Of a stretch of DNA of 64,000 nt, positions 1 to 64,000 are shown in pieces. How positions within the stretch are numbered: position 1 is the first letter of the stretch; each line of letters starts with the position of its first letter. The stretch comes from an uncultured Ruminococcus sp. (GTDB taxonomy: Bacteria > Bacillota > Clostridia > Oscillospirales > CAG-272), in assembly GCA_902782445.1 (NCBI GenBank), contig CACZNC010000016.1, positions 13,295 to 77,294 of the forward strand, read 5' to 3'. The notes under the pieces were generated by a model. It was not told the DNA's origin, ran no database searches, and saw only the letters and a list, made by a program, of their open reading frames with translations. A program made the translations under genes and the position numbers.

Positions 1-803
1 CAGTACATGCCGATGGCGGCGGCCATCTGGAATTCGATGTACACCGAGAACAGGGGCATGGTCCACTCCATGATCTTCATGGACATGCTGTTCTGCTGTT
101 CGGCGACGGTGGGATCCTGATAGGTGAATTTCTTCATGATCTTCTGGGTGACGATCATGACGACGAAGGTGAGCACCGGGATCAGCATGAGCCAGTTGAA
201 GGGCTTGAAGGAGATCTCGGGGATCTTCGAGAGGTCGAAGGGGCCCGCCTTGAAGTCCGGGAGCACGAGGCTTCCGTTGATGAAGTCGGCGAACTTGGCT
301 TCGAACTCGGAGAGGTTGTCCCTCAGCACCGAGACCATGCCGATCTGCTCGTTGCGGATATCGAGCTCGAGCCCCATCGGGCCGGTCATATACTCCTTGA
401 GCGAGGCGATCTGGGCGGTGGAGAGGTTGGAGATATAGCGCAGGGGCTTGGTGACGACGTTGTAGAGGCAGATGATGATGGGGAACTGGATGAGCAGGGT
501 GCCGCAGCCGGAGGCCGGGTTGAAGTGCTCCTCCTGGTACATGTCCATGATCTCGTTCTGCATCTTCTGCTTCGTCGCCTGATCCTCCCGTCCGGCGTAC
601 TTCTTGCGGATCGCGGCGGTGCGGGGGGCGAGGGATGCCTGCTTGATCTGGTTTTTCTGCTGTTTGATCGCCAGCGGGATGAGCAGGATCTCGAACACGA
701 ACGTGAAAAGGAAGATCGCGAGGAGATAGTTGTGGGTGACCGCGTAGGCGAATCGGAGCAGGTATCCCATGGGGATGTACAGGATATCGAAAATACTTTC
801 CAT
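1..803 (-). CDS. yidC: membrane protein insertase, YidC/Oxa1 family (N-terminal ~267 codons; ORF runs off the left edge)
   Basis: Own translation from ATG at 803: MESIFDILYIPMGYLLRFAYAVTHNYLLAIFLFTFVFEILLIPLAIKQQKNQIKQ... Multi-TM and YidC-like. It follows yidD and rnpA. Absent from the ORF track because it has no stop in the window. Confidence 0.85.
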   Translation of the reverse strand, partial: MESIFDILYIPMGYLLRFAYAVTHNYLLAIFLFTFVFEILLIPLAIKQQKNQIKQASLAPRTAAIRKKYAGREDQATKQKMQNEIMDMYQEEHFNPASGCGTLLIQFPIIICLYNVVTKPLRYISNLSTAQIASLKEYMTGPMGLELDIRNEQIGMVSVLRDNLSEFEAKFADFINGSLVLPDFKAGPFDLSKIPEISFKPFNWLMLIPVLTFVVMIVTQKIMKKFTYQDPTVAEQQNSMSMKIMEWTMPLFSVYIEFQMAAAIGMY

Positions 804-1172
804 TTAAGGCTCCGTGGGAGTTTGGGATTTCGTCCGGCGAAGTCTGGCCCGGATCTTTGAAAAGACCTCCTTCCGCTTCGGCACGGGATCATGCCCGCCC
901 TTCGAGAAGGGGTTGCAGCGGATCACGCGCCGGAGGGCGAGAAGCGTTCCGCAGAGGATCCCCCACTCCGTGACGGCTTCGACGGCGTAGGCGGAGCAGG
1001 TGGGGACGTAGCGGCAGCTTCCCTGTCCCTTGAGGGGGGAGAGGAATTTCCGGTAGAGCCGCACGGGGAGGAGCCAGAGGGAGCAGAGCCCGCGGTGGCA
1101 GAAGCCCGCAAAGCGGCGGATCGGGCGAAAGACTTTCCCGAGAACGGTTTTCACAGATGCGAAGGACGTCAT
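804..1172 (-). CDS. yidD: membrane protein insertion efficiency factor YidD
   Basis: 122-aa ORF with the YidD signature [15 protein letters not shown]...[17 protein letters not shown]. Its stop abuts the yidC ATG. Confidence 0.9.
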
Positions 1173-1660
1173 GCCGGTGCCTCTTCCCTCCGGGCGGGAT
1201 CGGTTTCCGCGCTCCGGCTCAGGGATGGGACGGCGTCAGGCTGCCCCTCCGGTGCGGGTTTTCCCTCCGGTTCGGGGGACTTCCGGGTCCCGGCCGTCAG
1301 GTTCACGGCTTCGAGACAGCGCAGAAGGTCGCTTTTGACGTCCTGCATTTTGCATACGGTGCATTCGGGTTTCGGAACGACGACGATCAGGTAGCCCTTT
1401 TTCAGTCCGGCGGAATGGTCTATCTGCCTGAGAGCTTCCCGGATCACCCGTTTTGCCCGGTTTCTCTGCACCGCGCCTCCGACTTTTTTCGAGGCTGAAA
1501 TGCCGACCCGATTGACGGTCAGCTTCATGGGGTGTTTTTTCCGCAGTTCTCCCGCCGCCCGGTCTTTGAGCGCGTAGACCGTGACGGTCCGGGAAGATTT
1601 CCGTGCCCCCCTGCGGTAAGCGAGCCGGAAAAGACGGTTGTCCTTGAGGGAAGAGTTCAT
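1169..1660 (-). CDS. rnpA: ribonuclease P protein component
   Basis: 163-aa ORF: ...[27 protein letters not shown]... RnpA-like and upstream of yidD. It has an extended C-terminal tail. Confidence 0.9.
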
Positions 1661-2476
1661 AAGGCTTCGCCTTTCGAAATCCTCATGACGGGCTCGCCCG
1701 TCGGCGGAGGAAGTTTATCCCTTCACGAAGGGAAAAAGGTATGAAAGGCTACGCCTTTCGGATTTAATGTCCCTACGCGGGACAGGCGGCAGGGGAACCA
1801 TCTCAGGCCGAAGGTTCCCCTGCGGGGTCCTTGGCCGTGTGGCATAACCTGACAGCTCGTCCCGGAATCCGAATCTGACTGTGCATCACACGGTCCTCGC
1901 GCGGTCTCTGCTCATGCAGTTGAAACATGGAGCGTTTCAATCGCGCATTGGGCACATAACGCGCCGGCGGGAAGCTGAAAAATAAACAGCATCCTCGCGC
2001 ACGGCCAGAGATTCAAACCCGCGTGCAGACCGAACGATACGATCGAAAATCTGCTCGGGCGGAACATGGAGCTGGGGTGCGCTTTGCGAATGTTTCACGT
2101 GAAACAATCGGCAGGAAAACCGCACTTTGTCCCCTTTCAATGCGCGACTGAATCACCGGCGGAGCCCGCAGGATTTATCCTGCGCATGTTTCGGCCGCAC
2201 GTTGGCGATCAAGCCGGGTTGGTTCCATGTTCAGGCTCTTTCACCCTGCAATCGGCAGAAGCGCGCGGGGATCGGTCCGCGGTCCGGCTTCACTTTGCGC
2301 GTCCGACGCCGACTCCTTTTCCAACCAAAACCCCGCATAAATCCAAGGCCAAACGAAATCCCGATCCGGACAATCCCGCGCTGCACGAAATTCTGCCCAA
2401 ATCCTCATCTTTTCCCTTTGAAAAGTATAACCTCCGGGATCTTTATCGAACGCGGAGGCTATTCATACTTCTCTCA
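1661..2476. repeat. R01 mosaic element: G(+) - parS - F(+)
   Basis: Fills the whole rnpA-rpmH spacer. Modules recognised by alignment to other copies in the window. Boundaries approximate. Confidence 0.8.
2091..2106. promoter_or_regulatory. parS: parS-type 16-mer, perfect TGTTTCACGTGAAACA
   Basis: Exact read; hub of R01. Confidence 0.65.
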
Positions 2477-2611
2477 TTAGTGGGTGAGTCTGGCACGACC
2501 CTTCGCGCGTCTTCTCTTCAGGACCTTTCTGCCGTCCGCGGTCGCCATTCTCTTTCTGAAGCCGTGCTCTTTGCTTCTCTGTCTTTTTTTAGGCTGGTAT
2601 GTTCTGAGCAT
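2477..2611 (-). CDS. rpmH: 50S ribosomal protein L34
   Basis: Own translation: [51 protein letters not shown] Shine-Dalgarno at 2618-2624. Too short for the ORF track. Confidence 0.95.
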
Positions 2612-2690
2612 GATGGGCACCTCCTTATCTTGAAACAGTTTCTTTCACGCCGAAGCAACGCTTGTTTGCCCGCGCAGATAGACAATCATA

Positions 2691-2720
2691 ATTATATATC
2701 ACCGAACCCTCGCTTGTCAA
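2691..2720 (-). promoter_or_regulatory. sigma-A-type promoter of rpmH
   Basis: Minus strand TTGACA (2715-2720), 18 nt, TATAAT (2691-2696). Confidence 0.6.
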
Positions 2721-2728
2721 GGGTTTTT

Positions 2729-3874
2729 TCAAAAATCCTCGGGCTCGGGAGGCGTTTTTTTGCTTCTTTTTTCTCCGAAGACGATGAATTTGCCCACGAG
2801 GAAGTTCATCACGGCGATGGAAGCGGCCACGACGACCTTCACAGCCGCCGACGGGAACTTCAAAAGATCCACGCCGAGCCACATGAGCCCGGTCTCCACC
2901 CCCAGGGAGAACAGCCGTCCGGCCGCGAAGAGAAGCCCCTCCCGGACCAGCCGCAGGCCCCTTGATCCCGACCGGAAAACGAAGGCCCGGTTCGCGAGGA
3001 ACGCGAAGGTCACGGAAATCACCCAGGCCGCCGTATTCGCCGCGAGGTAGTGGATCCGCCCCTCGAGGGAGAAATAGACCAGCCAGTTCACGAGGGTGGT
3101 GGTCCCGCCCCAGAAGATGTAGCTGACCACGTGCCAGAGCCGGTTGAGCAGTTCCACGAATTTCCGGGGAATCTTCGCCTTCGGCCTCCGGGCGAGGATC
3201 CAGGCGATGAAGCCCGCCACGACCTCCGGCAGCGCGCCGAGCATGGCTCCGAAGGTGTTCGCGATGAGATCGTCGGTCTCGAAGGTCCCGAGGCGGCAGA
3301 GCAGCTGGACCGCTTCGATGAGAAGACTGGCGGCGAGCCCGGCCCCGGTGACGAGCAGAAGGGTCTTCGCGCTCCCCCCGAAGATCCGGCCGACCCTGCG
3401 GATGGCTCCCCGGTCGGGTTCCCCCGCGGCCTTTTCCGGGTCCCGGACCTCTTTCAGCCCTTCGATGCCCCCCACGTCCAGCGCGCGGTCGCGGAAGGCC
3501 ATGCCGGATCCCTCCTCGGAGCGCGGCGCGAGCATCCCCGAGAGGAACATCCCGCCGGGCAGAAAGAGGAGCACGTTCATCCAGGCCGCCCGGAGGGTCT
3601 CGAAGTCGTGCCGCTCGGCGAATTTCCGGAGGAACGCGAAGGCCTCGGCCTTGATCCGCACCGTATCGCTCTCCGTGCGGAACAGCGTCATGGACAGCGC
3701 GAAAAGGACCCAGACCCCGAAGAGGGCGGCGTAGAACTTCCGGGTCTTCGCCGTCCGGGGATGCAGAAAAGCCTCCGCCCCTCTCAGGAGCAGAGCGATC
3801 GCGGCCGACAGAAGCGTCACGAGCCACGGCATTCTATATAGGAAGTGAAATAGAAGTCGAATCGGATTGGACAT
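2729..3874 (-). CDS. membrane protein, VanZ-like N-terminal region fused to a GtrA-like C-terminal domain
   Basis: 381-aa multi-TM ORF. The C-terminal ~130 aa (NWLVYFSLEGRIHYLAANTAAWVISVTFAFLANRAFVFRS...NFLVGKFIVF) resemble the GtrA family. The N-terminal half (...NVLLFLPGGMF...ETDDLIANTFGAMLG) is VanZ-like. Confidence 0.6.
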   Translation of the reverse strand: MSNPIRLLFHFLYRMPWLVTLLSAAIALLLRGAEAFLHPRTAKTRKFYAALFGVWVLFALSMTLFRTESDTVRIKAEAFAFLRKFAERHDFETLRAAWMNVLLFLPGGMFLSGMLAPRSEEGSGMAFRDRALDVGGIEGLKEVRDPEKAAGEPDRGAIRRVGRIFGGSAKTLLLVTGAGLAASLLIEAVQLLCRLGTFETDDLIANTFGAMLGALPEVVAGFIAWILARRPKAKIPRKFVELLNRLWHVVSYIFWGGTTTLVNWLVYFSLEGRIHYLAANTAAWVISVTFAFLANRAFVFRSGSRGLRLVREGLLFAAGRLFSLGVETGLMWLGVDLLKFPSAAVKVVVAASIAVMNFLVGKFIVFGEKRSKKTPPEPEDF

Positions 3875-3969
3875 GTTTAGTCGTTAGTAGGTAGTGGGTA
3901 GTTGTCGGCGAGGAGCGAGGAGTTGCTAGCGGCTAGTGGTTAGTAGCTAGTAGAACGAGAATTAGGAAT

Positions 3970-3985
3970 TGTTTCACGTGAAACA
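3970..3985. promoter_or_regulatory. parS: parS-type 16-mer, perfect TGTTTCACGTGAAACA
   Basis: Exact read; R02. Confidence 0.65.
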
Positions 3986-4208
3986 GGCGGGCCTTTTCCG
4001 TCAAATCGGCCGCCGCACGTCCCATTCCGCCTCCAGCTTGTCTTTCTGAGCGTATGTGAAGAATCTCCCAACTTCAAGGCCAACCCATTCTCCACGTGCG
4101 GAGATTCTTCGTCGCAGGCTCCTCAGAATGACAAAGAGAAGCGAAACGACGGGGGTCAGCCGCCCTGCATGAAGAATCGTTTCAGGAAAAACAGAACGAA
4201 ATCCCGAT

Positions 4209-4224
4209 TGTTTCACGTGAAACA
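4209..4224. promoter_or_regulatory. parS: parS-type 16-mer, perfect TGTTTCACGTGAAACA
   Basis: Exact read; R02. Confidence 0.65.
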
Positions 4225-4399
4225 AGGAATCATTCCTCATTCCTAATTTCACGAAAGCGTTCTACCAGCCACTAACCACTCCTCACTCCTAACTCTAATT
4301 ATACACCATTTCCTCCGATCCGGCAATACGGCGTTTGGCTGAACTTTCGGGAGATATATGAACGAAATGTCAATTGTTCATGAATAGTTTGACATTCGC

Positions 4400-4429
4400 T
4401 TGCGGAATACGGTCGTATTGTGGTAGAAT
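4400..4429 (+). promoter_or_regulatory. candidate promoter of the wzz/BY-kinase/LCP genes
   Basis: TTGCGG, 18 nt, TGgTAGAAT (extended -10). Confidence 0.4.
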
Positions 4430-4495
4430 AGGAGTTGGGGTATGCCCTTGCGGGTAGATCCCCTTCATCACACCGTAAAGCGAGAATCTTGCACC

Positions 4496-5239
4496 ATGAA
4501 TCAAACCGGACATGACGGCGAGCTCGAAATCGATCTTCTGGCGTTGCTGCGGCTCTTCTGGCAGAAGATCTGGATCGTCCTGATCGCGGCCGCCGCCTGC
4601 GGACTGATCGCGTTTGCCGCCGCCCGCTTCTTCATCCCGCCGACCTACGTTTCCAGCGCGCAGATCTACGTCAACAACGCGAAGGAACGCACCAGCGACT
4701 CCGTCTCCACCGCCGAGATCAACGCCGCGAAGTATCTGCTCGAAGTCTATCTCGTCATCCTCCGCGCCCCCTCCACCCTCGACGAGGTGATCGAAAAGGC
4801 CGACCTGCCCTACACGACCCGGGAGCTTTCCTCCATGATCAAGGCGGAGGCGGTCTCGAACACGGAGGTCTTTCAGGTCTCCGTCACCTCCCGGGACCCG
4901 GAGGACGCCCGGGTGATCATCGAAACCATCCTCGAAGTCCTGCCGGACCGGATCGCCGAGATCGTCGAAGGGTCCTCCGCCCGGATCGTCAGCGGCGCGC
5001 GGCGTCCTGCCCGCTCGGGTCCGAACGTCAGCCGGTACACGATGATCGGCCTGCTCGTCGGCCTCGTCGGCAGCCTGGGCGTTCTGACCGTCCTCTTTCT
5101 GCTGGACACCACCGTCCACTCGAGCGAATACCTCTCCGAGACCTACGACATTCCGATCCTCGCCGTCGTCCCCGACATGCGCGCGAAGAGCCGGAAGGGG
5201 TACGATCGGAATTACTACTCCTATCAGAAGGCGGAATGA
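4496..5239 (+). CDS. Wzz/CpsC/YwqC-type polysaccharide chain-length determinant (BY-kinase transmembrane modulator)
   Basis: Two terminal TM segments flank a Wzz-like domain (IDLLALLRLFWQKIW...TYVSSAQIYVNN). I prefer the internal ATG at 4496 to the ORF-track start at 4442. Followed by the cognate kinase gene. Confidence 0.8.
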   Translation: MNQTGHDGELEIDLLALLRLFWQKIWIVLIAAAACGLIAFAAARFFIPPTYVSSAQIYVNNAKERTSDSVSTAEINAAKYLLEVYLVILRAPSTLDEVIEKADLPYTTRELSSMIKAEAVSNTEVFQVSVTSRDPEDARVIIETILEVLPDRIAEIVEGSSARIVSGARRPARSGPNVSRYTMIGLLVGLVGSLGVLTVLFLLDTTVHSSEYLSETYDIPILAVVPDMRAKSRKGYDRNYYSYQKAE

Positions 5240-5245
5240 TCCGGT

Positions 5246-5965
5246 ATGAAGCTGAATTTCAAGAAAAAACAGAACCTCCGCCTCGACCGGGCCGGCACCA
5301 TCGGCAAGGACATGAATTTCGCGGCGATGGAGGCCTACAAGCGCCTGCGCACCAACCTCATGTTCAGCTTTTCCGGCGACGAGGCCTGCCACGTGGTGGG
5401 CGTCACCAGTTCCCTCCGGGGCGAAGGCAAGTCCACGACGTCGATGAACCTCGCCTACACCATCGCGGAGACCGGAAAGCGGGTCCTCATCATCGACGCC
5501 GACATGCGCCTCCCCCAGGTCCACGAGATCCTCGGGATCAAGCAGTCCCCCGGCCTCTCCAACGTCCTCGTGGGCGAGAGCAACGGCGCGAACATCATTC
5601 AGGCCTCCGGCATCCATACCGGGCTCCACGTCATCACCGCGGGGGACATCTCCCCGAATCCGACGGAGCTTCTGGCCTCCCGCCGCCTCGCGAATATGAT
5701 CGAAGCCCTGAAACCCCGGTACGACTACATCGTCGTCGATCTGCCCCCGGTGGACGCCGTGGCAGACGCGCTGATCGTCTCGGCTCTTACCAGCGGCATG
5801 GTGATCGTCGTGCGGCAGAACTACGTGGAAAAGTCCGTCCTCGCCAACACCGTGCGCCAGCTCCGCTACCACAAGGCGAACATCCTCGGTTTCGTCGAAA
5901 ACTACGCGGACGAGGAAAAGACCTACTACAAGAAATACTACAAAAAAGACGGGTATTACCGCTGA
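5246..5965 (+). CDS. CpsD/CapB/YwqD-type bacterial tyrosine kinase
   Basis: Walker A GVTSSLRGEGKSTT, then VLIIDADMRLPQVH, and a C-terminal tyrosine cluster KTYYKKYYKKDGYYR. Confidence 0.85.
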   Translation: MKLNFKKKQNLRLDRAGTIGKDMNFAAMEAYKRLRTNLMFSFSGDEACHVVGVTSSLRGEGKSTTSMNLAYTIAETGKRVLIIDADMRLPQVHEILGIKQSPGLSNVLVGESNGANIIQASGIHTGLHVITAGDISPNPTELLASRRLANMIEALKPRYDYIVVDLPPVDAVADALIVSALTSGMVIVVRQNYVEKSVLANTVRQLRYHKANILGFVENYADEEKTYYKKYYKKDGYYR

Positions 5966-6149
5966 CCCGGAAGATCCCGAAAAGTCAAGCCTCCGGACAT
6001 CGCCCGAAGATCCCGCGGAAGACCGGGGGTTCAAGGGAAAACGGAGGCGTTCGTTTTTTGAGGAGCGGAGATTTGAAGGATCCGTTCCCGCGGAATGATA
6101 TGCTGTACGGGATTTGAGGCTGTATGAGACGGAAAAGGAGTCGGCGGCG

Positions 6150-6382
6150 GGACGCGCGTTCGGAAAGCCGAAACTGCTCTTTCACCCTCGCGCACATATT
6201 CAGGTTCAGACAGACATGCAGCCCGAATTGAGCGATCAAAAATCCATCCGGGCGAAACCTGAAATTTTGCGGGCGAATGTTCCACGTGAAACAATTCTTA
6301 ATTCATCATTCTGAATTCTGAATTTCATTCCTAATTCCTCATTCCTCATTCACTCCTCACTCCTAACTCCTAACTCATCACT
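6150..6382. repeat. R03 mosaic element: partial G(+) - parS - arm
   Basis: Only the parS-proximal half of G (…CCTCGCGCACAT..CAG.TTCAGACAGACATGCAGCCCGAA…) is present. Confidence 0.7.
6278..6293. promoter_or_regulatory. parS: parS-type 16-mer TGTTCCACGTGAAACA (canonical B. subtilis-type site)
   Basis: Exact read; R03. Confidence 0.65.
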
Positions 6383-6401
6383 CCCCAAAGGATTCCTTTT
6401 C

Positions 6402-7886
6402 ATGAAAAAGAAAAAATTCAAGCTCTGGAAGCTCATCCTCATCCTGATCCCGGTGCTGATTCTCGGGGGGGCGGCTGCTGTCCTGCTTCCGCTCCACATC
6501 AATTACACGAAGACCTCCTACGAGCGCGTCAAGCCGGTGGAAGCCCCGGAGGAATTCACCTCCTTCGAGATCCCGGAATACCCCGAACTGGAGTTCGAGC
6601 CGCCGGAGAATCCCGTCCCGGATCCCGGCGAATTCCTCCCACCCGACGAGGCCCAGGGCGTCCCCGGCTCCCCCGATCCGAATATGCCCGCGGCGGACGG
6701 CAAGGCGGAGACCTCCCCGGAGACGGAGCCCGAAACGGAGCCCGCCGCGGAGACTGCCCCCGGATCCGAAACCGAGGCGAAACCCGCCGAAACCGAAGCA
6801 GAAGCAAAGCCGGAGACCGAAGCCGCGCCGGAGACCGAGGCGAAATCCCCCGAGACCGAAGCGAAGGCCACGTCTCCCGCCCCGGATCCCGGGAACTCCG
6901 CCGATCCAGCGTCCGCCGGGACATCCGCCGGGACTGCGACCGGCAACACCACCGGAACGGACGGCGGAAGCAGCGCGGGGACCGCATCGAATCCCCCCGC
7001 CTCCTATCAGACGGGACAGGTCCTGCCGAAGGAGGAAAACACGGCTCCGGCGGTGGTCTACAACACGAACGCGTCCTTCTCCGATCCCGGGGCGGTCAGC
7101 GTCTACGGCTACACCCCGATCTATCAGGTCACCCAGAGGGACAAGAACGTCCGCAACATCCTGATCCTCGGCACGGACTCCCGGGACGTCACCATGTACC
7201 GGGGGAACTCCGACGTGATGATCCTTTTGTCCTACAACAAATCCGCCGGGACCATCAAGCTCGTGACCTTCATGCGGGACGCCCTCGTCCCCATCGCCGG
7301 GCACGACTGGAACCGCCTCAACTCGGCCTACGCCTACGACGGGATCGGCCTGACGGTGAACACCCTGAACCAGCTCTTCGGCCTCGACATTCAGGAATTC
7401 GTCTGCGTGGACTTCAACGGCACGAAGAATTTCATCGACTACATCGGCGGGGTGGACATCAGCCTGACGGCGGAGGAGGCAGAATACTATTCCTCCGCCT
7501 CGAAGACCTACGCGGCGGGCGTGAACCATCTGAACGGCGCGGAAGCCCTCCGCCACATGCGCAACCGCACCCTGGGCTACGACTTCGGCCGGACCTCCCG
7601 CCAGCGCGACACCCTCTCCGCGGTGATCCGCACGATCTTCCGGGAAAAATCCGTCGCCGAGATCTACGACATCCTCAACTACTCCTTCGGGATGGTGAAG
7701 ACGAACATCTCCTCGACCTCGATGGCCGCCCTCGCCCTGTCCGTCGCATCCTCGGGCCTGAACATTTCCGGACAGCAGATCCCGTACAGCGACGCCTACC
7801 AGAACGCCTGGTACAACGGCCTCGAGATCCTGTCCTTCGACATCGGCGCCGCGGCGTGGAGACTCGGACAGTTTTTGTATAACTGA
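6402..7886 (+). CDS. LytR-CpsA-Psr (LCP) family cell-envelope phosphotransferase with a long Pro/Glu/Thr/Ala-rich linker
   Basis: N-terminal TM, a PETEA-type low-complexity region (about 6560-7010), and an LCP core ILILGTDSRD...SDVMILLSYN...RDALVPI...NSAYAYDG. Confidence 0.85.
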   Translation: MKKKKFKLWKLILILIPVLILGGAAAVLLPLHINYTKTSYERVKPVEAPEEFTSFEIPEYPELEFEPPENPVPDPGEFLPPDEAQGVPGSPDPNMPAADGKAETSPETEPETEPAAETAPGSETEAKPAETEAEAKPETEAAPETEAKSPETEAKATSPAPDPGNSADPASAGTSAGTATGNTTGTDGGSSAGTASNPPASYQTGQVLPKEENTAPAVVYNTNASFSDPGAVSVYGYTPIYQVTQRDKNVRNILILGTDSRDVTMYRGNSDVMILLSYNKSAGTIKLVTFMRDALVPIAGHDWNRLNSAYAYDGIGLTVNTLNQLFGLDIQEFVCVDFNGTKNFIDYIGGVDISLTAEEAEYYSSASKTYAAGVNHLNGAEALRHMRNRTLGYDFGRTSRQRDTLSAVIRTIFREKSVAEIYDILNYSFGMVKTNISSTSMAALALSVASSGLNISGQQIPYSDAYQNAWYNGLEILSFDIGAAAWRLGQFLYN

Positions 7887-8072
7887 AGTCCGGAGCGAGG
7901 AAGGAGTTGCCAGCGGAAAGTGGCTGGTGGTCAGCAGGACAGTCAGCCGGGGATGATTGTGCGGCGAGAGGATTTTGTTTCACGTGAAACAATTCTTAAT
8001 TCATCATTCTGAATTCTGAATTTCATTCCTCATTCCTCATTTTGTCCACTCCTAACTCCTCACTCCTAACTC
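7887..8072. repeat. R04 minimal element: arm - parS - arm
   Basis: Between the LCP stop and the sigma-gene promoter. Confidence 0.75.
7976..7991. promoter_or_regulatory. parS: parS-type 16-mer, perfect TGTTTCACGTGAAACA
   Basis: Exact read; R04. Confidence 0.65.
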
Positions 8073-8152
8073 CCAATATTAAATTTTTCCCTCCCGCTTT
8101 TTCAAACGATTTATCTTCATAATCTTTTCATTTTCATCCTCTGCAAATCCCG

Positions 8153-8182
8153 TTGACATTCCCTCTCCGTCTGTGATATAAT
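8153..8182 (+). promoter_or_regulatory. sigma-A-type promoter of the ECF sigma gene
   Basis: TTGACA (8153-8158), 18 nt, TGaTATAAT (-10 at 8177-8182). Confidence 0.6.
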
Positions 8183-8261
8183 AGATCAAAGTCCGGCAGG
8201 GAGGAAAACGCTCTCTCCGCCGATCCGCTTCGCCGACATACGGTCTTTTCCGGGGGGTGCC

Positions 8262-8972
8262 ATGCTCTTTCTCTTTCTCTCATCGTTCGCGGGCCCGCCC
8301 GATCCGGGAGGCGAAGCCCGGGATTTCCGTCTTCCCGAGGACCTCGCGCCCTCCCCCGACGGCGGAAAGACCCTCGGCGAACCGGAGATCCTCGCCCTGG
8401 CCGAACAGGCCAAAAACGGGGACGAGGACGCCTTCGCCCAGATCGTGTCCCAGTTCGAGCGCTTCGTCTACAACGTCGCCTGCCGGATCCTCGTCTCCAG
8501 CGGGCAGACCCAGGATCTCGCGGAGGACGTGGCTCAGGAGACCTTCCTCAAGGCCTGGCGCAGCCTCCCGAAATTCCGCGGGGACTGCACCTTCTCCACG
8601 TGGCTGTTCCGCATCGCCGCCAACTGCGCGAAGGACGCCGTCCGATCCGCCGCCCGCCACCCGGTCTCGTCCCTCTCCTTCGCCGGGGAGGAAGAGGAGG
8701 ACGGACAGGCGGAATGGGACATCCCCGTCACCTCCGGCGATACCGTCCCCGAGGACGCCGCGGAGCGCAGGGAACTGATCCTCGCCGTGCGGAGGGCCGT
8801 CGAATCCCTCCCCGAGGACCAGCGGCAGGTCGTCGTCATGCGCGATCTCTACGGCCTGCCCTATCAGGAAATCAGCGATACCCTGGGGGTCGAACTGGGC
8901 ACCGTCAAGTCCCGCCTCAGCCGCGGCCGCAATAATTTGAAAACAATTCTTGAAAACGGGAACTTTTTCTGA
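8262..8972 (+). CDS. RNA polymerase sigma factor, sigma-70/ECF group
   Basis: Region 2 (FVYNVACRIL...AEDVAQETFLKAW) and region 4 (LPEDQRQVVVMRDLYGLPYQEISDTLGVELGTVKSRLSRGR). Preceded by a sigma-A-type promoter and followed by a hairpin terminator. The exact start is uncertain. Confidence 0.85.
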   Translation: MLFLFLSSFAGPPDPGGEARDFRLPEDLAPSPDGGKTLGEPEILALAEQAKNGDEDAFAQIVSQFERFVYNVACRILVSSGQTQDLAEDVAQETFLKAWRSLPKFRGDCTFSTWLFRIAANCAKDAVRSAARHPVSSLSFAGEEEEDGQAEWDIPVTSGDTVPEDAAERRELILAVRRAVESLPEDQRQVVVMRDLYGLPYQEISDTLGVELGTVKSRLSRGRNNLKTILENGNFF

Positions 8973-8973
8973 G

Positions 8974-9008
8974 TCTCCGGCGTCTAATATAAGGATGCCG
9001 GAGATTTT
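8974..9008 (+). terminator. intrinsic terminator after the ECF sigma gene
   Basis: TCTCCGGC, 15-nt loop, GCCGGAGA, then TTTT. Confidence 0.55.
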
Positions 9009-9015
9009 GCATTTT

Positions 9016-9572
9016 CATCCCTTCACGAAGGGAAATAAGGAATGAAACGCTCCGCGTTTCGGATTTAATGTCCCTACGCCGCGTCGACGCAGTCACGCAG
9101 ACGGGCAGCCGGGAGGGACCATCTCAGGCCGACGAGTGTTGCTTCGCAAACTCTGCCCCTCCCGAGGGTCCAATTTGCGGAGCAAATAGTTGGCCGTATG
9201 GCATAACCTTACCGCTCGTCCCGGAATCAAAATTCAATCTTGCATCCCACGTCCCCGCGCGGTCTCTGTTCGTGCAGCCGAAACATGCGCAGACAATGTC
9301 TGACGCACCGACGCAGTCGTGCTGGCCTCCGGCGGAGATTCAGGCGCGCATTGGGCACAGGACGCGCATCGCTGAATCGAAACCTGTTTCCGCATCCTCG
9401 CGCACATGCTCAGATTCAGACAGACATGCAGCCCGAACCGCGCGAACGAAAACCGTCCGGGCGAAACATGAAGTTTTGTCTGCGATTGTTCCACGTGAAA
9501 CAATTCTGAATTCATCATTCTGAATTCTGAATTTCATTCCTCATTCTACTAACCACTAGCCGCTAACTACTA
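9016..9572. repeat. R05 mosaic element: G(+) - parS - arm
   Basis: Separates the ECF sigma gene from the candidate anti-sigma ORF. Confidence 0.8.
9487..9502. promoter_or_regulatory. parS: parS-type 16-mer TGTTCCACGTGAAACA
   Basis: Exact read; R05. Confidence 0.65.
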
Positions 9573-9613
9573 TCTTCTTCCCTCGCAATCATCAACTCTC
9601 GAAAGGCTCTGCC

Positions 9614-10990
9614 ATGAACGATAACGAACACCTGCCCGATCTTCTGTCGGACGACGATCTCGCGCGGCTGGTCTCGCTGGTCCGGTCCGCCTATCCCGCT
9701 CCGCCGGACGGATTCGGCGAGGCCGTGATGAAGAAGATCCGGGACGAAAACCGGGCCCTGACCCAGCCCCAGCCGGACGCGAAGATCCTCCCCGCGGCGG
9801 ATTCCCGGAAAACGAAGAGATTCTTCGGCCCCATCCTCCGGTTCGGAGCCGCGGCAGCCTGCATCCTCTTCGTCGGAGCCGTCGCCGTGCGGATCCTTCC
9901 GACCTTCACCCGCGACCTCGCCGCCGACAAAGCCGCCCCCGCCGAAGCATCCGCCTCCGAAGCCGCCTTCGACATGGAGGCCGACGAAGCGGTCCCCGAA
10001 TCTTTTGCGGACGCCATGATCCCCGCGGAAGCCGCCGAAAATGCTGCCGGAAATATAGAATTCACGGCTAAGCCGACCGAAACCCTGGCTGATAGCCCGG
10101 CTGCCCCCGAAATGCCCGCCCCCGATCCGGGATACGACGGCAAACTCTCCGCACAGGACGCGCCCGAAGCCGTATTCGAAGCCGCCGCGGTCCCCGAAGC
10201 AGAGGCCGCGGAAGAATCCGAAACGCTCTACGGGTCATGGGAATACGCGGCGGAGGACGGAGCGTTCCCCGAAGAATCCCTCATGGCCGCGGGGCTTTCG
10301 GGATTCGGCGAAGAGGACGGCATGAGCCTCAGACTCTTCAACCTGAACGGACTCGAAGAAGAGGCGGGAGAGGCGAAGCGCATGACCTCCTCCGCGGAGA
10401 ACAGCGGCGCAAGTCTGGCCCCGGACAATGCCCCCTTCTACTACTACGTGCGGACGGAGTGCGCCCATTCTTCCGCCTTCCGCAACTCCTACCACGACAT
10501 CCCGGACGTCCTGATCGCGAAGGCCGGAGCGGACGAATTCGGCGCCTGGGCGTCGGAAGTCCAGAGGGAAGACCTCTGCGGCGTGAACATCCTGAGCTTC
10601 GCCCTGCGCTTCGGGCTGACGGCGGAGGAAATCCTCTCCACCGGCGACGTGTGGTACTACCTCGACCTGCCCGAAGATCTCGCCCTGACGGAGGAGAACG
10701 CCGCGGCCGTCGAAGCCTACTACCGGAACGGCGGAGACCCCGGCAAGATGGCTGAGCGGTATCTTGTCTACGAATGGAAGACCGCCGTGATCCGCGAAAT
10801 CGGCCTGGACTCCTATCTCGCCTGGCGCGGCCCCGAAACCGCCCTCCGCAGCTGGACCCTCGAAGAGGCCGCGGAACACTTCAACCTGTCCGACAGCACG
10901 ATGGAAAAGCTCTACCTCTCCGCCAAAGACGCGGTGATGAAGATCCTCCCCGACGCGGAAGTGCCGGAGAGAGGCGATGTAAAGGAGTGA
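9614..10990 (+). CDS. membrane protein, candidate anti-sigma factor (by position and topology only)
   Basis: 458-aa ORF with a cytoplasmic N-terminus, one TM (FFGPILRFGAAAACILFVGAVAV) and an acidic extracytoplasmic region. It lies downstream of the ECF sigma gene. No recognisable zinc-finger anti-sigma motif. Confidence 0.45.
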   Translation: MNDNEHLPDLLSDDDLARLVSLVRSAYPAPPDGFGEAVMKKIRDENRALTQPQPDAKILPAADSRKTKRFFGPILRFGAAAACILFVGAVAVRILPTFTRDLAADKAAPAEASASEAAFDMEADEAVPESFADAMIPAEAAENAAGNIEFTAKPTETLADSPAAPEMPAPDPGYDGKLSAQDAPEAVFEAAAVPEAEAAEESETLYGSWEYAAEDGAFPEESLMAAGLSGFGEEDGMSLRLFNLNGLEEEAGEAKRMTSSAENSGASLAPDNAPFYYYVRTECAHSSAFRNSYHDIPDVLIAKAGADEFGAWASEVQREDLCGVNILSFALRFGLTAEEILSTGDVWYYLDLPEDLALTEENAAAVEAYYRNGGDPGKMAERYLVYEWKTAVIREIGLDSYLAWRGPETALRSWTLEEAAEHFNLSDSTMEKLYLSAKDAVMKILPDAEVPERGDVKE

Positions 10991-11071
10991 GAAGTGGTTA
11001 GCGGTTAGTGGCTAGCAGAACGAAATGAGGAATTAAGAGTAATTCAGAATTCAGAATTATGAATGATGAAT

Positions 11072-11087
11072 TGTTTCACGTGAAACA
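11072..11087. promoter_or_regulatory. parS: parS-type 16-mer, perfect TGTTTCACGTGAAACA
   Basis: Exact read; R06. Confidence 0.65.
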
Positions 11088-11092
11088 AAACG

Positions 11093-11140
11093 CCGTCAGA
11101 GAAGAACTTTCGGGTTCGACCCTGACGGTTTTTGATTTTG
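11093..11140 (+). terminator. terminator-like hairpin inside repeat module I
   Basis: CCGTCAG...CTGACGG followed by TTTTTGATTTT. Lies between two parS sites after the plus-strand ORF ending at 10990. Confidence 0.55.
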
Positions 11141-11182
11141 TGAGACGATGCTAAAATCTGCGTGTCCTTCACGAAAACGGAA

Positions 11183-11198
11183 TGTTTCACGTGAAACA
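11183..11198. promoter_or_regulatory. parS: parS-type 16-mer, perfect TGTTTCACGTGAAACA
   Basis: Exact read; R06. Confidence 0.65.
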
Positions 11199-11498
11199 GT
11201 GCGGGAAAACGACCGGGGAAAGCCCCCTTTTCCATGCGCGCCTGAATCTCCGCCGCAAGGCCGCAGGATTTATCCTGCGCACGGGTTCGACTGCACGCCG
11301 GAGACCGCGCGGGGTTGGCCTCATGTTCCGGCTCGTTCAATCTGCAATCTGCAAGAGCGCGCGGGGACGCAGTTCATTCATCAGCCAAAAGAACGCGCGT
11401 CCCATCCATTCCAGCGGAAGCGCTCCCATCTAAAAACCCAAACACCTCCGCCGAACTCCACCCCGCCGCGGACCTCCAAACGGATAAACCCGAAAAAC

Positions 11499-12809
11499 TC
11501 AAGCCTCCGTCAGAAACTCCGCCTTTTCGTGATTTCTCACGCAGCCTTCGGTGATGACGACCTTCTTCACGTCCTTCCGGGAGGGGAGCTCGAACATGAT
11601 ATCCGTCATCGTCTCCTCGAGGATCGACCGCAGGCCCCGGGCTCCCGTGTTCCGCTCGATGGCGAGGGCCGCCACCGCCTTCATCGCCTCCGGGGTGAAG
11701 GTCAACTCCGCCCCGTCCATCCGGAAGAGCTCGGCGTACTGCTTCGCCAGGGAATTCCTCGGCTCGGTCAGGATCCGCACCAGCGCGTCCTCGTCCAGGT
11801 TTTCGAGGCCTACGATCACCGGCAGACGCCCCACCAGTTCCGGGATCAGGCCGTACTTCACGATATCGTGGGCGGTCACGTCCTTGAAGATCCCGTCCGC
11901 CCGCTTCTCTTCCTTCTTCCGGATGTCGGAGCGGAAGCCGATGGACGCCCGGCCCTTCCGCGCTTCGATGATCTGATCCAGATTGTCGAAGGCGCCGCCG
12001 CAGATAAAGAGGATGTTCTCCGTGTTGATCTGGATGAACTCCTGATTCGGGTGCTTCCGGCCTCCCTGGGGGGGTACGTTGGCCACCGTGCCCTCGAGGA
12101 TCTTCAACAGAGCCTGCTGCACGCCCTCGCCCGAGACGTCCCGGGTGATGGAACGGTTCTCGGACCGGCGGGAGATCTTGTCGATCTCGTCGATATAGAT
12201 GATCCCCCGCTCGGCCAGCTCGATGTCGTAGTCCGCCGCCTGGATCAGCCGCAGAAGGATGTTCTCCACGTCCTCGCCCACGTACCCGGCTTCCGTCAGG
12301 GTCGTGGCGTCCGCGATGGCGAAGGGGACTTCGAGGGTCTTCGCCAGCGTCTGGGCCAGGAAGGTCTTGCCGACGCCGGTGGGACCGATCAGAAGGACGT
12401 TGCTCTTCTGGATCTCCACGGCCTCCGGCGCGTTGTCGGCGTTTTCGGCGGGATCCGCTTTTCTGACCCGCTTCTTCCGCTTGTCGGCGTTCTCGCGGTT
12501 GACCAGCCGCTTGTAGTGGTTGTAGACGGCCACGGACAGCGCGATCTTCGCCTTGTCCTGCCCGATCACGTACTCGTCGAGGGTCGCTTTGAGCTCGGCG
12601 GGAGTGGGGAGGGGACGGCCGGAGAGCGGTTCGGCGGGCGCGGCGTTCAGGTGCTCGGAGATGATGTCGTTGCAGGCGTCGATGCACTTGTCGCAGATAT
12701 ACGCCCCCGTGGGGGAGGGGATCAGGAAATCGACCTGGGATTCGCTCCGGCCGCAGAAGGAGCAGCTGCGCTCGACCCGGAGCTTGCCCCCGTTTCGGTT
12801 CGTCGGCAT
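11499..12809 (-). CDS. clpX: ATP-dependent Clp protease ATP-binding subunit ClpX
   Basis: Zinc ribbon [28 protein letters not shown] and Walker [13 protein letters not shown] prefer ATG at 12809 (AAGGA Shine-Dalgarno) to the TTG at 12830. Confidence 0.95.
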
Positions 12810-12813
12810 ATCC

Positions 12814-13398
12814 TTACCCCCGATTGGCAATCACGCGGTCCACGAGGCCGTATGCCAGCGCTTCCTCGGCGGTCATGAAATTGTCGCGCTCGGTGTCGGC
12901 GGCGATGACCTCCACGGGCTTCCCGGTGTTCGCGGCAAGGATCTTGTTGAGCCGGTCCTTGATCTTCAGGATGTGCTCGGCCTGGATCTGAATGTCGGTG
13001 GCCTGCCCCTGGGAACCGCCGGAGGGCTGGTGGATCATGATCTCGGAATTGGGGAGAGCGAGCCGTTTCCCCTTCGCGCCGGAGGAGAGCAGGAATGCCC
13101 CCATCGACGCGGCCATCCCCACGCAGATCGTGGAGACGTCGCACTTGATGAAGTTCATGGTGTCGTAAATGGCGAGCCCCGCCGTGACGGATCCGCCGGG
13201 GGAGTTGATATAGAGGGAAATGTCGGCGTCGGGGTCTTCGGATTCGAGGTAGAGCAGCTGGGCCACGACAAGGGACGCCGTGACGTCGTTGACCTCGTCC
13301 GCCAGAAAGATGATCCGCTCGTTGAGGAGCCGGGAATAGATATCGTAAGACCGTTCGCCATGATTGGTCTGCTGAACGACCATCGGGACAAGTGCCAT
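12814..13398 (-). CDS. clpP: ATP-dependent Clp protease proteolytic subunit
   Basis: [32 protein letters not shown]...[18 protein letters not shown]...[14 protein letters not shown] at 13398 with a GGAGGATC Shine-Dalgarno. Confidence 0.95.
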
Positions 13399-13550
13399 AT
13401 TAGATCCTCCTTTTTGGGGATGGGGTTCTGAACAGTGTATCGGGACCGCGGGGAAAATCATGCGGCCGCGGAAAGAGTTTCCCGGGAATGCCGCTTCAAA
13501 AACAGCCGCCCCCCGGATATTCCCCGGAAAGCGGCGTTCTTCCCGCGCAG

Positions 13551-14179
13551 AACGAGTTAGGAGTGGCTTGGTTAGTAGCTAGCGGCTAGTGGCTAGTAGC
13601 TAGTAGACCGCCCTCGTGAAATTAGGAATGAGGAATGAAATTCAGAATTCAGAATTATGAATTAAGAATTGTTTCACGTGAAACATTTGCCCGCCGAAAC
13701 TCCATGTTTCGCCCGGACGGTTTTCGATCGCGCGGTTCGGGCTGCATGTCGATCTGAATCTGAGTATGTGCGCGAGGACAAAGAAACAGTTTTTGCTTCC
13801 CGTCCGCGCGTCCTGTGCCCAATGCGCGCCTGAATCTCCGCCGGAGGCCAGCACGACTGCGTCGGTGCGTCAGACTTTGTCTGCGCACCACTCCAACTGC
13901 ACGAACAAAGACCGCGCGAGGACCGTGGGATGCAAGATCGAATTTCGAATACGGAACGAGCGGTAAGTTTATGCCATACGGCCAAGGACCCGCAGGGGGG
14001 ACTTCGGCCTGAGATGTTCCCCCTGCCGCCCGTCTGCGTGACTGCGTCGACGCGGCGTAGGGACATAAATCCGAAACGCGTAGCGTTTCATTCCTTATTT
14101 ACCTTCGATGAAGGTATGCTTTTCTCCGCCGACGGTCAAGAATGACCGTCGTTGCTGATTTCGTAAAGCGGAGCTTTGC
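13551..14179. repeat. R07 mosaic element: arm - parS - G(-)
   Basis: Between the tig stop and the clpP upstream region. Confidence 0.8.
13670..13685. promoter_or_regulatory. parS: parS-type 16-mer, perfect TGTTTCACGTGAAACA
   Basis: Exact read; R07. Confidence 0.65.
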
Positions 14180-15502
14180 TTACTCGGCGTCAGCCGGAGC
14201 TTCGGCGGCGGGAGCCTCTTCCGTCTCCGTTACGGAAGCCTTCTCCCGGACGAGCTCGATCGCGGCCTTGACCTTCAGGTCGGCTTCGATCGCTTCGCGT
14301 TCCACGGCTTCCTTCACCTTGTCGGCTTCCATGCCGAACTGCTCGGCGAGACGGCCGTATTCCGCTTCGATCTCCTCGTCCGTCACGGAGAGATTCTCCT
14401 TCTCCGCGATCCGCTCCAGAGCGAGACGGGTCTTTACCTGCTTCTCCGCGCTCGGACGCATCTGCTTTCTCAGCGCGTCCAGATCGAGGCCGGTGTACTG
14501 GAAATAGGTCTTGAGGTCGAGGCCGTTCATGCGGAGGCGGTTGTCGTAGTCGCGGACCTGATTCTCGGTCTCGTTCTCGAACATGCACTCGGGAATGTCC
14601 GCTTCCAGCTTCGCAATCAGGGCGTCGATCAGTTCTTCGTCCACCTTGCCGTCCGCCTGCTTCCTGTGGTCCTCTTCCAGGTGCTTCCGGATGTCCGCCT
14701 TGTACTCGTCAAGGGTGTCGAATTCCGAGACGTCCCGGGCGAATTCGTCGTCCACCACCGGCAGCTCGTTGAACTTGATGCCGTTCAGCTTCACCTTGAA
14801 GACGGCGGCCTTGCCCTTCAGATTCTCCGCCTGGTAGTCCTCCGGGAAGGTCACGTTCACGTCGAATTCCTCGCCGACGGAGTGGCCGGCGACCTGATCC
14901 TCGAAGCCCGGGATGAACTGGCCCGAGCCGAGCTTCAGCTGGTGGTTCTCCGCCTTGCCGCCCTCGAAGGGTTCGCCGTCCACGAAGCCCTCGAAGTCGA
15001 TGTTCACGAGGTCCTCGGTCTGGGCCGGGCGGTCCGTGATCTCCAGCATGCGGGAGTTGCGCATCCGCACCCGCTCGATCTCGGCCTCCACTTCCGCGTC
15101 CTCCACCTTCACGGCGGGACGGGTCACGGGGATGCCGACGTAATCGGAGATCTCGACCTGGGGCTTCACGAAATAGGTCGCGGCCAGCTCGACGCCGTTT
15201 TCGTCAATGGTGACGACTTCGAATTCCGGACGGCTCACCATGGTCTCGGTGATCTCGCCGGAGACGGAATCCCACGCGTCGGGGATGCAGTCGTTCACCG
15301 CGTCCTCGAAGAAGATCTCCTTGCCGTACATCTTCTCGATGATGGCGCGGGGAGCGTGGCCCTTGCGGAAGCCGGGGATGGTGATGCTTTTGACCTGGCG
15401 GCGGTAAACCTTGTCCACGGCCTTGTCGAAGGTCGGGCGGTCGACGGTGAAGGTGATCTTGCGCTGGTTCGCGCCGATGGTCTCCTGGGATTTCAGGCTC
15501 AT
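14180..15502 (-). CDS. tig: trigger factor
   Basis: 440-aa ORF: ...ITIPGFRKGHAPRAIIEKMYGKEIFFEDAVN... It sits upstream of clpP-clpX, the usual arrangement. Confidence 0.95.
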   Translation of the reverse strand: MSLKSQETIGANQRKITFTVDRPTFDKAVDKVYRRQVKSITIPGFRKGHAPRAIIEKMYGKEIFFEDAVNDCIPDAWDSVSGEITETMVSRPEFEVVTIDENGVELAATYFVKPQVEISDYVGIPVTRPAVKVEDAEVEAEIERVRMRNSRMLEITDRPAQTEDLVNIDFEGFVDGEPFEGGKAENHQLKLGSGQFIPGFEDQVAGHSVGEEFDVNVTFPEDYQAENLKGKAAVFKVKLNGIKFNELPVVDDEFARDVSEFDTLDEYKADIRKHLEEDHRKQADGKVDEELIDALIAKLEADIPECMFENETENQVRDYDNRLRMNGLDLKTYFQYTGLDLDALRKQMRPSAEKQVKTRLALERIAEKENLSVTDEEIEAEYGRLAEQFGMEADKVKEAVEREAIEADLKVKAAIELVREKASVTETEEAPAAEAPADAE

Positions 15503-15532
15503 TTCTGATAGTCTCCTGTAACAATTATTCAG

Positions 15533-15747
15533 ATACCGATTTCATGAACGCCCCCATGTAAGTTTTTGGGGTGTCGGGACAGCGTCCTGACCCGAAGTCC
15601 GCAGACTTCGGAACACCCTTGACTTCCAGGGAGTTCCTCTTTTGGTACTCGTGTTCAACTTGTTGAACCGGCTCCTCGATAAAGGAGAAAAGTACGACGT
15701 GAACCCCTGCAAGCACCAAATCCAGAACGAAACCACGAAATCAGTAT
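15533..15747. repeat. MITE-like element with ATACYGATTTC / GAAATCAGTAT inverted ends (copy 1)
   Basis: Shares its ends and an internal block GGAGTTCCTCTTTTGGT...CTCCTCGATAAAGGAGAAAAG.AC with 35137-35322. Lies in the tig/comM divergent spacer. Confidence 0.6.
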
Positions 15748-15844
15748 GACTTGCATAGCTCTTAATATTTTACATGGAAAAGGCCGGAATGTCAATAGTT
15801 TTGAAGGAATTTCCGTCAAAACAAAACGGATTTTCCGGCCCCCC

Positions 15845-15873
15845 TTGCTCTCCGGAAGCGTTTGTGGTAGAAT
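15845..15873 (+). promoter_or_regulatory. candidate promoter of comM
   Basis: TTGCTC, 17 nt, TGgTAGAAT. Confidence 0.45.
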
Positions 15874-15908
15874 AAAGGGGAAAAAACCCGGAAGGGGAGG
15901 CGAATCTT

Positions 15909-17495
15909 TTGGTTTCCGTCACCTATACTGCCGCTGCTTACGGCGCGGACGGCTTCGAGGTCACCGTCGAATGCACCGCGAAACGGGGGATGCCCAATTT
16001 CTCCATCGTCGGACTGCCGGACGCCGCCATCCGCGAAAGCGAAAAGCGCATCTTCACCGGCTCCGAACAGTGCGGCCTCACCATTCCCTCCGCCGATATC
16101 ATGATCAACCTCGCCCCCGCCGACAAAAAGAAAGAGGGCACCGCGATGGAGCTCGCCATCCTCGCGGCAATATATAAAGCCTGCGGCTATATCTCCGCCG
16201 AAACCGAGGACATGTCCTTCATCGGGGAGATCTCCTTCTCCGGGGATATCCGGCCCGTCCGCGGCGTCCTCGGCATGACCATCGCCGCCATCCAGAGCGG
16301 GAGGACCGAGATCTTCGTCCCCTTCGACAACCTCCGGGAAGCCTCCGTCGCCTGCCGGGAGGGCGTCAACATCTACGGCGTCGTCTCCATTTCCGCCCTC
16401 GTCGACCACCTCAGCGGGATAGAACCCCTCAAACCCGCCTCCTGCAACCCCTACGACCGCATCGAGGCATACGTCTCCCCCGACGACCTCTCCCAGATGA
16501 AGGGCCAGTACCGGGCAAAAAGAGCCATGATCACCGCCGCCGCCGGAGGACACAACATCCTCCTGATCGGCCCGCCCGGATCCGGCAAATCCATGCTCGC
16601 CAAACGCCTGCCCACCATCCTCCCCCGCATGAGCTACGAGGAGGCCCTCGAAACCACCAAGATCTGGTCCTGCGCCGGGATGCTGAACGAGGAGATCCCC
16701 TTCGTGCTGTCCCGCCCCTTCCGCTCCCCCCACCACTCCCTTTCCACCGCGGCCCTCGTCGGCGGAGGCAAGGTCCCCCAGCCCGGGGAGATCTCCCTCT
16801 CCCACAACGGCGTCCTCTTCCTCGACGAGTTCCCCGAATTCCGCAAGGACGCCCTGGAAGCCCTCCGCCAGCCCATCGAGGACAAGCAGGTCACCATCAC
16901 CCGGGCGGCGGGACGCGTCACCTTCCCCTCCTCCTTCATGATGGTCTGCGCCATGAACCCCTGCAAATGCGGGTACTACGGCAGCCGGACCGGGAAGTGC
17001 ACCTGCAAGCCCGCCGACATCCGCGCCTACCTCGCCCGGATCAGCGGCCCCATGCTGGACCGGATCGACATCCAGGTGGAAATGCCGGACCTCAATTTCG
17101 CCGAACTCTCCGACGAGACCCCCGCGGAATCCTCCGCCTCGGTCCGGGAAAAGGTGCAGGCCGCGCGAGAGGTCTCCAAATCCCGGTTCCGCCAGGCGGG
17201 ACGCGAGGACTGGGCCAGCCGCTCCAACGCCCTGATGGAGACGGAGGAGCTCAGACGCTTCTGCTCCCTCGACGAGGAATGCCGCCGGGTGATGGAGGGG
17301 GTCTTCACGAAAACCACCCTCTCCGCCCGGGCCTACGACCGGATCCTGCGCGTCGCCCGGACCCTCGCCGACCTCGAAGCCGCGGAGCGCGACGACGGTG
17401 ACAAAGAGATCGAAGGCGTCGTCGGCGGCCCCCTGAAAAAACGCCACCTCATGGAAGCCGCGCAGATGAGAGCCTTGGACAGGAAATACTGGTAA
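15909..17495 (+). CDS. comM: YifB/ComM family Mg-chelatase-like ATPase
   Basis: 528-aa ORF with a TTG start. GHNILLIGPPGSGKSMLAKRLPTILP, GEISLSHNGVLFLDEFPEF, and a ChlI/MCM-like C-terminus. Confidence 0.9.
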   Translation: MVSVTYTAAAYGADGFEVTVECTAKRGMPNFSIVGLPDAAIRESEKRIFTGSEQCGLTIPSADIMINLAPADKKKEGTAMELAILAAIYKACGYISAETEDMSFIGEISFSGDIRPVRGVLGMTIAAIQSGRTEIFVPFDNLREASVACREGVNIYGVVSISALVDHLSGIEPLKPASCNPYDRIEAYVSPDDLSQMKGQYRAKRAMITAAAGGHNILLIGPPGSGKSMLAKRLPTILPRMSYEEALETTKIWSCAGMLNEEIPFVLSRPFRSPHHSLSTAALVGGGKVPQPGEISLSHNGVLFLDEFPEFRKDALEALRQPIEDKQVTITRAAGRVTFPSSFMMVCAMNPCKCGYYGSRTGKCTCKPADIRAYLARISGPMLDRIDIQVEMPDLNFAELSDETPAESSASVREKVQAAREVSKSRFRQAGREDWASRSNALMETEELRRFCSLDEECRRVMEGVFTKTTLSARAYDRILRVARTLADLEAAERDDGDKEIEGVVGGPLKKRHLMEAAQMRALDRKYW

Positions 17496-17576
17496 TAGGA
17501 GTGGCTAGTCGAAAGTGGCTAGTGGCTAGTAGAACCGTCCGAATTAGGAATGAATTCAGAATGAAGAATTAAGAAT

Positions 17577-17592
17577 TGTTTCACGTGAAACA
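17577..17592. promoter_or_regulatory. parS: parS-type 16-mer, perfect TGTTTCACGTGAAACA
   Basis: Exact read; R08. Confidence 0.65.
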
Positions 17593-17597
17593 AAGAA

Positions 17598-17646
17598 CCG
17601 TCAGAGTGAACTTCAAGGTCCAACCCTGACGGTTTTTTTATTTTTG
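17598..17646 (+). terminator. terminator-like hairpin inside repeat module I
   Basis: CCGTCAG...CTGACGG followed by TTTTTTTATTTTT. Lies after comM and is homologous to 11093-11140. Confidence 0.6.
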
Positions 17647-17687
17647 AAACGATGCGGCTCTCTGCGTAACCTTCACGAAAAACCAAA

Positions 17688-17703
17688 TGTTTCACGTGAA
17701 ACA
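17688..17703. promoter_or_regulatory. parS: parS-type 16-mer, perfect TGTTTCACGTGAAACA
   Basis: Exact read; R08. Confidence 0.65.
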
Positions 17704-18036
17704 ATGCGGAAAAACGTGAAGAGAAGCCCCCTTTTCCATGCGCGCCTGAATCTCCGCCGCAAGGCCAGCACGACTGCGTCGGTGCGTAGGACATTGTCCT
17801 GCGCATGTTTCAGCTGCACCAACACAGACCGCGCGGGGTTGGCCTCATGTTCCGGCTCGTCCGTCTGAATCTGTCAAAGTCCGCGGGGATCGCTCCGTGT
17901 TTCAGCTTCAAGACCGCGCGACCTTTCCATCGTTGCGCAGCGGGCGGAGCGCTCCCATCAAAAAATCAAAATTCCAGCACCGCACTCCACCCCGCCGCAG
18001 GAAATCCCGCAGGAGAAAAACCATGAATCCAAAATC

Positions 18037-20082
18037 TCAGTGCGGCTGATACCCGCTCATGCGGAAGTCGATCCCGGCGGGGACAGGATGGGCTTTCAGA
18101 ACCTCGTCGACCGGGATCTCCCCGGGATCCTTTCCCGTCTCCTTCGCCATGATCGCCCGGTAGAGCTCGATCCACACCGCCGACGTGGAAACCTCGCCCT
18201 CCCGCATGTCCGCGACCTCCGGGACCTTGACGAGGATCTCTTCGGCTTTCTCGAGCTGTTCGTCCCCGCCCTGGCGCACGAGGATCTGGATGTACAGAAG
18301 CGCGATCCGGCCGTTTTCGAGGTACGCGGGCCGCTTCTCCACCGCCGCCCGGATGATCTCCTCCGCCTCCGCCGGGTCTCCGTGGGCCTTGATGAAGTCC
18401 GCCGCCGCGATGACGAGACGCACGTACTCCCCGCCGTCCTCTTCCATCCGGGCGACCGCCTCCTTCATGAGCCCGACGCCCTCCGCTCCGTGTCCCCGGG
18501 CCGCTTTCAGCCGGGCAAGAGCCGCGAGGGCAAGGGGGGTCTTCCGGTCGGCGAGGGATTTTTTCAGGGCCGCCTCCGCCGCGTCCACCGAGCCCGCCTC
18601 GTAGTAGAAGCAGCCGAGCTCGAGCCATTCGTACCAGCCCTTATGGGGAGCGTTTTCGAGCTTTTCGAGGAAGGCCCCGCCCATGGCCCCGCCGAAATAG
18701 TCGATGGGGTATCCCTCGGTGAGGACCGGGGATTTCGCGGGCAGGCTCCCGGTTTCGCAGAGGGCGAGGAAGTCGGCCTCCGGCGAATCCTCCCGGATGC
18801 TTGCGGCGGGGAAGGAGGCGTTTTCGCTCAGCGGGTGTCCGAGGGCCTTTTCGGTGAGGGCTCCCCAGCCGCTGCCGCAGGAATCGAGGATCTCCTCCGC
18901 GCCGTCCGCCGGATCGAAGTACGCGTCCGCGTCGTTCACGAGATCGAAGCGGCCCCCGAGGGTCAGGATGTTCTCGGTATAGGCGGAGGCCTGCCGGATC
19001 TCGGACTTGCAGAGCAGATCCGGGTCCCCGGAGAGCGCGGCGTAGCCCTCGGTCCATTCGAAGGAGGTCTTCCCGGCCATGGGGCGGTGTTCCATCTGGG
19101 AGTGGAGCAGGCCGGCCTGGGTCTCGGCGTAGTACCGGTCGTCGTGGGAGAGCCAGCGGTTCCAGGTCCGGCCTCCCTGGGATTCGGTGCCCCAGACGAA
19201 GAGCTTCCGCCCGATGAGGTTCGGGGTGGAGAACTGCACGAATCCCCGCCCGTCGCTCTCCACGGCGGCCTCGAATTTCTGCCGGTCTTCGGGGATCTGG
19301 AAGAAATAGTCGTAGGCGTACCCGTGGCGCGCGGGGAAATAGCCGTAGTCCGGGACGGGGGTGCGGTGGGCTTCGGGCATCCCGTCCTTCCCGGATCCGT
19401 AGGTGTAGTAATGGGTGGCCGGGACGACGATGCGGGTGGTTTCGTGCTGTTCGACGGCCATATTGGACCACCAGTAGACGTAGGTGGAGCCTTCGTGGGG
19501 ATTCTCGACGGTGACGCGGACCAGAAGGACGTCCCGGCAGAGGGTGGCCCGGACGATGAAGACAAGGCCGCGCTTGCGTTCGTACTCCCACATCTTGAGG
19601 GTCTCACCCCCGGCGCGGTTGGCGTAGTGGGCCGCGAAGAGGGGGGATGCGGTGTGGGCGTGGTGTCCGATAATGCCGCAGTTCCACTCGACGCCGCCGG
19701 AGAACCAGGCGTTCCGCAGGGCGAGGTTGGCGGGCTGGAAGACGTCGTTGCGGAAGAGCAGTTCCCGCCCTTCGGTCTTCGAATAGAGCCCCCAGAGCCG
19801 TCCGCCGAGATCCACCGCGAATTCGGCCCGGAGGAATTCGTTTTCCAGCACGGCCATGCGGAGGGACGAGGGTTTCAGGTCCCGGTCGTACCCGTCCAGC
19901 ATGGTGTAGGGGAGCATGGTGTGGACGTGCCCCTGACCGACCCACGCGCCCTCCTCCGCGGGCATCCCGGGATCGACCCGCGCGTGCGGCGGATTGGAAC
20001 GGGGCAGTCCCCGGACGTCCGGGATGGCGTTCGGCGTGCCGAGATCGGCGCATTTCATGGGAACATTCTCGTATCGAAGCAT
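18037..20082 (-). CDS. hypothetical protein, DUF5107-like N-terminal domain plus C-terminal TPR-like repeats
   Basis: Internal ATG at 20082 (MLRYENVPMKC) with a GAAGGAGGA Shine-Dalgarno. The upstream 78 codons of the track ORF lie in repeat DNA. The domain assignment is from memory and tentative. Confidence 0.55.
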   Translation of the reverse strand: MLRYENVPMKCADLGTPNAIPDVRGLPRSNPPHARVDPGMPAEEGAWVGQGHVHTMLPYTMLDGYDRDLKPSSLRMAVLENEFLRAEFAVDLGGRLWGLYSKTEGRELLFRNDVFQPANLALRNAWFSGGVEWNCGIIGHHAHTASPLFAAHYANRAGGETLKMWEYERKRGLVFIVRATLCRDVLLVRVTVENPHEGSTYVYWWSNMAVEQHETTRIVVPATHYYTYGSGKDGMPEAHRTPVPDYGYFPARHGYAYDYFFQIPEDRQKFEAAVESDGRGFVQFSTPNLIGRKLFVWGTESQGGRTWNRWLSHDDRYYAETQAGLLHSQMEHRPMAGKTSFEWTEGYAALSGDPDLLCKSEIRQASAYTENILTLGGRFDLVNDADAYFDPADGAEEILDSCGSGWGALTEKALGHPLSENASFPAASIREDSPEADFLALCETGSLPAKSPVLTEGYPIDYFGGAMGGAFLEKLENAPHKGWYEWLELGCFYYEAGSVDAAEAALKKSLADRKTPLALAALARLKAARGHGAEGVGLMKEAVARMEEDGGEYVRLVIAAADFIKAHGDPAEAEEIIRAAVEKRPAYLENGRIALLYIQILVRQGGDEQLEKAEEILVKVPEVADMREGEVSTSAVWIELYRAIMAKETGKDPGEIPVDEVLKAHPVPAGIDFRMSGYQPH

Positions 20083-20391
20083 CGTTGAAGTCCTCCTTCG
20101 TGAATCGTGCATCGGGAAACGGTTTTCGTGGCCGGGGTTCGTTCGGGGTGGAATTTGCGTTTTTTGGATGGGAGCGCTTCGCTGGGATGGAAGGGACGCG
20201 CGGCCGTTCAGCTGAAAAATGGAGCGATCCCCGCGGGCTTTGACAGATTCAGACAGACGAGCCGGAATATGGAGACAACCCGGCTTGATCGCCGAAGTGC
20301 GGCCAAACCCGTGCACGGAACAAGTTCCGTGGGCTCCGCCAGTGTTTCAGGCGCGCATTGGAAAGGGGACGGAGTGCGGTTTTCCGCTCAA

Positions 20392-20407
20392 TGTTTCACG
20401 TGAAACA
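20392..20407. promoter_or_regulatory. parS: parS-type 16-mer, perfect TGTTTCACGTGAAACA
   Basis: Exact read; R09. Confidence 0.65.
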
Positions 20408-20645
20408 ATCGTGATTTCGGACGGCTGACCTCCGTCGTTTCGCTTCTCTTTGTCATTCTGAGGAGCCTGCGACGAAGAATCTCCGCACATGGAGGATGGG
20501 TTGGCCTTAACGTTGGGAGATTCTTCGCTGACAGCACAACTGCGTTGGTGCGCACGACCGCGTTGGTGCGCATGACTGTGTCGGTGCGTCAGAATGACAA
20601 CGTGAGGGCGGAATGGGACGTGCGTCGGCCGAAATTCCGGAAAAA

Positions 20646-20661
20646 TGTTTCACGTGAAACA
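20646..20661. promoter_or_regulatory. parS: parS-type 16-mer, perfect TGTTTCACGTGAAACA
   Basis: Exact read; R09. Confidence 0.65.
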
Positions 20662-20967
20662 TACGGCAGAAAGCCCGGACATTGTCCCCTTTATATGCGC
20701 GACTGAATCGCCGCCGCAAGGCCGCCGCATTGGCATGTCGTTAAGCTGTTTTTTTCGTGCATCCGGCCAATGCTAAAGACCGCGCGGGGTTGACGCCATG
20801 TTCAGCCCGTCAGAGACGCAATCGGCAGAAGTGCGCGGGGATTGGCTCAAACTCCGGCTGCAAGTCCGCGCGTCCGTCGCCGACTCCTTACCCATATAAT
20901 ATAAACTCAAATCCCGCAAATCACGCCCCTCGATGCGGACAAACACCCATTCCCTCCTCCCTCGTCT

Positions 20968-22167
20968 TCATTCTTTCAAAAACACAAACTCCTCGTCCTC
21001 CGGGGCGGGGGAATCCTTTTCCATTTCCATCCGGGGGGTGTGGGCGAGGTTGAGCAGGAAGCGGCTGAGCTCTCCGGCGGAGTCGGGCTTGGCGATCCCG
21101 CGGATGCAGGCGCGCATGGCGTCGAGGCGGACGTCGGACATGAGGAGCTGGTAGATGCACTCCTCGATGGGGACCGTGGCGGTGACGGCCATCGCGCATC
21201 CGTTGTTGAGCAGGAATTCGGTGTTGCGCTCCTCCTGCCCGGGGATGGGATTGACGATGATCATGGGCAGGGTCTTCGCCAGACTTTCGCTGGTGGTGAG
21301 GCCGCCGGGCTTTGTGATGATGCAGTCCGCCGCGTCCATCAGAAGGCTCACGTAGTCGACGAATCCGGTGACGAGCAGCTTTCGGCCTTTCGGGGGATTC
21401 GCGGCCAGCCTGTCGAGGGCGGATTTCGCCTCCTCGTTGCGGCCGGCGACGGCGATCAGCTGAAACTCCCGCTCCACGTCGAGCCCGAGGATCCGCGCGG
21501 CCAGGTCCTCCATATTGCCGTAGCCCATCGACCCGCCCATGAGCAGGAAGGTGGTGAGCCCCGGGTCCAGCCCCAGCTTTTTCCGCGCTTCGATCTTGTC
21601 CCCCGTCTCCCGGAATTTCGGGTTGATCGGGATGCCGAAGGGGAGGATCTGGGAATCGCGGAATCCCTTCGCCCTGGCCTGGGGGAGGAGGAGCTTGTCC
21701 GGCACGACGACATAATCGTTGGCGGTGTTGTCCTCCCAGAAGGGGTGGAAGGTGAAGTCCGTGAGGATGCCGACGGTGCGGTTCCCGATGAGGTTCCGCT
21801 TTTTCATCGCGTTCAGGAGCATCCCGGCGAAGGGGTGGGTGAAGACGACGGCGTCGTAATCCCCGGAGCGGATATAGTCCACGAGCTCCTTCGAGAGGGC
21901 GGCGGAGGCGAGGCGCATACTGTCGAAGCGTTCGCTGACGACCTTGCGCTTTTCCGCCAGCCTGTACCCGATGCGGTAGGCTCCCTGGGCCTTTTCGGTG
22001 ACCAGGAGATAGCCGTCGGCGATGAATTTCGCGAGCTCCGGAGAGATATACGCAAAGGTATCGAGGATCTCCGCCTCCGCGCCGCATTCTTCAAGATCTG
22101 CCCGGATCGCCTTCGCGGTGGAGTTGTGCCCCTCCCCCGCCGTGACGGAAAGAATGAGAAAGTTCAT
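20968..22167 (-). CDS. glycosyltransferase, MGDG-synthase/UgtP-like (GT28) family
   Basis: MNFLILSVTAGEGHNSTAKAI... N-terminal MGDG-synthase-like domain and a C-terminal GT-B domain (ITKPGGLTTSESL). Confidence 0.8.
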   Translation of the reverse strand: MNFLILSVTAGEGHNSTAKAIRADLEECGAEAEILDTFAYISPELAKFIADGYLLVTEKAQGAYRIGYRLAEKRKVVSERFDSMRLASAALSKELVDYIRSGDYDAVVFTHPFAGMLLNAMKKRNLIGNRTVGILTDFTFHPFWEDNTANDYVVVPDKLLLPQARAKGFRDSQILPFGIPINPKFRETGDKIEARKKLGLDPGLTTFLLMGGSMGYGNMEDLAARILGLDVEREFQLIAVAGRNEEAKSALDRLAANPPKGRKLLVTGFVDYVSLLMDAADCIITKPGGLTTSESLAKTLPMIIVNPIPGQEERNTEFLLNNGCAMAVTATVPIEECIYQLLMSDVRLDAMRACIRGIAKPDSAGELSRFLLNLAHTPRMEMEKDSPAPEDEEFVFLKE

Positions 22168-22291
22168 AAGACAGTATTCTCCTGACGTGATGCGATAAAA
22201 TAGTGAGAAGCTGGGAGTGGCCAGCGGTTAGCGGCTAGTGGCTAGTGGTTAGTGGCTAGTAGACCGAATATGGAATTAGGAATTGGGCGGA

Positions 22292-22307
22292 TGTTTCACG
22301 TGAAACA
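22292..22307. promoter_or_regulatory. parS: parS-type 16-mer, perfect TGTTTCACGTGAAACA
   Basis: Exact read; R10. Confidence 0.65.
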
Positions 22308-22471
22308 ATCGTGATTTCGGACGGCTGACCCTCATCGTTCGCTTCTCATTGTCATTCTGAGGAGCCTGCGACGAAGAATCTCCGCACGTGGAGGATGGGT
22401 TGGCCTTGAAACGCTCAGAATGACACCGTGAGGACGGAACGGAGCGTGCATCAGCCGCAATTCCGGAAAAA

Positions 22472-22487
22472 TGTTTCACATGAAACA
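22472..22487. promoter_or_regulatory. parS: parS-like variant TGTTTCACATGAAACA (1 mismatch)
   Basis: Exact read; R10. Confidence 0.45.
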
Positions 22488-22542
22488 CCCGTCAACCGCT
22501 TCATAACCGATCCCCGGCTGACGGTCTGCCAGCCGCCAGCCA

Positions 22543-23553
22543 CTAACGACCAGCCACTCCTAATTCTCCCGGAAACCGAAACTCCTCCACCAGCCGCAAA
22601 AATTCTTTCAGGCTTTCTGCCCGGTTCAGCTTGTCCCGGAGGGCGGCGGAGCCTCTCATGCCCCGGATGAAATAGGCCGCGCGGCTTCTCGATTCCCGGA
22701 TCCCGCGGATCTCGCCCTTCTCCCGGGCGGATTCCTCCACGAGGCGGATCACCGTCTCCCGGATCTCGGCGGGGGTCGGCGGGGCGGCGTTCTCCGGGTC
22801 CTTCAGGCGGCGGAAGAGCCAGGGATCCCCGAGGGCCGCCCTTCCCACGGCCACGTCGCCGCATCCCATGCCGAGGTAGACCCGGGCGGATTCGGGGGAG
22901 CAGACATCCCCGTTCCCCGTGAAGAGGATCCGGCGTCCGCACTCCTCCTCCCGCAGGGCCGACAGGGTGATCCGCGCGGCCTCGGGATCGGCGGAGGGCA
23001 TGTACATCTGGGCCCGGGTGCGGCAGTGGAGGGTGATCCGGTCCACCCCGGCGCGGGCGAGGATCTTCGAAAATTCCGGCGCGGTCAGGCTGTCCCACCC
23101 CATGCGGATCTTGACGGAGAGCGGGACCCCGTATTTCAGGCAGACCTCCTTCACGGCGGCGGCGATCCTCTCCGCCCGGTCCGGATCCAGCATCAGGGCG
23201 GACCCCTCGCCGTTGGAGACGATCTTGCGGACGGGGCATCCCATATTGATGTCGATCCCGGCGGGCGGCGCGGCGTAGGAGCATCCGGGATAATTCCCCG
23301 AGAGGAGCAGATCCGCGGCCCTCGCCATCACCCCGGGATCCCGCCCGAAGATCTGCAATACGACTGGGGGCTCCCCCTCGCCGATCTTCGAGAGCTCCGC
23401 CGTCTCCCGGTCCGAGCGGGTCAGAGCCTCCGCCGAGATCATCTCGCTGACGGCATAAACCGCGCCGAGCTCCCCGCAGATCCGCCGGAACGCGCTGTCC
23501 GTATACCCCGCCATAGGGGCAAGAGAAGCGGGAAGGGAGGAGGTGTTAGTCAT
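22543..23553 (-). CDS. dus: tRNA-dihydrouridine synthase
   Basis: LAPMAGYTDSAFRRICGELGA...GIDINMGCPVRKI...TLHCRTR. The last ~7 codons (ELGVAGR*) are encoded by a repeat arm. Confidence 0.9.
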   Translation of the reverse strand: MTNTSSLPASLAPMAGYTDSAFRRICGELGAVYAVSEMISAEALTRSDRETAELSKIGEGEPPVVLQIFGRDPGVMARAADLLLSGNYPGCSYAAPPAGIDINMGCPVRKIVSNGEGSALMLDPDRAERIAAAVKEVCLKYGVPLSVKIRMGWDSLTAPEFSKILARAGVDRITLHCRTRAQMYMPSADPEAARITLSALREEECGRRILFTGNGDVCSPESARVYLGMGCGDVAVGRAALGDPWLFRRLKDPENAAPPTPAEIRETVIRLVEESAREKGEIRGIRESRSRAAYFIRGMRGSAALRDKLNRAESLKEFLRLVEEFRFPGELGVAGR

Positions 23554-23695
23554 GCAATAACCTCATGGGGAAGTTGTTAGAGGAGAGTGGCTAGTGGCTA
23601 GTAGAACGTGAAACGAGTGAGGAGTGGACGAGAATTAGGAATTAGGAATGAATTCAGAATTCAGAATGATGAATTAAGAATTAGGAATTGGCGGA

Positions 23696-23711
23696 TGTTT
23701 CACGTGGAACA
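23696..23711. promoter_or_regulatory. parS: parS-type 16-mer TGTTTCACGTGGAACA (complement of the canonical site)
   Basis: Exact read; R11. Confidence 0.65.
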
Positions 23712-23944
23712 ATCGTGATTTCGTTCTGTTTTTCCTGAAACGATTCTTCATTCAGGCCGGAAACCCGTCCGTCGCCGCTTCTCTTTGTCATTCTGAGGAG
23801 CCTGCGACGAAGAATCTCCGCACGTGGAGGATGGGTTGGCCTTGAATCTGGGAGGTTCTTCGCTGACAGCACGACCGCGTCGGTGCGTCAGAATGACAAA
23901 GTGAGGGCGGAATGGGACGTGCAGCAGCCGAAATCCCGGAAAAA

Positions 23945-23960
23945 AGTTTCACGTGAAACA
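23945..23960. promoter_or_regulatory. parS: parS-like variant AGTTTCACGTGAAACA (1 mismatch)
   Basis: Exact read; R11. Confidence 0.5.
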
Positions 23961-24036
23961 ATTCTTAATTCTGAATTCTGAATTCTGAATTGTCCTCCAC
24001 TCCTCACTCTACCAGCCACTCCCAACTAGCCGCTGA

Positions 24037-24684
24037 CTACTCCACTTTCTCTTCTCTCGGCTTATGGAACACCCGCATCGCGGCTTTGGCGGCCAGGTGG
24101 GGGAGGAAGGCGAAGACCGAGGTGGAGAGGAATTCCGGCAGGGCGATCTTCGCAAGAGCAGGGCCGAGAGAAAAATCCCGGACCGTCAGTTTCAGGGTCA
24201 CGAGGGTGAAGGCCATCCGCAGAAGACATCCCGCGGCGGTGAACAGAAGCCGCACGGCGAAGGAATCCCGGAAGAACTCCTTTGTCAGCAGTCCCGCGAA
24301 GATCCCGGCGGGCAGATAGAGCAGGGGGAGCAGGGAGACGGCCGCCCCTCCGAGGGATTCGATGACGAAGGCCGCGATCACGCCGAAGACCGCGCCGAAG
24401 CGTTCCCCCTCGGTCATGCCCACGGCGATCACCAGGGGGAGCATGAGATCCGGGACCACGCCGAAGGGCCGGAACCGCGCGAAGATCGTGGTCTGGAGCA
24501 GCGCGAAGAAAACGAGGAGTCCCGCCGCGGCCAGAACGCGCAGAAGGACCTCGGTATCGACGCCGGGGATGCGGAACCGCCCGCCGGGTCTTTTGCCGCG
24601 GTGCAGGTCGATCTTCCGTTCGGTGATCCCGGTGTCGGAATTGAGCAGATCGGCGTCGGATTTTTTTCCGGATCCGAGAAACAT
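24037..24684 (-). CDS. mreD: rod shape-determining protein MreD (by position and membrane topology)
   Basis: 215-aa multi-TM ORF (…VVPDLMLPLVIAVGMTEGERFGAVFGVIAAFVIE…) downstream of mreB and mreC. The N-terminus is longer than usual. Confidence 0.7.
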   Translation of the reverse strand: MFLGSGKKSDADLLNSDTGITERKIDLHRGKRPGGRFRIPGVDTEVLLRVLAAAGLLVFFALLQTTIFARFRPFGVVPDLMLPLVIAVGMTEGERFGAVFGVIAAFVIESLGGAAVSLLPLLYLPAGIFAGLLTKEFFRDSFAVRLLFTAAGCLLRMAFTLVTLKLTVRDFSLGPALAKIALPEFLSTSVFAFLPHLAAKAAMRVFHKPREEKVE

Positions 24685-24799
24685 GGGCGGACTCCTTTGG
24701 AGTAGTTGTTAGTAGAAAGGGGCTAGTAGTTAGTAGAGGACGAGTTAGGAGTGAGAAATGAGGAATGAAATTCAGAATTCAGAATTAGGAATTAAGAAT

Positions 24800-24815
24800 T
24801 GTTTCACGTGAAACA
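24800..24815. promoter_or_regulatory. parS: parS-type 16-mer, perfect TGTTTCACGTGAAACA
   Basis: Exact read; R12. Confidence 0.65.
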
Positions 24816-25023
24816 AACGTGATTTCGGAAGGCTGCCCCCATCGTTTTGCTTCTCGTTGTCATTCTGAGGAGCTTGCGACGAAGAATCTCCGCACGTGGA
24901 GGATGGGTTGGCCTTGAAGCCCGGAGATTCTTCGCTTACAGCACAACTGCGTTGGTGCGTCAGAATGACAATGTGAGGGCGGAATGGGACGTGCATCGGC
25001 CGATTTTACGGAAAAGGCCTGCA

Positions 25024-25039
25024 TGTTTCACTTGAAACA
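25024..25039. promoter_or_regulatory. parS: parS-like variant TGTTTCACTTGAAACA (1 mismatch)
   Basis: Exact read; R12. Confidence 0.45.
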
Positions 25040-25119
25040 GACTGTCCGCCGCTGCACAGTGAAGCCCGGCTAACGGTTCTACTAACCACTAGCTACTAGC
25101 CGCCAGCCGCCGCTCCCTC

Positions 25120-25959
25120 TCATTCCACTTTCGTGTCGAAATCCGTGAGGATCATGACGCGGGAGAGCTCGGAGAAGTCGGCGGCGCAGCGGACCGTCAC
25201 GGACATGCCTCTCGTGTAGGGGTTGACCTCCATGCTCTCGATGAATCCGATGACGAGGCCCCGGGGGTAGACGCTTCCGTAGCCGCTGGAGAGGACCCGG
25301 TCGCCCACCTTCGCTTCGGTGTCGGCCTTGAGGTAGTTCATCCGGAGCAGGCCGTCCCCGGACAGGCCGAATTCGCCTTCGCAGACGCCGACCTCGTTGG
25401 TCCGCTCCACGTAGGCCCCGATGATCGTGCCGGATTCCACGACCGTCGTGACGCGGGACCACCCGGTTCCGACCTCGGTGATCCTCCCGACGACCCCTTC
25501 CGAGGTGACGACGGGCATGTTGACCTCGACCCCCGCGCCGGAACCCGCGTCCAGCGTCAGGACCCGGGAATAGTTCCCGCTTTCCCGCCCGGTGACGGAG
25601 GAGGCCATCATCTTGAAGTCCTGCCGCACCCGCTTCATTTCGAGGAATCCGGCCATCCAGGCGTACATCTCCTCCCGCTCGGTGGAGTCGTAGATCTGGG
25701 AGCGGAGTTCCTCCACCTCTTCCCGGAGCACGGCGTTTTCCTCCACGAGCTCGTCGAAGCGGTAGAAATACGCGGCAAAACCGTCCATCGCTTCCGCCGT
25801 ATAATTGAACAGCTTCTGCATGGGCGTGAGGACTCCCGTCACAGCGTCCCGGAACGCAAAGGTCACGCCCATCCGGTAAAAGACGGTCGGCACGATGCAG
25901 CACAGCAGCGCGATCACGGTGATGATATAAAAGAATTTCGATTTGAAAAACTGTTTCAT
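25120..25959 (-). CDS. mreC: rod shape-determining protein MreC
   Basis: 279-aa ORF with an N-terminal TM, a coiled-coil and a beta-rich C-terminus (…VVTSEGVVGRITEVG…GYGSVYPRGLVIG). Confidence 0.9.
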   Translation of the reverse strand: MKQFFKSKFFYIITVIALLCCIVPTVFYRMGVTFAFRDAVTGVLTPMQKLFNYTAEAMDGFAAYFYRFDELVEENAVLREEVEELRSQIYDSTEREEMYAWMAGFLEMKRVRQDFKMMASSVTGRESGNYSRVLTLDAGSGAGVEVNMPVVTSEGVVGRITEVGTGWSRVTTVVESGTIIGAYVERTNEVGVCEGEFGLSGDGLLRMNYLKADTEAKVGDRVLSSGYGSVYPRGLVIGFIESMEVNPYTRGMSVTVRCAADFSELSRVMILTDFDTKVE

Positions 25960-26376
25960 GAGGGATGATCTGCTTCTTTCATGGGCGGAAATCTATGTCG
26001 GAAGGGAGTCCGCGGCGGGGCGGGGGGATGTGCGGGACGGGATGGGGAACTGTGCGGGACGGGCGTTTTTTGGATGGGAGCGCTTCGCCCGCTTCGCATG
26101 GATTCGGGAGACGCGCCGTCGTTCAGCCGGGAAATGGGGCGATCTTCGCGGGTCGGATCAGATTCAATCCGGACGAGCCGGAACATGGAGCCAACCCGGC
26201 TTGATCGCCGACGTGCGGCCGAACCCATGCGCGGGACAGGCCCGCGGCCTCGCGGCGGAGATTCAGGCGCGCATTGGAAGGGGGACAATGTCAGGGCTCT
26301 TCTCCCGATTGTTTCACGTGAAACAAGGAAAAACGGTTCTCCTGGCCACTAGCCGCTTCCAACTACCAACTCCTCA
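25960..26376. repeat. R13 mosaic element: F(-) - parS - arm
   Basis: Between mreC and mreB. The arm supplies the mreB TGA stop. Confidence 0.8.
26310..26325. promoter_or_regulatory. parS: parS-type 16-mer, perfect TGTTTCACGTGAAACA
   Basis: Exact read; R13. Confidence 0.65.
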
Positions 26377-27378
26377 CTTAGTCCTGTACTCCATCGCATA
26401 CCTGAGGTCCCCGCCGTTCTCGATGAACCGGCCGATGCCGATGGCCACCGAATCAATGGGGGACTTGGCGACGATCGTGCGGATGCCCGTGACCCGGGAG
26501 ATCAAGAGATCCATGCCCGCCAGGAGCGCGCCGCCGCCGGAGAGCATGATGCCCGTGTCGTAGATGTCGGAGGCCAGTTCGGGCGGGGTGTTTTCGAGGG
26601 TGTTGCGGATGATCTCGACGATCTGCTGGACCTCGTTCTGCATCGCCTCCCGCACCTCCGCGGAGTGGATCGTCACCACCGCCGGGAGCCCGGAGAGCAG
26701 ATTGCGGCCCCGCACTTCCATCGCGCCCCGGTCAGCGGCGGGATGGGCCGAGCCGATCTTCTTCTTGAGCAGCTCCGCCGTCGTCTCGCCGATCAGGACA
26801 TTGTACTTGCGCTTGATGAAGGACACGATGGCCTCGTCCAGTTCCGCGCCGGCAGTCCGCACCGAACGGGCCAGCACGATCCGCCCGAGGGAGAGGACCG
26901 CGACTTCGGTGGTGCCCCCTCCGATGTCGATGATCATGGACCCGCGGACGTCCTCCACCCTGAGCCCCGCTCCGATGGCGGCCGCGAGAGGCTCGTCGAT
27001 CAGCCCGACGGATCCGGCTCCTGCCGCGAGGGACACGTCCTCCACCGCGCGCCGCTCCACGCCGGTCACGCCGTTGGGGATGCAGACTATGACCCGGGGA
27101 TGGCTGAAAATGGTGGTCCCGGAGGCTTTCTTGAAATAGTAGTTGAGCATGGCGGCGGTCCCGTCGAACTCCGCGATCACGCCGTCCTTGAGGGGATGCA
27201 TGGCCACGATGGAGCCGGGGGTCTTGCCGAGCATGAGCTTCGCCTCGTTCCCGACGGCAACCACATTTTTCGTTTTCGCCTCCACGGCGACGACCGAGGG
27301 CTCCCGGAGGATGATCCCCCTGCCCTTCGCGTAAACAAGGGTATTGGCAGTACCGAGGTCGATTCCGATTGTCTTCAT
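26374..27378 (-). CDS. mreB: rod shape-determining protein MreB
   Basis: MKTIGIDLGTANTLVY...IIDIGGGTTEVAVLSLG...MLSGGGALL. I prefer ATG at 27378 to the TTG at 27405. The TGA stop lies in a repeat arm. Confidence 0.95.
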   Translation of the reverse strand: MKTIGIDLGTANTLVYAKGRGIILREPSVVAVEAKTKNVVAVGNEAKLMLGKTPGSIVAMHPLKDGVIAEFDGTAAMLNYYFKKASGTTIFSHPRVIVCIPNGVTGVERRAVEDVSLAAGAGSVGLIDEPLAAAIGAGLRVEDVRGSMIIDIGGGTTEVAVLSLGRIVLARSVRTAGAELDEAIVSFIKRKYNVLIGETTAELLKKKIGSAHPAADRGAMEVRGRNLLSGLPAVVTIHSAEVREAMQNEVQQIVEIIRNTLENTPPELASDIYDTGIMLSGGGALLAGMDLLISRVTGIRTIVAKSPIDSVAIGIGRFIENGGDLRYAMEYRTK

Positions 27379-27405
27379 ATTTTTACCTTTCTTCAAAGGA
27401 AACAA

Positions 27406-28060
27406 ACGTATGGATCCCGCTTCACGGGAAATAGGAATGAAACGCTGCGCGTTTCAGATTTTATGTCCCTGCGCCGCGTCGACGCAGTCACGCAGACGGG
27501 CAGCCGGGAGGGAACATCTCATGGCCGACGAGTGTTGCTTCGCAAACTCTGCCCCTCCCGAGGGTCCAATTTGCGGAGCAAATAGTTGGCCGTATGGCAT
27601 AAACTTACCGCTCGTCCCGTCAGTTGAAATCTGACAGTGCGTCCCACGGTCCTCGCGCGGTCTGTGTTCGTGCAGCCGAAACATGCGCAGACAATGTCTG
27701 ACGCACCGACGCAGTCGTGCTGGCCTTACGGCGGAGATTCAGGCGCGCATTACACGGGACGCGCGGACGGGAAGTAGAAAATAAAACTTCATTTTCGCGC
27801 ACGGTTTGAGATTCAGACAGACATGCAGACAGAGCCGCGCGATCGAAAAGCATTCGGGTGAAACATGGGGTTTGGGCAAAGCGGCCGGCTGTTTTGATCG
27901 AAAAAGTCAGCCGTGAAGGAGGAAAACCGTGATTTTCCCCTTTCACCGATCACTTTTTCAGGGATCAGCGGGAATTTCGTCCGTTTCACGTGAAACAATT
28001 CTGAATTCATCATTCTGAATTCTGAATTCACTCGTCCCATTCCTTATTCCTCATTCCTCT
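27406..28060. repeat. R14 mosaic element: G(+) - parS variant - arm
   Basis: Between mreB and maf. The arm encodes the maf C-terminus. Confidence 0.8.
27982..27997. promoter_or_regulatory. parS: parS-like variant CGTTTCACGTGAAACA (1 mismatch)
   Basis: Exact read; R14. Confidence 0.5.
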
Positions 28061-28673
28061 CCATCTTCCCGATCTCCACGCTGACCCGGCAGATCGGGAG
28101 GCCGACGACGTTGAAGTAGTCGCCGCGGATGGATTCGACGAAGATGCAGGCGCCGCTCTGATAGCCGTAGGAGCCCGCCTTGTCGAGGGGATCGCCGGAT
28201 TCCACGTAGCGGCGGATCTCGCCGTCGCCGAGGGGCCGGAAGAAGACCTCCGTTTCCTCGGAGAAGACGGATCTTCTGCCGGAGGCGGGATGGACGAGGG
28301 CCACGCCGGTGAAGACCCTGTGGGACCGGCCCGAGAGCTCCTTCAGCATCCGGACCGCGTCGGCGGCGTCCTTCGGTTTGCCGAGGATCTCCCCCAGCCC
28401 GTCGGGACCCCCTCCCGGGAGCCAGACGATCGTATCGGCGGTGAGGATGAGGGAATCCCGCACCTCTTCGGAGTCCCCGAAGGCCCGGAGCGCGGCGCGG
28501 CTTTTCATTTCGGCCAGATCCCGGACGGTCTTCGCGGGATCGGAGGGGATGGGGACCACCGCGGATTCGTCGGCCAGAGAAGCCGGAGGGACCATCACGC
28601 GGAATCCGATCCCCGCAAGGGCAAGGATCTCCCGTCTGCGAGGAGAAGCAGAGGCTAGAATCAAGTTCATCAT
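28044..28673 (-). CDS. maf: Maf-like nucleoside triphosphate pyrophosphatase / septum formation protein
   Basis: LILASASPRRREIL...KAGSYGYQ. Upstream of mreB, as is common. The C-terminal MERNEE* is encoded by a repeat arm. Confidence 0.9.
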   Translation of the reverse strand: MMNLILASASPRRREILALAGIGFRVMVPPASLADESAVVPIPSDPAKTVRDLAEMKSRAALRAFGDSEEVRDSLILTADTIVWLPGGGPDGLGEILGKPKDAADAVRMLKELSGRSHRVFTGVALVHPASGRRSVFSEETEVFFRPLGDGEIRRYVESGDPLDKAGSYGYQSGACIFVESIRGDYFNVVGLPICRVSVEIGKMERNEE

Positions 28674-28782
28674 AGTCGTTCTTTTTGAGTTGTCAGCGGT
28701 TAGTGGTTAGAGGTTAGTAGAAGGCTATGGCAGTCCGTGGAAAAGTCGGGATTTCCGGCTTCCAGCCACTAACAACTGGAAA

Positions 28783-29040
28783 CTAATCCCTGACAATGCT
28801 GCGTCCAATGAGGAGGGACAGCACGATGAAGATCACCATCGAAACGGTGATGCGGACGGTGATGCCGAAAGTCAGGTGCAAAAGGTTGAGGTTCAAAATC
28901 AGCGGGGCTTCGGTGCCGAATTCGAGGCCGTAGGACAGCCATTTCAGCCAGGAGATCCCCACCGTCATGTCCGCAACGAGGGATCCGATCACCACGCCGA
29001 CGAGGATCAGAAAGAGATTGAGCCAGATTTTTGTTTTCAT
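28783..29040 (-). CDS. small membrane protein, DUF4321-like
   Basis: 85-aa, 3-TM ORF upstream of maf. The family call is from memory of the Clostridial maf neighbourhood. Confidence 0.65.
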   Translation of the reverse strand: MKTKIWLNLFLILVGVVIGSLVADMTVGISWLKWLSYGLEFGTEAPLILNLNLLHLTFGITVRITVSMVIFIVLSLLIGRSIVRD

Positions 29041-29340
29041 GTCATACTAATCTCAGCTAAACAGCTAACTATATGGGTTTCGATCGCAATATGTAGAAGG
29101 CGAACGACGGGGTGGGAATATCATTTTCCCAAACATGACTTCATCCATCCCACCCCCGAGAATCCCCTTTGGGAATTCTCGCTTACGTCAGCCGTAACAT
29201 TGAGCTCACGAACGATAACTCTGATAAGGTTGGATAGCTATATTGGTGTGCGGGCACAGACTGAACGAAATGGAGTCAGCCATGTCCTGCCCCAATTGAA
29301 GTTTCTTGCCAGGCTTCTTTTCAAAGAAGCCGCGTCTCCC

Positions 29341-29784
29341 CTATACCCCCGTATGTCCGAATCCGCCTGCCCCGCGTTCCGTTTCGTCCAGTTCCGCCGC
29401 CGTCTCGAAGACCGCCCGGGCGACGGGGAAGAACCCCATCTGGGCGATCCGTTCCCCGGGGGCGATCACCTGGGGCTCGGAGGAAAGATTCACGAGGGCC
29501 GCCTTGATTTCGCCCCGGTAATCCGAATCCACCACGCCGACGCCGTTGGAGAGCGCGAGTCCCCGTTTCGACGCCAGCCCGCTCCGGGCGAAGATCAGGG
29601 CCGCGTATTCCGCCGAGCCGAAATCCAGAGCGATCCCCGTCGGCACGAGGACCCTCTCCCCCGGCAGGACCGTCAGAGGCCCGTCCAGCGCCGCCGTCAG
29701 ATCGCAGCAGGCAGAGCCCGGGGTCTGGTAAGCCGGGATCGCCGCGTTTTCGCGCAATATTTTGATTCGGACGTTGATTTCCAT
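29341..29784 (-). CDS. dut: dUTP diphosphatase
   Basis: Internal start MEINVRIKILRENAAIPAYQTPGSACCDL...ARSGLA...GVVDSDYRGEI...RIAQM, 147 aa, with an AGGAGA Shine-Dalgarno. The upstream part of the track ORF is spurious. Confidence 0.9.
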   Translation of the reverse strand: MEINVRIKILRENAAIPAYQTPGSACCDLTAALDGPLTVLPGERVLVPTGIALDFGSAEYAALIFARSGLASKRGLALSNGVGVVDSDYRGEIKAALVNLSSEPQVIAPGERIAQMGFFPVARAVFETAAELDETERGAGGFGHTGV

Positions 29785-29821
29785 GTGATGTCTCCTGCAT
29801 GGCGCGAAGGCCGCCGGTCTT

Positions 29822-29837
29822 TGTTTCACGTGAAACG
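29822..29837. promoter_or_regulatory. parS: parS-like variant TGTTTCACGTGAAACG (1 mismatch), solo site
   Basis: Exact read. Lies alone in the 74-bp spacer between dut and the U32 peptidase gene. Confidence 0.5.
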
Positions 29838-29858
29838 ATCCGGCAGTCCCGCCCCGTT

Positions 29859-32201
29859 CTATCCGATCCGCACGCACGGCCCGGAGGGCTTTTCTCCCTT
29901 TTCGTACCTGCGGACGGTCTCCCCCATCTCCTCCGCCGATTCGACGGTCCAGAGGAAGGCGAGGGATTCGGCGCCGGCGAGATCTTCCGGACGGTCTGCC
30001 ATCCAGACGGGCTCCGCGTTGAAGATCACGTTCGAGCAGTCCGAAGCCCCGAGGACCGGGAAGATCTCCCCCTTCCGGTCGGTCAGCGTCCCGCGGCACC
30101 CGATGTGGGAAAACCGGGAATCGAAGACCTTCGCGGGATCCCGGCCCCCCTTTCCGCGGCAGAGGGGATTTCCGTCCCTCAGCACGCACCGGGCGGTCGT
30201 CATGACGGGGATCCTCCCGTAGGCGATGCAGGACACGGGGAACGCCTTTCCAAGAGCCCGGATCCCGCCGCAGGGGAGCTCGGGGGACAGGCCGATCACC
30301 GAAAAGCCGGATTCCCGGTAGACCTCCGCCGCCGCCGCGTTCGTCACGTTCCCCCGGAAGCTCAGGTCCACTGTCCAGTCTCCGTCCTCCCGATCCTCCG
30401 GGCGGAATCCTCCGATCCCGTGGGCCAGGATCCGGCGGCAGCCCGCGTCTCTGAGCGTCCCCCGCATCCGGTCCCAGCCGTCCCCCGGGAGAGGAAAGGC
30501 CGGCATCACGGCGCAGAGCTCGGTGTTTCCGACCCCGCGGGCGAGTCCCGCGAATTTCTCATATCGGTACGCCGGGATATATACCCGGGCGAATTTTTCA
30601 AATAAACGGAGGATCTTTTCGGGCCCCGCCATTTCCGCGTCCGCGAGGACCCTTTCGGCAGTCCCGTCCGCCATCTCCAGCGTCCGGAGCGGGGGAGCGG
30701 GATCCTCCCGTTTCTCCCTCCGCGCCGGGGAGACGTAGGGGACGAAGGGCTGTTCCGGGCGGGGCGCGGGATCTTCCGGTCTTTCCGGTTCCGCCGTCCC
30801 GAGCTTCGCCCGCAGGTCCTCCGCCGCGTCCCTTCTCATCCGGTTCAATGCCGACGCGGGCATCCAGAGCCCCGGATCGACGGAGAACGCGATGTCCTCC
30901 TCCCGGAGCGCGAACCCCGTCCCGCCGAGCTTGACGAGATTCCGGGCCGCTTGCTTTCCGTCCGTGGATCCACCCTCCGCCGGAGACGGGACATCCCCGA
31001 CCGACCGGGAGCGGAGTTCTTCCCGTCCCCCCGCCGCCGGCAGGATCAGCTCGAAGACCGCGGGGACCCCCGCCTTCATCGTGAAGACCGCTTTCAGGGG
31101 GATATCCGCTCCGTCCCCGCCGCCGGAGATCCGTTTTTCCAGTTCCTTCGCCGTCCTCCCGGGAGTGTAGGGACCTGCGAGGGATCCGGTCCTTCCCGCC
31201 TCCCGGGCTTCTTTTGCGGCGCCGAGCCCGTCGGTTCTGTCCCCGGCCATTCCCCGGTAACGCCCCGTGTAAAATCCGTCGGTGAACCCGCGGGTGAAGA
31301 GCTCCGCCAGTTCTTTGATCTCCCCGGGCTCCGCGTTCCTGTGCTCGTCCAGCAGGCGGCGGTAGATCCGCGTCACGCCCCAGACATAGGCCGCGCTTTT
31401 GAGCCGCCCTTCGATCTTGAGGGAGCAGATCCCCGTGCCCGTCACGTCCGTGAGGCGTCCGGCGAGGCAGAGATCCGCGAGGGACAGGGGGGTGGAGGAG
31501 GGATTTTTGTTCTTCTGGGATCTGTCCGCTCCGTCCCCGCTGTCGACCCGGTAAGGCAGACGGCAGGGCTGGGCGCATTCCCCCCGGTTCCCGCTCCGGC
31601 CTCCGCAGAAATAGGACAGCAGGCACTGGCCCGAATAGGACATGCAGTGGGCGCCGTGGAGAAAGATCTCGTATTCGAAGGGTTCGCCGGAATCCGTCAG
31701 GATCCCCGACCCCGCGAGCCCCATGATCTCCTCCCGGCTGAACTCCCGGGGCAGGACCAGCCGCCGGAACCCGAGTTCCGCAAGTCTCCGGCAGTCTCTC
31801 ACCGACCCGAGGGAAGTCTGGGTGCTGGCGTGAAAGACGGCGTGGGGGAAGCGCTTCCGAATTTCCGCCGCCAGCCCGAGATCGGCGATGATGACGGCGT
31901 CGGCCCTCGCATCTTCGTCCCCGCCGAGGATGCGCCCGCAGAGCCTCAGCGCGTCGTCCATCTCCCGGTCCCGGACACGGGTGTTCACCGTGATGTGGGC
32001 CTTCGCTCCGGCGGCGTGGCAGAGACGGATGGCGTCGGTCAGGGCGTCGTCGGTAAAATTCTTCGCCCGCATCCGGTTGGAGAAGGCCGATCCGCCGAAG
32101 TACACCGCGTCCGCTCCCGCAGCCAGAGCCGCCCGGAGAGCCTCGTCCGACCCGGCGGGGGAAAGGAGTTCGGGGGAAGAATTGTTCATGTTTATCTCCA
32201 T
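29859..32201 (-). CDS. peptidase U32 family protein (collagenase-like, long form)
   Basis: 780 aa with the N-terminal U32 signature ELLSPAGSDEALRAALAAGADAVYFGG...FSNRMRAKNF and HCMSYSGQCLLS. Confidence 0.85.
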   Translation of the reverse strand: MEINMNNSSPELLSPAGSDEALRAALAAGADAVYFGGSAFSNRMRAKNFTDDALTDAIRLCHAAGAKAHITVNTRVRDREMDDALRLCGRILGGDEDARADAVIIADLGLAAEIRKRFPHAVFHASTQTSLGSVRDCRRLAELGFRRLVLPREFSREEIMGLAGSGILTDSGEPFEYEIFLHGAHCMSYSGQCLLSYFCGGRSGNRGECAQPCRLPYRVDSGDGADRSQKNKNPSSTPLSLADLCLAGRLTDVTGTGICSLKIEGRLKSAAYVWGVTRIYRRLLDEHRNAEPGEIKELAELFTRGFTDGFYTGRYRGMAGDRTDGLGAAKEAREAGRTGSLAGPYTPGRTAKELEKRISGGGDGADIPLKAVFTMKAGVPAVFELILPAAGGREELRSRSVGDVPSPAEGGSTDGKQAARNLVKLGGTGFALREEDIAFSVDPGLWMPASALNRMRRDAAEDLRAKLGTAEPERPEDPAPRPEQPFVPYVSPARREKREDPAPPLRTLEMADGTAERVLADAEMAGPEKILRLFEKFARVYIPAYRYEKFAGLARGVGNTELCAVMPAFPLPGDGWDRMRGTLRDAGCRRILAHGIGGFRPEDREDGDWTVDLSFRGNVTNAAAAEVYRESGFSVIGLSPELPCGGIRALGKAFPVSCIAYGRIPVMTTARCVLRDGNPLCRGKGGRDPAKVFDSRFSHIGCRGTLTDRKGEIFPVLGASDCSNVIFNAEPVWMADRPEDLAGAESLAFLWTVESAEEMGETVRRYEKGEKPSGPCVRIG

Positions 32202-32214
32202 ACGGAACGGATTT

Positions 32215-32362
32215 AGCAGTTAGTAGTCAGTAGTTAGTTGGGAGCGGAACGAGTGAGGAGTTAGGAGTGGAAATTCAGAATTAAGAATTAAGAATTATGA
32301 ATTTGTTTCACGTGAAACAACGGAGAACGGTTCTGCCAGCCACCAGCCGCTGACAACTCCTA
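32215..32362. repeat. R15 minimal element: arm - parS - arm
   Basis: Between the U32 peptidase start and the zapA stop. Confidence 0.75.
32304..32319. promoter_or_regulatory. parS: parS-type 16-mer, perfect TGTTTCACGTGAAACA
   Basis: Exact read; R15. Confidence 0.65.
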
Positions 32363-32779
32363 TCTGATTTTCCCCAGCGCTTCTCTCAGCCGCTCCATCA
32401 GCGGTTCCGGGATGCCCGAGCCGGAGGCCGGTTTTCCCGCACGGGAGGCAAGCCGCGCTTCGAGCCTCGCGTAGTCTTCGACGAGGGACGCGATCCGCTT
32501 CTCCGCCTGCCTGAGTTTTTTCCCGGCCTCCTCCGCCCTGCGCTCCGCAGCATCCGCCCGGGATTCCGCTTCCACGGCGCAGAGGATCACGGCGTCCGTT
32601 TTCCCGTCCCGGGTGGCCATCCGGGGATTCGCCTTTCCCAGCTGATCCACGGCGTCGTTCAGCCGTTTTTCGATCAGGCGCACCGATTCCGGATCCTCGT
32701 CCGTGAGGACCGCGAGAAACCGCCCGGCGATCCGGACCGAAACGCGCGTCTTTCCGCGGCTCCCGTCTTCTTTCGTCAA
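32360..32779 (-). CDS. zapA: cell division protein ZapA
   Basis: 139 aa with a TTG start. RVSVRIAGRFLAVLTDEDPESVRLIEKRLNDAV..., then a coiled-coil tail. ZapA-like. Confidence 0.75.
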   Translation of the reverse strand: MTKEDGSRGKTRVSVRIAGRFLAVLTDEDPESVRLIEKRLNDAVDQLGKANPRMATRDGKTDAVILCAVEAESRADAAERRAEEAGKKLRQAEKRIASLVEDYARLEARLASRAGKPASGSGIPEPLMERLREALGKIR

Positions 32780-32889
32780 AACCGGCTGGCCCCCTTCCTC
32801 AGAACGATCCAGTTTATATTATAATACATTTCTCCGGGGAATGAAAGGGGGATTTGTGAATTTCTCCCGGGAATTTCGGGGACCGGGGG

Positions 32890-32918
32890 TTGACAGGAAA
32901 AGTCCGCCGTGGTATACT
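32890..32918 (+). promoter_or_regulatory. sigma-A-type promoter with no CDS for ~630 bp (possible ABC-F leader or ncRNA promoter)
   Basis: TTGACA (32890-32895), 17 nt, TGgTATACT (-10 at 32913-32918). Confidence 0.55.
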
Positions 32919-33206
32919 GGACCCGGAAAATAAAAAAGGAGCGGGGAACGGGTCGACCTTTCCGCGGCCCCCATCCCCCGGCACAGGGAAAACATGAAGA
33001 GATAACCGGAGCGCGAAATCAGAGCACGGCCGGCCGGAAAAAAATCCGACCAGACGCCGTTCCTGTTTCTGCGCCCGCGGGAGAACTCTCTGAGGTTTTC
33101 CCTTTTTTGCGTGCAAAAAACAATGACAAGTGAGGAGTGAGGAGTGGCTGGCGGTTAGTGGTTAGTGGCTAGTAGAACCGTTCTCCGTACTTGATTCGGA
33201 AGCGGG

Positions 33207-33222
33207 TGTTTCACGTGAAACA
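33207..33222. promoter_or_regulatory. parS: parS-type 16-mer, perfect TGTTTCACGTGAAACA
   Basis: Exact read; R16. Confidence 0.65.
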
Positions 33223-33438
33223 ATCGTGATTCCGGACGGCTGACCCTCGCCGTTTCGCTTCTCGTTGTCATTCTGAGGAGCCTGCGACGAAGAATCTCCG
33301 CACATGAAGGATGGGTTGGCCTTAAAGTTGGGAGATTCTTCACTTCGTTCAGAATGACAAAGTGAGGACGGAATGAAACAGTCAGCGTCCGATCTGACGG
33401 AAAAGCTCGTGAAGACTCAGAAGAATCAAATCCCCGCC

Positions 33439-33454
33439 TGTTTCACGTGAAACA
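33439..33454. promoter_or_regulatory. parS: parS-type 16-mer, perfect TGTTTCACGTGAAACA
   Basis: Exact read; R16. Confidence 0.65.
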
Positions 33455-33550
33455 CCGTCCAATTCTTAATTCATAATTCTGAATTCTGAATTCACTCCTC
33501 ACTCCTAACTCCTCACTCCTAACTCATCTCATTCCCACGGGGGTGCTTTC

Positions 33551-35086
33551 ATGCTGTATTGCCAAAACCTTACGATAACCCACAAATCCGACGGGCGCGC
33601 GCTGATCCGGGACTTCACCTTTTCGCCCCGGGCGGGAGAGCATCTCGCGGTGATCGGCGAGGAGGGGAACGGGAAGTCGACCCTGATCCGGGCCTTCCAC
33701 GATCCCGCGCTGATCTCCGCCTATGCCGCGGTCTCCGGGACGATCTCGAAAGGCGGCTCCTTGACGGGATATCTGCCCCAGGAACCGGATCCGAAGCTCG
33801 CCGGGATGCCGGTTTACGAATATCTGGAAAACGCCCTCTCCGGGGTCCGGCTCGAGGTCGGGGAACTGTCGCGGCTCTCCCGGGACATGGGGATCCCCTT
33901 CGATTCCCTGTACGCCGACCGGCCCCTCGGATCCTTCTCCGGCGGGGAGCAGGTGAAACTGAGGCTGCTTAGAATGCTCGCGGACATGCCGGATCTGATC
34001 CTTCTGGACGAGCCGTCGAACGACCTCGACCTGCCCGCCCTGGTGTGGCTCGAGGAATGGATCGCGGCGCGGCGGGAGACGGTGATCTTCATCTCCCACG
34101 ACGAGACCCTGCTGGAAAACTGCGCGGATTCGATTTTGCACCTCGAACAGGTCATGCGCAAGACGGAACCCCGCTGGACCCTCAGCCGGAACGGATACCG
34201 GGAGTACGTCGAGAGGCGGGAGGATCTCATCGGTCGTGCCGCCGCGCAGGCGAAGAACGACCGGGCGGCTTTCGAGAAGAAGATGGAGCGTTACCGCCAT
34301 ATCTACGAGCGGGTCCATCACGAGCAGAATTCGATTACGAGGCAGAATCCCTCCGGCGGCAGACTGCTGAAAAAGAAGATGCACACCGTCAAGGCGATGG
34401 AAAAGCGGTTCGAGCGGGAGCGGGAAAATCTCACGAAGAAGATCGACGCGGAGGAGGCCGTGATGATCGACTTCCCCCCGACCTCCATCCCCGCGGGCAA
34501 GACGGTCCTCGATCTCGACCTGCCCGAGCTCCGCGCCCCGGACGGAACGCTCTTACAGACGGACATCCGCCTCCACGTCGCGGGCGGGGACCATCTCGTC
34601 ATCACCGGTCCGAACGGCTGCGGCAAGACGACCCTCATGAAAAAGATCGCCGAAGCCCTTGGAGACCGCCGGGACATCCAAACCGCCTGCATGCCCCAGA
34701 ACTACGACGAGCTCCTTCCCCGGGACGCCGATCCGGTGGACTACGTCCGGTCCCGGCTGAACGGAGGGCGGGGGGATTTCAGCGAACCGGCGGCTGTGCG
34801 GATCCGCACCCTGCTCGGAAGCGTCAAATTCACCCCGGCGGAGATGGCCCGGCCCCTCGGGGAACTGTCCGGCGGCCAGCGGGCGAAGCTCTTCTTCATC
34901 GGCATGATCCTCGGCGGCGCGGACGTGCTTCTCCTCGACGAGCCCACCCGCAACCTCTCCCCCATGACGAACCCGGTGATCCGGAAGATCCTCTCAGCCT
35001 TCGGCGGCACGATCATCGCCGTCTCCCACGACCGGAAGTTCATCGAAGAAGTCGGAGAAGAAGAACTGGCGCTTGGAAGTCGTTAG
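33551..35086 (+). CDS. ABC-F family ATPase (two ABC domains, no TM)
   Basis: Two Walker A motifs (GEEGNGKST, GPNGCGKTT), two signature motifs (FSGGEQVK, LSGGQRAK) and an inter-domain linker. Confidence 0.9.
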   Translation: MLYCQNLTITHKSDGRALIRDFTFSPRAGEHLAVIGEEGNGKSTLIRAFHDPALISAYAAVSGTISKGGSLTGYLPQEPDPKLAGMPVYEYLENALSGVRLEVGELSRLSRDMGIPFDSLYADRPLGSFSGGEQVKLRLLRMLADMPDLILLDEPSNDLDLPALVWLEEWIAARRETVIFISHDETLLENCADSILHLEQVMRKTEPRWTLSRNGYREYVERREDLIGRAAAQAKNDRAAFEKKMERYRHIYERVHHEQNSITRQNPSGGRLLKKKMHTVKAMEKRFERERENLTKKIDAEEAVMIDFPPTSIPAGKTVLDLDLPELRAPDGTLLQTDIRLHVAGGDHLVITGPNGCGKTTLMKKIAEALGDRRDIQTACMPQNYDELLPRDADPVDYVRSRLNGGRGDFSEPAAVRIRTLLGSVKFTPAEMARPLGELSGGQRAKLFFIGMILGGADVLLLDEPTRNLSPMTNPVIRKILSAFGGTIIAVSHDRKFIEEVGEEELALGSR

Positions 35087-35136
35087 TGGATAGGGGCTAG
35101 TGGTTAGTAGAAAATGAAATTCAGAATGAAGAATTA

Positions 35137-35322
35137 ATACTGATTTCACTCTAAACCATGTCAAAAGTTTTTGATCAACCTTTTTTCAAAAAGGTTGCGG
35201 GGTCAAGGGGCAGAGCCCTTGCCGACGTCCGCAGGAGTTCCTCTTTTGGTTCTTTTCTCCTCGATAAAGGAGAAAAGAACAGCGATATCTCTGGATGACA
35301 TCATTTAGAACGGAAATAGTAT
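35137..35322. repeat. MITE-like element with ATACTGATTTC / GGAAATAGTAT ends (copy 2), nested in R17
   Basis: Same family as 15533-15747. Contains a perfect 13-bp hairpin GTTCTTTTCTCCT-CGATAA-AGGAGAAAAGAAC. Confidence 0.6.
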
Positions 35323-35328
35323 AAGAAT

Positions 35329-35344
35329 TGTTTCACGTGGAACA
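35329..35344. promoter_or_regulatory. parS: parS-type 16-mer TGTTTCACGTGGAACA
   Basis: Exact read; R17. Confidence 0.65.
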
Positions 35345-35458
35345 ACGGAGAACGGTTCTTCTAGCCACTAGCCGCTTTCAACTACGAACTCCTGATTCCT
35401 AAATCCTCACGCTAAACTGAAAAATGACCGCATCCTTTCGGAAGTACGGTCATTTTTA

Positions 35459-35548
35459 CGCAAAGGGTGGGATTCGAACCCACGGTCGGTTATTAGCCGA
35501 ACACACGATTTCCAGTCGTGCGCCTTAGACCAGCTCAGCCACCTTTGC
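35459..35548 (-). tRNA. tRNA-Ser (anticodon GGA), class II with a long variable arm
   Basis: Reverse complement GCAAAGGTGGCTGAGCTGGTCTAAGGCGCACGACTGGAAATCGTGT-GTTCGGCTAATAACCGAC-CGTGGGTTCGAATCCCACCCTTTGCG. 7-bp acceptor stem, anticodon loop CTGGAAA, GGTTCGAAT T-loop. No encoded CCA. Confidence 0.9.
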
Positions 35549-35617
35549 GTGTGCTGTGTCTACGGAGACACTGTTCACTTTTTCGCCGTTCCGGGGTATT
35601 CCCCGAACCGCTTTGTC

Positions 35618-35646
35618 ATTATATCACACGCCCGGGGATTTGTCAA
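35618..35646 (-). promoter_or_regulatory. sigma-A-type promoter of tRNA-Ser
   Basis: Minus strand TTGACA (35641-35646), 17 nt, TGaTATAAT (-10 at 35618-35623). About 60-70 nt leader before the tRNA. Confidence 0.55.
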
Positions 35647-35692
35647 GGGATTTTTCCGAGTTTTTTTGCCGCGGAGCCGGGAAAAGGAGGAA

Positions 35693-35832
35693 AGAAAATT
35701 CAGAATGCAGAATGAAGAACGCAGAATTGTTTCACGTGAAACAAGGAATCATTCCCAATTCCTCCTTCACTCCTAACTCCTCACTCCTGCCTCGTCCTCT
35801 ACTAGCTACTAGCTTCTATCCACTGGCAACTA
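35693..35832. repeat. R18 minimal element: arm - parS - arm
   Basis: Between the tRNA-Ser promoter and the lipoprotein stop. Confidence 0.75.
35728..35743. promoter_or_regulatory. parS: parS-type 16-mer, perfect TGTTTCACGTGAAACA
   Basis: Exact read; R18. Confidence 0.65.
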
Positions 35833-36465
35833 ATACGTCGGCGAGTCTATCCTCCACCCGTCCTCCGTCTCCACGAGCCAGATCTCCACGTCCACGGAGG
35901 GCTCGCCGTTCACGAAGGAGGAGAGGCGGACTTCCACGCCGGTGCTGTTCTCGCGCAGTACCGTGAGGGTGGAGGTGTCGTAGGTCCGGCCGAGGGGGAT
36001 CGAGTCCCGGCCCACGTCCACCCGCTTGGTGAGGAAGCCGTCCTGTTCGAGGTACATCGCGTAAAGGGCGGTGGTGCGGTGCTCCGTCTCCGTCCCCTCG
36101 TCGAAGACGTCGGAGATCCCGGTAAACGCCCGGTCGAAGAGGGTCTCGGCGTAGGTCTCGGTGAAGACTTCCAGAGTCGCCCTCCGGATGTCGTCCACCG
36201 TTTCGTAGCCGCAGGCCGGATCCACGGGGGTGTAGCTGATCGCCGCGATGTCCGTGTCGAAGGTCTCGTAGAACGCGCGGACGGCATTTTCGTCCCGGTT
36301 CGTCGGAAGCCCGTCCCCGAAGTAGATCTCGTTGATCTCCGCCGCCCGGGGAAGCAGATCGTCCAGCACCGGCTTTAGTTCCTCCGCCGTGTGTTTCGGC
36401 CCGGAGCAGCCGGTGAGAAGGAGGAGAAGGACGAGGAGGACGAGGAAGAAGATTCGTTTTTTCAT
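35830..36465 (-). CDS. putative lipoprotein, function unknown
   Basis: Signal peptide plus lipobox MKKRIFFLVLLVLLLLLTGC. 211 aa. Confidence 0.7.
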   Translation of the reverse strand: MKKRIFFLVLLVLLLLLTGCSGPKHTAEELKPVLDDLLPRAAEINEIYFGDGLPTNRDENAVRAFYETFDTDIAAISYTPVDPACGYETVDDIRRATLEVFTETYAETLFDRAFTGISDVFDEGTETEHRTTALYAMYLEQDGFLTKRVDVGRDSIPLGRTYDTSTLTVLRENSTGVEVRLSSFVNGEPSVDVEIWLVETEDGWRIDSPTY

Positions 36466-36807
36466 AGTTTTGAGTTTGGGTCAGAATGAAAATTGTTCGT
36501 TTCGGTATGGGGTGCGGCGCGGGATTTTCGGTTTTTTTAGTTCGGGATGACGTGCATCGCGGGATTATCGGGTTTTTATTTGGGAGCGCTTCGCTGGGAT
36601 TCAAGGGACGCGCGGGCTTGTATCGAAAACCGCTTCACTCTCTTCGCGCGCTTTTGCAGATTGCGGACATGACGAGCCGGAATATGGAGACAACCAGGCT
36701 TGATCGCCGAAGTACGGTTGAACCCGTGCGCAGAACAAGTTCTGCGGCCTCCGGCAGAAATTCAGGCGCGCATTGGAAGAGGGACAACGTGCAGTCGGTT
36801 GGGATGA

Positions 36808-36823
36808 TGTTTCACGTGAAACA
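36808..36823. promoter_or_regulatory. parS: parS-type 16-mer, perfect TGTTTCACGTGAAACA
   Basis: Exact read; R19. Confidence 0.65.
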
Positions 36824-37175
36824 ATCGTGATTTCGTTCTGTTTTTCCTGAAACGATTCTTCATTCAGGGTGATTATCCCTCGTCGTTTCGCTTCTCGCTG
36901 TCATTCTGAGGAGCCTGCGACGAAGAATCTTTGCGCTTCATTCTATAGCTGCAGTCATAGTCGGAGGATTCCCGGCGAGGATCGGACAGACCGGCCCTCT
37001 GATCTGTATTGTCTGACACTCGGAGGGGTTTGTCATGAGAACAATTTACCGACTAGAACTACGGCTTGATCTTTCCAGTGCGAAGATTCTTCGCTGACAG
37101 CACAACTGCGTTGGTGCGTCAGAATGACAACGTAGAGGCGGAACGGGATGTGCAGCGGCCGATTTTTCGGAGAAA

Positions 37176-37191
37176 TGTTTCACGTGAAACA
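37176..37191. promoter_or_regulatory. parS: parS-type 16-mer, perfect TGTTTCACGTGAAACA
   Basis: Exact read; R19. Confidence 0.65.
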
Positions 37192-37465
37192 ATGAGCCGG
37201 AAACTGCACATTGTCCCCCTTATATGCGCGCCTGAATCACCGCCGGAGGCCGCAGGATTTATCCTGCGCATGGGTTAGGCTGCACGTCGGCGATCAAGCC
37301 GGGTCAGCGCCATGTTCCGGCTCGTCCGGTTTGAACCGGAAGGGACCCGCGGGGGATCGGCCCATGATCCGGCTGAAAGTACGCGCGTCCTGCGCCTGCT
37401 CCTTTTCCCGATCATCAAACCGTCATTCCCCCGCCGGAACGAACCCCCGCCGCGGAATCCTTCAT

Positions 37466-40084
37466 TCACTCCTCCGTTTCCCCGTCCTCTCCCTCGATAT
37501 CGCCGGCAAACTCTTCCCCGCCGCCTTCGGGATCGTCGGGAACGGGATCTTCGGGAATATAATCGTCGGAAACAGGCTCTTCGGGATTCTCCGTTTCTTC
37601 CGCGCTGTCCGCCAGGGCGAAATTGACGATCTTCGCGCCCTCGCCCAGCCGCATCATGATCACGCCGGCGGTGTTCCGTCCGCGCATGGGGATGCCCTTC
37701 GCCGGGGTGCGGATGATGGTGCCCTCGTTCGTGATCATGAGCAGGTCTTCGGATTCGCGGACCGTCGCCAGGGCGCAGAGATCCCCGGTCTTCTCGCTCA
37801 GACGGTGGATGATGTTGCCCTGGATGCCGCGGCCCTTCGCCTCGAACTCCCCGGTCAGCATCCGCTTGCCGAATCCGCCCTCGGTGACGGTGACGATCCG
37901 GTTTTCCGCCTCCCATTCCGGGTCGTTTTCCAGAACGCAGGCGCCGGCCACCTCGTCCCCTTCCCGGAGGGAGATCGCCTTGACGCCCCGGCCCGTCCGC
38001 CCGATCACCGTGACGAGTTTTTCATGGAACCGCGCCGCGAGCCCCTTCTTCGTCGCCACGAGGATGTCGCTCTCCCCGTGGGTCAGGGCCACGTAGATGA
38101 GGGAATCCCCCTCGTCCAGACTCAAGGCGATCTTGCCGCCCTTGCGCTGGATGCGGAAATCGGAAAGCCTCGTGCGCTTGACGACGCCCCGGCGGGTGAC
38201 CATCGCGAGGTAGTTCCGCTCTTCGCTCTCGTTTTCGGGGACCGCTTCCAGATCCGGCACCGAGAGCATCGCCGTGATCTTCTCGTCCCGGCCGACCTCG
38301 ATGAGGTTCACGATGTGGGAGCCCTTCGCGGTCCTTCCGGCCTCCGGAACCCGGTACGCCTTGATCGCGTAGACCCGGCCCTCGGTGGTGAACAGCATGA
38401 GCCAGGAGTGGGAATCCGCCACGGCGACCCGCTCGATGTAGTCCTCTTCCTTCGTCGCCATGCCGATGACGCCCCGCCCGCCGCGCTTCTGGGCCGCGTA
38501 GACGTCGGAGGGCTGCCGCTTGATATAGCCCTCGTGGGTGAGGGTGATGACCGCGCTGTGCCGCTCGATCAGGTCCTCGAGGACGATCTCGTTCTCCGCC
38601 TCCTCGATGGTGGTCCGGCGGGGATCCGCGTATTTTTCCTTGATCTCGGTGAGCTCCTGCCGCACGATGTCCTTGATCTTCTCCTCGTCCCCGAGGATGG
38701 CCCGGAACTCGCCGATGGCCCTGTACAGTTCCGCCAGACGGGACTCCACCTTCTGCCTTTCGAGACCGGAGAGACGCCCGAGGGTCATCTGCACGATGGC
38801 CTGGGTCTGCTCGTCCGACAAAGAGAACCGTTCCTTCAGCCGTTCCCGCGCCGCCGGGGTGTCCGGGGAGGAGCGGATGATGGAGATCACCTCGTCGATG
38901 TTGTCGATGGCGATCTTGTAGCCCTCGTTGATGTGGGCCTCGTGGAGTGCCTTTTCCAGATCGAACTTGACCCGGTTGATGATCACCTGCTCCTGATGGT
39001 TGATGTACACCCGCAGGGCCTGGCGGAGATTCAGAATCTTCGGCTCGTTGTTCACCAGCGCCAGCATGATGACGGAGCAGGTGGATTCGAGCTCGGTGTA
39101 CTTATAGAACTGATTCAGGATGATCTGCCCGTTCGCGGATTTTTTGTACTCCACGACGATGCGCATCCCCTTCTGGTCGCTCTCGTCCCGGATCTCGGTG
39201 ACGCCCTCGATGCGCTTTTCGTTGACGTGGGCGGCCATGTTCTTGAGAAGCTCGGATTTCTGGACCATGTAGGGGATCTCGGTGATGATGATCCGGCATT
39301 CCTCCTCCTCGACCTCCGCCTTCGCCCGCACTGTGATCCGTCCGCGCCCGGTGGAGTAGGCCTCGTAGATCCCGGCCGTCCCGTGGATCCCGGCACCCGT
39401 CGGGAAATCGGGTCCCTTGATGAACTGCATGAGCTCCCGCGCCCCGGCGTCCGGATGGTCCATCAGATAGATCGTGCCGTCGATCACCTCGCCGAGGTTG
39501 TGGGGCGGGATGTTCGTCGCCATGCCGACCGCGATGCCCACCGCGCCGTTGACGAGCAGATTCGGGAACCGGCTCGGCAGGACCGTGGGCTCCCGGCGGG
39601 TGTTGTCAAAGTTCATGTCCCACGGCACGGTCTCCTTGTCGATGTCGCGCAGCATTTCGTTGGCGATCCGGGAGAGACGCGCTTCGGTGTACCGGTAGGC
39701 CGCGGGGGTGTCGCCGTCGATGTTGCCGAAATTGCCGTGTCCGTCCACGAGGGGCGCGCGGTAGGAAAAGTCCTGGGCCATGCGGACCATCGTATAGTAG
39801 ACGGAGGTGTCTCCGTGGGGATGGTAGCGGCCGAGCACGTTGCCGACGGTGGTCGCGGACTTGCGGAAGGGCTTGTCGTAGGTGAGGTTGTCCTCCCACA
39901 TCGCGTAGAGCACGCGCCTCTGACCGGGCTTCATGCCGTCCCGGGCATCCGGCAGCGCGCGGGAGACGATGACCGACATGGAGTATTCGATGAAGGACTT
40001 CCTGATCGACTGCTCCATGTTCACCGGCACGATCTTCTGATCCGGGAATTCAATGTTCTGTTCTTCTCTGGGATGCTTCGCCAT
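37466..40084 (-). CDS. gyrA: DNA gyrase subunit A
   Basis: 872 aa. ...[19 protein letters not shown]...[22 protein letters not shown]..., beta-pinwheel CTD and an acidic C-terminal tail. Confidence 0.97.
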
Positions 40085-40681
40085 GATCTTAGTTTAATCT
40101 CCTTCTGCTTAACGAGACGAAAGCCTCCGCCTTTCAAAACCAGCCATGACGGGCATTCCGGTGACTGCGTCGACCGATCCGTCGGCGGAGGAGGGTTTGT
40201 CCATCCCTTCACGAAGGGAAATAAGGTATGAAACGCTACGCGTTTCGGATTTAATGTCCCTGCGCGGGACGGGCGCCGGGAGGGACCATCTCAGGCCGAA
40301 GGCCCCTCCCGAGGGTCCCTTGGCCGTATGGCATAACTGTACAGCTCGTTCCGGAATCGAAATTCGACTGTATATCCCACGGTCCTCGCGCGGTCTTTGT
40401 TCGTACAGCTTAACCCGTGCACGGAACAAGTTCCGTGGGCTTCGCCGGCGTTTCAGGCGCGCATTGGGCACAGGGACGCGCGATTTTGAAGCTGAAACTG
40501 TTTCTCAGTCCTCGCGCACGGTTTTAGATTCAGAGGGACGTGCAGCCCGAACCGCGCGAACAAAAATCTGTTTGGGTGGAACATGGAGTTTTGGCGGCGA
40601 ATGTTTCACGTGAAACATCAGTCAATTCCTAACTCCTAACTCGTCCTCTGCTAGCCGCTAGCCGCTTCCAACTAGCAACTA
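40085..40681. repeat. R20 mosaic element: G(+) - parS - arm
   Basis: Between the gyrA start and the PfkB kinase stop. Confidence 0.8.
40602..40617. promoter_or_regulatory. parS: parS-type 16-mer, perfect TGTTTCACGTGAAACA
   Basis: Exact read; R20. Confidence 0.65.
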
Positions 40682-41566
40682 ATTTCCCGCCACGTATTCT
40701 CCCGCAATGCTCATCGCGTATTCGACGGCTTCTTCGAAGATCGGTGCTTCGCGGACGGCGCTTGCGTAGAGATACGCGCCGAGGAAGGTGTCGCCCGCGC
40801 CTTTGAGACGGACCACCGGGCGTTTCACGGTCTCCATGAAGAAGGTCTGCCCGTCGTCCTTGACGAGGCATCCGTCCCCGGCGAGGGTCGTGATCACCGT
40901 CGGGACCCCGAGGCTTTCGATTGCCCGGAAGAGGGATCCTTTGTCCGTGCCGCAGCCGCAGAGGGCCGCCAGTTCCTCCCGGTTCGGCTTGATGAGGTCG
41001 GGCTTCACGGGGGCGTTCACAGCGATCTTTAAGGCCTCCCCGTCGCAGTCGAGGGCGACCGACGCGCCTTTTTCCTTGATTTTCGCGACAAGCTCCGCGG
41101 GATAGGACTTCGGCACGTCGGAGGGGCAGCTTCCGGCGATCACGACCCAGTCCCCCGGTCCGATCTGCGCCAGGACCCCCGTTTCGATCTCCGGGAGCTT
41201 GTCCCCCACGGGCGTTCCCGGCGCGTTGATTTCGGTGGTGCCGCCGTCCTCCGCGATCAGGGACACGTTGACCCGGGTGGAGCCTTCGATTTCGACAAAA
41301 TGATAGGTCCAGATCCCCTCGTCCTCGAGGATCTTCCGGAAGGTCTCCCCGGTCGCGCCCCCCACGGGAGCCACGGGCCGGAGCTTGAAGGGGAACCGGT
41401 CCCCGTCCCGCTTCGCGCAGTTCAAAATCGCCCGGGTCACATTGATCCCCTTCCCCCCCGCCGAAACGGTATGGGAAGCAGCCCGGTTCAGCGACCCCGG
41501 AACGAGGGAGGAAACCCGGTATTCGACGTCCAGAGCCGGGGAAAGGGTTAAGGTTACGATCAGCAT
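40679..41566 (-). CDS. PfkB-family sugar kinase (1-phosphofructokinase / tagatose-6-phosphate kinase-like)
   Basis: MLIVTLTLSPALDVEYRV... and a C-terminal GAGDTFLGAYLYA motif. Confidence 0.8.
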   Translation of the reverse strand: MLIVTLTLSPALDVEYRVSSLVPGSLNRAASHTVSAGGKGINVTRAILNCAKRDGDRFPFKLRPVAPVGGATGETFRKILEDEGIWTYHFVEIEGSTRVNVSLIAEDGGTTEINAPGTPVGDKLPEIETGVLAQIGPGDWVVIAGSCPSDVPKSYPAELVAKIKEKGASVALDCDGEALKIAVNAPVKPDLIKPNREELAALCGCGTDKGSLFRAIESLGVPTVITTLAGDGCLVKDDGQTFFMETVKRPVVRLKGAGDTFLGAYLYASAVREAPIFEEAVEYAMSIAGEYVAGN

Positions 41567-42362
41567 AAGAACCTCCGTGTAGAGTTGGAAATACGAAACC
41601 GGGATTTCGTTTCGGCCTGGGATTTTCGTTTTTCGGATGGGAACGCTTCGCTGGGATTCGGGTGACGCGCGACCTTAAAGCCGAAACAGAGAGCAATCCC
41701 CGCGCGCTTGAACCGATTGCGGATTTGACAAGTCGAACATGGCGTCAACCCCGCGCGGTCTGTGTTCGGACAGCTGAAACATGCGCAGGATAAATCCTGC
41801 GGCCTTGCGGCGGTGATTCTGTCGCGCATATAAAGGGGACAATGTACAGTCTTTCTTGCCGATTGTTTCACGTGAAACATTAGAACGCCCAAACTCCATG
41901 TTTAGGCTAAACAGATTTTCGATCGCGCCGTTCTGCCTGCACGTCTGTCTGAATCTGAGCATATGCGCGAGGAAGAAGAAACTATTTCAGCTTCCCGTCC
42001 GCGCGTCCTGTGCCCAATGCGCGCCTGAATCTCCGCCGGAGGCCGCAGACTTGTCTGCGCATGTTTCAACTGCACGAACAGAGACCGCGCGAGGACGTGG
42101 GATGCAGAATCGAATTTCGATTCCGGGACGAGCTGTAAGTTTATGCCATACGGCCAAGGGACCCTCGGGAGGGGCCTTCGGCCTGAGATGGTCCCTCCCG
42201 GCGCCCGTCCCGCGCAGGGACATAAATTCTGAAAGGCGTAGCCTTTCATTCCTTAAATACCTTCCGTGAAGGTATGAACATCCTCCTCCGCCGACGGACA
42301 GGAATGTCCGTCGTTGCTGATTCAGAAAGGCGGAGTCTTTCGTCCCGGGTTTGGGTGGCGGG
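41567..42362. repeat. R21 mosaic element: F(-) - parS - G(-)
   Basis: One hub with one F arm and one G arm. Between the kinase start and the gyrB stop. Confidence 0.8.
41864..41879. promoter_or_regulatory. parS: parS-type 16-mer, perfect TGTTTCACGTGAAACA
   Basis: Exact read; R21. Confidence 0.65.
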
Positions 42363-44639
<2,277 letters not shown>

Positions 44640-44683
44640 TTAGTAGTCGAAAGCGGCTAGCAGCTAGAAGAACCGTTCTCCGT

Positions 44684-44699
44684 TGTTTCACGTAAAACA
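44684..44699. promoter_or_regulatory. parS: parS-like variant TGTTTCACGTAAAACA (1 mismatch)
   Basis: Exact read; R22. Confidence 0.45.
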
Positions 44700-44931
44700 T
44701 TCGTGATTTCGGTCTGTTTTTCCTGAAACGATTCTTCATTCAGGCCGAAACCCGTCCGTCGCCGCTTTTCTTTGTCATTCTGAGGAGCCTGCGACGAAGA
44801 ATCTCCGCACGCGGAGGATGGGTTGGCCTTGAAGCTGGGAGATTCTTCGCTGACAGCACAACTGCGTTGGTGCGTCAGAATGACAAGCTGGAGGCGGAAC
44901 GGGACGTGCATCGGCCGATATTTCGGAGGAA

Positions 44932-44947
44932 AGTTTCACGTGAAACA
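44932..44947. promoter_or_regulatory. parS: parS-like variant AGTTTCACGTGAAACA (1 mismatch)
   Basis: Exact read; R22. Confidence 0.5.
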
Positions 44948-45020
44948 ATTCTTCATTCATCATTCTGAATTCTGAATTTCACTCCTAACTCGTTGTCTAC
45001 TAGCCACTAACCACTTTCCG

Positions 45021-45257
45021 CTAACGACTAATTCTCCCTACGACCGCCGCGGTGGAGATATGCGTGAAGATCACCCCGTCGTCGGTGAGGATGAAGGTCC
45101 GGGGAAGGTCGTCCCCCGCGCTGGATGTGACGCCGCGCTTTTCCGCGGACTTGAGAAAATCCCGGTTCACGCGGGAATCCGTGTGGCCGTCCATGTCGAA
45201 GCATCCGAGGATCGAGGAAGCCCGGACAAGACGCCCCGCGCCGATGTGCAAGTACAT
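45021..45257 (-). CDS. remB: DUF370 / RemB (YaaB)-like small protein
   Basis: MYLHIGAGRLVRASSILGCFDMD... Located between dnaN and gyrB, as yaaB/remB is in Bacillus. The last codons (RISR*) are encoded by a repeat arm. Confidence 0.7.
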   Translation of the reverse strand: MYLHIGAGRLVRASSILGCFDMDGHTDSRVNRDFLKSAEKRGVTSSAGDDLPRTFILTDDGVIFTHISTAAVVGRISR

Positions 45258-45289
45258 TGGTTAAGTCCTTTGTTTGGCGATAATCGTCA

Positions 45290-45486
45290 GTAAGCGGCTA
45301 GTAGGCCAGTGGCTAGCAGTCAGTAGAACGGGGAAGTGAATCGTGATGATGAGGGCGGAATCGCTGTTTCACGTGAAACAATCCGCTTCCGAATCGAGCC
45401 CGGAGAACGGCGTTCCTCACTCCTCACTCCTAACTCCTCACTCGTCTCTACTAACCTCTAGCCTCTTCCAACTAGCAACTAAATCA
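45290..45486. repeat. R23 minimal element: arm - parS - arm
   Basis: Between the remB-like gene and dnaN. Confidence 0.75.
45365..45380. promoter_or_regulatory. parS: parS-type 16-mer, perfect TGTTTCACGTGAAACA
   Basis: Exact read; R23. Confidence 0.65.
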
Positions 45487-46764
45487 GTTATTCATTCTAA
45501 TGGGCATGACGAAGAACATAAACATGTCCTCGCGGTATTCTCTTTCCGACTGGGGGACGGGGGATTCAGGGCTATTGCCCAGGCGCTCGCCATAGACTTC
45601 GGGGTCGGGCTTCGCGTCGAGGAAGGTGGTCCCCTCCGCCGGTTCGATGACCGCGCCCATGCCGGGGGTGTTCAGCCGGATCCGCAGGCGGTCGCAGTCC
45701 GAGGGGCAGGCTTTCAGGGCTTCGAGGAGGTAGCGGCAGTTGAAGCCGATGGAGAGGTCCGCGCCGTCGATGGCAGCCGGGATCCGCTCGAACACCGACC
45801 CGCCGGCGGACACGGAGGACATGGAGACTTCCTTCCCCTTGAAATCCAGCTTCACGTAGGACCGCCCGTTCCCGCCGAGCTTGTCTTCGGTGACGATGGA
45901 CGCGCGTTCCACCGCCCCGAGCAGTTCCGCCCTTGAGACGAAGGCCTGAGTCATGTAGGTGGAGGGGAGGAGCCGTTCGTAGGCCATGTATTCCGCGTCG
46001 AGCATCCGGGTGAAGTAGTAGGTCCCGTCCACCCGGAAGACGATGTTCTTGCGGCCGATGATGAGTTCCGCGTCGTCCTCGGTGTCCCGGAGCATCTTCT
46101 GCAGTTCCCCGAGGAATCTGCCCGGGATGATCATTTCGCTCCGGTCGCCGTTTTCGGAGGAGGTGACTTCGCACTTCGCGGCGGAAAGGCGGTTCCCGTC
46201 GCATCCCACTGCCGTGAGCCAGCCCTCCCGGATGCGGAAGAGCCCGCCGTTGAAGGACACCCGCTGGTCGTTCTGGGCCACGGAGAAGACGGTCTCGGAG
46301 ATCAGGGCCTTCAGTTTGCGCTGGGGGACGAGGCATCTGCTCTCACCGACGAAGCGGGGCATGGAGGGGAAATCCTCGCCGGGAGCAGCGGTGATGGAGA
46401 ATTCCGAGAAGCCGCCCCGGACGGAGACCTTGCCCCGGTCGCCGATCTCGAGGGTGATCTCGCCGGAGGGGAGGGAGCGGACGATCTGCAGGATCTTGAC
46501 GGTGTTGATGACGTAGAGGCCCTCCTCCTCGATTTTGCAGGGGACGAGGGTGCGGAGCCCTTTTTCGAGGTCGAAGGCGGAGATGCGGCAGAGATCCCCG
46601 TCGATGCCTTCGCCGTCGTGTTCGCCGAGCTCGCCGAAGCGGGGATTCGGGGGACACTCGAAGAGGATGCCGTCGACGGACGCCATCGTGTTTTTGGTCT
46701 GCGCGACGGACACCGCGGGCGTGATCGCCGCCAGCAGGTCTTCGCGGTTGAAGGTGACTTTCAT
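45484..46764 (-). CDS. dnaN: DNA polymerase III beta sliding clamp
   Basis: 426 aa. MKVTFNREDLLAAITPAVSVAQTKNTM... ends ...FFVMPIRMNN. Downstream of dnaA-oriC. Confidence 0.93.
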   Translation of the reverse strand: MKVTFNREDLLAAITPAVSVAQTKNTMASVDGILFECPPNPRFGELGEHDGEGIDGDLCRISAFDLEKGLRTLVPCKIEEEGLYVINTVKILQIVRSLPSGEITLEIGDRGKVSVRGGFSEFSITAAPGEDFPSMPRFVGESRCLVPQRKLKALISETVFSVAQNDQRVSFNGGLFRIREGWLTAVGCDGNRLSAAKCEVTSSENGDRSEMIIPGRFLGELQKMLRDTEDDAELIIGRKNIVFRVDGTYYFTRMLDAEYMAYERLLPSTYMTQAFVSRAELLGAVERASIVTEDKLGGNGRSYVKLDFKGKEVSMSSVSAGGSVFERIPAAIDGADLSIGFNCRYLLEALKACPSDCDRLRIRLNTPGMGAVIEPAEGTTFLDAKPDPEVYGERLGNSPESPVPQSEREYREDMFMFFVMPIRMNN

Positions 46765-47151
46765 GTATGTTCTCCTTGGTTATGGTTCGTTGTCATGGGA
46801 GATTGAGAATGTATCTGAATTTCTCTCCCGGGGTTTTGGGGTGTGCGGGATTTGCGGTTTATATGATGGGAGCGCTTCGGTCCGGTTCGGGATGACGTGC
46901 GGTGCGGAATTATCGTTTTTTTATATGGGAGCGCTTCGCTGGGATGGAAGGGGTCGCGCGGACTTGAAGCCATAAAATGGAGCGATCCTCGCGGGATTCT
47001 TCAAATTCAAGCCGGACGAGCCTGATAGGGGAGGCAACCCCGCGCGGTCTCTGTTTTTGAAGCTGAAACATGCTCGGAGCAAGCTCCTCGGCCTTGCGGC
47101 GGTGATTCAGTCGCGCATGGAAGAGGGACAATGTATAGGCGGTCGGGATGA

Positions 47152-47167
47152 TGTTTCACGTGAAACA
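47152..47167. promoter_or_regulatory. parS: parS-type 16-mer, perfect TGTTTCACGTGAAACA
   Basis: Exact read; R24, dnaN side of oriC. Confidence 0.65.
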
Positions 47168-47381
47168 ATCGTGATTTCGTTCTGTTTTTCCTGAAACGAT
47201 TCTTTATTTTGGACGGCTGTCCCCCATCGTTCCGCTTCTCGTTGTCATTCTGAGGAGCCTGCGACGAAGAATCTCCGCACGTGAAGGATGGGTTGGCCTT
47301 GAAGCTGGGAGATTCTTCGCTGACAGCACAACTGCGTTGGAATGGGACGTGCAGCGTCCGATCTGACGGGAACGGCCCGCA

Positions 47382-47397
47382 TGTTTCACGTGAAACA
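47382..47397. promoter_or_regulatory. parS: parS-type 16-mer, perfect TGTTTCACGTGAAACA
   Basis: Exact read; R24. Confidence 0.65.
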
Positions 47398-48086
47398 TCC
47401 AGTCTTTCTCTTCACGTTGTCCCCTTTCCATGCGCGCCTGAATCTCTGCCGTAGGCCGCCGCATTGGCATATCGTTGTGCTATTCTTTTCGTGCATCCAG
47501 CCAATGCTGCAGACCGCGCGAGGTCAGCTTCATGTTCCGGCTCGTTCGGTCTGAATCGGAAACGACGCGCGGGGATTGCTCTGCGGCCCGGCTGAAAGTA
47601 CGCGCGTCCTGCGCCCAATCCTTTTCCGACTCATAAACCGAAAAATCCAAGTCGAATCGAAATCCCGCCCCGGACCTGACCCTCTGCTCCTCATTTTCTC
47701 CCTTCCGCGCGCAAGAGAATAGAAGAGAACAGATAAGATTAGATAAGAACAGCAGCAGGAGCAGTAGGCCCTGTGGGTCTTTGGGAAAACTCCGGGGGCT
47801 TTGCCGCCTGGCAGTTGACGGCAATTTCCGGTTCTCTCTGATAATTTTTCCTACATCAATTATAGCCGGACAGTCCGGCGTTCATGCGCGATTGTCTCCC
47901 GCCTGCCGGTTTTTTCCAGTTCCTGTGCCTTCCGGGGTGGGGAAATCCCTCCGGCTTTTTGGGAAAACCGCGGGGATCGGAGGCGTTTTCCTCTCCCGGA
48001 CCGACCCTTTCGGCGTCGAAATTCCGGTTTTCCGGGGCCCCGGGAGCGTCCGTTTTTCCACTCCCCGCCTGCGGAAACCTCCGGGC

Positions 48087-48095
48087 TGTGGAAAG
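48087..48095 (-). promoter_or_regulatory. DnaA box (TGTGGAAAG)
   Basis: Complement is CTTTCCACA, 7/9 to TTATCCACA. Confidence 0.5.
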
Positions 48096-48237
48096 AGGCG
48101 GTTCCCTTTTGCCGGGATTTTTCCGTGGACACCCTGCCCTTCCGGGTTTCTCCCCCCGGGACGTCGGACGCGCGGTCCTGCGGAGCTCCGATCAGTCCGG
48201 ATCCGGTTTTCGGATTTCCCGCCGGGTTTTCCGGGGG

Positions 48238-48246
48238 TTTTCCACA
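48238..48246 (+). promoter_or_regulatory. DnaA box (TTTTCCACA)
   Basis: 8/9 to TTATCCACA. Confidence 0.65.
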
Positions 48247-48353
48247 GGATTCGGGGCGGTTTTTCCGGGGGCGGGGAGGAAATCCGGGTTTTCGGCGTGC
48301 CGAGGGAGCCGTTTTCCGTTGGTTTTGCGTCAAGCGGGGGTGGAAAGCTCTGG

Positions 48354-48362
48354 TTTTCCACA
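48354..48362 (+). promoter_or_regulatory. DnaA box (TTTTCCACA)
   Basis: 8/9 match. Forms an inverted pair with the box at 48379, 16 bp away. Confidence 0.65.
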
Positions 48363-48378
48363 GAAGTTTTCCCCTGAT

Positions 48379-48387
48379 TGTGGAAAA
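48379..48387 (-). promoter_or_regulatory. DnaA box (TGTGGAAAA)
   Basis: Complement of TTTTCCACA, 8/9. Confidence 0.65.
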
Positions 48388-48442
48388 GTCCGAGGTGTTT
48401 TTTGCCCCGTTTTTCCGTCCGGATTTCGGCTTTGGGCACCGG

Positions 48443-48451
48443 TGTGGAAAA
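48443..48451 (-). promoter_or_regulatory. DnaA box (TGTGGAAAA)
   Basis: Complement of TTTTCCACA, 8/9. Confidence 0.65.
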
Positions 48452-48836
48452 ATATGGGGAAGTCAGCCGGTTTCCGCGGGGGAATGAGGTGACGGTTTTA
48501 TGTTATGGTTGTAATGGCTGATTCGGGATATTGTCTCGGTGCGGGATTATCGGGTTTTTGTATGGGATCGCTTCGCTGGAATGGAAGGGACGCGCGTTAC
48601 TGTATCGAAAACCTGTTTTTTCTCCTCGCGCGCTTTGACAGATTCTGACATGACGAGCCTGAGAATGGAGCCAACCTCGCGCGGTCTTCGCACGTGCAGC
48701 CGAAACATGCGCAGACAAGTCTGCGGCCTTGCGGCGGTGATTCAGGCGCGCATTCGGCGTTGGACGCGTGTTCGTGCGGCGGGATCTGTTTGTTCATCCT
48801 CGCGCGGATCAAGAAAGACAATGGTTTTCTTGGCTT

Positions 48837-48852
48837 TGTTTCACGTGAAACA
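48837..48852. promoter_or_regulatory. parS: parS-type 16-mer, perfect TGTTTCACGTGAAACA
   Basis: Exact read; R25, dnaA side of oriC. Confidence 0.65.
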
Positions 48853-49112
48853 ATCGCGGTTTCGGACGGCTGACCCTCATCGTTCCGCTTCTCGTTGTCA
48901 TTCTGAGGAGCCTGCGACGAAGAATCTCCGCACGTGTAGGATGGGTTGGCCTTGAAGTTGGGAGATTCTTCGCTGACAGCACAACTGCGTTGGTGCGCAC
49001 GACTGCGTCGGTGCGTCAGAATGACAAAGTGAGGACGAAACGGGACGTGCGGCGGCCTGTCTGACGGAGAAAAGCAGGATCGTTTCACAGAAACACCGGC
49101 AGAAAAAGGAAT

Positions 49113-49128
49113 TGTTTCACGTGAAACA
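49113..49128. promoter_or_regulatory. parS: parS-type 16-mer, perfect TGTTTCACGTGAAACA
   Basis: Exact read; R25. A decayed remnant CGTTTCACAGAAACA starts at 49081. Confidence 0.65.
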
Positions 49129-49431
49129 TCACCCCAACCGCCCAGACTCTGTCCCCTTTCCATGCGCGCCTGAATCACCGCCGTGAGGCCACGGGACTTG
49201 TCCCGTGCATGTTTCAGTTGCACGAACACAGACCGCGCGGGGAGAACGCCATGTTCCGCCCGTCATGTCTGAATCGGCGGAAGTGCGCGGGGACCGCATC
49301 CTGTTCCGGCTTCCCGTCCGCGCGTCCTGTGCCCACTCCTTTTCCCTCAAATAAAACCGCCATCTTTCCGCCGCGCTCAACCCCGATGCGGAACCACCTC
49401 CGCGCTCGGCCCATACAGAGAATACAAACCT

Positions 49432-51309
49432 TTATCCTCTCCGTATCTCCTTGGATATCTGCGCGACCCTCGCCTCAAACACGGCGTCTGACGCGAGCTC
49501 CGCCTCCACCTTCGCGATGTTCGAATGCACCGTGGAGTGGTCCCGGTAGAAAAATACGCCGATCTGGGGATAGGACGCGCCGGTGACGGTCCGCACCAGG
49601 TACATCGACACGTTCCGGGCGGTCTGGATGTTCTTCTTTCTGTCCTTGCCGAGAATGTCGTCCGGGGTGACGGAGTAGTGGGCCGCCACCTTCGCGATGA
49701 TCCGCGCCACCGTGTCCGTCAGCGGCTCCGTGGATCGGATGTACTCCGGGACGGTCTTCAAAACCATCTCCATCGTGACCGGGTCCCCGGAGATCATGTG
49801 CTTCATGGCGAGCTTCTTCACGACGCCCTCCAGCTGGCGAATGTTCTCCTGCAGGTTCGTGGCGAGGAAGTCGATGACGTCCGTCGGGACTTCCACGTGG
49901 TTCTGGCTGATCTTCTCTTTGAGGATCGCCATGCGGAGCTCGTAGTCCGGCGGCTGGATGTCGACAAGCAGTCCGGCTTCGAAGCGGCTGCGGATCCGGC
50001 TTTCGAGGGAGGTGAGCTCCTTCGGGGGCCTGTCCGAGGTGATGACGATCTGCTTCCTGTCCTCGTAGAGGGCGTCGAAGGTGTGGAAGAATTCGGTCTG
50101 GGTGCTCTCCTTCCCGGCGATGAACTGGATATCGTCGATGAGGAGCATGTCGGCCTTGCGGTATTTGTCGCGGAAGGCCTGGTTCCGGTCCCGCCGGATC
50201 GCCTCGATCATCTGGTTCATGAACTCCTCGCCCTTGACGTAGACGATCTTTAACCCGGGATCCCGCTTCATGGCCCGGTTGGCGATGGCGTACATCAGGT
50301 GGGTCTTGCCGAGGCCCGAGGGACCCCAGATAAAGAGGGGATTGATGGACATGCCCACGTTGTCGGCGACGCTGAGGGCCGCCGCGTGAGCCATCTGATT
50401 GGACCGGCCCACGATGAAGGTCTCGAAGGTGTAGTCGCGGCCGGGACCGTTGAGCAGCCGGTTCTGGAGATCGGGGGAGGAGGGGGGCACGGTCCGGGAG
50501 GGGGTGGGGATGCCGCCGCTGAACCCGGCGTTCTCCCGGCTTGCCGTCTGCCGTCCGTCGTCGGAGGGCGCGGGATTTTCTCTCCCTCCGTCAACTCCGG
50601 CGGGATTTTTGTAAACGGGTCTCGAGGCGGATCCGGGGACGGAGGGCCTGCTTGCGCCGGAAGAGGTCGGGGCTCCCGTGTGCCCCACGATGCGGTAGAC
50701 CGAGGGGGCGCCGATGTTCACGTAATCCGGCTCCCGTTCGGCGTCCTCGTCGGGCCAGCCCGTTCCGTTCCCCTCCGCGGTGGACCGTATGGCGTCGATA
50801 TCCCCCACGCCGGTCTGCCAGCCCTCGTCCCCGTCGTCCTCGCCGTCGTCGTCACGCTCGTCATACTGACGGGAAAGCGGGTCGGGGAGCTGTCCGGGAA
50901 TCCGCAGGCTGTCGCGGTTCCGGGGGAGGGTGAAGGGGACGGAGGGATCCGGGTCCGCCGCGGGATCCGCGTTCTGTCCGCCGGTACGGGGTTTTGGAAG
51001 CACGGCCCCGTCGGCGGTGAGGATGGTGCGGAGGGCGGGGTCGACCGTGACGGCGATCTCCGGCCGGTAGCCGAGGACTTCTTCGAGGGAGTCCGCGATG
51101 AGGTCGGAATAGCGCTCCGATACGATGCCGCACTTCATTTTGGTCTCGCAGGCGAACACGGCCCGTTCCGCGTCCAAAAGCTCCAGCCGCAGCCTGCCGA
51201 ACCAGAGCTGATAGGACTGCTTCGTCCCGGTATACCGTTCCCGCATGACCTCGTCGAGGGCCGCCCGGATCTCGTCCAGCCCGTCGGAGGCCTGTTTTTC
51301 TCTATTCAT
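49432..51309 (-). CDS. dnaA: chromosomal replication initiator protein DnaA (very long domain II)
   Basis: 625 aa. Domain I, a ~195-aa P/G/D-rich linker, AAA+ NPLFIWGPSGLGKTHLMYAI, and domain IV ...RKKNIQTARNVSMYLVR...SYPQIGVFFYRDHSTVH. Confidence 0.97.
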   Translation of the reverse strand: MNREKQASDGLDEIRAALDEVMRERYTGTKQSYQLWFGRLRLELLDAERAVFACETKMKCGIVSERYSDLIADSLEEVLGYRPEIAVTVDPALRTILTADGAVLPKPRTGGQNADPAADPDPSVPFTLPRNRDSLRIPGQLPDPLSRQYDERDDDGEDDGDEGWQTGVGDIDAIRSTAEGNGTGWPDEDAEREPDYVNIGAPSVYRIVGHTGAPTSSGASRPSVPGSASRPVYKNPAGVDGGRENPAPSDDGRQTASRENAGFSGGIPTPSRTVPPSSPDLQNRLLNGPGRDYTFETFIVGRSNQMAHAAALSVADNVGMSINPLFIWGPSGLGKTHLMYAIANRAMKRDPGLKIVYVKGEEFMNQMIEAIRRDRNQAFRDKYRKADMLLIDDIQFIAGKESTQTEFFHTFDALYEDRKQIVITSDRPPKELTSLESRIRSRFEAGLLVDIQPPDYELRMAILKEKISQNHVEVPTDVIDFLATNLQENIRQLEGVVKKLAMKHMISGDPVTMEMVLKTVPEYIRSTEPLTDTVARIIAKVAAHYSVTPDDILGKDRKKNIQTARNVSMYLVRTVTGASYPQIGVFFYRDHSTVHSNIAKVEAELASDAVFEARVAQISKEIRRG

Positions 51310-51355
51310 GAACCGTTCTCCGGTGGTTTTTTACATTATAATTATATACCGGTCA

Positions 51356-51384
51356 ATTATACCACAAAACGGTCTGAATGTCAA
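51356..51384 (-). promoter_or_regulatory. sigma-A-type promoter of dnaA
   Basis: Minus strand TTGACA (51379-51384), 17 nt, TGgTATAAT (-10 at 51356-51361). About 40 nt upstream of the dnaA ATG. Confidence 0.6.
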
Positions 51385-51469
51385 GAGGATAAAAGAATTT
51401 GAACGGGGAAGGAAGGAAGAAAATTAGATAAATTATTAGCGGGATATTAGTGAAATTCACATGATAGGA

Positions 51470-51904
51470 GTGGCTAGTGGTTAGTAGAACCGTCAGCATG
51501 AAATGAGGAATGAGGAGTGAAATTCAGAATTCAGAATTAAGAATTGTTTCACGTGAAACATCATGTCTTCCCCCGCACATTGTCCCCTTTCCATGCGCGC
51601 CTGAATCTCTGCCGGAGGCCGCAGGATTTATCCTGCGCATGTTTCGGCTGCACTTCGGCGATCAAGCCGGGTTGGCTCCATGTTCCGGCTCGTCAAATCC
51701 GCAATCGGTATAAGCGCGCGAAGAGCGTGAAGCGGTTTTTGATACAGAACCGCGCGTCCTATCCATTCCAGCGAAGCGCTCCCATATAAAAAACTATAAT
51801 CCCGCACCCCACCCCATCCCGCCGCGGACAACAAAAAAATCCCTCCCCACAGAAGATCCCCGTGAGGAGGAACGGTTATCGGCGATCAGCAGTCCCGGAA
51901 AGAT
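51470..51904. repeat. R26 mosaic element: arm - parS - F(+)
   Basis: Starts about 90 bp upstream of the dnaA promoter and ends at the SBP stop. Confidence 0.8.
51545..51560. promoter_or_regulatory. parS: parS-type 16-mer, perfect TGTTTCACGTGAAACA
   Basis: Exact read; R26. Confidence 0.65.
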
Positions 51905-53401
51905 TTACGGCAGATTCTTATAACTCTCGATGGCCTTGTCGAGCTTCTTGACCAGGAGCTTTTCGTTTTTCGCCCACCAGCTGGCGAAGGCGCCTTCGTT
52001 GGAGGAACCGAACACGGCGTTGGTGTACACGGATCCGGTGCCGAGGGCCTTGTCCGCCATCATGATGAACGGGCTGTTGATGTGGTTGTAGATGATGTCG
52101 ACCATCTGGCTGTCGATGTTCGCGTCGGCGTACTTGATCTTCAGGGCGGTCTCGTACCAGGCGGGGACGACCCGGCGGTAGGACTCCGCGCAGAGGGCTT
52201 CGACGGAGGCGGTGGAGGCGGAGATCCGCTCGGGGTTGGCGGCCACGGGGATCCCCACTCCGCATCCGTTGGCGGTGGCGGCTCCGCAGAGGTAGTCGAG
52301 CCCTTCTTCGAGCTTCGGGTAGGGCAGGATGCCGTATTCGAAGGACACGTCGCGGAGCGTCATGGCGGTGTCGAACATGCCGGGGTAGAAGAGGGAGGTG
52401 CCGGCCCGGAAGGTGTCCGCCTTGGAGCCCAGCATGGAGATATTGTCGGTGTAGAGGAGCTTGTAGAGGGTCTCGCCCCAGCGGATGCCGTTCTCGTTGT
52501 AGATGTCGAGGATCGGGAAGCCTTCCTCGTCCCGGAGAACGTAGGTCAGGCCGGTGGACATGGACATGTAGTTCGGGATGCCCCACTGCTCGAAGCGGAA
52601 GCCCATGATGTCCGCGTCGTCCGCCGATCCGTTGCCGTTGACGTCGGTGTAGACCCCGCGGCAGTAGTCGGCGAATTTGTCGTAGGTCCAGGTCCCGTCG
52701 AGGACCGCGTCGTAGAGCTGGTTCGGGTCGCCGAAGTAGTCAATGAACAGGGGCTTGTTGTAGTACATGGCGGAGGCGCCGAAGAAGACGGTCAGGCAGA
52801 TATCGCCGTTGAGGAAATACCGCTTGGTGTTGTCAAACTGGCTCTCGGCCATCATGTCCCGGTACCACCAGGGCTGTTCCAGATTCACGTTGTCGAGGGT
52901 GAGCCAGTCGTAGTAGTAGCCCTGGATGGACTGGGAGAAGAGCTGGGAGGACTCCTCCATGATGAGGTCGTAGTCATCGGTCCCGGCCTGCAGGAACTGG
53001 GAGACCTCGCCGGGGAATCCGCCCCAGTCGGCCGATCCGGCGATGAAATTGAACTTGACGTTCAGCCGGTCCTCCACGGTGATGTTCCGGTTGTAGACGG
53101 CGTCGAGGACCACGTCGCCGTTGAGCTCGCCGAGGGCGTCGTACTTCTGGCAGTTTTCGAGGCCGAAGGTGAGGATGTTGAGGGTCGTTCCGGCGAAATC
53201 CAGGTCGGGGGAGAGGGTGTCGGGGTAGTTGGCCCGGGTGATCTCGGTCTCCTCGGGCTCGTCGGCCGTCGGATTATCGGAGGAATTCGTCCCCGCGGGA
53301 TTTGCGGGATCGTTCTGCGTGCCCGTCTCGCTGCATCCGGCGAGGGAGAAGCAGGAAGCGGTCAGCAGAAGCGCGAGGAATGCGGTGATGAGGCGTTTCA
53401 T
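51905..53401 (-). CDS. extracellular solute-binding lipoprotein (ABC transporter substrate-binding protein), orphan
   Basis: Lipobox MKRLITAFLALLLTASCFSLAGC. 498-aa family-1 SBP-like sequence. No permease or ATPase genes adjacent. Confidence 0.8.
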   Translation of the reverse strand: MKRLITAFLALLLTASCFSLAGCSETGTQNDPANPAGTNSSDNPTADEPEETEITRANYPDTLSPDLDFAGTTLNILTFGLENCQKYDALGELNGDVVLDAVYNRNITVEDRLNVKFNFIAGSADWGGFPGEVSQFLQAGTDDYDLIMEESSQLFSQSIQGYYYDWLTLDNVNLEQPWWYRDMMAESQFDNTKRYFLNGDICLTVFFGASAMYYNKPLFIDYFGDPNQLYDAVLDGTWTYDKFADYCRGVYTDVNGNGSADDADIMGFRFEQWGIPNYMSMSTGLTYVLRDEEGFPILDIYNENGIRWGETLYKLLYTDNISMLGSKADTFRAGTSLFYPGMFDTAMTLRDVSFEYGILPYPKLEEGLDYLCGAATANGCGVGIPVAANPERISASTASVEALCAESYRRVVPAWYETALKIKYADANIDSQMVDIIYNHINSPFIMMADKALGTGSVYTNAVFGSSNEGAFASWWAKNEKLLVKKLDKAIESYKNLP

Positions 53402-53832
53402 GAAAAAGTCCTTTCGTTATATTCGGAGAGTGCCGTATAGGAATATTATAGCGGAAAAATCGGCTGAATGTGTGGATTTTTTGTAACAATGAGCGGGAGG
53501 AGGGAGGATCTGCGGCGGGATGACGTGCGGGGCTTTCGTTTTATTTGATGGGAGCGCTTCGGTCCGGTTCGGGATGACGTGCGGTGCAGGATTATCGGTT
53601 TTTATATGGGAGCGCTTCGCTGGGATGGAAGGGGACGCGCGTTTCTGTATCGAAAAACGGTTCACTGTCTTCGCGCGCTTTTGAAGATTGCGGACGGAAC
53701 GAGCCGGAACATGGAGCCAACCCGGCTTGATCGCCGAAGTACGGTTGAACCCGTGCGCAGAACAAGTTCTGCGGCCTCCGGCAGAGATTCAGGCGCGCAT
53801 GTAAAGGGGACAATGTGCGGAGGAAGACGTGA

Positions 53833-53848
53833 TGTTTCACGTGAAACA
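53833..53848. promoter_or_regulatory. parS: parS-type 16-mer, perfect TGTTTCACGTGAAACA
   Basis: Exact read; R27. Confidence 0.65.
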
Positions 53849-54132
53849 ATCGTGATTTCGTTCTGTTTCTCCCGAAACGATTCTTCATTCCGTGCGGCTG
53901 ACCCCGTCGTTTCGCTTCTCTTTGTCATTCTGAGGAGCCTGCGACGAAGAATCTCCGCACGTGGAGGATGGGTTGGCCCTGAAGCTGGGAGATTCTTCAC
54001 TGATAGCACGACTGCGTCGGTGCGCACGACTGCGTTGGTGCGTCAGAATGACAAGCTGGGGGCGGGATGGGACGTGCAGCGGCAGATTTGACGGAAAAAG
54101 CCTGCGGAAATTCCGACGCACGAAAACCATTC

Positions 54133-54148
54133 TGTTTCACGTGAAACA
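54133..54148. promoter_or_regulatory. parS: parS-type 16-mer, perfect TGTTTCACGTGAAACA
   Basis: Exact read; R27. Confidence 0.65.
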
Positions 54149-54193
54149 AAAAACCCCGCCCGGGCGGACGAAAAATCCACCCCGGACGGTCGA

Positions 54194-54209
54194 AGTTTCA
54201 CGTGAAACA
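54194..54209. promoter_or_regulatory. parS: parS-like variant AGTTTCACGTGAAACA (1 mismatch)
   Basis: Exact read; R27. Confidence 0.5.
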
Positions 54210-54309
54210 ATTCTTAATTCATCATTCTGAATTCTGAATTTTTAACTCATTCCTCCCTCCTCATTCCTAATTCCCAACGGTTCTACTAACCACTAGCCGC
54301 TAACCACTT

Positions 54310-57120
54310 TTATCTCCTGGCTACTCTTACGATTCCGCAAGTAATATCGTCCTTCCTGCCTCTCTGCGCGGCCTCTCCGACTACCGCGGCGGCGGCGGAT
54401 CTTTCGTCTCCGCGCAGGATCCCTTCGTCGGAGGAGAGGAGGTCCAATAGCCACGGATCCTCGTCGTAGGATCGCGCGGCTCCGTCCGACACCATGACGA
54501 CCGTATCGCCTGCCCGCACGTCGAAACGGATCATTTCGGCGTCCAGCGCGCGCAGTATCCCGACAGGGACGGTTTTCGACTGCAGGCGGAATATACTGCC
54601 GTCCCGGAGGACGAAGGACGGAGCCGCGCCGCTCTTCACGAACCGCGCTTCTCCCGTGTAAAGGTCGATCTCCGCGACGTCCACAGTGGCCGAGCACTCC
54701 CTCCCCGTCGCCCGGAGGACCCGGTTCAGGATCCTGAGGGCTGTTTCCGTCCCGGCCCCGGCGGTGATGAGGCGTTCCAGCAGGGAGACTGCCATCCCGG
54801 CGGAGAGCGCGGCCTCCCTTCCGCTGCCCATGCCGTCGGAGAGGATCATGTACTGTTTTCCCCCGGCCTCGAAATCCGTGATGACGTCCCCCGAGATCTC
54901 CCCGGGCTCTTCGTCCGTGAGGGTGACGCGGGGCTTTTCCCCGGAGGCTTCCGTTTCTGTTTCTCCCGTTTTTTCCGGATCCGGTTCACCGGAGTCTGCA
55001 CCGCAGCCGCGTGATTCGCACCAGTACTTATGTACGCTCGATGCCGCGCATGAAAAGGAGCCGGTTTTGCAGGAGAAGACGGAGACGGAGCGCATCCGCA
55101 TCCAGACGGTGGGGCCGTCGATTTCGAATTCGGGGGCGGATAAGGGCTGGCGGACGGAGCTCTCGAACAGTCGCCGGATGTCGTCCGCGCCCATCCGGGT
55201 GGAGAGCAGATCCACCCCGCCCACGAGGATCCTTCTCTCCCGGGACCCCCAGACCCGCACGGACTCCGCGCCGAATCCGCTCTGGGACAGGAGGCGCCGC
55301 AGCTTCTTTTCCGCGTCTGGATCCTCCCGGAAGGCGTCCCTGCCGGACCGGGCGGCGGAGGAGAGCAGTTCCCCGGCCAGTTCCCAGTCCGAGGCGGCGG
55401 AGGAGAGGGGGTCTTCCCGTCCGGGGGAGACGAGCTTTTCCCCGGCCTCCCGGTTCACGTCGTCGAGGATCCCGCCCATCTCGGGGCAGCGGGAGGCGAG
55501 GGAGGGGGGGATCAGGGCGGAGGACACGGATCCCCGGCGGGCGAGGGAGTCCGTCATGGCGCGGATGAGGGGCTCGGTCCGGGAGAGGCGTTTCCGGCGG
55601 CATTCCTCCCGTCCGGAACAGCGGGAACAGCGGTTCTCGAAACACCGTTCCACCGCGGCCCTCAGTTCCGCCGGCGCGGGCTTCGAGAGGCGGGAAGCCA
55701 GTCCCCGGAGCAGGGCCGAGACGGAGAGCAGCCCTTCCGAGAGGGAATCCACCCGGTTTTCGGTGCGTCCCGCCCGGATCTCGGTCCCGTAGGCGTCCCC
55801 CGTCCGTCCGAAGCGGGCCGTCCCCGCCGGATTTTCGGAGAGGCCGAAGAGATCCCGGGGGGTTTTCAAAAGATCCCCGCGGAACAGGGGCACGAGGACC
55901 GCGCAGGTCACCGCCGCCGGGGGGAGGACCCGCGTGAACCCGTCCACCCCGCCCGTGAAGATCCCCCAGGCCACGGAGACCACCCCCGCCCCCACAACAG
56001 GGAAGACGGAGGGCAGCCGCAGCGCGTCGAGAAGGGCGTAAGCGGCCGCGGAAAGGGGGTACATAGGCGCAAGCACGGGAACGGTGACGACCCCGCAGCA
56101 GAGACCCGCCAGCGCGCCCCTGTGCCATCCGTGGTCCCGGGCCAGCAGGAGGGAGGCGGAGAGGGTGAAGAACGCCCCGACGTCGAAGAGCGTCTTCCGC
56201 CTCAGTACCGCCCCCTCCCCCGTGAGAGCCTCGATCGTCCCCGACGCCCTCAGAGGCAGGGCGAAGAGGGAGGAGGAGATCTCCGTCAGAGCCATGGCCG
56301 TCACCGCCAGCACGGCGAGGACCCCGAACTCCCGGAAGAAGGAGACGCGCATATTCCGCTCCGACGCCGCATAGAACAGATATGTAAAGAGGGGCGTCAC
56401 CAGAACGGAGAAAACAGCACCGAACAGGTCCACGGTTTCATACCCGCCCGCCACGACCGACCATGCTCCGGCGAACAGTGCTGCGCAGGCGGAAAGCGCC
56501 ATGCGGATCCGAATATGCTCCCGGAGCACGGTCCCGACGTTCATCTTCCCCGACCCGGGGACATCTCCTCCCTGGGTCACGGCGAGTGGGGAGCGGGAGG
56601 GATCGGTCGCGGCGGGGGCGGAATACCGGGACTGCCTGCCCTCGTCCGCCTCATCCAGCAGAAGGGAGATAAACCGCCGGAGTTTCGGCAGAAGTGTGGA
56701 GAAGAGCGGTCCGCCGTCCTCCGGTTTCCCGCGGGATCTCGGGCGGGACGAGGATTCGGCGAGCCAGCGGGACAGGACGAGCCGGAGCACGAAGAGGGAG
56801 GCGAACGCGAGGGCGTAGACCCCCCCGACCGCCGGGATGCGCGCGGATCCGACGAGGGACCCGAGGGTGACGGACACCGCGGAGAGGACGCCCCCCGCCG
56901 ACGCCGCCAGCGCGATGCCGAAGGGATAGGTCCCGGGGAAGGCGCGGGTCCCTGCGAAGAGGAGGGCGGCGAAGAAGCAGAGGAGGGCGAGGGCGATCCG
57001 CTTCCCCCGGACGGCGTTTTTCGCCGAAGCGCGGAGGGGGATCTTCGCGGCGCCGCCCCTGCCTTCACCGGCCCGATCCGCTTTCCCCGCGGCGTTTTTC
57101 GTTTTGATGCGTTCCTGCAT
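54310..57120 (-). CDS. spoIIE: stage II sporulation protein E (PP2C phosphatase with a polytopic N-terminus)
   Basis: 936 aa. About 10 TM segments, then a PP2C domain ISGDVITDFEAGGKQYMILSDGMGSGREAA...VKSGAAPSFVLRDG...VVMVSDG. Confidence 0.9.
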   Translation of the reverse strand: MQERIKTKNAAGKADRAGEGRGGAAKIPLRASAKNAVRGKRIALALLCFFAALLFAGTRAFPGTYPFGIALAASAGGVLSAVSVTLGSLVGSARIPAVGGVYALAFASLFVLRLVLSRWLAESSSRPRSRGKPEDGGPLFSTLLPKLRRFISLLLDEADEGRQSRYSAPAATDPSRSPLAVTQGGDVPGSGKMNVGTVLREHIRIRMALSACAALFAGAWSVVAGGYETVDLFGAVFSVLVTPLFTYLFYAASERNMRVSFFREFGVLAVLAVTAMALTEISSSLFALPLRASGTIEALTGEGAVLRRKTLFDVGAFFTLSASLLLARDHGWHRGALAGLCCGVVTVPVLAPMYPLSAAAYALLDALRLPSVFPVVGAGVVSVAWGIFTGGVDGFTRVLPPAAVTCAVLVPLFRGDLLKTPRDLFGLSENPAGTARFGRTGDAYGTEIRAGRTENRVDSLSEGLLSVSALLRGLASRLSKPAPAELRAAVERCFENRCSRCSGREECRRKRLSRTEPLIRAMTDSLARRGSVSSALIPPSLASRCPEMGGILDDVNREAGEKLVSPGREDPLSSAASDWELAGELLSSAARSGRDAFREDPDAEKKLRRLLSQSGFGAESVRVWGSRERRILVGGVDLLSTRMGADDIRRLFESSVRQPLSAPEFEIDGPTVWMRMRSVSVFSCKTGSFSCAASSVHKYWCESRGCGADSGEPDPEKTGETETEASGEKPRVTLTDEEPGEISGDVITDFEAGGKQYMILSDGMGSGREAALSAGMAVSLLERLITAGAGTETALRILNRVLRATGRECSATVDVAEIDLYTGEARFVKSGAAPSFVLRDGSIFRLQSKTVPVGILRALDAEMIRFDVRAGDTVVMVSDGAARSYDEDPWLLDLLSSDEGILRGDERSAAAAVVGEAAQRGRKDDITCGIVRVARR

Positions 57121-57440
57121 GACGGATTTGGAAGACCTCCGATTCAGACGTTGAGGGACGGAGAGTCCGCTTTGATCCGTTTTCCCGGCTGATGCGCACT
57201 CGCCGGGGGAGGGATCTCCGTCCGTGCCCCGATTATACAGGTCCGCCCCGGCGAAACCGGTCGCACCGCGCGGGGGGAAGGAGGTCGGAAAACCGCCGAA
57301 AGGAACGGGGAACCCCGACGCGCCCCGGACCGTCCCATTTCCGGGAAGAATCGGAACGATGCGTGCGGGGGAATGGAAGAGGGAATAGGAGTTGGGAGCG
57401 GGTAGTGGTTAGTGGCTAGTAGACGAGTGAGGAGTGATTA

Positions 57441-57456
57441 TGTTTCACGTGAAACA
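57441..57456. promoter_or_regulatory. parS: parS-type 16-mer, perfect TGTTTCACGTGAAACA
   Basis: Exact read; R28. Confidence 0.65.
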
Positions 57457-57661
57457 ATCGTGGTTTCGTTCTGCTTTTCCTGAAACGATTCTTCATTCAG
57501 GCCGGAAACCCGTCCGTCGCCGCTTTACTGTGTCATTCTGAGGAGCCTGCGACGAAGAATCTCCGCACGTGGAGGCCTTGAAGCTGGGAGATTCTTCGCT
57601 CCGCTCAGAATGACAACGTGGAGGCGGAATGGAACGTGCATCTGCCGAAATTTCAGATGCA

Positions 57662-57677
57662 TGTTTCACGTGAAACA
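57662..57677. promoter_or_regulatory. parS: parS-type 16-mer, perfect TGTTTCACGTGAAACA
   Basis: Exact read; R28. Confidence 0.65.
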
Positions 57678-57997
57678 TTATCCCGATCACCCGCACTCTG
57701 TCCCTTTTCAATGCGCGCCTGAATCACTGCATGTTTCAGCCATCCGAACACAGACCGCGCGAGGTTGACGCCATGTTTCGCTCGTCATTCCTGAATCTGT
57801 CAAAGCACGCGAAGATGCGGAACCGGTTTTCGATGCAAGCCCGCGCGCCCGACGCCGACTCCTTTTCCCTCAAATCACCCCGAAAATCCCCCGCAAAACT
57901 CCCCCCGGCTCCCCACTCCTCACTATTCCCCCTCCCCCCAAAAAAATCTCCGGCCATACCCTCAACGGAGTACGGCCGGACGGTCGGATCTTCTTTT

Positions 57998-58861
57998 TTA
58001 TTTTTTCTTTTTCTTCTTGATCCCCACCGCGACGAGGACGGCGGAGAGGGCGGCTCCCACGCCTCCGATCAGCGCGCCGCGGACGAGCTTGGCCTTCTTT
58101 TCGGCTTTCTTCCGCCGCTCGGCCAGACTCTGGGAATAGAGCCAGTCCATATTGTCCCGGTCCTCGTAAACCCGGTCCCAGATCCCGTGGCCCTCGCCGT
58201 CGAATTCGGTGTAGTCGATCAGTTCGCCCCCCGCTTTCTTGATGGCCGCGAACATCTGCCGCGAGCCGGAAACGGGGACCGCGCCGTCCTCGGAACCGTG
58301 GAAGACCCGGATCGGGATGCGCTTGAGGAGCTCCGCGTAGGAGGGATCGCCCCCGCCGCAGATCGGGATCCCGGCGGCAAACCGCGCCCCGTGACGGGAG
58401 AGCAGATCCCAGGTCCCGAACCCGCCCATCGACAGGCCCGTGACGTAGATCCGGTCGTCGTCCACGTTGTAGAAATCCCGCACCTCGTCGATCAGCATGC
58501 AGAGCGTCTCGAGTCCGGGGCTCTCGGGGGTCTCCTCGATCGAATAGTTCCCCTTTTCCCAGGGCCAGAGGACCCACTGGCTGTCTTCGGGGCACTGGGG
58601 CGCCAGGACGATGGAGTCGTAGACCGGGGAGGACGGATCGTTGAAGAGATACTGGGCGTGGATCAGCTGCCGTTCGTTCTCCGTGCCGCGTTCGCCCGCC
58701 CCGTGGAGAAAGACGAGCAGGGGATAGCGCTCCCCGCAGTCGTAGTTCTTCGGGACATAGATGCGGTACGGAAGCGTGAAGCCGTTGTTCTCGAACGACC
58801 GCTTCGCAAAGACTTCGCCGACTTTATAAGGCTCGGCGCGCTTGACTTTCACGGAAGCCAT
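57998..58861 (-). CDS. alpha/beta hydrolase (carboxylesterase/peptidase-like) with a C-terminal TM anchor
   Basis: YPLLVFLHGAGERG, nucleophile elbow GLSMGGFG, and a C-terminal TM plus poly-Lys tail. Confidence 0.75.
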   Translation of the reverse strand: MASVKVKRAEPYKVGEVFAKRSFENNGFTLPYRIYVPKNYDCGERYPLLVFLHGAGERGTENERQLIHAQYLFNDPSSPVYDSIVLAPQCPEDSQWVLWPWEKGNYSIEETPESPGLETLCMLIDEVRDFYNVDDDRIYVTGLSMGGFGTWDLLSRHGARFAAGIPICGGGDPSYAELLKRIPIRVFHGSEDGAVPVSGSRQMFAAIKKAGGELIDYTEFDGEGHGIWDRVYEDRDNMDWLYSQSLAERRKKAEKKAKLVRGALIGGVGAALSAVLVAVGIKKKKKK

Positions 58862-58879
58862 GACGGAATTCCTCCGATT

Positions 58880-59384
58880 TTAGTTGTTAGTTGGAAGTGG
58901 CTAGTGGCTAGTAGAGCGAAGAGGGAAGAGGGAATTCAGAATTCAGAATGAAGAATTGTTTCACGTGAAACATCCGCCGCCAAAACTCTATGTTTCGCCC
59001 GGACAGATTTTCGATCCCGCGGTTCAGCCTGCACGCGGATCTGAATCTGAATATGTGCGCGAGGACGGAGAAACAGTTTCAGCTTTCCATCCGCGCGTCC
59101 CATGTAATGCGCGCCTGAATCTCCGCCGTAAGGCCGCAGGACTTGTCCTGCGCATGTTTCGGCTGCACGAGCAGAGACCGCGCGAGGACGTGGGATGCAC
59201 AGTCGATTTTCGATTCAGGGACGAGCTGTAAGTTTATGCCATACGGCCAAGGGACCCGCACAGGGGGCCTTCGGCCTGAGATGGTCCCCCGTGCCGCCGT
59301 CCCGCGCAGGGACATAAATATACCGGTCGACGCAGTCACCGGGACCGTCGTTGCTGATTTCGAAAGGCGGAGTCTTTCGTTCGC
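58880..59384. repeat. R29 mosaic element: arm - parS - G(-)
   Basis: Between the hydrolase start and the oxidoreductase stop. Confidence 0.8.
58957..58972. promoter_or_regulatory. parS: parS-type 16-mer, perfect TGTTTCACGTGAAACA
   Basis: Exact read; R29. Confidence 0.65.
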
Positions 59385-60440
59385 TCAGAACGTGACTTCT
59401 CTTCCCAGATCGCTGGAATCATAAATTCCCTGCATGAGTTTGGAGGTGAGGATGTTCCGGTCGATGTGGCTCGGGAGCTTTTCGCCGGTCTGCACGCAGC
59501 GGACGAAGGCGTTGATCTCGTTCTGGAACATGGGGGTGGATTCGTATTCGGGCTTGTAGCTGTAGAGCTTGCCGTCCTTCGTCGTGTAGACGGTGAAGTC
59601 TCCGCCGTATTTCAGCCGGATGCCGCCCTTGGTGCCGAGGAAGTCGATGTACTGCTCCGCGACGCCGATGTTCTGGGCCCACGCGCCGTTGAGGGTGATG
59701 GTGGGACCGGTGGTGCGGACGAAGGCGGTGACGGAGTCGTCCACGTCGTAGGTGCCGTTCAGATCCTTCGTGTTCTCGGCCCACATGCTCTCGTAGACGT
59801 AGTTCGGCATGTCGACGCCCAGCTTGCAGAAGGCCTTGCCGGAGACGGTCTTCGGTTCCGGGTCGCCCGTGCAGTACATGACGATGTCGAGGTAGTGGAC
59901 GCCCCAGTCGATGAGCGCGCCGCCGCCCGCGATCTCCTTCGTGGTGAAGGCTCCGCCGAGGCCGGGGATGGACCGGTGGGCGCGGAAGGAGACGTAGACG
60001 TGGTAGACTTCGCCGAGCTCGCCCGCGTCGATGAGCTTCTTGATCTCGTTGACGGCGGTGTTGAAGCGGTTGACGACGCCGATGTTCAGGGTCAGTCCGG
60101 TCTCGTGCTGGGCGGCCTGCATGGTGAGGGCTTCGGCGTAGGTGCGGGCCGCGGGCTTTTCGCAGAGGACGTGCTTTCCCGCATGGAGGGCGTCGATGGC
60201 GATGATGGGGTGCATCTTGTTCGGCGTGCAGACGGAGACCGCGGTGATCTCGGGATCCGCGAGGACGTCGTGGTAGTCCGTGACGGCGATGCCGCAGCCG
60301 TATTTTTCGACCGCCGCCTGGGCCCGCTCGGGGATGATGTCGCAGAAGTACTTGATCTCCGCGTCCGGGCAGTCCATATAGCAGGGGATGTGGGCGGAAT
60401 TGGCGATGGTGCCGCAGCCGATGACTCCGACTTTGATCAT
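59385..60440 (-). CDS. Gfo/Idh/MocA family oxidoreductase
   Basis: MIKVGVIGCGTIANSAHIP... Rossmann N-terminus, EKPAART motif, 351 aa. Confidence 0.9.
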   Translation of the reverse strand: MIKVGVIGCGTIANSAHIPCYMDCPDAEIKYFCDIIPERAQAAVEKYGCGIAVTDYHDVLADPEITAVSVCTPNKMHPIIAIDALHAGKHVLCEKPAARTYAEALTMQAAQHETGLTLNIGVVNRFNTAVNEIKKLIDAGELGEVYHVYVSFRAHRSIPGLGGAFTTKEIAGGGALIDWGVHYLDIVMYCTGDPEPKTVSGKAFCKLGVDMPNYVYESMWAENTKDLNGTYDVDDSVTAFVRTTGPTITLNGAWAQNIGVAEQYIDFLGTKGGIRLKYGGDFTVYTTKDGKLYSYKPEYESTPMFQNEINAFVRCVQTGEKLPSHIDRNILTSKLMQGIYDSSDLGREVTF

Positions 60441-60469
60441 GATGATTCTCCTTTGTGTGGATGAGATGA

Positions 60470-60485
60470 TGTTTCACGTGAAACG
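60470..60485. promoter_or_regulatory. parS: parS-like variant TGTTTCACGTGAAACG (1 mismatch), solo site
   Basis: Exact read. Lies 30 bp upstream of the oxidoreductase ATG, with no arms. Confidence 0.5.
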
Positions 60486-60648
60486 GTCCGGCCTGCCCGA
60501 GAGATCGGGGAGCCGCACCGCCGCCGGAAAACGGAAGGATCCGGCTTCTATCCCGTATTATACCACAGCGAAAGAAAAATTACAACAGAAAATCCCCTCT
60601 TTGCCGCGGGAAAAACGGCAAAATTCACGGAGCCGCCCGTCCGGGGAC

Positions 60649-60677
60649 TTGACGGGGAGCCGCGGATGTGATAAGAT
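60649..60677 (+). promoter_or_regulatory. candidate promoter of the zinc-ribbon ORF
   Basis: TTGACG, 17 nt, TGaTAAGAT. Confidence 0.45.
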
Positions 60678-60705
60678 AAAACCGGAAGGGAAAGGAGGCG
60701 ATCCC

Positions 60706-61029
60706 ATGCCGTACTGCGAACGGTGCATGACCGTGTTCTCCGGAGACGTCTGCCCGGAGTGCGGAAAGAAGAACCGGATCCGGGAACTGAAACCGGACGA
60801 TCCCTGCCTGCTGGGGGAATTCGACAGCATCTGGAGCGAAGTCCTCACCGACGTGCTGACCCAGAACGGGATCCCGTTCATGAAGAAGGGCAGGCTCGGC
60901 GCCGGACTGGCCTGGACCGTCGGCCCTGTGCTCGAAAAGGAAAAGATCTACGTCCCCGCGTCCGCCCTGGGAGAAGCGAAGGATCTGGCGGAAGGGATTT
61001 TTGAGAAAGCGGAAGAGAGTGAGGAATGA
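60706..61029 (+). CDS. small zinc-ribbon protein, function unknown
   Basis: ATG at 60706 preceded by an AAAGGAGG Shine-Dalgarno. MPYCERCMTVFSGDVCPECGKK... (CxxC-x10-CxxC). Has its own promoter. The stop and the ESEE tail lie in a repeat arm. Confidence 0.6.
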   Translation: MPYCERCMTVFSGDVCPECGKKNRIRELKPDDPCLLGEFDSIWSEVLTDVLTQNGIPFMKKGRLGAGLAWTVGPVLEKEKIYVPASALGEAKDLAEGIFEKAEESEE

Positions 61030-61135
61030 GGAATTGGGAGGCCGTCGGCCGGGAGGTTCCGTACAGCGGCGGGCAGATTGTTTCACGTGAAACAAACGCA
61101 AATTCTGCATTCTTAATTCTTAATTCTGAATTCCC
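61013..61135. repeat. R30 minimal element: arm - parS - arm
   Basis: Overlaps the stop of the zinc-ribbon ORF. Confidence 0.75.
61079..61094. promoter_or_regulatory. parS: parS-type 16-mer, perfect TGTTTCACGTGAAACA
   Basis: Exact read; R30. Confidence 0.65.
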
Positions 61136-61179
61136 TCGCGTTCTCCCTTCTCCCTTGACTTCCCGGCCGAAATTCCCTC

Positions 61180-61209
61180 TTGACATCCCGGCCCTGTGTG
61201 TGGTATAAT
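61180..61209 (+). promoter_or_regulatory. sigma-A-type promoter of tRNA-CAT
   Basis: TTGACA (61180-61185), 18 nt, TGgTATAAT (-10 at 61204-61209). The tRNA 5' end is 10 nt downstream. Confidence 0.65.
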
Positions 61210-61218
61210 AGCTCACGC

Positions 61219-61295
61219 GGGCCATTAGCTCAGTTGGTCAGAGCTCCCGGCTCATAACCGGTTGGTCCTGGGTTCAAGTCCCCGATGGCCCACCA
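61219..61295 (+). tRNA. tRNA with CAT anticodon, most like tRNA-Ile2 (lysidine type); elongator Met not excluded
   Basis: GGGCCATTAGCTCAGTTGGTCAGAGCTCCCGGCTCATAACCGGTTGGTCCTGGGTTCAAGTCCCCGATGGCCCACCA. Cloverleaf with an encoded CCA. It resembles the Bacillus Ile-CAU tRNA. Flanked by a strong promoter and a terminator. Confidence 0.9.
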
Positions 61296-61296
61296 G

Positions 61297-61332
61297 AAAA
61301 ACAGACTCCCGAAAGAGTCTGTTTTTGATTTT
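61297..61332 (+). terminator. intrinsic terminator after tRNA-CAT
   Basis: AAAAACAGACTC, CCGAAA loop, GAGTCTGTTTTT, then GATTTT. Confidence 0.8.
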
Positions 61333-61392
61333 CCGCAGGTTTTGCGGGCGGGCCGGGTTTGAATTCAGAATTCAGAATGATGAATTAAGAAT

Positions 61393-61408
61393 TGTTTCAC
61401 GTGAAACA
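61393..61408. promoter_or_regulatory. parS: parS-type 16-mer, perfect TGTTTCACGTGAAACA
   Basis: Exact read; R31. Confidence 0.65.
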
Positions 61409-61628
61409 TTTTTCCGAAATTCCAGCCGCCGCACGTCCCGTTTCGCTTCCAGCTTGTCATTCTGACGCACCGACACAGTCGTGCGCACCAACGCAGTTGT
61501 GCTGTCAGCGAAGAATCTCCCAACATCAAGGCCAACCCATCCTCCGCGTGCGGAGATTCTTCGTCGCAGGCTCCTCAGAATGACAAAGAGAAGCGAAACG
61601 ATGGGGGTCAGCCGTCCGAAATCACGAT

Positions 61629-61644
61629 TGTTTCACGTGAAACA
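61629..61644. promoter_or_regulatory. parS: parS-type 16-mer, perfect TGTTTCACGTGAAACA
   Basis: Exact read; R31. Confidence 0.65.
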
Positions 61645-61706
61645 ACGGAGAACGGTTCTACTAACCACTAGCCACTGACCGCTAGCTACTCCTCACTCCT
61701 CACTCC

Positions 61707-63698
61707 TCATTCCTCATTCCTCATTTCCCCGAAGTAGTCCAGCAAAAACCAGTCCAGCCTTCCGGCGCCGGAGCCGTTGGGCTGCCAGGGGGTGAACCAG
61801 GGGTCGACGGAGGAATAGCGCTCCGAGACGATGTACTCCGGGGTGATGTTGTACCGGAGGATCCCCCGGAGGTACGCTTCGGCCTTTTCGGTCTCCCCCC
61901 GCTTCTTCCACGCCTCGATCCAGCAGATCTCCGACACCCCCGTGTAGTAGACGTTCCCGTAGAGACCGGGGGAGCCGCAGTCGTCGTTCGTCATCCGGCT
62001 CGAGAGGCCGTGGACGTCGTCAAGCATCCCGATCTCCCGGTAGAAGGTCTCCATCTGCCCGAAGATCTCAGAACAGGGATCCATGAACCTGAGCTTGACG
62101 AGATAAGGCGCGCCGTCGGTGGAAAAGCAGTGGTTGTAGCTCTCCTCGAAGGGGGTGCCGAGGATGTGGGGCATGTTGTAGGACCGCTCCCCCCGGTGCT
62201 CTTTGGCGAACCCGTCGAGAACGGACTGCACGACCAACCGGTAGTCCTCGTAAATCTCCCGCACCCGCCCGGCCTCGGGATCCCCGAATTTCTCGAAGGC
62301 CTCCGCCATCCAGCCGATCCCGTATACGTTCACCGCGTCCGTATAGGTCCAGTGCTGACCGATCTCGCCCCAGTCGCTGGCCTTCCCGGAGGTGAAGAGG
62401 CCCTTCACTTCGCCCGGCGCGGCCTTCGCGGGATCCCGCCGGTTTTCGATGTACCCGAGGGCGAGAAGCATCGGCTCCCGGAATTCCTCGAACAGTCCGC
62501 GGTCCCCGACGGTCAGGAGGTGGTACCCCATCCCCCAGAGAGCCGAGCCGTTGGCGTTGTCCCACTTCACGTAGGGATCGGCGAAAAGTCCCCGCTCCGG
62601 GTCGTCCTCCCCCGTCTTCTGCCAGCAGCGGATCCACATCCGGTAGGCGTCCGTCACGTACTCCGAAAGCCCGACCCGGTCGAGGAGGGTGAGATAGTGG
62701 GCCGCCTCCCAGATCCAGATAAACCGCCCCACGTCCCCCTGCCGGGAGTAGACCGCCCCGGGATCCGCGCATTTCTCGTACCGCTGGAGCATCTGCATAC
62801 ACACCGAAATATTGTGCCGGAAGAGATCTTCGAGCCCCGGCGCCCGCGGCAGGACTTTCACCTTCGCCTGGATCCCCTGCCAGTACGCGAGGCAGATCCG
62901 GTATGCTTCCTCATAATCCGGGATCTCATGCTCGTCGGCGAGGGGATCCGACCGCCGAATCACGAAGGTCAGGGACGCCGTTTCCCCCGGTCCCAGCCGG
63001 TAATCGAAGCGGAAATAGTCGTGGGCCCGGAAGCGGTTCTTCTGCTCCTCCCGGGACACCCAGCGGACCTTCCCGCCCTCCCGGTCCAGCAGGCAGACCC
63101 ACCCGTACCCGCTCTCGGACGTACAGACCTGAGAAACGCCGTCGACGGGCGGGATGGGGGAGTCCGAAACGGGCGCGAACCTGTTTTTCCAGGAGAGATA
63201 CCACTGCCCCACGTTCGGATTGTAGGGCTCGTACCCCGTGTCGTGGAGCCCCGTGAGATAGTGGTCCAGGGCGTTGTACCGCGGAAGGATCCCGGCAGTC
63301 CCCGAGACCGCCCAGGCGTTCGGATTCCGGATCTCGAGGCGGCAGTACGTCAGCGGCTCGTGTTTTGCTTCCGGCTTCCCGTCCCGGTCCGGGTCTACCG
63401 AGAAGGCGGACATGCGGAGGGAGCACCCGTTCTCCCCGTCCTCGTTGTTCAGCGCGTACATCGGGATCCCGCCCGAGGGCTTGTCCCATTCGGTCTTTTC
63501 CATATCGCAGTCCCCGGGCTCGGAGCCGAAGATCAGATGGACGCCGAATCCGGGTTGGTTGTAGTGCCGTCCCTGATCCCCCAGGTCCAGATCGGTGATC
63601 TTCATGTCCGGGTAAATCGAGACCAGCCGCCGCGCCCCCGAAGGATGCAGATACGCGCGGGAAGTCTTCGGACTCTGCCAGAGAGGGATTTGTTTCAT
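61707..63698 (-). CDS. hypothetical protein, possibly (alpha/alpha)6-barrel glycoside-hydrolase-like
   Basis: 663-aa ORF with coding-like composition. The functional guess rests only on Trp/Tyr/Gly-rich helical repeats in the C-terminal half. The C-terminal EMRNEE* is encoded by a repeat arm. Confidence 0.5.
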   Translation of the reverse strand: MKQIPLWQSPKTSRAYLHPSGARRLVSIYPDMKITDLDLGDQGRHYNQPGFGVHLIFGSEPGDCDMEKTEWDKPSGGIPMYALNNEDGENGCSLRMSAFSVDPDRDGKPEAKHEPLTYCRLEIRNPNAWAVSGTAGILPRYNALDHYLTGLHDTGYEPYNPNVGQWYLSWKNRFAPVSDSPIPPVDGVSQVCTSESGYGWVCLLDREGGKVRWVSREEQKNRFRAHDYFRFDYRLGPGETASLTFVIRRSDPLADEHEIPDYEEAYRICLAYWQGIQAKVKVLPRAPGLEDLFRHNISVCMQMLQRYEKCADPGAVYSRQGDVGRFIWIWEAAHYLTLLDRVGLSEYVTDAYRMWIRCWQKTGEDDPERGLFADPYVKWDNANGSALWGMGYHLLTVGDRGLFEEFREPMLLALGYIENRRDPAKAAPGEVKGLFTSGKASDWGEIGQHWTYTDAVNVYGIGWMAEAFEKFGDPEAGRVREIYEDYRLVVQSVLDGFAKEHRGERSYNMPHILGTPFEESYNHCFSTDGAPYLVKLRFMDPCSEIFGQMETFYREIGMLDDVHGLSSRMTNDDCGSPGLYGNVYYTGVSEICWIEAWKKRGETEKAEAYLRGILRYNITPEYIVSERYSSVDPWFTPWQPNGSGAGRLDWFLLDYFGEMRNEE

Positions 63699-63764
63699 CG
63701 GATAATCCTCCGTTCGGTGGGATAGGTGGATGGGCTTAGTATAGCATAAGGAGAGAGAAAATTC

Positions 63765-64000
63765 AAGGAGGAGTTGGGAGCGGTCAGCGGCTAGCGGCTA
63801 GTAGAACGAATGGAAAATCACCGCATAGGGACGTGGGTGCGGGATTTTTGTTTTTTTATATGGGAGCGCTTCGCTGGGATGGAAGGGACGCGCGGTTCTA
63901 AAGCTGAAACAGGGAGCGATCTTCGCGGGCTGTTTCAGATTGCAGACTGAACGAGCCGGAACATGGAGACAACCTCGCTTGATCGCCGGTCGTGTAGTCG
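63765..64000. repeat. R32 partial element: arm fragment - F(-), truncated by the window edge
   Basis: …TTTTTTTATATGGGAGCGCTTCGCTGGGATGGAAGGGACGCGCGG… matches the F distal end. The hub is presumably beyond 64000. Confidence 0.7.

Follow-up and report, generated by a model that had tools for sequence, protein, structure and literature searches.

An uncultured rumen bacterium of the Clostridia carries parS sites in a copy number several-fold above that of any described chromosome. The stretch of DNA analysed here (the window, 64 kb) contains 49 matches to the 16-mer TGTTTCACGTGAAACA at one mismatch or less, spanning 2091..61644 with a spacing of ~1 per 1.3 kb. Of these, 36 are perfect, four are T/C variants (two TGTTCCACGTGAAACA and two TGTTTCACGTGGAACA) and nine show other single mismatches. 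Our rescan thus confirmed the counts and coordinates of a preliminary description of this DNA, and in 100 dinucleotide-preserving shuffles of the window the mean number of matches was 0.00. The same description had placed every site outside the coding sequences, and indeed none of the 49 falls within a high-GC3 (real-looking) gene. All are intergenic, and 28 of the 29 intergenic regions of at least 150 bp contain at least one site. This presence in almost every intergenic gap would be due to parS having become the conserved joint of modular intergenic repeats. The known maximum for chromosomal parS is about 20-23 copies per chromosome (PMC7333895), so the earlier statement that the copy number exceeds that of known chromosomes holds by a wide margin. 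The window sequence was recovered at 100% identity in two ENA samples, and JGI and NCBI MAG contigs match it at 92-97% identity. As these independent assemblies give the same sequence, an assembly artefact was ruled out.

The genes dnaA (49432-51309, - strand, 625 aa, Bac_DnaA 1.4e-68), dnaN (45484-46764, - strand), gyrB and gyrA all lie inside the window. Four of six DnaA-box-like 9-mers cluster at 48238..48451 within the dnaA-dnaN spacer (2.7 kb), and this cluster, which is free of parS and modules, is probably the oriC core. We found parA and parB ~20 kb from dnaA and ~7 kb past the right edge of the window, both on a contig from the window's own sample and on a strain contig of 97% identity that bears the window's right-most gene. 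The soj/spo0J genes thus exist as a canonical parA-parB operon, though not beyond yidC on the left, where the preliminary description had expected them. Judged by sequence, ParA and ParB of this lineage are canonical. ParB (300 aa; Pfam ParB_N and HTH_ParB) has a parS-type HTH with Q162, G170, K171, S172, R173, N178, G201 and R204 (Caulobacter numbering; roles of the specificity residues as in PMC7383237) and carries GERRFRAAKLAG, an intact CTP-binding GERRxR motif. The lineage also encodes a Noc-position paralogue with the Noc-type specificity residues Q/K/R/R and a degenerate arginine patch. At positions 2 and 7 the 16-mer carries G and A, the bases specific to parS and not those of the NBS, and its predicted reader is ParB (R173/G201) and not the Noc-position paralogue.

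The 16-mer is the consensus parS in use across the ParB literature. It also matches the clade's own parS, which bears out its earlier identification: related Oscillospirales have two to three perfect copies near parAB or dnaA, and in L124 it is located where parA meets a parB-like gene. The amplification itself is lineage-specific. Close relatives (DnaA 62-84% identical) show zero or one site within 10 kb of dnaA on each side, and one of them has arms without the 16-mer.

The sites had been taken for independent centromere sites in unique spacers, but they instead form the joints in a modular system of repeats. Each site of the window adjoins one of a few recurring module ends, with the exception of two solo sites. 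The module kinds are heptamer arms, modules B, C and D and a terminator hairpin T. Module B (for example 20408..20645, ~240 bp) has a long internal hairpin and parS at both ends, and its core (24-32 nt) occurs in 12 copies in the window. In module C (51561..51860, ~300 bp) a variable 20-23-nt spacer adjoins parS and is followed by a conserved block starting with TGTCCCCTTTCCATGCGCGCCTGAATC. Copies of module D (13686..14165, ~470 bp) are 72-81% identical. Module T (11088..11182, + strand) consists of an intrinsic-terminator-like hairpin, CCGTCAGAG...CCCTGACGG, and then a T run, has parS at both ends and lies downstream of the + strand gene 9614-10990. The heptamer arms (13560..13669, with units CTAGTGG, GGAATGA and GAATTCA) are poor in C on the strand that leads 5'->3' into parS. 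An opposite-sense arm (6294..6401, with units ATTCTTA, ATTCATC, ATTCTGA ... CTCCTAA) is placed between parS and the start of a LytR-family gene.

A number of joints lie between arms and module B. Perfect sites link an arm to the left end of B at 22292..22307, 24800..24815 and 57441..57456, an arm-like sequence to B-left at 33207..33222, an arm to B-right at 3970..3985 and 61393..61408, B-left to an arm at 4209..4224 and to an E-type arm at 61629..61644, and a B-right variant to an arm at 33439..33454. Variant sites of this group are TGTTTCACGTGGAACA at 23696..23711 (arm/B-left), TGTTTCACGTAAAACA at 44684..44699 (E-type arm/B-left), AGTTTCACGTGAAACA at 23945..23960 and 44932..44947 (B-right/arm, the latter perfect in sister strain L021), and TGTTTCACATGAAACA at 22472..22487 and TGTTTCACTTGAAACA at 25024..25039 (B-right/arm-like, the latter perfect in sister strain L040). 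Modules C and B-left meet in perfect sites at 20392..20407, 36808..36823, 47152..47167 (left flank of the oriC spacer) and 53833..53848; B-right and C do so at 20646..20661, 37176..37191, 47382..47397 and 57662..57677, and a B-right variant and C at 49113..49128. The right flank of the oriC core is a perfect site between another recurrent module end and B-left (48837..48852). A 45-nt GC hairpin is joined to B-right by a perfect site (54133..54148) and to an arm by AGTTTCACGTGAAACA (54194..54209). Module D adjoins C at 2091..2106 (D/C) and 41864..41879 (C/D) and an arm at 13670..13685, 58957..58972 (arm/D) and 40602..40617 (D/arm), all perfect, and an arm at 6278..6293 and 9487..9502 (D/arm), both TGTTCCACGTGAAACA. 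Perfect sites also connect arm and T (11072..11087, 17577..17592) and T and C (11183..11198, 17688..17703). The simplest unit is a perfect arm/arm joint (35728..35743). Further perfect joints are arm/arm of E type (32304..32319), arm-like/arm-like just upstream of dnaN (45365..45380), C/E-type arm (26310..26325), arm/C upstream of dnaA (51545..51560) and other/arm at 7976..7991 and, upstream of tRNA-Met, at 61079..61094. Unique sequence is joined to an arm by CGTTTCACGTGAAACA (27982..27997, perfect in the sister strain) and to an E-type arm by TGTTTCACGTGGAACA (35329..35344). The solo sites, 29822..29837 and 60470..60485 (identical in sister strain L012), are both TGTTTCACGTGAAACG with unique sequence on both sides and are candidates for the ancestral parS. 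Between strains we observed SITE-arm versus SITE-B-SITE-arm: along with the module, exactly one site is gained or lost. In addition, two genes that overlap in the sister strain are separated by a whole inserted D-site-arm block.

About 190 sites were found in the ~390 kb of lineage DNA sampled. Origin-linked DNA has 81 sites in 112.8 kb (0.72/kb), 81% of them perfect, where the origin-linkage of L175/L176 is based on synteny and an identical longest-contig size (51,482 bp) rather than on read-through sequence. Other long contigs of the same species, which have no assignable chromosomal position and were ascertained via module B, a repeat itself flanked by sites, have 0.09-0.28 sites/kb with 50% perfect (p = 0.003). 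Compared with these contigs, origin-linked DNA is 3-8 times denser in sites. An equal density everywhere, which the preliminary description had named as speaking against its interpretation, was therefore not observed. Long intergenic regions hold sites in 63 of 71 cases in origin-linked DNA versus 11 of 29 on the other contigs, and C/D modules have a parS joint in 28 of 32 versus 9 of 17 cases. The earlier claim of clustering around oriC stands as a strong enrichment near the origin but not as a confinement to it, since sites outside the origin zone also occur at 0.1-0.4 sites/kb. In model bacteria, segregation or SMC traffic would be expected to suffer from parS outside the origin zone (bioRxiv 10.1101/2020.12.04.411900), and given this expectation the sites beyond that zone count against a ParB-loading role.

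Strong constraint acts on the sites. When orthologous intergenic regions are compared between sister strains, the sites differ at 8 of 434 positions (1.8%), compared with 810 of 5633 (14.4%) in the flanks of the same sites (p = 1.5e-18), an 8-fold lower substitution. The copies of a module share 77-85% identity, while the 16-mer is 1.7% off consensus. Mismatches occur where parS tolerates them: 33 of 49 are at half-site positions 1 and 5, the 't' and 'N' of tGTTNCACGTGAAACa, and none of the 49 is at positions 2, 3 or 4, one of which is the guanine that R173 contacts (P = 5e-10). Sites with 0/1/2/3 mismatches number 137/49/8/3, and none with two or three lies in the 112.8 kb of origin-linked DNA. 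The sister-strain comparison and the mismatch spectrum thus support the earlier view that the near-identity of the copies reflects constraint. Centromere function does not readily account for purifying selection on every one of so many redundant sites, because one parS is usually sufficient (PMC7022226), and molecular drive at the joint could mimic such selection. The same sufficiency, and the unprecedented number that functional sites would represent, would fit relics, i.e. repeat-amplified parS mostly no longer used by ParB (e.g. through occlusion or a low ParB level) in a neutral and recent pattern. We consider this improbable given the 8-fold lower substitution, the perfect sites between module copies that are ~20% diverged and the lack of origin-linked copies with two or three mismatches. 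Least credible is a structural hairpin or cruciform element (REP/BIME-like, mRNA-stabilising or a terminator) unrelated to ParB. The 16-mer is a perfect, intergenic, multi-copy palindrome that reaches at least 24 bp with arms on both sides (GAAT-16mer-ATTC, -9.7 kcal/mol as RNA), but the hairpin that it forms alone is weak (-3.9 kcal/mol as RNA, -2.8 as DNA). Moreover, a T run follows only 6 of 49 sites, single mismatches are uncompensated, none of the eight two-mismatch variants is symmetric, real terminators come from the separate module T and no Rfam family matched.

A further possibility, which we regard as rather unlikely, is that the 16-mer chiefly serves non-autonomous mobile elements of one family, as their recognition or recombination site, their terminal repeat or their duplicated target. 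The parS identity would then be exploited or incidental, the conservation would reflect recombination or turnover drive at the joint and not ParB selection, and the origin bias would stem from local hopping from an ancestral parS. The position of sites exactly at module junctions, the coupling of module gain and loss to exactly one site, the layout of n modules and n+1 sites as in Xer-dif modules or cassette arrays, the inserted D-site-arm block and the sites beyond the origin zone would all fit, as would the flanks of orthologous sites, which are often wholly replaced while the site is kept (site 3970: 82 of 258 flank columns differ). On the other hand, ~400 kb of lineage DNA contained no multi-copy protein gene (candidate transposase), the mismatch spectrum fits known parS degeneracy, the sequence is identical to the clade's parS and accompanied by a parS-type ParB, and three solo sites (29822, 60470 and the parA promoter site) lie in unique sequence. 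Distal copies are also more degenerate than origin-linked ones, which would not be predicted if elements alone drove the process. The probable explanation is that modular repeats multiplied real parS sites and thereby created a ParB-loading domain, centred on the origin, of at least ~125 kb. In this uncultured rumen Oscillospirales-like Clostridia lineage, parS would have risen from the usual handful to ~1 per 1.3 kb by becoming the invariant joint of arms, modules B, C and D and the terminator hairpin. Each module gained would bring exactly one extra parS, so that n modules carry n+1 sites and arrays build up in nearly every intergenic gap; we infer a recombination mechanism, and no recombinase or transposase for these gains was identified. 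A constraint matching ParB recognition would keep the copies near-perfect, most strongly in origin-linked DNA, with distal sites 3-8 times rarer and more often degenerate. The origin bias may stem from local spread from an ancestral parS near parAB or from counter-selection outside a permissive origin zone, and a selective cause is what we presume. ParB would bind the sites in vivo, with at least 80 entry points at which the canonical protein loads as a sliding clamp. If so, a very broad and continuous partition complex and SMC-loading domain would surround oriC.

B. subtilis has about 10 parS sites. Streptomyces coelicolor and Listeria innocua have 20-23 near oriC (PMC7333895). All three share with our lineage the 16-bp consensus, the origin-centred enrichment and a cognate Spo0J/ParB-type protein with Soj/ParA encoded nearby. 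Here, however, there are 49 sites in 64 kb and 81 in 113 kb of origin-linked DNA, they fill almost every intergenic region, are mostly perfect and also occur outside the origin zone, and they form the joints of modular repeats, whereas those of the other three lie in unique or coding sequence. The Xer-dif (pdif) modules of Acinetobacter plasmids and integron cassette arrays resemble ours in being bounded by a short conserved site in the n/n+1 layout and shuffled between loci. Their joint is an 11-6-11 Xer site or attC and not a 16-bp parS palindrome, and our modules are non-coding, in chromosomal arrays in nearly every intergenic region and without an identified recombinase. REP/BIME, ERIC, Correia and other MITE-like repeats are likewise high-copy, non-coding and modular intergenic mosaics that break short-read assemblies; to our knowledge none contains a centromere site. 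In contrast to them, the conserved unit here is the joint and not the body, the hairpin is weak, and no RAYT or transposase was seen in ~400 kb of lineage DNA. ParB of Pseudomonas aeruginosa binds hundreds of half-parS heptamers and acts as a nucleoid-associated protein (PMC7022226, PMC5961200). The hundreds of ParB-recognisable motifs per genome are a common feature and suggest a role in global chromosome topology, but those 7-bp half-sites are largely due to chance and give narrow peaks, whereas the full 16-bp palindromes are predicted to nucleate clamps; half-sites are not enriched here. Finally, Noc, the ParB paralogue for nucleoid occlusion in Bacilli, has about 70 dispersed 16-bp sites (NBS; PMC7383237). 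As here, a CTPase of the ParB family is paired with many dispersed palindromic sites, and our lineage has a Noc-position paralogue as well, but the amplified 16-mer has the bases specific to parS and ParB as its predicted reader (PMC7383237).

We searched the window for TGTTTCACGTGAAACA with at most one mismatch and used shuffled sequence as the background. The search returned 36 perfect and 13 one-mismatch copies, whereas none was expected from the shuffled sequence, and the 49 positions are exactly those of the preliminary description. The 16-mer whose density and perfection we assess is TGTTNCACGTGRAACA, which is the parS consensus throughout the ParB literature. The window sites match the 16-bp palindrome tGTTNCACGTGAAACa, and 10 of the 13 mismatches in the imperfect copies fall on the degenerate positions 1/16 and 5/12. 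The sites had been placed outside genes, and in a gene map based on GC3 all 49 do lie beyond the real-looking genes. Intergenic sequence makes up 34% of the window and at least one site was observed in 28 of the 29 intergenic regions ≥150 bp. The sequence of the window recurs in independent assemblies, with 100% identity in ENA contigs and 92–97% in JGI and NCBI MAG contigs.

Pfam annotation locates dnaA at 49432-51309 and dnaN at 45484-46764, both on the minus strand, and gyrB and gyrA also within the window. As the GC skew along the window was too noisy for placing the origin we used DnaA boxes for this purpose. Of the six DnaA-box-like 9-mers that the window contains, four are grouped at 48238-48443, inside the 2.7-kb spacer between dnaA and dnaN, and this cluster, without parS sites inside, probably marks the oriC core. 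The parS-like sites are origin-proximal, as is typical of parS loci, and occur on the flanks of dnaA, oriC and dnaN; copies were also found elsewhere. The gene order of the origin region departs from the Firmicutes norm (window 1-2700 and 45484-51309; retrieved loci L003, L168 and L175). Minus-strand genes lie on either side of dnaA, and the series rpmH-rnpA-yidD-yidC-(885 aa)-mnmE is found on the same strand, ~47 kb away from dnaA in the direction of dnaN, with rnpA-yidD-yidC at the left edge of the window (~45 kb away). The 885-aa protein has no Pfam hit (L003 11524-14181, left of the window) and takes the slot after yidC that normally holds jag. parAB is divergent from rsmG, and mnmG lies apart, tens of kb further. 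DnaA itself is unusually long (625 aa, encoded at 49432-51309), with ~290 residues ahead of the AAA+ domain.

The nearest relatives of this DnaA (62–84% identity) belong to rumen and gut MAGs labelled Oscillospiraceae, Ruminococcus or Clostridia. In more distant Oscillospirales we observed two to three perfect copies of the identical 16-mer at a distance of a few kb from dnaA. In L124, a locus with the canonical order dnaA ... yidC-jag-mnmE-mnmG-rsmG-parB-like-parA, the 16-mer stands at the junction of parA and the parB-like gene. The 16-mer is therefore the ordinary parS of the clade. With clade-specific queries we detected both ParA and ParB in the lineage, the former Soj-like and the latter a Spo0J-like protein of 300 aa. 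Their existence had been anticipated correctly, but the expected position left of yidC was not confirmed: the 10 kb outside the window on that side encode yidC, the 885-aa protein, mnmE, holA and others and no parAB, and the genes were found beyond the right edge. The same ParB cluster is carried by L168, a contig of the sample that also yielded the exact DnaA of the window, and L169, a contig of a 97%-identical strain, combines the ParB cluster with the right-most gene of the window (663 aa). By synteny, not on one continuous contig, parB is placed ~7 kb past the right edge and ~20 kb from dnaA. Thus parA and a parS-type ParB occur in the same genome as the sites (L168, L169).

The lineage ParB keeps every DNA-contact residue (Q162, G170, K171, S172, R173, N178, G201 and R204) defined in Caulobacter ParB, where 'RxxG' is the parS-type signature (PMC7383237). 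Its CTP/arginine motif GERRFRAAKLAG is intact, with GERRFRA and GKSR both present, and judged by its residues the protein has the parS-type 'RxxG' signature. A second ParB-family gene occupies the Noc position beside rsmG (L168 5989-6942 and L169 5558-6517, minus strand), ~11 kb outside the window on its right side. Its specificity residues Q173, K179, R184 and R201 (Q/K/R/R) are of the Noc/NBS type and its arginine/CTP patch is degenerate (GEIRVEA compared to GERRxRA), with only HTH_ParB detected by Pfam; on these grounds the paralogue is not the protein predicted to read the 16-mer. The paralogue in L124 shows the exact QKKR and an intact GERRLRA. A perfect parS was also encountered immediately upstream of parA (L055 2112, the same as L168 8894) between two promoter-like elements, TTGACA...TACAAT upstream and TTGACT...TATAAT downstream of the site, which suggests ParB autoregulation and an ancestral site.

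The preliminary description had missed that the sites are joints between recurring modules: the flanks are not unique, and each 16-mer abuts one of a few module ends. These comprise heptamer arms (units GAATTCA, GGAATGA, GGAGTGA and GGCTAGT, poor in C on the strand whose 5' to 3' direction leads into the site), module B (~240 bp with a long hairpin, two ends abutting sites), module C (a variable spacer of 20–23 nt and then a conserved block), module D (~470 bp) and module T, a separate module with a terminator-like hairpin and terminator features. The minimal unit is arm-site-arm and longer arrays read arm-site-module-site-module-site-arm. At the same place we found SITE-B-SITE-arm in L168 and SITE-arm in L169, and it follows from this filled and empty pair that each module gained adds, and each module lost removes, exactly one 16-mer. 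Furthermore, a 466-bp D-parS-arm block parts the radical-SAM and lplA genes in L168 (544-1010), whereas in the 96%-identical sister strain L169 (719-724) the two genes have a 4-bp overlap. An RBS-like AAAGGAG closes the block ahead of the downstream start codon. A MITE would have terminal inverted repeats (TIR), a target-site duplication (TSD) and an autonomous partner with a transposase; the two palindromic 16-mers that bound the modules could be read as TIR, TSD or recombination site. There is no multi-copy protein gene in ~400 kb of lineage DNA and therefore no transposase is evident. In L117, where DnaA is 74% identical, GAATTCA arms are present but joined to unrelated short sequences, and close relatives carry zero to one site within 10 kb on each side of dnaA. 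The arms are thus older than their parS tip, and the amplification is specific to this lineage.

Copies of modules B, C and D are 77–85% identical among themselves, and the 16-mers are 1.7% off their consensus. The near-identity of the 16-mers had been noted before, and its reading as constraint is borne out by orthologous intergenic regions of sister strains, where sites differ at 8/434 positions (1.8%) compared to 810/5633 (14.4%) for the 100 nt on each side (p = 1.5e-18). Several of the site changes between strains switch between TGTTTC and TGTTCC. Over all loci we counted 137 perfect copies, 49 with one mismatch, 8 with two and 3 with three. Among the 186 sites with at most one mismatch, half-site positions 1 and 5 (the 't' and 'N' of tGTTNCACGTGAAACa) account for 33 of the 49 mismatches, and positions 2–4, with the guanine that R173 contacts, for none (P = 5e-10). 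None of the 8 two-mismatch variants is symmetric, the hairpin of the 16-mer is weak (RNA, -3.9 kcal/mol) and only 6 of 49 sites are followed by a T run in the next 14 nt. Given these features and the mismatch spectrum, the constraint looks like recognition of each half-site by a protein dimer that has the tolerance known for ParB, and not like the upkeep of a structure.

Several other identities were considered and rejected. An NBS has the core ATTTCCCGGGAAAT, with A at core position 1 and C at position 6, but position 2 of the 16-mer is G in all 186 sites, and only 4 of the 49 mismatches lie at half-site position 7. REP/BIME elements are imperfect palindromes of 20–40 nt that form stable hairpins and are associated with a RAYT; the 16-mer folds only weakly, its mismatches are uncompensated and no RAYT was seen in a non-exhaustive look. 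An intrinsic terminator needs a GC-rich stem followed by a T run, whereas the stem here is AT-rich and weak and the T run mostly missing. At the sequence level, then, the sites pass all tests for parS and fail those for NBS, REP and terminator. Enrichment of half-parS was absent. A search of Rfam 15 at the gathering threshold and at E ≤ 1 gave two tRNAs only and no family for the modules. RNAalifold on 26 copies of module D yielded similar energies for both strands and no convincing consensus structure, and hence we do not claim that the modules are RNAs.

To compare the origin with other parts of the genome we used a module-B probe without the 16-mer, which retrieved 105 metagenome stretches. 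Unrelated organisms caught via the cosmopolitan core hairpin of module B were left out of the non-origin set, and L038 and L102, two loci adjoining each other and mnmG, were moved to the origin-linked loci. Both sit on one contig from the sample of the window, whose length of 51,482 bp is also that of the longest ParB-carrying contig. Proteins of high- and low-occupancy loci co-occur with the lineage ParB in the same NCBI MAGs, so these loci represent one species. The comparison was made on well-assembled loci. The origin-linked set consisted of the window, a 9 kb left extension, L168, L175 and part of L176 (112.8 kb) and the comparison set of L173, L177, L179 and L181 (contigs of 92, 58, 54 and 19 kb; 75.2 kb). 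The intergenic fraction is similar in both. We counted 81 origin-linked sites (0.72/kb) compared to 0.09–0.28/kb on the other long contigs, where the density is if anything overestimated because the repeat through which the loci were ascertained has sites at its own flanks. Perfect copies accounted for 81% and 50%, respectively (p = 0.003 for origin-linked against all other loci), and copies with two to three mismatches were absent from the origin-linked set and numbered four, all with two mismatches, in the other. Long intergenic regions were occupied in 63/71 and 11/29 cases, and C/D modules had a parS joint in 28/32 and 9/17 cases. L173, L177 and L179, the three longest contigs of the comparison set, belong to the strain of L169, whose origin region has 0.73 sites/kb. 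Unplaced loci of the lineage, another 223 kb, are intermediate (0.41/kb, 64% perfect). The dense zone reaches at least ~13 kb past the left edge of the window and ~58 kb past the right edge and covers roughly 125–136 kb. The clustering proposed earlier therefore holds as enrichment around the origin but not as confinement to it.

One decayed arm-site-arm was found at L173 3216-3430, where TGTTTCACGTAGAACA has two mismatches, an instance of site erosion away from the origin. L170, an IMG/VR predicted viral contig (16.7 kb, 61.6% GC), has one terminal arm with parS and none else in 11 kb, and may be a prophage of the lineage not colonised by the repeats. Searching viral contigs for the arm-site pattern gave one contig already in the set, one low-GC chance match and one 11-kb contig with a single terminal site.

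The best-supported reading of these comparisons is that the 16-mers are real parS sites, amplified as joints of modular repeats into what would be an origin-centred ParB-loading domain. A constraint fitting ParB recognition would maintain the sites and be strongest near the origin. The gradient could have two causes that do not exclude each other: local spread from ancestral sites, for which the candidates are three solitary sites with unique sequence around them (positions 29822 and 60470 of the window and the parA promoter), and counter-selection of parS outside a permissive origin zone, an effect observed in experiments on other bacteria (cited in PMC7333895 and bioRxiv 10.1101/2020.12.04.411900). 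The main rival holds that the 16-mer is primarily a recombination site of a mobile repeat family and stays perfect through turnover at the joint. This accounts well for the anatomy of the joints but leaves both the parS-like mismatch spectrum and the greater decay of distal copies unexplained. The parS and the recombination-site readings may also both be true. A further proposal, which we consider rather unlikely, is that ParB-parS has turned from a point centromere into a domain-wide DNA organiser, weaker elsewhere, and that the parS palindrome, possibly while bound by ParB, is the recombination joint at which the modular repeats are assembled and shuffled. If so, centromere amplification and repeat expansion would drive each other, the Noc-position paralogue would have lost its role, and dense ParB coating would have taken over functions such as transcriptional insulation, nucleoid occlusion or the loading of SMC at distributed places.

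Genomes with 1 to ~20 parS sites clustered within a few tens of kb underlie the current models of how ParB-CTP clamps load, how large partition complexes are and how SMC extrudes loops, and adding or spreading strong parS sites experimentally perturbs chromosome folding. With 80 or more near-perfect and measurably constrained sites in ~113 kb around oriC and many more elsewhere, this lineage is an extreme natural test case for the maximal size of a partition complex, the titration of ParB, the avoidance of SMC collisions and the origin clustering of parS. Chromosomes reported so far carry one to ~20–23 sites, usually within 5–40 kb (PMC7333895; bioRxiv 10.1101/2020.12.04.411900), and the 49 in the window and 81 origin-linked copies go beyond this, as the preliminary description had maintained. 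The nearest many-site cases are P. aeruginosa ParB with hundreds of 7-bp half-sites (PMC7022226, PMC5961200) and Noc with its dispersed NBS sites (PMC7383237). Xer-dif modules and cassette arrays are the closest working likeness of the site-bounded modules, although the system in the window is not one of them. Literature searches on parS carried by repeats or MITEs gave no report of full parS sites on dispersed repeats; a host cis-element serving as the joint of modular repeats is a previously undescribed route of amplification. On the practical side, the repeats fragment short-read assemblies of this rumen lineage. Public assemblies of the species are shattered, most contigs with its genes being <5 kb and presumably broken at the repeats, and 14 of the 24 yidD index blocks of the lineage have no contig >2 kb. 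A 28-mer made up of the 16-mer and the beginning of module B had no exact match in the GTDB representative genomes, a collection without this species. MAGs of the lineage are probably incomplete, and genome collections probably contain too few of them.

The repeats themselves showed several further characteristics. In module C a spacer of fixed length (20–23 nt) separates parS from the TGTCCCCTTTCCATGCGCG block and has an unrelated sequence in each copy (for example 51561-51580, 47398-47417 and 2107-2127); module D has a similar variable spacer of 10–16 nt. The core hairpin of module B, TGTCATTCTGAGGAGCCTGCGACGAAGAATC ... GATTCTTCGC ... TCAGAATGACA, occurs at 20408-20645 of the window and in 11 other copies, and an identical 24-mer was found without parS in unrelated contigs of 31–51% GC (L023, L026, L043 and L080). 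It looks like a cosmopolitan small element, for which we found no name in the literature. Between strains with long alignments to the window (92–99% identical) the intergenic flanks differ by 14%, indels included. The arms vary between strains by gain or loss of whole heptamer units (L168 from 5891 onward compared to L169 from 5421 onward), which suggests slippage-like hypervariability. CTAG was observed once in coding DNA compared to ~150 times expected from base composition, and loci of relatives have 0–3 copies each, with none in 6 of 8. In the window 48 of 49 CTAGs are intergenic and apparently mostly belong to GGCTAGT-type arm heptamers (for example at 13560-13669, 22230-22290 and 3900-3969). 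The 7-nt period of the arm units places stop codons in all frames on both strands.

Follow-up and report, generated by a model that had tools for sequence, protein, structure and literature searches.

Nearly every intergenic spacer of the 64-kb stretch of DNA analysed here (the window) contains parS-like palindromes, hereafter hubs, joined to repeated modules, and we conclude that these composites probably belong to a nested, lineage-specific family of foldback or MITE-like elements, small, non-coding, and intergenic, with a predicted functional parS as their core and junction. The family creates at least 200 parS loci on repeated elements. The window comes from the chromosome of an uncultured, Oscillospiraceae-like rumen member of the Clostridia and covers its dnaA-dnaN-gyrB-gyrA / rpmH-rnpA-yidC region; domain scans of the open reading frames (ORFs) located dnaA, dnaN, gyrB, gyrA, rnpA, yidD, and yidC. 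An earlier note on this DNA had described parS sites as the hubs of a repeat family filling nearly all spacers; this description was borne out, with 49 hubs in the window and at least one hub in 29 of its 32 intergenic spacers.

Number and constraint of the parS hubs

The 49 hubs lie at most one mismatch from TGTTTCACGTGAAACA, against 0.01 sites expected by chance (dinucleotide shuffles). Perfect copies of TGTTTCACGTGAAACA account for 36 of them, 40 fit the 16-bp consensus used for chromosomal parS (TGTTNCACGTGAAACA), and the remainder carry one mismatch. Hubs are much better conserved than the sequence beside them: their per-site divergence is 1.7%, whereas the commonest base in the adjoining flank columns is found in only 50–87% of the copies. 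Furthermore, of the 51 mismatches in the hubs, 35 affect either the outermost position or the N of TGTTNCACGTGAAACA (binomial P = 7e-11); read against this consensus, the rare mismatches sit where ParB would be tolerant. All hubs lie outside gene calls except the first (2091), which is inside an unsupported mechanical ORF, and two are plain parS sites without modules. Contig L100 carries a ParB gene (2860–3531, minus strand; TIGR00180, 138.7 bits against a cut-off of 58.45) with the motifs GERRFRAA and ENIQREDLNP, together with hubs and a G module. This contig was placed in the same species by shared repeats, GC content, and sample, and under this assignment the species would encode its own cognate, canonical Spo0J/ParB. 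Each hub reads as a canonical parS and is, as judged from sequence, a predicted ParB-binding site.

Hub density in the window is approximately 0.77 per kb (about one per 1.3 kb), compared with approximately one parS per 10 kb in a syntenic relative. Over all contigs examined we counted at least 208 distinct hub loci, in hub territory estimated at approximately 0.3–0.6 Mb and sampled from one metagenome. Myxococcus xanthus, with 22 parS, holds the highest count reported for a bacterium in the accessible part of a review (PMC7022226), and measured against that source the number found here is roughly ten times the highest for any bacterium (at least 208 versus 22). The window itself is origin-proximal, and approximately 160 further hub loci are on contigs without chromosomal placement.

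If ParB loads at all hubs, the region would form one very large ParB-loading zone, and the hubs may be kept perfect either by selection for ParB binding or because only intact, origin-proximal parS sites are tolerated. A bolder reading, possible but on the doubtful side, is that the host centromere site has become a functional component of a DNA family that moves or recombines. ParB-parS complexes, or an enzyme resembling ParB, would then direct how modules insert and are exchanged at hubs; alternatively, the family would have been co-opted as a "mega-centromere" with hundreds of ParB loading sites, one per gap, in the origin domain. If true, such co-opted or ParB-guided hubs would alter the workings of ParB clamps, SMC loading, and origin segregation in this organism. 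It seems to us very unlikely that the hubs are instead operators through which ParB would regulate transcription globally from a site in nearly every spacer, in the manner of KorB at its OB sites on plasmid RK2, with the repeats retained for this reason. The occupancy of the spacers accords with such a role, many hubs lie approximately 100–250 bp upstream of native promoters, and ParB affects transcription in some species according to the same review (PMC7022226); however, hubs are equally frequent at the 3' ends of genes, in spacers flanked by convergent genes, and within operon junctions, and the hub-promoter distance is not fixed.

Architecture of the hub-centred composites

Intergenic DNA amounts to 21 kb (33%) of the window. 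Self-BLASTN gave 14.3 kb of repeated DNA in the window, 14.0 kb of it intergenic; an earlier hand tally of about 17 kb was of the right order. The composites, 150–1000 bp long, are placed between the stop codon or terminator of one gene and the next promoter, ribosome-binding site (RBS), or start codon (Table 1). No supported ORFs were found in the modules, and in an Rfam search of the window only two tRNAs passed the gathering threshold, the G, F, and E regions giving chance-level matches (E up to 5).

The basic unit is arm'-parS-arm (approximately 150–230 bp), in which inverted arms built of 7-bp repeats run to the outer terminus ...CTTCCAACTAACAACTAA. These low-complexity inverted arms, as first described by eye, are real: the 7-bp periodicity gives a lag-7 autocorrelation of 0.55 versus approximately 0.27, and G makes up only 9% of the bases on the strand reading away from the hub. 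The outer terminus ...CTTCCAACTA(A/G)CAACTAA occurs at 41 places and is followed by unique DNA, often with an RBS and ATG within 5–25 nt; because this terminus is defined, arm'-hub-arm is an element in its own right. An arm can be replaced by another side, either F (approximately 300 bp) or G (approximately 450 bp, hairpin-rich), while E and I lie between two hubs, and one end of every side type is formed by the hub.

Alignment showed that modules E, I, F, and G, which the earlier note had grouped by eye, are true families of homologous repeats. Module E (13 copies, 164–352 bp) always occurs as hub-E-hub and module I (two copies of 95 bp, at 11088–11182 and 17593–17687) as hub-I-hub, in agreement with the copy numbers and the placement between hubs first given. 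For module F, 15–16 copies of approximately 270–300 bp were found rather than the 17 claimed, but the same end does face the hub throughout, at a fixed distance (hub, approximately 21 nt, then TGTCCCC). Module G is present in seven full or near-full copies plus partial ones, close to the original count of seven plus one partial, and comprises, from the hub outward, a 130-bp proximal block, an F-like core, and a hairpin-rich distal part. A sub-block of G had been taken for the inverse of one in F; this was wrong, since the F-like core runs in the same outward orientation, and the misreading arose because copies left of the hub were read on the plus strand. The rule that modules are always joined through a hub is nearly strict: module and hub are found together in 102 of the 105 module-bearing spacers, and E, F, G, or I is hub-less in only three.

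Table 1. Composites, hubs, and related features of the window. Numbers in brackets after a hub give its position; strand is given as "."
Position	Strand	Feature	Context
1661..2440	.	G'-hub(2091-2106)-F	separates rpmH (~2480-2617, -) from rnpA (1169-1660, -)
3875..4300	.	arm'-hub(3970)-E(3986-4208, minority orientation)-hub(4209)-arm	divergent genes either side
6148..6385	.	partial G'-hub(6278, TGTTCCAC variant)-arm	reaches RBS of lytR-family gene
7890..8075	.	arm variant'-hub(7976)-arm	native promoter (8153-8182) outside element
8966..9585	.	G'-hub(9487, TGTTCCAC variant)-arm	strain contig L039 without most of G
10979..11474	.	arm'-hub(11072)-I(11088-11182)-hub(11183)-F	adjoins clpX 3' end
13560..14177	.	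arm'-hub(13670)-G	clpP/tig spacer; relative SIG615 has G-like core there, no hub
17492..17998	.	arm'-hub(17577)-I-hub(17688)-F	
20138..20889	.	F'-hub(20392)-E-hub(20646)-F	
22214..22555	.	arm'-hub(22292)-short E (164 bp)-hub(22472, CACATG variant)-arm variant	
23566..24041	.	arm'-hub(23696)-E-hub(23945)-arm	
24698..25132	.	arm'-hub(24800)-E-hub(25024, CACTTG variant)-arm variant	
26063..26378	.	F'-hub(26310)-short arm	mreC/mreB spacer
27420..28058	.	G' (~100 extra nt beside hub)-hub(27982)-arm	mreB/maf spacer
28674..28782	.	inverted arm-end pair without hub	same-family foldback, no parS
29822..29837	.	plain parS TGTTTCACGTGAAACG	modules absent
32213..32365	.	minimal arm'-hub(32304)-arm	U32 peptidase gene/zapA spacer
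33122..33539	.	arm'-hub(33207)-E-hub(33439)-arm	
35327..35409	.	hub(35329, GTGGAACA variant)-arm	beside tRNA-Ser
35683..35832	.	short arm'-hub(35728)-arm	canonical outer terminus ...GGCAACTAA
36540..37456	.	F'-hub(36808)-E with extra internal insert (352 bp)-hub(37176)-F	~1 kb; L002 genes overlap/adjoin there
40113..40682	.	G'-hub(40602)-arm	pfkB/gyrA spacer, same as relative L002 parS (L002 17916)
41600..42349	.	F'-hub(41864)-G	
44631..45031	.	arm'-hub(44684, CACGTA variant)-E-hub(44932)-arm	
45258..45483	.	arm'-hub(45365)-arm	226 bp, exactly dnaN stop to next start; L002 "TGA CGGC ATG"
46843..47675	.	F'-hub(47152)-E-hub(47382)-F	dnaN-dnaA interval
48522..49363	.	F variant'-hub(48837)-E-hub(49113)-F	adjoins dnaA 3' end
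51466..51829	.	arm'-hub(51545)-F	between upstream gene's terminator and conserved dnaA promoter; strain L001 has extra hub-E
53525..54318	.	F'-hub(53833)-E-hub(54133)-45 nt-hub(54194)-arm	strain L001 without E and one hub (299 bp)
57387..57875	.	arm'-hub(57441)-E-hub(57662)-F	
58880..59381	.	arm'-hub(58957)-G	523-bp spacer; L002 7-bp operon junction "TGA TACGGCC ATG"
60470..60485	.	plain parS TGTTTCACGTGAAACG	modules absent; position shared with relative L002 parS (L002 2819)
61067..61138	.	arm variant'-hub(61079)-short arm	upstream of tRNA-Met promoter
61360..61712	.	arm'-hub(61393)-E (minority orientation)-hub(61629)-arm	
63830..64000	.	further F-type module, start only	cut by window end

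Like MITEs, the composites are small, non-coding, and multi-copy, and the arm'-hub-arm units have terminal inverted repeats with a defined terminus; they are also polymorphic at orthologous sites, being absent from the syntenic relative L002, with E and G varying between strains. The outer ends of the heterotypic units (arm'-hub-F and arm'-hub-G) are dissimilar and form no terminal inverted repeats, so a classical terminal-inverted-repeat element does not account for arm/F and arm/G. An enzyme encoded outside the window may have propagated the elements in trans, and the terminus CAAC-TA is suggestive of TA as the insertion target, as for IS630/Tc1-type MITEs. Once in place, the 16-bp hubs would serve as recombination points, with hub-hub deletion taking out E and gene conversion between spacers exchanging hub-adjacent segments. 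The earlier note had stated that the window holds no transposase or recombinase gene; accordingly, no such domain was found in 39 of the window's ORFs scanned against Pfam, nor in approximately 40 further ORFs from other contigs. Neither the window nor ~0.4 Mb of contigs assigned to the same species yielded a transposase or an autonomous relative sharing the ends of these elements. The CAAC-TA / TA-GTTG terminus fits a TA duplication, yet TA is palindromic and lies inside the inverted repeat, and the filled-versus-empty comparison with L002 gave no clear target-site duplication.

An alternative, which we think unlikely, is that the elements have a mobilising enzyme of their own, and that the palindrome stays intact because this enzyme recognises, cleaves, or targets it. 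The enzyme would be either a recombinase or transposase acting on the hub, as IS110/Piv-type enzymes act on dRS3 or REP palindromes, or a protein with a ParB-like DNA-binding domain. E and I would then integrate in the middle of a hub and re-create a hub on both sides, and ParB binding would be incidental or even exploited. Consistent with such an enzyme, E and I always lie between two complete hubs, strains differ by exactly one E plus one hub, and F and G each join the hub at a constant distance, the hub being one terminus of all sides. However, the mismatch spectrum of the hub fits ParB tolerance (a ParB-like domain would give the same), no such gene was found in ~0.45 Mb, and a deletion between the 16-bp direct repeats would account equally well for the difference between hub-E-hub and a single hub.

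Relatives, strains, and independent assemblies

In L002, the gene order is the same as in the window and coding identity is 73–90% at the nucleotide level; only two parS occur in 21.7 kb, at the same intergenic positions as hubs 60470 and 40602. Where L002 has operon junctions of 4–7 bp or overlapping genes, the window has composites of 226–1000 bp. Because the same genes are separated in L002 by compact spacers with two parS and no modules, the composites are lineage-specific insertions. Another relative, SIG615, carries G-like cores in its clpXP-tig region with hubs absent, and the association with hubs is therefore younger than the F/G family.

The comparison of strains for presence or absence of individual copies, proposed at the outset, showed that E and G are polymorphic (L001, L039): hub-E-hub alternates with a single hub, and G is present or absent. 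Every polymorphism seen keeps a hub at the site, and loss, by hub-hub deletion or slippage, could explain all of them without any new insertion. At one locus, the F linker is of type 1 in one strain and type 2 in the other, a divergence far above the 94–97% background.

This exchange of hub-adjacent segments between two strains also suits an explanation that involves no mobile-element machinery and that we consider quite unlikely. ParB bridging would cluster the parS sites and the palindromes would cause breaks or fork stalling, which would lead to frequent ectopic gene conversion and template switching; the mosaic would reflect concerted evolution around recombination hot spots, with hub-adjacent sequence copied between spacers. 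The peak of conservation beside the hub for the arms and the E-left end agrees with this, as does the parS common to L002 in the pfkB/gyrA spacer (40602), which now carries G and an arm. However, conversion needs homology on both sides and so could not bring a first hub into a unique operon junction of 4–7 bp, the direct passage from a defined arm terminus to unique DNA is the mark of an insertion, and gene order is intact relative to L002, so hub-by-hub crossovers must be rare.

Highly repetitive metagenomic DNA is a known source of mis-assembly, and the objection that the repeats are artefacts or chimeras of short-read metagenome assembly had been raised with the original claim. We regard this as extremely improbable, as the same composites in the same gene context recur at 94–100% identity in independent assemblies from different samples (JGI 3300032007; ENA ERZ28613020 and ERZ27280336; and, at NCBI, JAEEGL01 metagenome contigs and three MAGs), and contigs of 61 and 75 kb cross dozens of copies.

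Comparison with known systems

Literature searches turned up no published repeat family with parS as its centre, as had been anticipated, and the suggested likeness to BIME/REP and Correia-type mosaics is valid for their architecture. The Correia elements (CREE) of Neisseria are small, palindromic, MITE-type intergenic elements that are often co-transcribed with the neighbouring genes, insert at TA, and carry a central IHF site in their long forms. The present elements resemble them as small non-coding palindromes that fill spacers and have a host-protein site at the centre, and the CAAC-TA terminus is compatible with, though not proof of, insertion at TA. In contrast to Correia elements, the central site here is parS rather than IHF, the arms are long, graded 7-bp repeats, the sides are mosaic (arm, F, G), further modules lie between duplicated hubs, and the sequences are not similar. 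In E. coli, BIME-1 (RIP/RIB) is a mosaic whose palindromic units alternate in orientation, with an IHF site between them; BIME/REP sequences occur only in intergenic, transcribed DNA, at 3' ends and within operons, and REPs, palindromes of approximately 35 bp with a GTAG head, are mobilised by RAYT (TnpA-REP). The alternating palindrome mosaic with a host-protein site and the intergenic location are common to both, but REP is the repeated palindrome there, whereas here parS is invariant and the modules are ten times longer. With no REP-like GTAG palindrome as the unit and no RAYT/Y1 transposase found, the resemblance is architectural only.

The NIME of Neisseria are modules of 50–150 bp bounded by the 20-bp inverted repeat dRS3, which is a junction and a site of recombination and integration. 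Modules joined through a short palindrome follow the same grammar in both systems, but dRS3 is not a centromere site, is genome-wide, and has no equivalent of the arm, F, or G; the junction here is parS, not ATTCCC(N8)GGGAAT, and the taxon also differs. Integron cassettes and Xer (dif) modules were likewise set aside, as the junction is a 16-bp perfect palindrome and not attC or a 28-bp XerC/D site; no integron- or Xer-type integrase was found in the scanned ORFs. The foldback (FB) elements of eukaryotes have long inverted arms of short tandem repeats graded from the outer end to the centre, and the arms described here are alike by analogy only, FB elements being eukaryotic, kilobase-scale, and without a centromere-protein site.

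Among systems built on ParB-family proteins, KorB of plasmid RK2 has twelve OB sites that are not in repeats and through which regulation has been demonstrated. Palindromic sites for a ParB-family protein in many spacers of one replicon are common to both, but the twelve plasmid sites of RK2 contrast with repeat-embedded hubs, and regulation is shown for RK2 alone. Natural clusters near oriC, in which multiple parS are bound by one ParB, are described for Streptomyces and M. xanthus (22 sites) in the review cited above (PMC7022226). Many canonical parS around the origin are a feature shared with these bacteria; theirs number approximately twenty and lie mostly in genes or unique DNA rather than in repeats, whereas here at least 200 are carried on repeats, at approximately 0.77 per kb.

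parS hubs in an origin region

Pfam scans of open reading frames with coding-type GC3 identify the window (~60% GC) as the origin region of a bacterial chromosome. Named homologues of its DnaA come from metagenome-assembled genomes (MAGs) of uncultured Clostridia, Ruminococcaceae or Eubacteriales. An exact protein look-up gave matches for DnaA, YidD and the window's last gene; identical DnaA and YidD occur on two ENA rumen scaffolds (ERZ28613020 STEW19-1 scaffold_280, 74.8 kb, and ERZ27280336 k141_426927, 61 kb), and an identical YidD additionally in three NCBI MAGs. The spacers have an unusual length, for the most part 375-2667 bp, and 33% of the window is intergenic. The rpmH-rnpA-yidD-yidC group (window 1-2617) shares the strand of dnaA and is located 47 kb downstream of it; in most Firmicutes, the rpmH-rnpA-yidC group diverges from dnaA. 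On contig L105, mnmE lacks an adjoining mnmG, rsmG or parAB, and parB lies on another contig, L100. The dnaN-dnaA interval (window 46765-49431) spans 2.7 kb and holds two composites (module-hub-module assemblies) and a 185-aa ORF without a family match, in whose place the syntenic relative L002 has a 178-aa gene. Downstream of yidC, the Jag/R3H protein has an unusual length of 873-885 aa, its recognised domains being an N-terminal Jag_N and R3H only.

Positions of genes and repeats in the window and on compared contigs
Feature	Sequence	Position	Strand	Basis or remark
yidC	window	3-803	-	Pfam scan
yidD	window	near rnpA	-	Pfam scan
rnpA	window	1169-1660	-	Pfam scan
rpmH	window	about 2480-2617	-	read by eye
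clpX-clpP, tig, mreB-mreC, maf, zapA	window			Pfam scan
gyrA	window	37466-40084		Pfam scan
gyrB	window	42363-44630		Pfam scan
dnaN	window	45484-46764		Pfam scan
185-aa ORF	window	47882-48439	-	no family match
dnaA	window	49432-51309		Pfam scan
~500-aa lipoprotein	window	51905-53401	-	directly upstream of dnaA, in relative L002 too
Lipoprotein paralogues	L045; L046; L048; L058; L080	1911-3623; 1359-2888; 7821-9293; 866-2383; 259-1776		
Long Jag/R3H protein	L039; L105	10200-12821; 11524-14181		
Hairpin repeat GGTTCTTTTCTCCTCGATAAAGGAGAAAAGAACC	window	15560-15646; 35232-35281		
Hairpin repeat GGTTCTTTTCTCCTCGATAAAGGAGAAAAGAACC	L002	1759-1876; 8028-8137		

Within one mismatch of TGTTTCACGTGAAACA, a 16-mer used as parS in several papers, the window holds 49 sites against 0.01 expected, 36 of them without any mismatch and 40 in agreement with the chromosomal parS consensus TGTTNCACGTGAAACA. 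All of these hubs lie outside gene calls except the first (2091), which falls within an unsupported mechanical ORF. The hubs diverge from their consensus by only 1.7% per site, whereas in the 20-nt blocks flanking them the commonest base occurs in only 50-87% of copies. Among 195 hubs from the window and other loci, 35 of 51 mismatches fall at an outermost position or at an N position of the ParB consensus, where 25% would be expected (P = 7e-11). The constraint on the hub matches the specificity known for ParB, and a canonical Spo0J-type ParB gene (TIGR00180, 138.7 bits) is present on contig L100 together with hubs and a G module. No modules surround hubs 29822 and 60470. At 54133-54209, two hubs stand 45 nt apart with a GC-rich hairpin, CCGCCCGGGCGG, between them; this shortest inter-hub module is conserved in strain contig L001.

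Anatomy and placement of the modules

Self-BLASTN of the window marked 14.3 kb as repeated, 14.0 kb of it intergenic. Read outward, the 98 hub sides fall into a few classes, namely low-complexity arms, F, G, two E ends, two I ends and a few unique flanks. The module copy numbers and sizes given in the earlier note were essentially right. The arms have a 7-bp period (autocorrelation 0.55 at lag 7 and 0.44 at lag 14, against a background of about 0.27) and a G content of only 9% on the outward strand, and their repeat unit changes gradually outward, being ATTCTGA at the hub, then ATTCCTC and ACTCCTA, and finally ACTAGCC. Their outer boundary is a defined terminus, ...CTTCCAACTA(A/G)CAACTAA (also given as TTAGTTGYTAGTTGGAAG...), which is followed by unique DNA in each of 41 places, often with an RBS and ATG 5-25 nt beyond it. 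Such an end marks arm'-hub-arm (a prime denotes the inverted module on the left of the hub) as a discrete foldback unit centred on parS. The spacer at 28674-28782 carries an inverted pair of arm outer ends around a non-parS centre, with no hub, and may be an ancestor or relative of this unit.

The distance from the hub to the start of module F is fixed, with about 21 nt (three linker variants) preceding TGTCCCCTTTCCATGCGCGCCTGAATC. Outward from the hub, G consists of a 130-bp proximal block, an F-like core and distal short hairpins; the core has the same orientation as F, so that the G block described earlier as the inverse of F is not inverted. Some G hairpins contain compensatory changes (e.g., GAAACGC-GTA-GCGTTTC vs. 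GAAAGGC-GTA-GCCTTTC), and some copies carry optional extra hairpins. We considered G as a cis-regulatory RNA or RNA gene. Local hairpins show compensatory changes, but RNAalifold on 30 G copies gave weak global support (covariation term -1.29), and the orientation of G to genes is not fixed (three copies upstream in sense, five convergent), and this reading was dropped; the modules also match no known RNA family in Rfam at gathering or permissive thresholds. Given the variable orientation of G and F to genes, the hairpins are more likely to matter in the DNA itself or to be vestiges of mobility. Between two hubs, module E forms a long, imperfect palindrome (GTCATTCTGAGGAGCCTGCGACGAAGAATCTCC ... 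GGAGATTCTTCG ... TCAGAATGAC), with 11 of 13 copies in one orientation. The copy between hubs 36808 and 37176 measures 352 bp, compared with 164-284 bp in the others, and carries ~100 bp of extra internal sequence (window 36930-37080) that is partly missing in strain contig L059. Module I (95 bp) contains a terminator-like hairpin and lies between convergent genes. A separate short hairpin repeat (GGTTCTTTTCTCCTCGATAAAGGAGAAAAGAACC plus flanks), common to the window and L002, is unrelated to the parS family and sits in one of the few hub-free spacers.

Arms adjoin 16 gene 5' ends and 10 3' ends, and F adjoins 6 and 9, respectively, and a strict rule tying modules to gene ends was therefore dropped. 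A promoter/terminator scan found no enrichment inside modules and placed the native promoters outside the composites; upstream of dnaA, for example, the composite lies between the terminator of the upstream gene and the conserved dnaA promoter.

Comparison with relatives and strains

The relative L002 (a JGI contig; DnaA about 61% identical in amino acids, coding regions 73-90% in nucleotides) has the gene content and order of the window over 21.7 kb, its spacers measuring 4-408 bp. It contains only two parS sites and no modules, and both sites match window hubs (60470 and 40602) by position. The GFO/S9 junction reads TGA TACGGCC ATG in L002 and is 523 bp (G'-hub-arm) in the window; that between dnaN and the next gene reads TGA CGGC ATG, compared with 226 bp (arm'-hub-arm); and the genes at the gyrA/next gene junction overlap or adjoin in L002, where the window has about 1 kb (F'-hub-E-hub-F). 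Judged by these alignments, the composites are insertions specific to the window's lineage. In the second relative, 'Oscillospiraceae bacterium SIG615', clpXP is 84.5% identical to the window in nucleotides, and G-like cores occupy the same clpP-tig and clpX-flanking positions with no hub in 16 kb; the F/G family is therefore older than its association with parS. SIG615 was the sole real match to an F-core pattern in representative genomes, among which the source species is absent; the other 23 were single chance matches.

Strain contigs 94-99% identical to the window differ from it in four respects. Exactly one 'E plus one hub' unit is present in one and absent in the other, in both directions: window 53849-54148 is missing in L001, and L001 carries a hub-E of about 300 bp (9441-9742) that the window lacks at hub 51545. 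Most of one G (window about 9070-9485) is present or absent relative to L039. Heptamer-repeat blocks of 26-40 bp also vary, two of them directly adjoining a hub, and the first 13-35 nt of F beside the hub swap between linker variants. The hub is kept in every difference seen. These patterns fit deletion between hubs (16 bp), arm slippage and gene conversion between spacers, and none suffices as proof of new transposition.

Extent, possible mobilisation and parallels of the hub family

A scan of one metagenome for a hub plus arm or a hub plus the left end of E matched 74 stretches. The low-GC matches belong to unrelated organisms with single parS sites of the ordinary kind and are thus no evidence of a widespread phenomenon. 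Outside the window, about 46 loci (285 kb, about 60% GC) carry 0.1-1.2 hubs per kb beside diverse genes (tgt, uvrB, pyk, alr, thrC, PBP, GH31/95/127, and genes for ABC transporters and a P-type ATPase), and hubs run on leftward of the window beyond yidC, jag and mnmE, giving at least 208 distinct hub loci in total. Among the counts in passages from the review PMC7022226, the highest is 22 parS sites, in M. xanthus. Hubs occupy 29 of 32 spacers in the window and 95 of 144 on other contigs, which were chosen for having a hub. Because about a quarter of all pattern matches in one sample come from the window-equivalent region and occupancy is lower elsewhere, we infer that hub territory extends over roughly 0.3-0.6 Mb and is densest around dnaA, although it could be genome-wide. 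A contig classed as viral (IMG/VR UViG_3300032007_003916) carries a hub-E-hub and a further hub (2753, 2982, 4600) and encodes a terminase large subunit, an SPP1-type portal and a LexA/CI-like S24 repressor, so the repeats have entered prophage-like DNA too.

The best-supported reading is a nested foldback, MITE-like element family with a predicted functional parS as its core, which would have multiplied parS about tenfold or more in the origin-containing part of the chromosome. The arm terminus CAAC-TA hints at IS630/Tc1-like insertion at TA; with 85% GC at third codon positions, such targeting would of itself restrict insertions to stop codons and to A/T-rich sites between genes. We regard this as a lead, not a result, and no target-site duplication was established at the composites. 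A multi-copy protein search for a candidate transposase returned, as the only expanded family, a ~500-aa lipoprotein, whose signal peptide (...LAGCSE) is seen directly. This family, with at least six paralogues in about 0.4 Mb, has no match in Pfam or NCBIfam, and a solute-binding role is our guess. A simple MITE model accounts neither for the heterotypic units, whose outer ends are dissimilar, nor for the hub that F and G invariably have at one end; there is thus scope for hub-specific recombination or insertion.

A chromosome normally has few parS sites, which are regarded as fixed landmarks close to the origin. Here they ride on a proliferating repeat family and number at least 200, or about one for each gene. 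To the ParB/SMC field, a loading site in every intergenic gap is a natural experiment that poses questions about CTP-dependent ParB loading and sliding, condensin loading and origin-domain folding at such density. For mobile-DNA biology, it offers an example in which a small non-coding element carries, or targets, the centromere site of its host, and raises the question of whether selection confines parS-bearing elements to the origin region. Such genomes would mislead tools that locate origins or annotate by parS, and their repeats break up short-read assemblies. Full-text literature searches returned no report of parS within a repeat family, in line with the earlier note, which knew of none built around the centromere site. 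Like Correia elements and IHF-site-bearing BIMEs, the composites are palindromic and intergenic with a host-protein site at the centre, and as in Neisseria NIME/dRS3, modules are joined via a short palindrome; unlike in all of these, the central site is parS, and this is the new feature.

Follow-up and report, generated by a model that had tools for sequence, protein, structure and literature searches.

A chromosome normally carries from a few to a few dozen parS sites, which lie near the replication origin: Bacillus subtilis has about 10, and Streptomyces and Myxococcus have about 20 or more in the origin region. Their position gives ParB and SMC their positional information, and work in Bacillus, Caulobacter, and Pseudomonas has established that ectopic parS disturbs chromosome organization. 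In our study, we analyzed a 64-kb stretch of DNA (hereafter, the window), identified as the dnaA–oriC–dnaN–gyrB–gyrA segment from an uncultured lineage of rumen Clostridia, which contains 49 parS sites where 0.01 would be expected by chance. As in the clustered arrays of Bacillus, Streptomyces, and Myxococcus, and as in the Pseudarthrobacter locus L005 (9 parS-like sites in 8 kb, adjoining a ParB-family ORF), several canonical parS lie near oriC; however, their density (49 in 64 kb) is far higher, as is the likely total, of the order of 100 or more; this total, like the chromosomal distribution, is derived from fragmented metagenome contigs and summed k-mer depth. In addition, the sites described here lie inside mobile or modular repeats that also occur on other contigs and on a prophage-like contig. 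In the Noc–NBS system of Firmicutes (PMC7383237), too, a protein of the ParB family has many palindromic sites dispersed along the chromosome, whereas the dispersed sites in our lineage are parS and not NBS.

The repeats themselves can be compared with three kinds of described elements. One of them, which we call E, resembles MITEs such as the Neisseria Correia and the pneumococcal BOX and RUP elements in being small, non-coding, hairpin-folding, high-copy, and intergenic, and in its presence or absence between strains with sharp boundaries; as in the BOX elements (boxB), the number of its internal sub-repeats is variable. It differs from MITEs in being bounded by parS, a host centromere site, instead of a short arbitrary target duplication, and we know of no cognate transposase or parent IS for it. 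The BIMEs/REP of enterobacteria are also mosaic intergenic arrays, driven by recombination, in which a short palindrome alternates with a few motifs; in our case, however, the hub is a 16-bp perfect ParB-type palindrome and not an imperfect REP of 35–40 bp, the accompanying modules are much longer (about 300 bp for module F), and no RAYT-type gene was seen among the genes examined in the window and the metagenome loci. Finally, integration into a repeated host palindrome, which we infer for E, is the habit of IS1397 and ISKpn1 (into REP/BIME) and of the IS110-family element IS621 (into REP), but these are autonomous and enzyme-encoding, while E is non-autonomous and its insertion would restore two copies of the target.

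Architecture of the composite spacers

The initial annotation had described four spacers as complete units with the order F(−)–parS–E–parS–F(+), and we found this layout at all four places (R09, R19, R24, and R25), each with two perfect parS hubs. R27 is a variant, as had been proposed, with three parS-type sites and an A module on its right side, and the neighborhood of dnaA, dnaN, and gyrA had been correctly recognized. The features are the following:

20083..20391, minus strand: R09 left arm, F subtype b (alignments; parS-proximal end at 20391)
20392..20407, no strand: R09 left hub, perfect parS TGTTTCACGTGAAACA
20408..20645, plus strand: R09 E module, short-left form, a MITE-like foldback (fold and alignment of 56 copies)
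20534..20587, plus strand: three tandem 18-nt units (GCACAACTGCGTTGGTGC) on the 3' side of the R09 E hairpin
20646..20661, no strand: R09 right hub, perfect parS
20662..20967, plus strand: R09 right arm, F subtype a (alignments and subtype call)
36466..37465, no strand: R19 composite, upstream of a 211-aa gene and downstream of gyrA; F-b(−) 36466–36807, parS 36808, E 36824–37175, parS 37176, F-a(+) 37192–37465
46765..47700, no strand: R24 composite, between dnaN and the oriC core; F-b(−) 46765–47151, parS 47152, E 47168–47381, parS 47382, F-a(+) 47398–47700
48050..48455, no strand: cluster of DnaA-box-like sites (TTTTCCACA / TGTGGAAA; sequence scan)
48500..49431, no strand: R25 composite, between the oriC core and the 3' end of dnaA; Fx-b(−) 48500–48836, parS 48837, E 48853–49112, parS 49113, F-a(+) 49129–49431
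51545..51560, no strand: single parS between A and F
53402..54309, no strand: R27 variant, parS-type sites at 53833, 54133, and 54194; F-b(−) 53402–53832, parS 53833, E 53849–54132, parS 54133, and on the right side a 45-bp hairpin, the parS-like site 54194 (1 mismatch), and then an A module

In R09, the distal end of the left arm adjoins the start codon (20082) of a DUF5107/TPR gene, and that of the right arm adjoins the stop of an MGDG-synthase-like gene (20968–22167, minus strand). The E hairpin quoted in the initial annotation was located at 20452–20605 together with its three 18-nt tandem units, the count of which differs among E copies; the core helices are GTCATTCTGA/TCAGAATGAC and CGAAGAATCTCC/GGAGATTCTTCG. 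The E of R19 has about 170 bp of other sequence in place of the apical loop, and this apical region measures about 169 bp in the window and about 69 bp in the strain locus L042. The E of R24 has a 27-bp deletion relative to the near-identical scaffold L001, by which the TCAGAATGAC arm is gone, and the E of R25 contains a degenerate parS-like site. Arms similar to those of R25, joined via a single parS without E, are present in contigs of runs X2 and X4 (about 90% identity); these contigs may come from a site paralogous to R25. The cluster at 48050–48455 is likely the oriC core, which lies between dnaA and dnaN with R24 and R25 on either side, and the ORF at 47884–48492 in this region has neither coding-type GC3 bias nor a Pfam match. 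No protein-family signal or ORF was detected in the composite spacers, and the R09 composite was unmatched by BLAST in plasmid and phage collections.

parS sites and their flanking modules

Thirty-six of the window sites are perfect copies of TGTTTCACGTGAAACA, a 16-bp palindrome, and the other 13 have one mismatch; no site with two or three mismatches is present in the window. They match the chromosomal parS consensus of Bacillus, TGTTNCACGTGAAACA, and in 10 of the 13 imperfect sites the mismatch falls at position 1, 5, 12, or 16, positions that vary in this consensus. This near invariance, against a drift of 20–30% in the flanks, suggests that the site is needed, either for a ParB-type protein or for whatever machinery mobilizes the elements.

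Repeat modules of a few kinds (A, F, T, and E) surround almost every parS of the window. When the window and 62 metagenome loci are taken together, 503 parS flanks sort into few classes: A (113), F (99), E-right (66), E-left (62), T (56), and Fx (33), with 45 singletons. Their adjacency follows a simple grammar, X–parS–Y or, when E is present, X–parS–E–parS–Y, so that the spacers form an extragenic mosaic of a short palindrome and few motifs of the BIME type. Modules A, F, and T attach to parS by a constant polarity, the parS-proximal end being always the same, and two F modules that flank one parS are therefore mutually inverted. E is flanked by two F in 21 of its 56 copies and by two A in 12, and most spacers hold combinations other than the full composite. 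An intact parS adjoins every copy of module F. The module occurs in L036 and is lacking at the corresponding window site (61644), and its orthologous copies differ by segment replacement (mosaic exchange).

The system extends beyond the window: we identified 151 further parS on 334 kb of contigs that are non-syntenic with it, and copies also turned up in a sister lineage as well as on the prophage-like contig. Of three matches to the parS+F pattern in a scan of genome contigs, two were due to chance, and the real one was a 2-kb contig from a Clostridia MAG of sheep rumen. In syntenic relatives (about 60% DnaA identity), the repeat modules are absent, the 14–22 kb loci have 0–2 parS each, and the spacers measure 5–394 bp; the genome architecture found here is unusual by comparison, with 32% intergenic DNA and a median spacer of about 500 bp, and both values are explained by the parS-centered mobile repeat system.

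We assign a probability of roughly 60% to the reading that the composites are modular, non-coding intergenic repeats accumulated around the 16-bp parS, and not a giant hairpin under selection. Nearly every parS is a hub for A, F, and T modules of fixed polarity, and F–parS–E–parS–F is best read as E nested inside an F–parS–F hub. Each E insertion at the parS dyad center would double the local number of sites, while F would spread by copying together with its parS and by gene conversion. We also considered, and rejected, propagation of the whole composite en bloc as a fixed unit. The left arms of the window composites are of F subtype b and the right arms of subtype a, and at other loci the a/b order varies relative to the orientation of E (21 composites). 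Besides, the composites are not the near-identical copies that the initial annotation had supposed, since between them the arms are only 77–81% identical (aligned columns) and the E modules 87–94%.

The E element

E is a non-coding foldback of 164–352 bp, represented by 56 copies in the window and the 62 metagenome loci, 13 of them in the window itself. Its two halves pair along nearly their full length (consensus fold of the 56 copies, −110.7 kcal/mol), which agrees with the long imperfect hairpin proposed for the center of the composites; the parS–E–parS segment folds at −126 kcal/mol (z = −6.9). A complete canonical parS adjoins each end of every E copy. Comparison of the window with the strain L006 revealed two reciprocal differences, each of which consists of exactly E and one parS at a single pre-existing parS. 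First, the E of R27 and one parS (283 bp between the aligned blocks) are absent from L006, which has a single parS there; second, L006 has E and a second parS at the single-parS site of the window at 51545..51560. The unit gained or lost is exactly E with one parS, and a complete parS is left on each side. It is important to note that these strain polymorphisms are explained equally well by insertion and by a precise loss through recombination between the two parS that flank E.

The parS that flank E could be a duplication of up to 16–17 bp, or half-site termini inserted at the dyad center. Variant bases of these sites are more frequent in the E-adjacent half than in the far half (18 vs 7, two-sided binomial p ~0.04), and the variant AGTTTCAC recurs at three non-orthologous E copies; from this statistically weak pattern we infer that E may carry half-parS termini and integrate at the dyad center. 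In three DNA runs, the depth of the E core was about 150–340x the single-copy depth, which points to a copy number of E in the order of 100 or more per genome, although co-occurring strains or species could inflate this value.

E is small, non-coding, foldback, and dispersed in many copies, with a polymorphism of precise boundaries, as in MITEs; another feature of such elements, a cognate transposase or autonomous element, did not appear, as about 630 kb of sequence yielded no transposase or recombinase and no autonomous element that has E-type ends. Pairs of E-left and E-right lie at most 352 bp apart in all but one interval. This exception, of 1467 bp in L031, was rejected as an autonomous E: it holds a tRNA and a 208-aa ORF and adjoins a degenerate parS.

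A more specific proposal, which we hold only tentatively and at somewhat under even odds, is that non-autonomous mobile elements (E, perhaps also the short parS–T–parS unit and F) use parS as their integration target and junction and regenerate it. parS, normally a rare site restricted to the origin, would thus have reached hundreds of copies, nearly perfect, spread across the intergenic DNA, also around oriC and in a prophage. If this were true, the host either tolerates the spread or has rewired its ParB/Noc/SMC system around it, and the lineage would be, to our knowledge, the first known case of a selfish repeat that targets a centromere site; we found no relevant literature joining parS to a MITE, repeat, or transposable element. 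In this lineage, a foldback element whose gain or loss takes place exactly at parS carries the sites and doubles them, and 49 parS in 64 kb, with probably hundreds per genome, would constitute a natural experiment on the parS load that a chromosome can tolerate.

ParB-type proteins and host selection

A different origin, which we consider unlikely, is a centromere or insulator array selected by the host. Many ParB sites would benefit the lineage, for example as a very large partition or SMC-loading zone or as boundaries of transcription units; parS and its flanks would have spread by homologous recombination or gene conversion, and E, F, A, and T would be co-opted spacers. Selection of this kind is consistent with the sharp conservation of parS next to flanks that are 70–80% alike, with mismatches that fall mainly at variable positions of the consensus, and with the paired parS sites that flank transcription units, tRNA genes, and terminators. 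The mosaic gene conversion among orthologous F copies and the enclosure of the oriC core by R24 and R25 also fit. However, the modules are also found outside the window, on other contigs that total at least 334 kb and on the prophage-like one, 0–2 sites suffice in close relatives, and the anatomy, copy number, and precise presence or absence of E are those of a mobile foldback element.

The search for the protein that such an array would serve argues in the same direction. A box II regex and phmmer over about 630 kb recovered no parS-type ParB gene, only a Noc-type paralogue, and parAB is absent from its typical position after rnpA–yidC–jag–trmE. The paralogue is encoded downstream of rsmG in this lineage and is without the canonical GERR box. 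Because it carries Noc-type specificity residues (Q173, K179, R184, and R201), it is not predicted to read parS; a scan of the window for NBS gave zero sites.

Structure at the RNA level

A function at the RNA level appears less probable still. The spacers would be transcribed with their flanking genes, and the F hairpins would act in UTRs, where they could affect stability, termination, or processing. Within a full composite, long-range pairing of antisense F-a with sense F-b would enclose the E hairpin. The two small hairpins of F, with GNRA or CUUG-type tetraloops, do show compensatory changes: there are 71 compensatory cells against 16.9 ± 9.3 in shuffled alignments (0 of 500 shuffles reach 71), and 91% of the cells are paired, against 24–49% when the partners are slid. 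Pairs of the G-U type in F on the parS-to-gene strand correspond to A-C mismatches on the other strand, and in E the G-U cells exceed the A-C cells on one strand (356 vs 174). The composites contain no sigma-70-type promoter (promoter scan) and no excess of terminators (terminator scan), which is compatible with read-through, and rumen metatranscriptomes include short contigs that match E and F.

These contigs are nevertheless short, unstranded, and multi-copy, so that they are no proof of independent transcription, and could be contaminating DNA. The covariation is limited to the two hairpins, helix 3 (4 of 6 pairs) and helix 2, and is absent from the long-range F helices, which are invariant and hence uninformative. 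Moreover, F lies both upstream and downstream of genes, running away from parS with no constant sense relative to the gene, and an orientation of E tied to gene direction was not supported (16 vs 9, not significant). No Rfam family matched, F included: the gathering scan of the whole window returned two tRNAs only, and a permissive E-value scan of 46700–49500 gave matches at chance level only.

Arm symmetry and assembly checks

The initial annotation had read the composites as giant nested palindromes whose persistence pointed to protection or to a function of the extruded form. A functional DNA palindrome that extrudes or folds and is protected from SbcCD and replication slippage is, in our assessment, very improbable. 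The arms are indeed inverted homologous F modules (local alignment scores of 46–74 vs at most 19 when shuffled), which gives the composites the several hundred bp of inverted homologous sequence seen in SbcCD substrates and cruciform-forming palindromes, and the fold of the 885-nt unit as ssDNA is below that of shuffles in energy (z = −4.8). But SbcCD attacks long near-perfect palindromes, and this near-perfect symmetry is missing: the arms are only 69–81% complementary, contain indels, and lie 230–370 bp apart, and therefore do not form a palindrome of the SbcCD type. Complementarity is 70.6% in R09, 80.6% over 124 nt in R19, 69.2% in R24, and 74.4% over 172 nt in R25, with none between the R27 arms; outside parS, no near-perfect, short-loop inverted repeat of R09 has arms longer than 23 nt (78%). 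The difference in arm subtypes, the arrangement that varies across loci, the other module combinations in most spacers, and the presence of E itself, which varies between strains, all speak against such a functional palindrome.

The SbcCD paradox does not arise, and no protection or extruded-form function is required. The symmetry of the composites is a product of module polarity and nesting, not of cruciform selection, because F joins parS with a fixed polarity and E nests into the intervening parS. What looks like a giant palindrome can arise as a by-product of polar modules that surround a palindromic hub, and arm identity should be measured before cruciform biology is invoked. The instability that had been expected was borne out on a small scale, as two of the three indels between two otherwise identical assemblies, over 22 kb, are short deletions inside E hairpins.

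An assembly artefact, with repeats collapsed or chimerically joined, can be dismissed: contigs of this organism do often end within repeats (L002, L019, and the 2–3 kb contigs that carry noc) and three small indels separate the window from L001, but the order and junctions of the composites are repeated across independent assemblies and samples, and the strain differences are clean, module-sized, and reciprocal. The architecture of the window composites recurs in a second assembly (L002), in L001, and in a strain of about 95% identity from another metagenome (L006/L017, L021, and L042), and the R09 gene-to-F junctions were recovered in contigs of three further DNA runs.

Genomic setting of the composites

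The window matches scaffolds from cattle-rumen metagenomes and is present in sheep and bovine gut runs, and the named DnaA homologues belong to MAGs assigned to Clostridia, Ruminococcaceae or Eubacteriales. It holds housekeeping genes (rnpA, yidD, clpX, clpP, tig, mreB, mreC, maf, zapA, gyrA, pfkB, gyrB, dnaN and dnaA) and one whose product has a SpoIIE domain; neither a transposase nor a recombinase nor a ParB was found among its genes. Intergenic sequence makes up 32% of it, with a spacer median of about 500 bp. The features considered here are the following.

R09, 20083-20967: composite F(-)-parS-E-parS-F(+)
R19, 36466-37465: the same composite
R24, 46765-47700: the same composite
R25, 48500-49431: the same composite
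R27, 53402-54309: variant with three parS sites
47701-48499 (0.8 kb), between dnaA and dnaN: DnaA-box-like cluster (TTTTCCACA/TGTGGAAA) and AT-rich stretches
11072-11198 and 17577-17703: 127-bp parS-hairpin-parS units, in which the hairpin (GCCGTCAGAG...CCCTGACGG) resembles a terminator and precedes a T-run
40085-40330, 9047-9300 and 59272-59370: G+C-rich repeated module (…GGCCTGAGATGGTCCC…CCGCGCAGGGACATTAAATCCGAAACGCG…TTCCCTTCG.GAAGGGAT…)

The stretch at 47701-48499 lacks coding-type composition, although public gene calls put an ORF of 188-202 aa there; it is probably the oriC core, directly bracketed by R24 and R25. All genes from 11.5 to 64 kb lie on the minus strand, also past dnaA and oriC, and an oriC at ~48 kb would put ~12 kb head-on to a rightward fork. 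The coding strand is C-rich throughout positions 4000-64000; GC skew therefore tracks the gene strand and shows no origin switch.

Modules around a conserved parS

Our study identified 49 parS-like sites in the window against 0.01 expected: 36 perfect, 13 with one mismatch (10 of them at positions 1, 5, 12 and 16) and none with two or three. Since the sequence surrounding these near-invariant sites is only 70-80% alike, parS itself is either kept or continually renewed. A metagenome scan for the parS+F pattern yielded 62 loci (413 kb, 205 parS sites), the non-syntenic part of which comprises 334 kb and 151 sites. When the 503 flanks of all parS sites were clustered, nearly all fell into a few classes.

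Module classes from the clustering of 503 parS flanks
Class; description; flanks
A; sequence of low complexity, heptad-like (ATTCTGA...); 113
F; module of ~300 bp; 99
Fx; F in extended form; 33
T; hairpin resembling a terminator; 56
E-left; E left end; 62
E-right; E right end; 66
Singletons; without relatives; 45

Every module turns the same end toward parS, so that all point outward. Across parS, A meets T, F or another A, and F meets T; where E is present, one module faces E-left and another faces E-right. Read outward from parS, the strand is rich in C and poor in G on both sides (GC skew -0.24 in the first 100 nt). Module A shows a periodicity of ~7 nt (ATTCTGA, CTCCTCA, CTAGCCA), and CTGAAT/ATTCAG, common to the A, E and F modules, occurs at 4.0 per kb in spacers and 0.16 per kb in genes.

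The 56 copies of E (164-352 bp) all have parS at both ends, and their consensus fold is a long hairpin. Between the window and strain L006 (DNA identity 94-98%) we found two reciprocal differences: R27 holds parS-E-parS in the window and a single parS in L006, whereas the spacer between the gene for a 498-aa protein and dnaA holds parS-E-parS in L006 and a lone parS (51545) in the window. Both differences are exactly E plus one parS, with no other duplication, which shows that E and one parS are gained or lost precisely at parS; insertion and precise excision both fit. Variant parS bases number 18 in the E-proximal half and 7 in the distal half, and the variant AGTTTCAC is repeated at three non-orthologous E copies; this faintly suggests that E may carry the adjacent parS half-sites, and would loosely fit insertion of E at the centre of the parS dyad. 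In three DNA runs, k-mers of the E core reach 150-340 times the depth of flanking single-copy genes, a ratio that co-occurring strains could inflate. In addition, a prophage-like IMG/VR contig (L075, metagenome 3300032007), with a terminase large subunit and an S24/HTH repressor, carries in its spacers one whole A-parS-E-parS composite and another of which only A-parS-E lies before the contig edge. E thus appears abundant and extends beyond the origin.

We read the composites, with a probability of about 0.6, as repeat modules, nested, polar and in part mobile, that surround a conserved parS hub, with E as a parS-tied foldback element. The nearest known systems are modular MITEs, BIMEs and insertion sequences with REP palindromes as their targets; unlike those, the target and junction here is a chromosomal centromere site, regenerated and multiplied. 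Literature searches returned no description of a centromere site in this role, and we know of no such case.

An unlikely but conceivable alternative is an array of parS sites selected by the host and spread via gene conversion. Gene conversion among copies is indeed indicated, because orthologous F copies in two strains have internal segments replaced. 

Relatives with ~60% DnaA identity are syntenic from the GFO/IDH oxidoreductase gene through gyrA; their spacers are 5-394 bp long, with 0-2 parS per locus, and resemble none of the modules. The parS in their pfkB-gyrA spacer is the counterpart of window 40602, which is now flanked by an A module and, opposite it, by a T/F-like module. In a sister lineage (GC 0.66), F-parS-T is already present downstream of the noc gene; the system is therefore older than the species, yet restricted to a subgroup.

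The F module and a possible RNA role

Alignment A2 of 86 F copies shows invariant blocks alternating with variable segments. Two small hairpins keep their pairing through two-sided changes: the first pairs as GCAGGA/UCCUGC, GCAGAA/UUCUGC, ACGGGA/UCCCGU or GGAG/CUCC, with loops UUUA or CUUG, and the second swaps GCC/GGC for GGC/GCC, with loops GCAA, GUGA or GUAA. Compensatory cells number 71 against 16.9 +/- 9.3 in shuffles (0/500 reach this value), and 91% of hairpin cells are paired against 24-49% with slid partners. G-U pairs favour the strand running outward from parS; the long-range helices are invariant and hence uninformative. F has no Rfam match, and no sigma-70-type promoter was found in it. 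An RNA-level role for F or for the entire composite is considered unlikely.

The presence of F is itself polymorphic, since L036 has F beside a parS where the window (61644) has none. Of the two distal subtypes, b forms the left arm and a the right arm in all four window composites, whereas across the 21 composites from all loci the a/b order relative to E varies, so assembly of the composite is combinatorial. The tandem 18-nt unit of E (GCACGACTGCGTCGGTGC) is also inserted in the covarying hairpin of ~14 F copies (window 17760-17790; in A2, for example, L028, L029, L053 and L056), so E and F have sub-modules in common.

Symmetry, stability and assembly of the composites

The initial annotation had taken the composites for giant nested inverted repeats, several near-identical, whose expected instability under SbcCD suggested protection or a function of the folded form. 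Their architecture was borne out: R09, R19, R24 and R25 each have two perfect TGTTTCACGTGAAACA sites spaced 230-370 bp apart, the E hairpin lies at 20452-20605 and includes three tandem 18-nt units, and parS-E-parS folds as a single long imperfect hairpin (-126 kcal/mol, z = -6.9). The inverted arms are homologous (local alignment scores 46-74 against at most 19 in shuffles), but pairwise alignments, which contain indels, give low complementarity: 70.6% in R09, 80.6% over 124 nt in R19, 69.2% in R24 and 74.4% over 172 nt in R25, with no pairing found between the R27 arms. Nor are the copies near-identical, as arms are 77-81% identical between composites in aligned columns and E 87-94%. For SbcCD and cruciform biology, near-perfect symmetry and little or no spacer are decisive, and the composites show neither. 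As single-stranded DNA the entire composite folds better than shuffles (z = -4.8), which is to be expected wherever diverged inverted homologues flank a genuine hairpin. The concern over instability has a small-scale echo: across 22 kb the window and scaffold L001 differ by three indels alone, and two of these are deletions inside E hairpins. In R24, 27 bp between short GG repeats are missing, and with them one arm of the helix; the other deletion takes 9 bp from an apical loop. Both may reflect either true slippage or a difference between assemblers. It is very improbable that the composite is a functional giant DNA palindrome. Mis-assembly can be dismissed with near certainty, since the composites recur in a second assembly (L002), in L001 and in a strain of ~95% identity sampled in a rumen metagenome of the JGI (L006/L017, L021, L042), and the R09 gene-to-F junctions are present in contigs from three further DNA runs.

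ParB-family proteins

No parS-type ParB was found in ~630 kb of sequence, and parAB is absent from its usual neighbourhood downstream of rnpA-yidD-yidC-jag-trmE. Short contigs with the same modules encode rsmG followed by a 317-aa ParB-family protein with a strong HTH domain and a weak ParB_N match (rsmG-noc contigs L043, L076, L077 and L078, with L079 listed alongside). Its DNA-contact residues Q173, K179, R184 and R201 follow the Noc pattern as defined by Jalal et al. (PMC7383237), so it is not predicted to read parS. Where more distant relatives have the GERR box, the Noc-type protein of this lineage has GE(L/I)R and that of the sister lineage GEKR. The noc gene is followed by an A-parS-E-parS-Fx composite; no NBS occurs in the window. 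The pattern scan also gave a chance match in Pseudarthrobacter chlorophenolicus contig9 (L005), where 9 parS-like sites within 8 kb adjoin a ParB-family ORF with a GERRWRA motif; the cluster resembles those usual in actinobacteria and offers a useful contrast.

Other repeats and insertions

The tRNA genes Ser-GGA (35329-35743) and Met-CAT (61079-61408) each lie between two parS-like sites, three of the four perfect and 35329 with one mismatch, so that each transcription unit is bracketed like a cassette. Both inner flanks of the tRNA-Met unit are inverted ATTCTGAAT-type repeats; in the tRNA-Ser unit this type occurs only beside 35728, the other flank being a ACGGAGAACGG/CTAGCCACT-type module. 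L031 has the same bracketing around another tRNA, whose promoter is a perfect TTGACA-N17-TATAAT. The 127-bp units look like a second, smaller element with parS at both ends, like E. The G+C-rich module, which closely precedes the start codons of gyrA and other genes, may be a common leader or a further element; its copy at 59319 differs from L001 and L017 by an indel of 84-86 bp. Finally, one strain has a hairpin-rich insertion of 265 bp (L023, 9919-10186) in the 14-bp yidC-jag spacer, with empty counterparts at L074 11997/11998 and L070 4283/4284; it lacks parS, is unrelated to E or F, and represents a further small insertion element of this organism.

Follow-up and report, generated by a model that had tools for sequence, protein, structure and literature searches.

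At positions 20314-20331 of the window, by which we mean the whole 64-kb stretch of DNA analysed here, lies a hairpin within a short repeated module (F), different copies of which had been noticed to carry different stems at the same position. An earlier note took this as a sign of selection on secondary structure, in RNA or in single-stranded DNA. The question raised by this locus is whether the pairing is indeed constrained, or whether the pattern reflects the relatedness of the repeat copies.

The window has a G+C content of 60% and encodes rnpA, yidD, tig, mreB, mreC, gyrA, gyrB, dnaN and dnaA; given a gene set that includes rnpA, yidD, gyrA, gyrB, dnaN and dnaA, we assign it to the origin side of the chromosome. 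Coding sequence accounts for approximately 67% of the window, and a mosaic of short repeat modules occupies every intergenic spacer. Sequence words of the window were found in bovine and sheep gut metagenomes. In a scan of a genome collection, the Oscillospiraceae MAG SIG615 was the sole reference genome carrying F, the other matches being mostly due to chance; its clpX/clpP region is 84.5% identical to that of the window at the DNA level, and the ClpP proteins are 95% identical. The host of F is an uncultured rumen bacterium related to SIG615. No F was found in viral contigs, the organism was absent from the raw-read DNA runs X21-X23, and the repeat sequences of F were not found in the searchable literature.

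Metagenome copies were collected with a pattern taken from outside the hairpin, which avoids bias, yielding 115 stretches. A regular-expression search of the window and these stretches gave 244 copies of F (approximately 220 of them beyond the window), and the first 655 kb yielded 222 with a covariance model. The F-bearing loci represent approximately 0.6 Mb of non-redundant DNA in 96 groups. Most have only the repeats in common with the window and carry other genes, and about a dozen are orthologous to window segments, with 91-97% identity in aligned DNA and 98-100% identity in proteins.

The focal copy of F is intergenic. The adjoining DUF5107 gene is called in a public contig as 681 aa with a start near 20083, and a longer ORF overlapping the hairpin was rejected as an artefact of an upstream GTG. 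The features around the focal hairpin are as follows.

20297-20358, minus strand: focal copy of F, 62 nt, 76.3 bits with the covariance model
20314-20331, minus strand: focal hairpin CACGGAAC-TT-GTTCCGTG, 8 bp, TT loop
20332-20340, minus strand: mini-hairpin GGC-GGA-GCC directly abutting the focal hairpin, a GNA triloop closed by C-G
20392-20407, no strand given: canonical parS TGTTTCACGTGAAACA, 33 nt upstream of the focal F
20695-20790, plus strand: partner F of a divergent pair, the 5´ half of F followed by GCATTGGC...GCCAATGC (8-bp stem, 34-nt loop)

Module F is approximately 62 nt long and is present in 23 copies in the window, 12 on the plus and 11 on the minus strand, all of them intergenic. 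Its core reads ATGCGCGCCTGAATC-N-CYGCCG...GGCC-hairpin-GCAYG-KTTYRGCTGCAC, and the strand bearing ATGCGCGCCTGAATC (ATGCGC...) folds into two abutting stem-loops. The main stem, C-R-C-R-G-R-A-Y followed by a TT loop and the complement, has 8 bp with the flanking C/G pair included; overall, the perfect stems have 6-8 Watson-Crick pairs and a TT loop. Positions 1, 3 and 5 are invariant and position 7 is nearly so; positions 2, 4, 6 and 8 each have two states (G-C 121/A-T 21, A-T 117/G-C 33, G-C 68/A-T 45 and C-G 74/T-A 32, respectively), and each switch is a transition mirrored on the opposite arm. Since three pairs are fixed and the covarying pairs change by transitions only, the purine/pyrimidine pattern of the stem is invariant. 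Four variable pairs and one pair deletion, the latter giving an allele that is one pair shorter symmetrically on both arms (GCAGAC/GTCTGC), make up approximately 10 discrete hairpin alleles, which align without gaps and have the invariant pairs and the loop in common. Among 190 typical copies, 164 stems are perfect, 11 have a single-base deletion in one arm, nine have a tandem G.A/A.G mismatch, itself a stable motif, and four have a single mismatch (one variant seen twice and two seen once; two are G.T).

The mini-stem has 3 bp: a G-C pair, a middle pair that varies (C-G in 111, G-C in 38 and a single exception among 150 sequences), and a closing C-G. Its loop is GNA or GNRA in 224 of 226 copies and comprises eight sequences (GGA 99, GCAA 49, GTAA 34, GAA 24, GTGA 9, GCGA 6, GTA 2 and GGGA 1), so that C-GNA-G triloops make up 125 and GNRA tetraloops 99 of the 226. 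An 18-nt bulged-hairpin unit is inserted ahead of the main stem in four window copies. This unit covaries as well (G-C 83, A-T 31, G.T 4, A.C 2), and its G.T and A.C counts show no strand preference; zero, one or two units occur inside F and up to three in another module. In the copies that lack the hairpins, the missing piece is bounded by CTGC/CCGC microrepeats. Six divergent F pairs are present in the window. Between the two arms, which are 190-450 nt apart and differ in hairpin allele, lie parS and a central module. The other window copies are listed below.

1914-1948, minus strand: F without both hairpins (deletion variant)
2140-2200, plus strand: F with hairpin cGCAGGAT-TT-ATCCTGCg at 2167-2184 and mini-stem GGC-GGA-GCC
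9272-9351, minus strand: F with the 18-nt unit GCACGACTGCGTCGGTGC ahead of a T-bulged CAGAC-ATT-GTCTG hairpin
11234-11296, plus strand: F with hairpin 11262-11279, GCAGGAT allele, and a GCAA tetraloop mini-hairpin
13822-13902, plus strand: F with an inserted 18-nt unit; the L061 orthologue has the CACGGAAC allele
17738-17819, plus strand: F with an inserted 18-nt unit
26213-26274, minus strand: F with hairpin CGCGGG-CCTGT-CCCGCG at 26230-26246, 6-bp stem
27670-27750, minus strand: F with an inserted 18-nt unit; three alleles across three strains at this site
36712-36773, minus strand: F with hairpin 36729-36746, GCAGAAC allele
37224-37285, plus strand: F with hairpin 37251-37268, GCAGGAT allele
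40403-40464, minus strand: F with hairpin 40420-40437, CACGGAAC allele, and mini-stem GGC-GAA-GCC
41768-41829, minus strand: F with hairpin 41784-41801, GCAGGAT allele
42017-42075, plus strand: F with hairpin 42044-42059, GCAGAC allele, one pair shorter
47057-47118, minus strand: F with allele CGAGGAGC-TT-GCTCCGAG (5 bp, tandem G.A/A.G mismatch, closing pair), also present in SIG615
47430-47520, plus strand: 5´ half of F followed by the long-stem module GCATTGGC...GCCAATGC
48694-48753, minus strand: F with hairpin 48710-48725, GCAGAC allele; GCAGGAT in the L021 orthologue
49162-49223, plus strand: F with hairpin 49190-49207, CACGGGAC allele
51593-51653, plus strand: F with hairpin 51620-51637, GCAGGAT allele; GCAGAAC in the L021 orthologue
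53739-53800, minus strand: F with hairpin 53756-53773, GCAGAAC allele; GCAGAC in the orthologue
57711-57745, plus strand: F without both hairpins; the L021 orthologue is a full-length F
59107-59168, plus strand: F with hairpin 59135-59152, GCAGGAC allele, and a GTAA tetraloop mini-hairpin

The earlier note covered eight of these 23 copies. The six hairpins that it quoted lie where it placed them (2168-2183, 20314-20331, 36730-36745, 48711-48724, 49190-49207 and 59136-59151) and are self-complementary as described, but were quoted one pair short, a flanking C/G pair being present in every copy (as in cGCAGGAC-TT-GTCCTGCg). The flanks ATGCGC...GGCC that it gave hold for the GCAG-type alleles, whereas the CACGG-type alleles, including the focal copy, have GTGCAC...GGGCTCC, which is homologous and aligns without gaps. 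We also found the two copies with a GCATTGGC...GCCAATGC stem, at about 20715-20790 and 47455-47520, but these are not a variant of the same stem; at 20695-20790 a different module takes the place of the hairpin and the 3´ half of F, and the same alternative 3´ module was seen in the two window copies and at several further loci.

The pairing is kept while the letters diverge, as had been proposed. Among 150 copies, 89.9% of the cells in paired columns are paired, compared with 84.5% in shuffled alignments (none of 500 shuffles reached the observed value) and 19-44% when the partner column was slid. In an alignment made with the covariance model (141 distinct sequences), the paired fraction is 97.8%, again reached by none of 500 shuffles, with 30-43% in the slid controls, and 163 cells are changed on both sides compared with 44.6 in the shuffles. 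Changes on both sides occur at five of the eight hairpin pairs and one of the three mini-stem pairs. At the covarying pairs of this alignment we observed neither one-sided changes nor, in the 141 distinct sequences, G.U intermediates.

Because repeat copies are related to one another, linkage served as the control. For the five variable pairs, whose columns are 3-15 nt apart, r2 is 0.97-1.0, whereas unpaired polymorphic columns have a median r2 of 0.02-0.04 in every distance class from 1 to 16 nt; among unpaired columns, high r2 was seen only between stem positions 2 and 4, that is, pairs (30,45) and (32,43). Although only 3-10 nt separate it from the hairpin, the mini-stem type is found together with almost every hairpin allele, indicating that the copies have been shuffled at the scale of nucleotides. 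No chimera of one allele's 5´ arm with another's 3´ arm was found among approximately 190 copies, and the outer and inner stem states occur in every combination, each of them paired. Intrastrand pairing of F is thus constrained beyond copy relatedness. Whether pairing stands apart from relatedness had been set beforehand as the point on which the proposal could fail, and on this point the linkage control favours a pairing constraint. The divergence that had been emphasized is real, with the qualification that the independent double events behind the roughly 10 alleles are few, about six or seven, the alleles then having been shuffled among copies.

We compared orthologous F copies at 13 window sites with a strain whose aligned DNA is approximately 95% identical. 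The variable segment was identical at five sites and different at eight. The GCAGGAT allele is replaced by GCAGAAC at 51593, GCAGAC by GCAGGAT at 48753, and GCAGGAC by GCAGAAC together with a change of the mini-loop from GTAA to GGA at 59107, and the whole module is replaced at 13822 and 20695. In every case in which both orthologues have a hairpin, both arms changed together, and the new alleles are identical to alleles found elsewhere in the data set. All F sequences come from metagenome assemblies, in which mis-joins at repeats could inflate the apparent switching of alleles. Divergence between the strains is 1.9% in coding DNA, 11.5% in the intergenic mosaic and 13.1% in F, the differences consisting of changes in the number of 18-nt units, small indels and allele switches; no gain or loss of a whole element was seen at orthologous loci. 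We infer that alleles move by short-tract gene conversion among dispersed copies rather than by compensatory mutation at each site or by active transposition. New alleles would arise by a few double changes, nearly all of them transitions, gene conversion over short tracts would spread them between the dispersed copies, and versions with mismatched stems would survive only as rare singletons.

We also searched for known classes of element and for larger folds. With Rfam 15 at gathering thresholds, the whole window gave two tRNAs only and no match to F, and at E≤1 the region 46700-49500 gave only a chance match to a lncRNA. A role for F as an intrinsic terminator was rejected, the stem being followed by GCATGTTTC or GCACGGGTT with no T tail and no rule of orientation; a terminator/promoter scan gave 17 sites compared with 15.7 expected, none of them an F hairpin. 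Folds of single sequences were uninformative (z-scores of -1.9 to +0.4), and RNAalifold applied to the 320-nt unit around F supported only the two hairpins of F and no larger conserved fold. A candidate outer helix, CTGAAWC/GKTTYRG, was set aside: although 81% of its cells pair, it is mostly invariant and its central pair is usually mismatched. A TGCGC/GCGCA helix proposed by RNAalifold was likewise rejected, having one-sided changes only and conflicting with the covarying pair 30-45; it is a possible alternative conformer of F. Among the window ORFs scanned, which were all except a few, none has a transposase domain, and in a weak test with an approximate query, no match to a REP-associated or IS200-type transposase at E<0.09 was found in approximately 780 kb. 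A 498-aa protein family that recurs in F loci was considered as a partner and rejected, having no sign of a nuclease or transposase and no match in Pfam or NCBIfam; its members have a lipoprotein signal peptide and a size typical of a sugar-binding lipoprotein.

The mosaic repeat family that contains F is previously undescribed. The explanation we favour, with roughly even confidence, is that F belongs to a new REP/BIME/BOX-like mosaic family under constraint to pair within the strand, most likely as single-stranded DNA. The evidence bearing on RNA versus single-stranded DNA leans slightly towards DNA, given the absence of orientation bias and strand asymmetry, the strict Watson-Crick pairing, the slippage-type indels and the frequent C-GNA-G triloops, and also because the hairpins were not called as terminators and terminator-like sites are not enriched. 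The imperfect pairs are too few for a strand to be assigned from wobble asymmetry. The loop motifs indicate that F(+) is the folded strand, but the nearest-neighbour energies contradict this, with -23.5 kcal/mol for the opposite strand compared with -20.1 kcal/mol for F(+) using RNA parameters.

The best surviving alternative, tenable if unlikely, is that the structure acts at the level of RNA, F being part of a 5´ or 3´ UTR or of a small RNA in which the stem-loops might, for instance, stabilise the transcript, mark a site of processing or bind a protein. GNRA tetraloops, a classic RNA motif, are consistent with this possibility and cap the 99 mini-hairpins counted above, but triloops are in the majority among the mini-loops. 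Both weakly supported extra helices, the outer and the alternative one, contain G.U pairs that fit the F(+) strand only; at the covarying pairs, the lack of G.U intermediates in the 141 distinct sequences argues against RNA. Transcription is probable for several copies, which sit between co-directional genes of the kind that normally makes up an operon, for instance mreB-mreC, yet F shows no preference for gene orientation (single copies are 6 with and 5 against their genes, and there are the 6 divergent pairs). Metatranscriptome contigs cover the repeats, with a word depth on repeat-rich spacers at least as high as on the trigger-factor gene; these contigs are undirected, collapse many copies and may contain DNA. 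The lack of both an Rfam match and a terminator tail also speaks against an RNA role.

A second alternative assigns the hairpins no function: palindromes would be perfected by hairpin-templated repair or template switching and spread by gene conversion, and the covariation would be a mutational by-product. This bears directly on the claim of selection on structure, for which the constraint beyond relatedness (r2 0.97-1.0 compared with 0.02-0.04) holds, but hairpin-templated correction could also maintain a palindrome. Templating easily accounts for the symmetric shortening of GCAGGAC to GCAGAC on both arms. The resemblance of the hairpin-less copies to deletions between the CTGC/CCGC microrepeats, the slippage in 18-nt unit number between strains, the strictness of the Watson-Crick pairing without wobble and the fast turnover of the whole mosaic also fit such a process. 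Against it, three of the eight stem pairs are fixed and the four covarying pairs, at every second position, change by transitions only, when drift including transversions would be expected. Templating also does not explain the conserved TT and GNA/GNRA loops, and CACGGG-C, an allele in which one arm only has lost a single base, persists uncorrected in 7-11 copies. We consider an absence of function decidedly unlikely.

It is very improbable that common descent and linkage alone account for the pattern, with whole haplotypes inherited in the absence of a pairing constraint, or with the variants being unrelated insertions. The alleles are few, pairs (30,45) and (32,43) are mutually linked, and the long-stem copies and 18-nt insertions are truly non-homologous; however, the background median r2 of 0.02-0.04 holds even for columns 1-5 nt apart, and the free combination of paired stem states, the lack of arm chimeras and the gap-free alignment of alleles with common invariant pairs and loop all argue against this explanation. 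A double-stranded palindromic operator for a dimeric protein is barely credible despite the dyad symmetry, the fixed purine/pyrimidine pattern and the fixed 33-nt parS spacing in 90 of 244 copies, since tolerance of transitions by the protein would remove any need for the mate position to change, intolerance would not allow approximately 10 alleles, and the asymmetric TT loop and adjacent GNA/GNRA mini-hairpin would be meaningless in duplex DNA.

The favoured reading, a mosaic repeat with pairing constrained most likely in single-stranded DNA, invites comparison with known repeat systems. REPINs are REP doublets mobilised by RAYT/TnpA-REP transposases in Enterobacteria and Pseudomonas, and these doublets, with a spacing of approximately 70-110 nt, fold into one long hairpin. 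Like REP, BIME and REPIN elements, whose palindromes are short (20-40 nt), F is a short, high-copy extragenic palindrome (23 copies in 64 kb and 222 model matches in 655 kb) that occurs in divergent inverted pairs and in mosaics, has no orientation preference and shows compensatory changes, which are common in REPIN hairpins (PMC3116915). The REP hairpin is believed to work in the form of folded single-stranded DNA and has a conserved GTAG immediately 5´ of the palindrome (PMC8266576). No GTAG was found in or beside F, whose stem adjoins the mini-hairpin (..GGC/GCC) at its 5´ end and GCAYG at its 3´ end, and a RAYT was likewise not found, though by a weak test; for these reasons we file F as a structured intergenic mosaic repeat and not as a REP. 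Further differences from REP are the 190-450 nt between the arms of an F pair and the different alleles that these carry, the coexistence of several alleles with perfect stems, the lack of any observed polymorphism for excision or insertion, a Firmicute host and the presence of parS in the mosaic.

The pneumococcal BOX elements, reportedly built as boxA-boxB(n)-boxC, and the RUP and SPRITE repeats said to occur alongside them are another point of reference. F resembles BOX by build, while no relationship in sequence is known: both are intergenic elements beside genes of Firmicute hosts, with predicted stable stem-loops, ordered modules and a variable internal unit, which in F is the 18-nt unit (0-3 copies), present in different numbers at orthologous loci. 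The action of BOX elements, and most work on them, concerns mainly transcribed RNA and, unlike the F mosaic, they are not known to carry parS. The Neisseria Correia/NIME and rhizobial RIME elements are likewise mosaics of short modules with inverted-repeat bounds that fill intergenic space. The defined terminal inverted repeats and the target-site duplication of Correia elements were not seen for F, and F is unrelated to the Correia/NIME and RIME elements in sequence and host.

The mini-stem resembles a class of DNA mini-hairpins, d(GCGAAGC)/d(C-GNA-G) and those with GNRA tetraloops, which are said to be extraordinarily stable. We take the C-GNA-G triloops of F to be this motif: in F, the C-G pair that closes the mini-stem bears a loop of GGA, GAA or GTA, or of GCAA, GTAA, GTGA or GCGA, and one variant contains a literal GCGAAGC. 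The stable mini-hairpins, unlike F, are biophysical motifs and not a family of genetic elements. Integron attC sites parallel F in having a conserved structure and variable sequence, and are recognised as folded single strands. Assignment of F to attC was rejected, however, as no integrase or cassettes were found, the intervening genes are housekeeping genes (dnaA, dnaN, gyrB, gyrA, mreB, mreC, tig, clpP and clpX), and the F stems are much shorter with no extrahelical bases.

More unusual than the hairpin itself are the canonical parS sites, which belong to the repeat system of F. There are 49 in the 64-kb window and 245 more in the F loci; the largest origin parS clusters in a review comprise 20-23 sites (PMC7333895). 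In 90 of the 244 F copies, parS lies at a fixed distance of 30-35 nt, and such parS-F units are found across at least 0.6 Mb of DNA from this lineage. A Spo0J-type ParB, identified with an approximate query, is encoded on an F-bearing contig. These associations raise the speculative and rather improbable scenario of a composite parS-hairpin repeat with F as its structured arm, in which the hairpins would propagate or position parS, a centromere site turned into a dispersed repeat. The hairpins could then mobilise the unit, or serve as cruciform roadblocks or loading aids for ParB/SMC clamps.

F offers a case in which constraint on structure can be separated from the relatedness of copies, as fine-scale recombination has left only the base-paired positions associated. 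It also represents a new repeat family from an uncultured rumen Firmicute, in which the intergenic mosaic makes up approximately one third of the region; the bins made from metagenomes usually lose DNA of this kind. The REP paradigm would be widened if the hairpins turned out to act in single-stranded DNA with no RAYT involved, and if they are tied to the adjoining parS sites, F would bear on how centromere sites multiply and cluster. Should the composite parS-hairpin scenario be true, ParB biology in this lineage would be organised genome-wide and not at the origin.

The canonical parS/ParB site, the 16-mer TGTTTCACGTGAAACA, is represented by 49 copies in the window (35 perfect and 14 near-perfect; chance expectation, 0.01), and 245 more were found in ~0.6 Mb of metagenome loci that have only the repeats in common with the window; the largest origin clusters of parS known, according to a review, comprise 20-23 sites (PMC7333895). 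For 90 of the 244 copies of F, the ~62 nt intergenic repeat module, a parS lies 30-35 nt upstream. Six divergent F pairs in the window are ordered F(-), parS, central module, parS, F(+), forming large imperfect inverted repeats with arms of ~200 bp, and the hairpin alleles, the discrete versions of the main F stem, differ between the two arms. A ParB/Spo0J homologue is encoded by L124, a metagenome contig bearing F and parS (46% identity to B. subtilis Spo0J over 254 aa, E 2e-61), and a more distant ParB-like protein by another contig, L110.

parS sites, and ParB-like proteins of metagenome contigs
Window 2091-2106, 20392-20407, 20646-20661, 49113-49128, 61629-61644: parS, examples among the 49
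Window 1900-2260, 20190-20870, 36600-37330, 41700-42130, 46900-47560, 48600-49280: divergent F pairs
L124:2890-3648, - strand: ParB/Spo0J homologue, similar to B. subtilis Spo0J
L110:379-930, + strand: second, more distant ParB-like protein

An 18-nt unit forming a bulged hairpin, GCACGACTGCGTCGGTGC, is present as one to three tandem copies and lies both within and outside F. It has a compensatory pair of its own, which is G-C in 83, A-T in 31, G.T in 4 and A.C in 2 of 120 units, and its copy number varies from strain to strain. Between parS and the starts of genes there are also long arrays whose period is strictly 7 nt, in most cases in the same orientation as the gene. Their units run in the order AATTCTK/AATTCAT, TAGCCAC/TAACCAC, TCCTCAC/TCCTAAC, and unit count varies among orthologous strains.

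Short repeats in the window
20528-20600, 48973-49027, 54000-54054: 18-nt unit outside F
9272-9351, 13822-13902, 17738-17819, 27670-27750: 18-nt unit within F copies
33455-33550: 7-nt array preceding the + strand gene at 33551; mirror image at 33128-33179
6291-6340, 9500-9546, 23563-23696, 58873-58957: other 7-nt arrays

Only ~67% of the whole window is coding. Relative to strains with ~95% identity in aligned DNA, the window differs by 11.5% in its intergenic mosaic and by 1.9% in coding DNA, with no gain or loss of whole elements seen. The rnpA/yidD (~0.8-1.7 kb) and dnaA/dnaN/gyrB/gyrA (37-51 kb) genes all lie on the - strand with ~48 kb between them (noted for window 11500-64000), unlike the usual divergent rpmH-rnpA/dnaA layout.

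Window 51905-53401 (- strand) encodes a 498-aa protein that bears a lipoprotein signal peptide with an LAGC lipobox and matched no Pfam or NCBIfam model. It has 19 paralogous matches at 17 loci (for example L117, L042, L009 and L039), many on F-bearing contigs at 24-31% identity. The family is probably a divergent group of sugar-binding lipoproteins with no link to the repeats.

In the Oscillospiraceae MAG SIG615, an F copy carrying the tandem-G.A allele adjoins clpX/clpP at the same intergenic position as in the window, with no parS nearby.

F copy of SIG615
L007:4533-4594: positional counterpart of window 11234-11296

Therefore, F is older than the parS association or is maintained across species.
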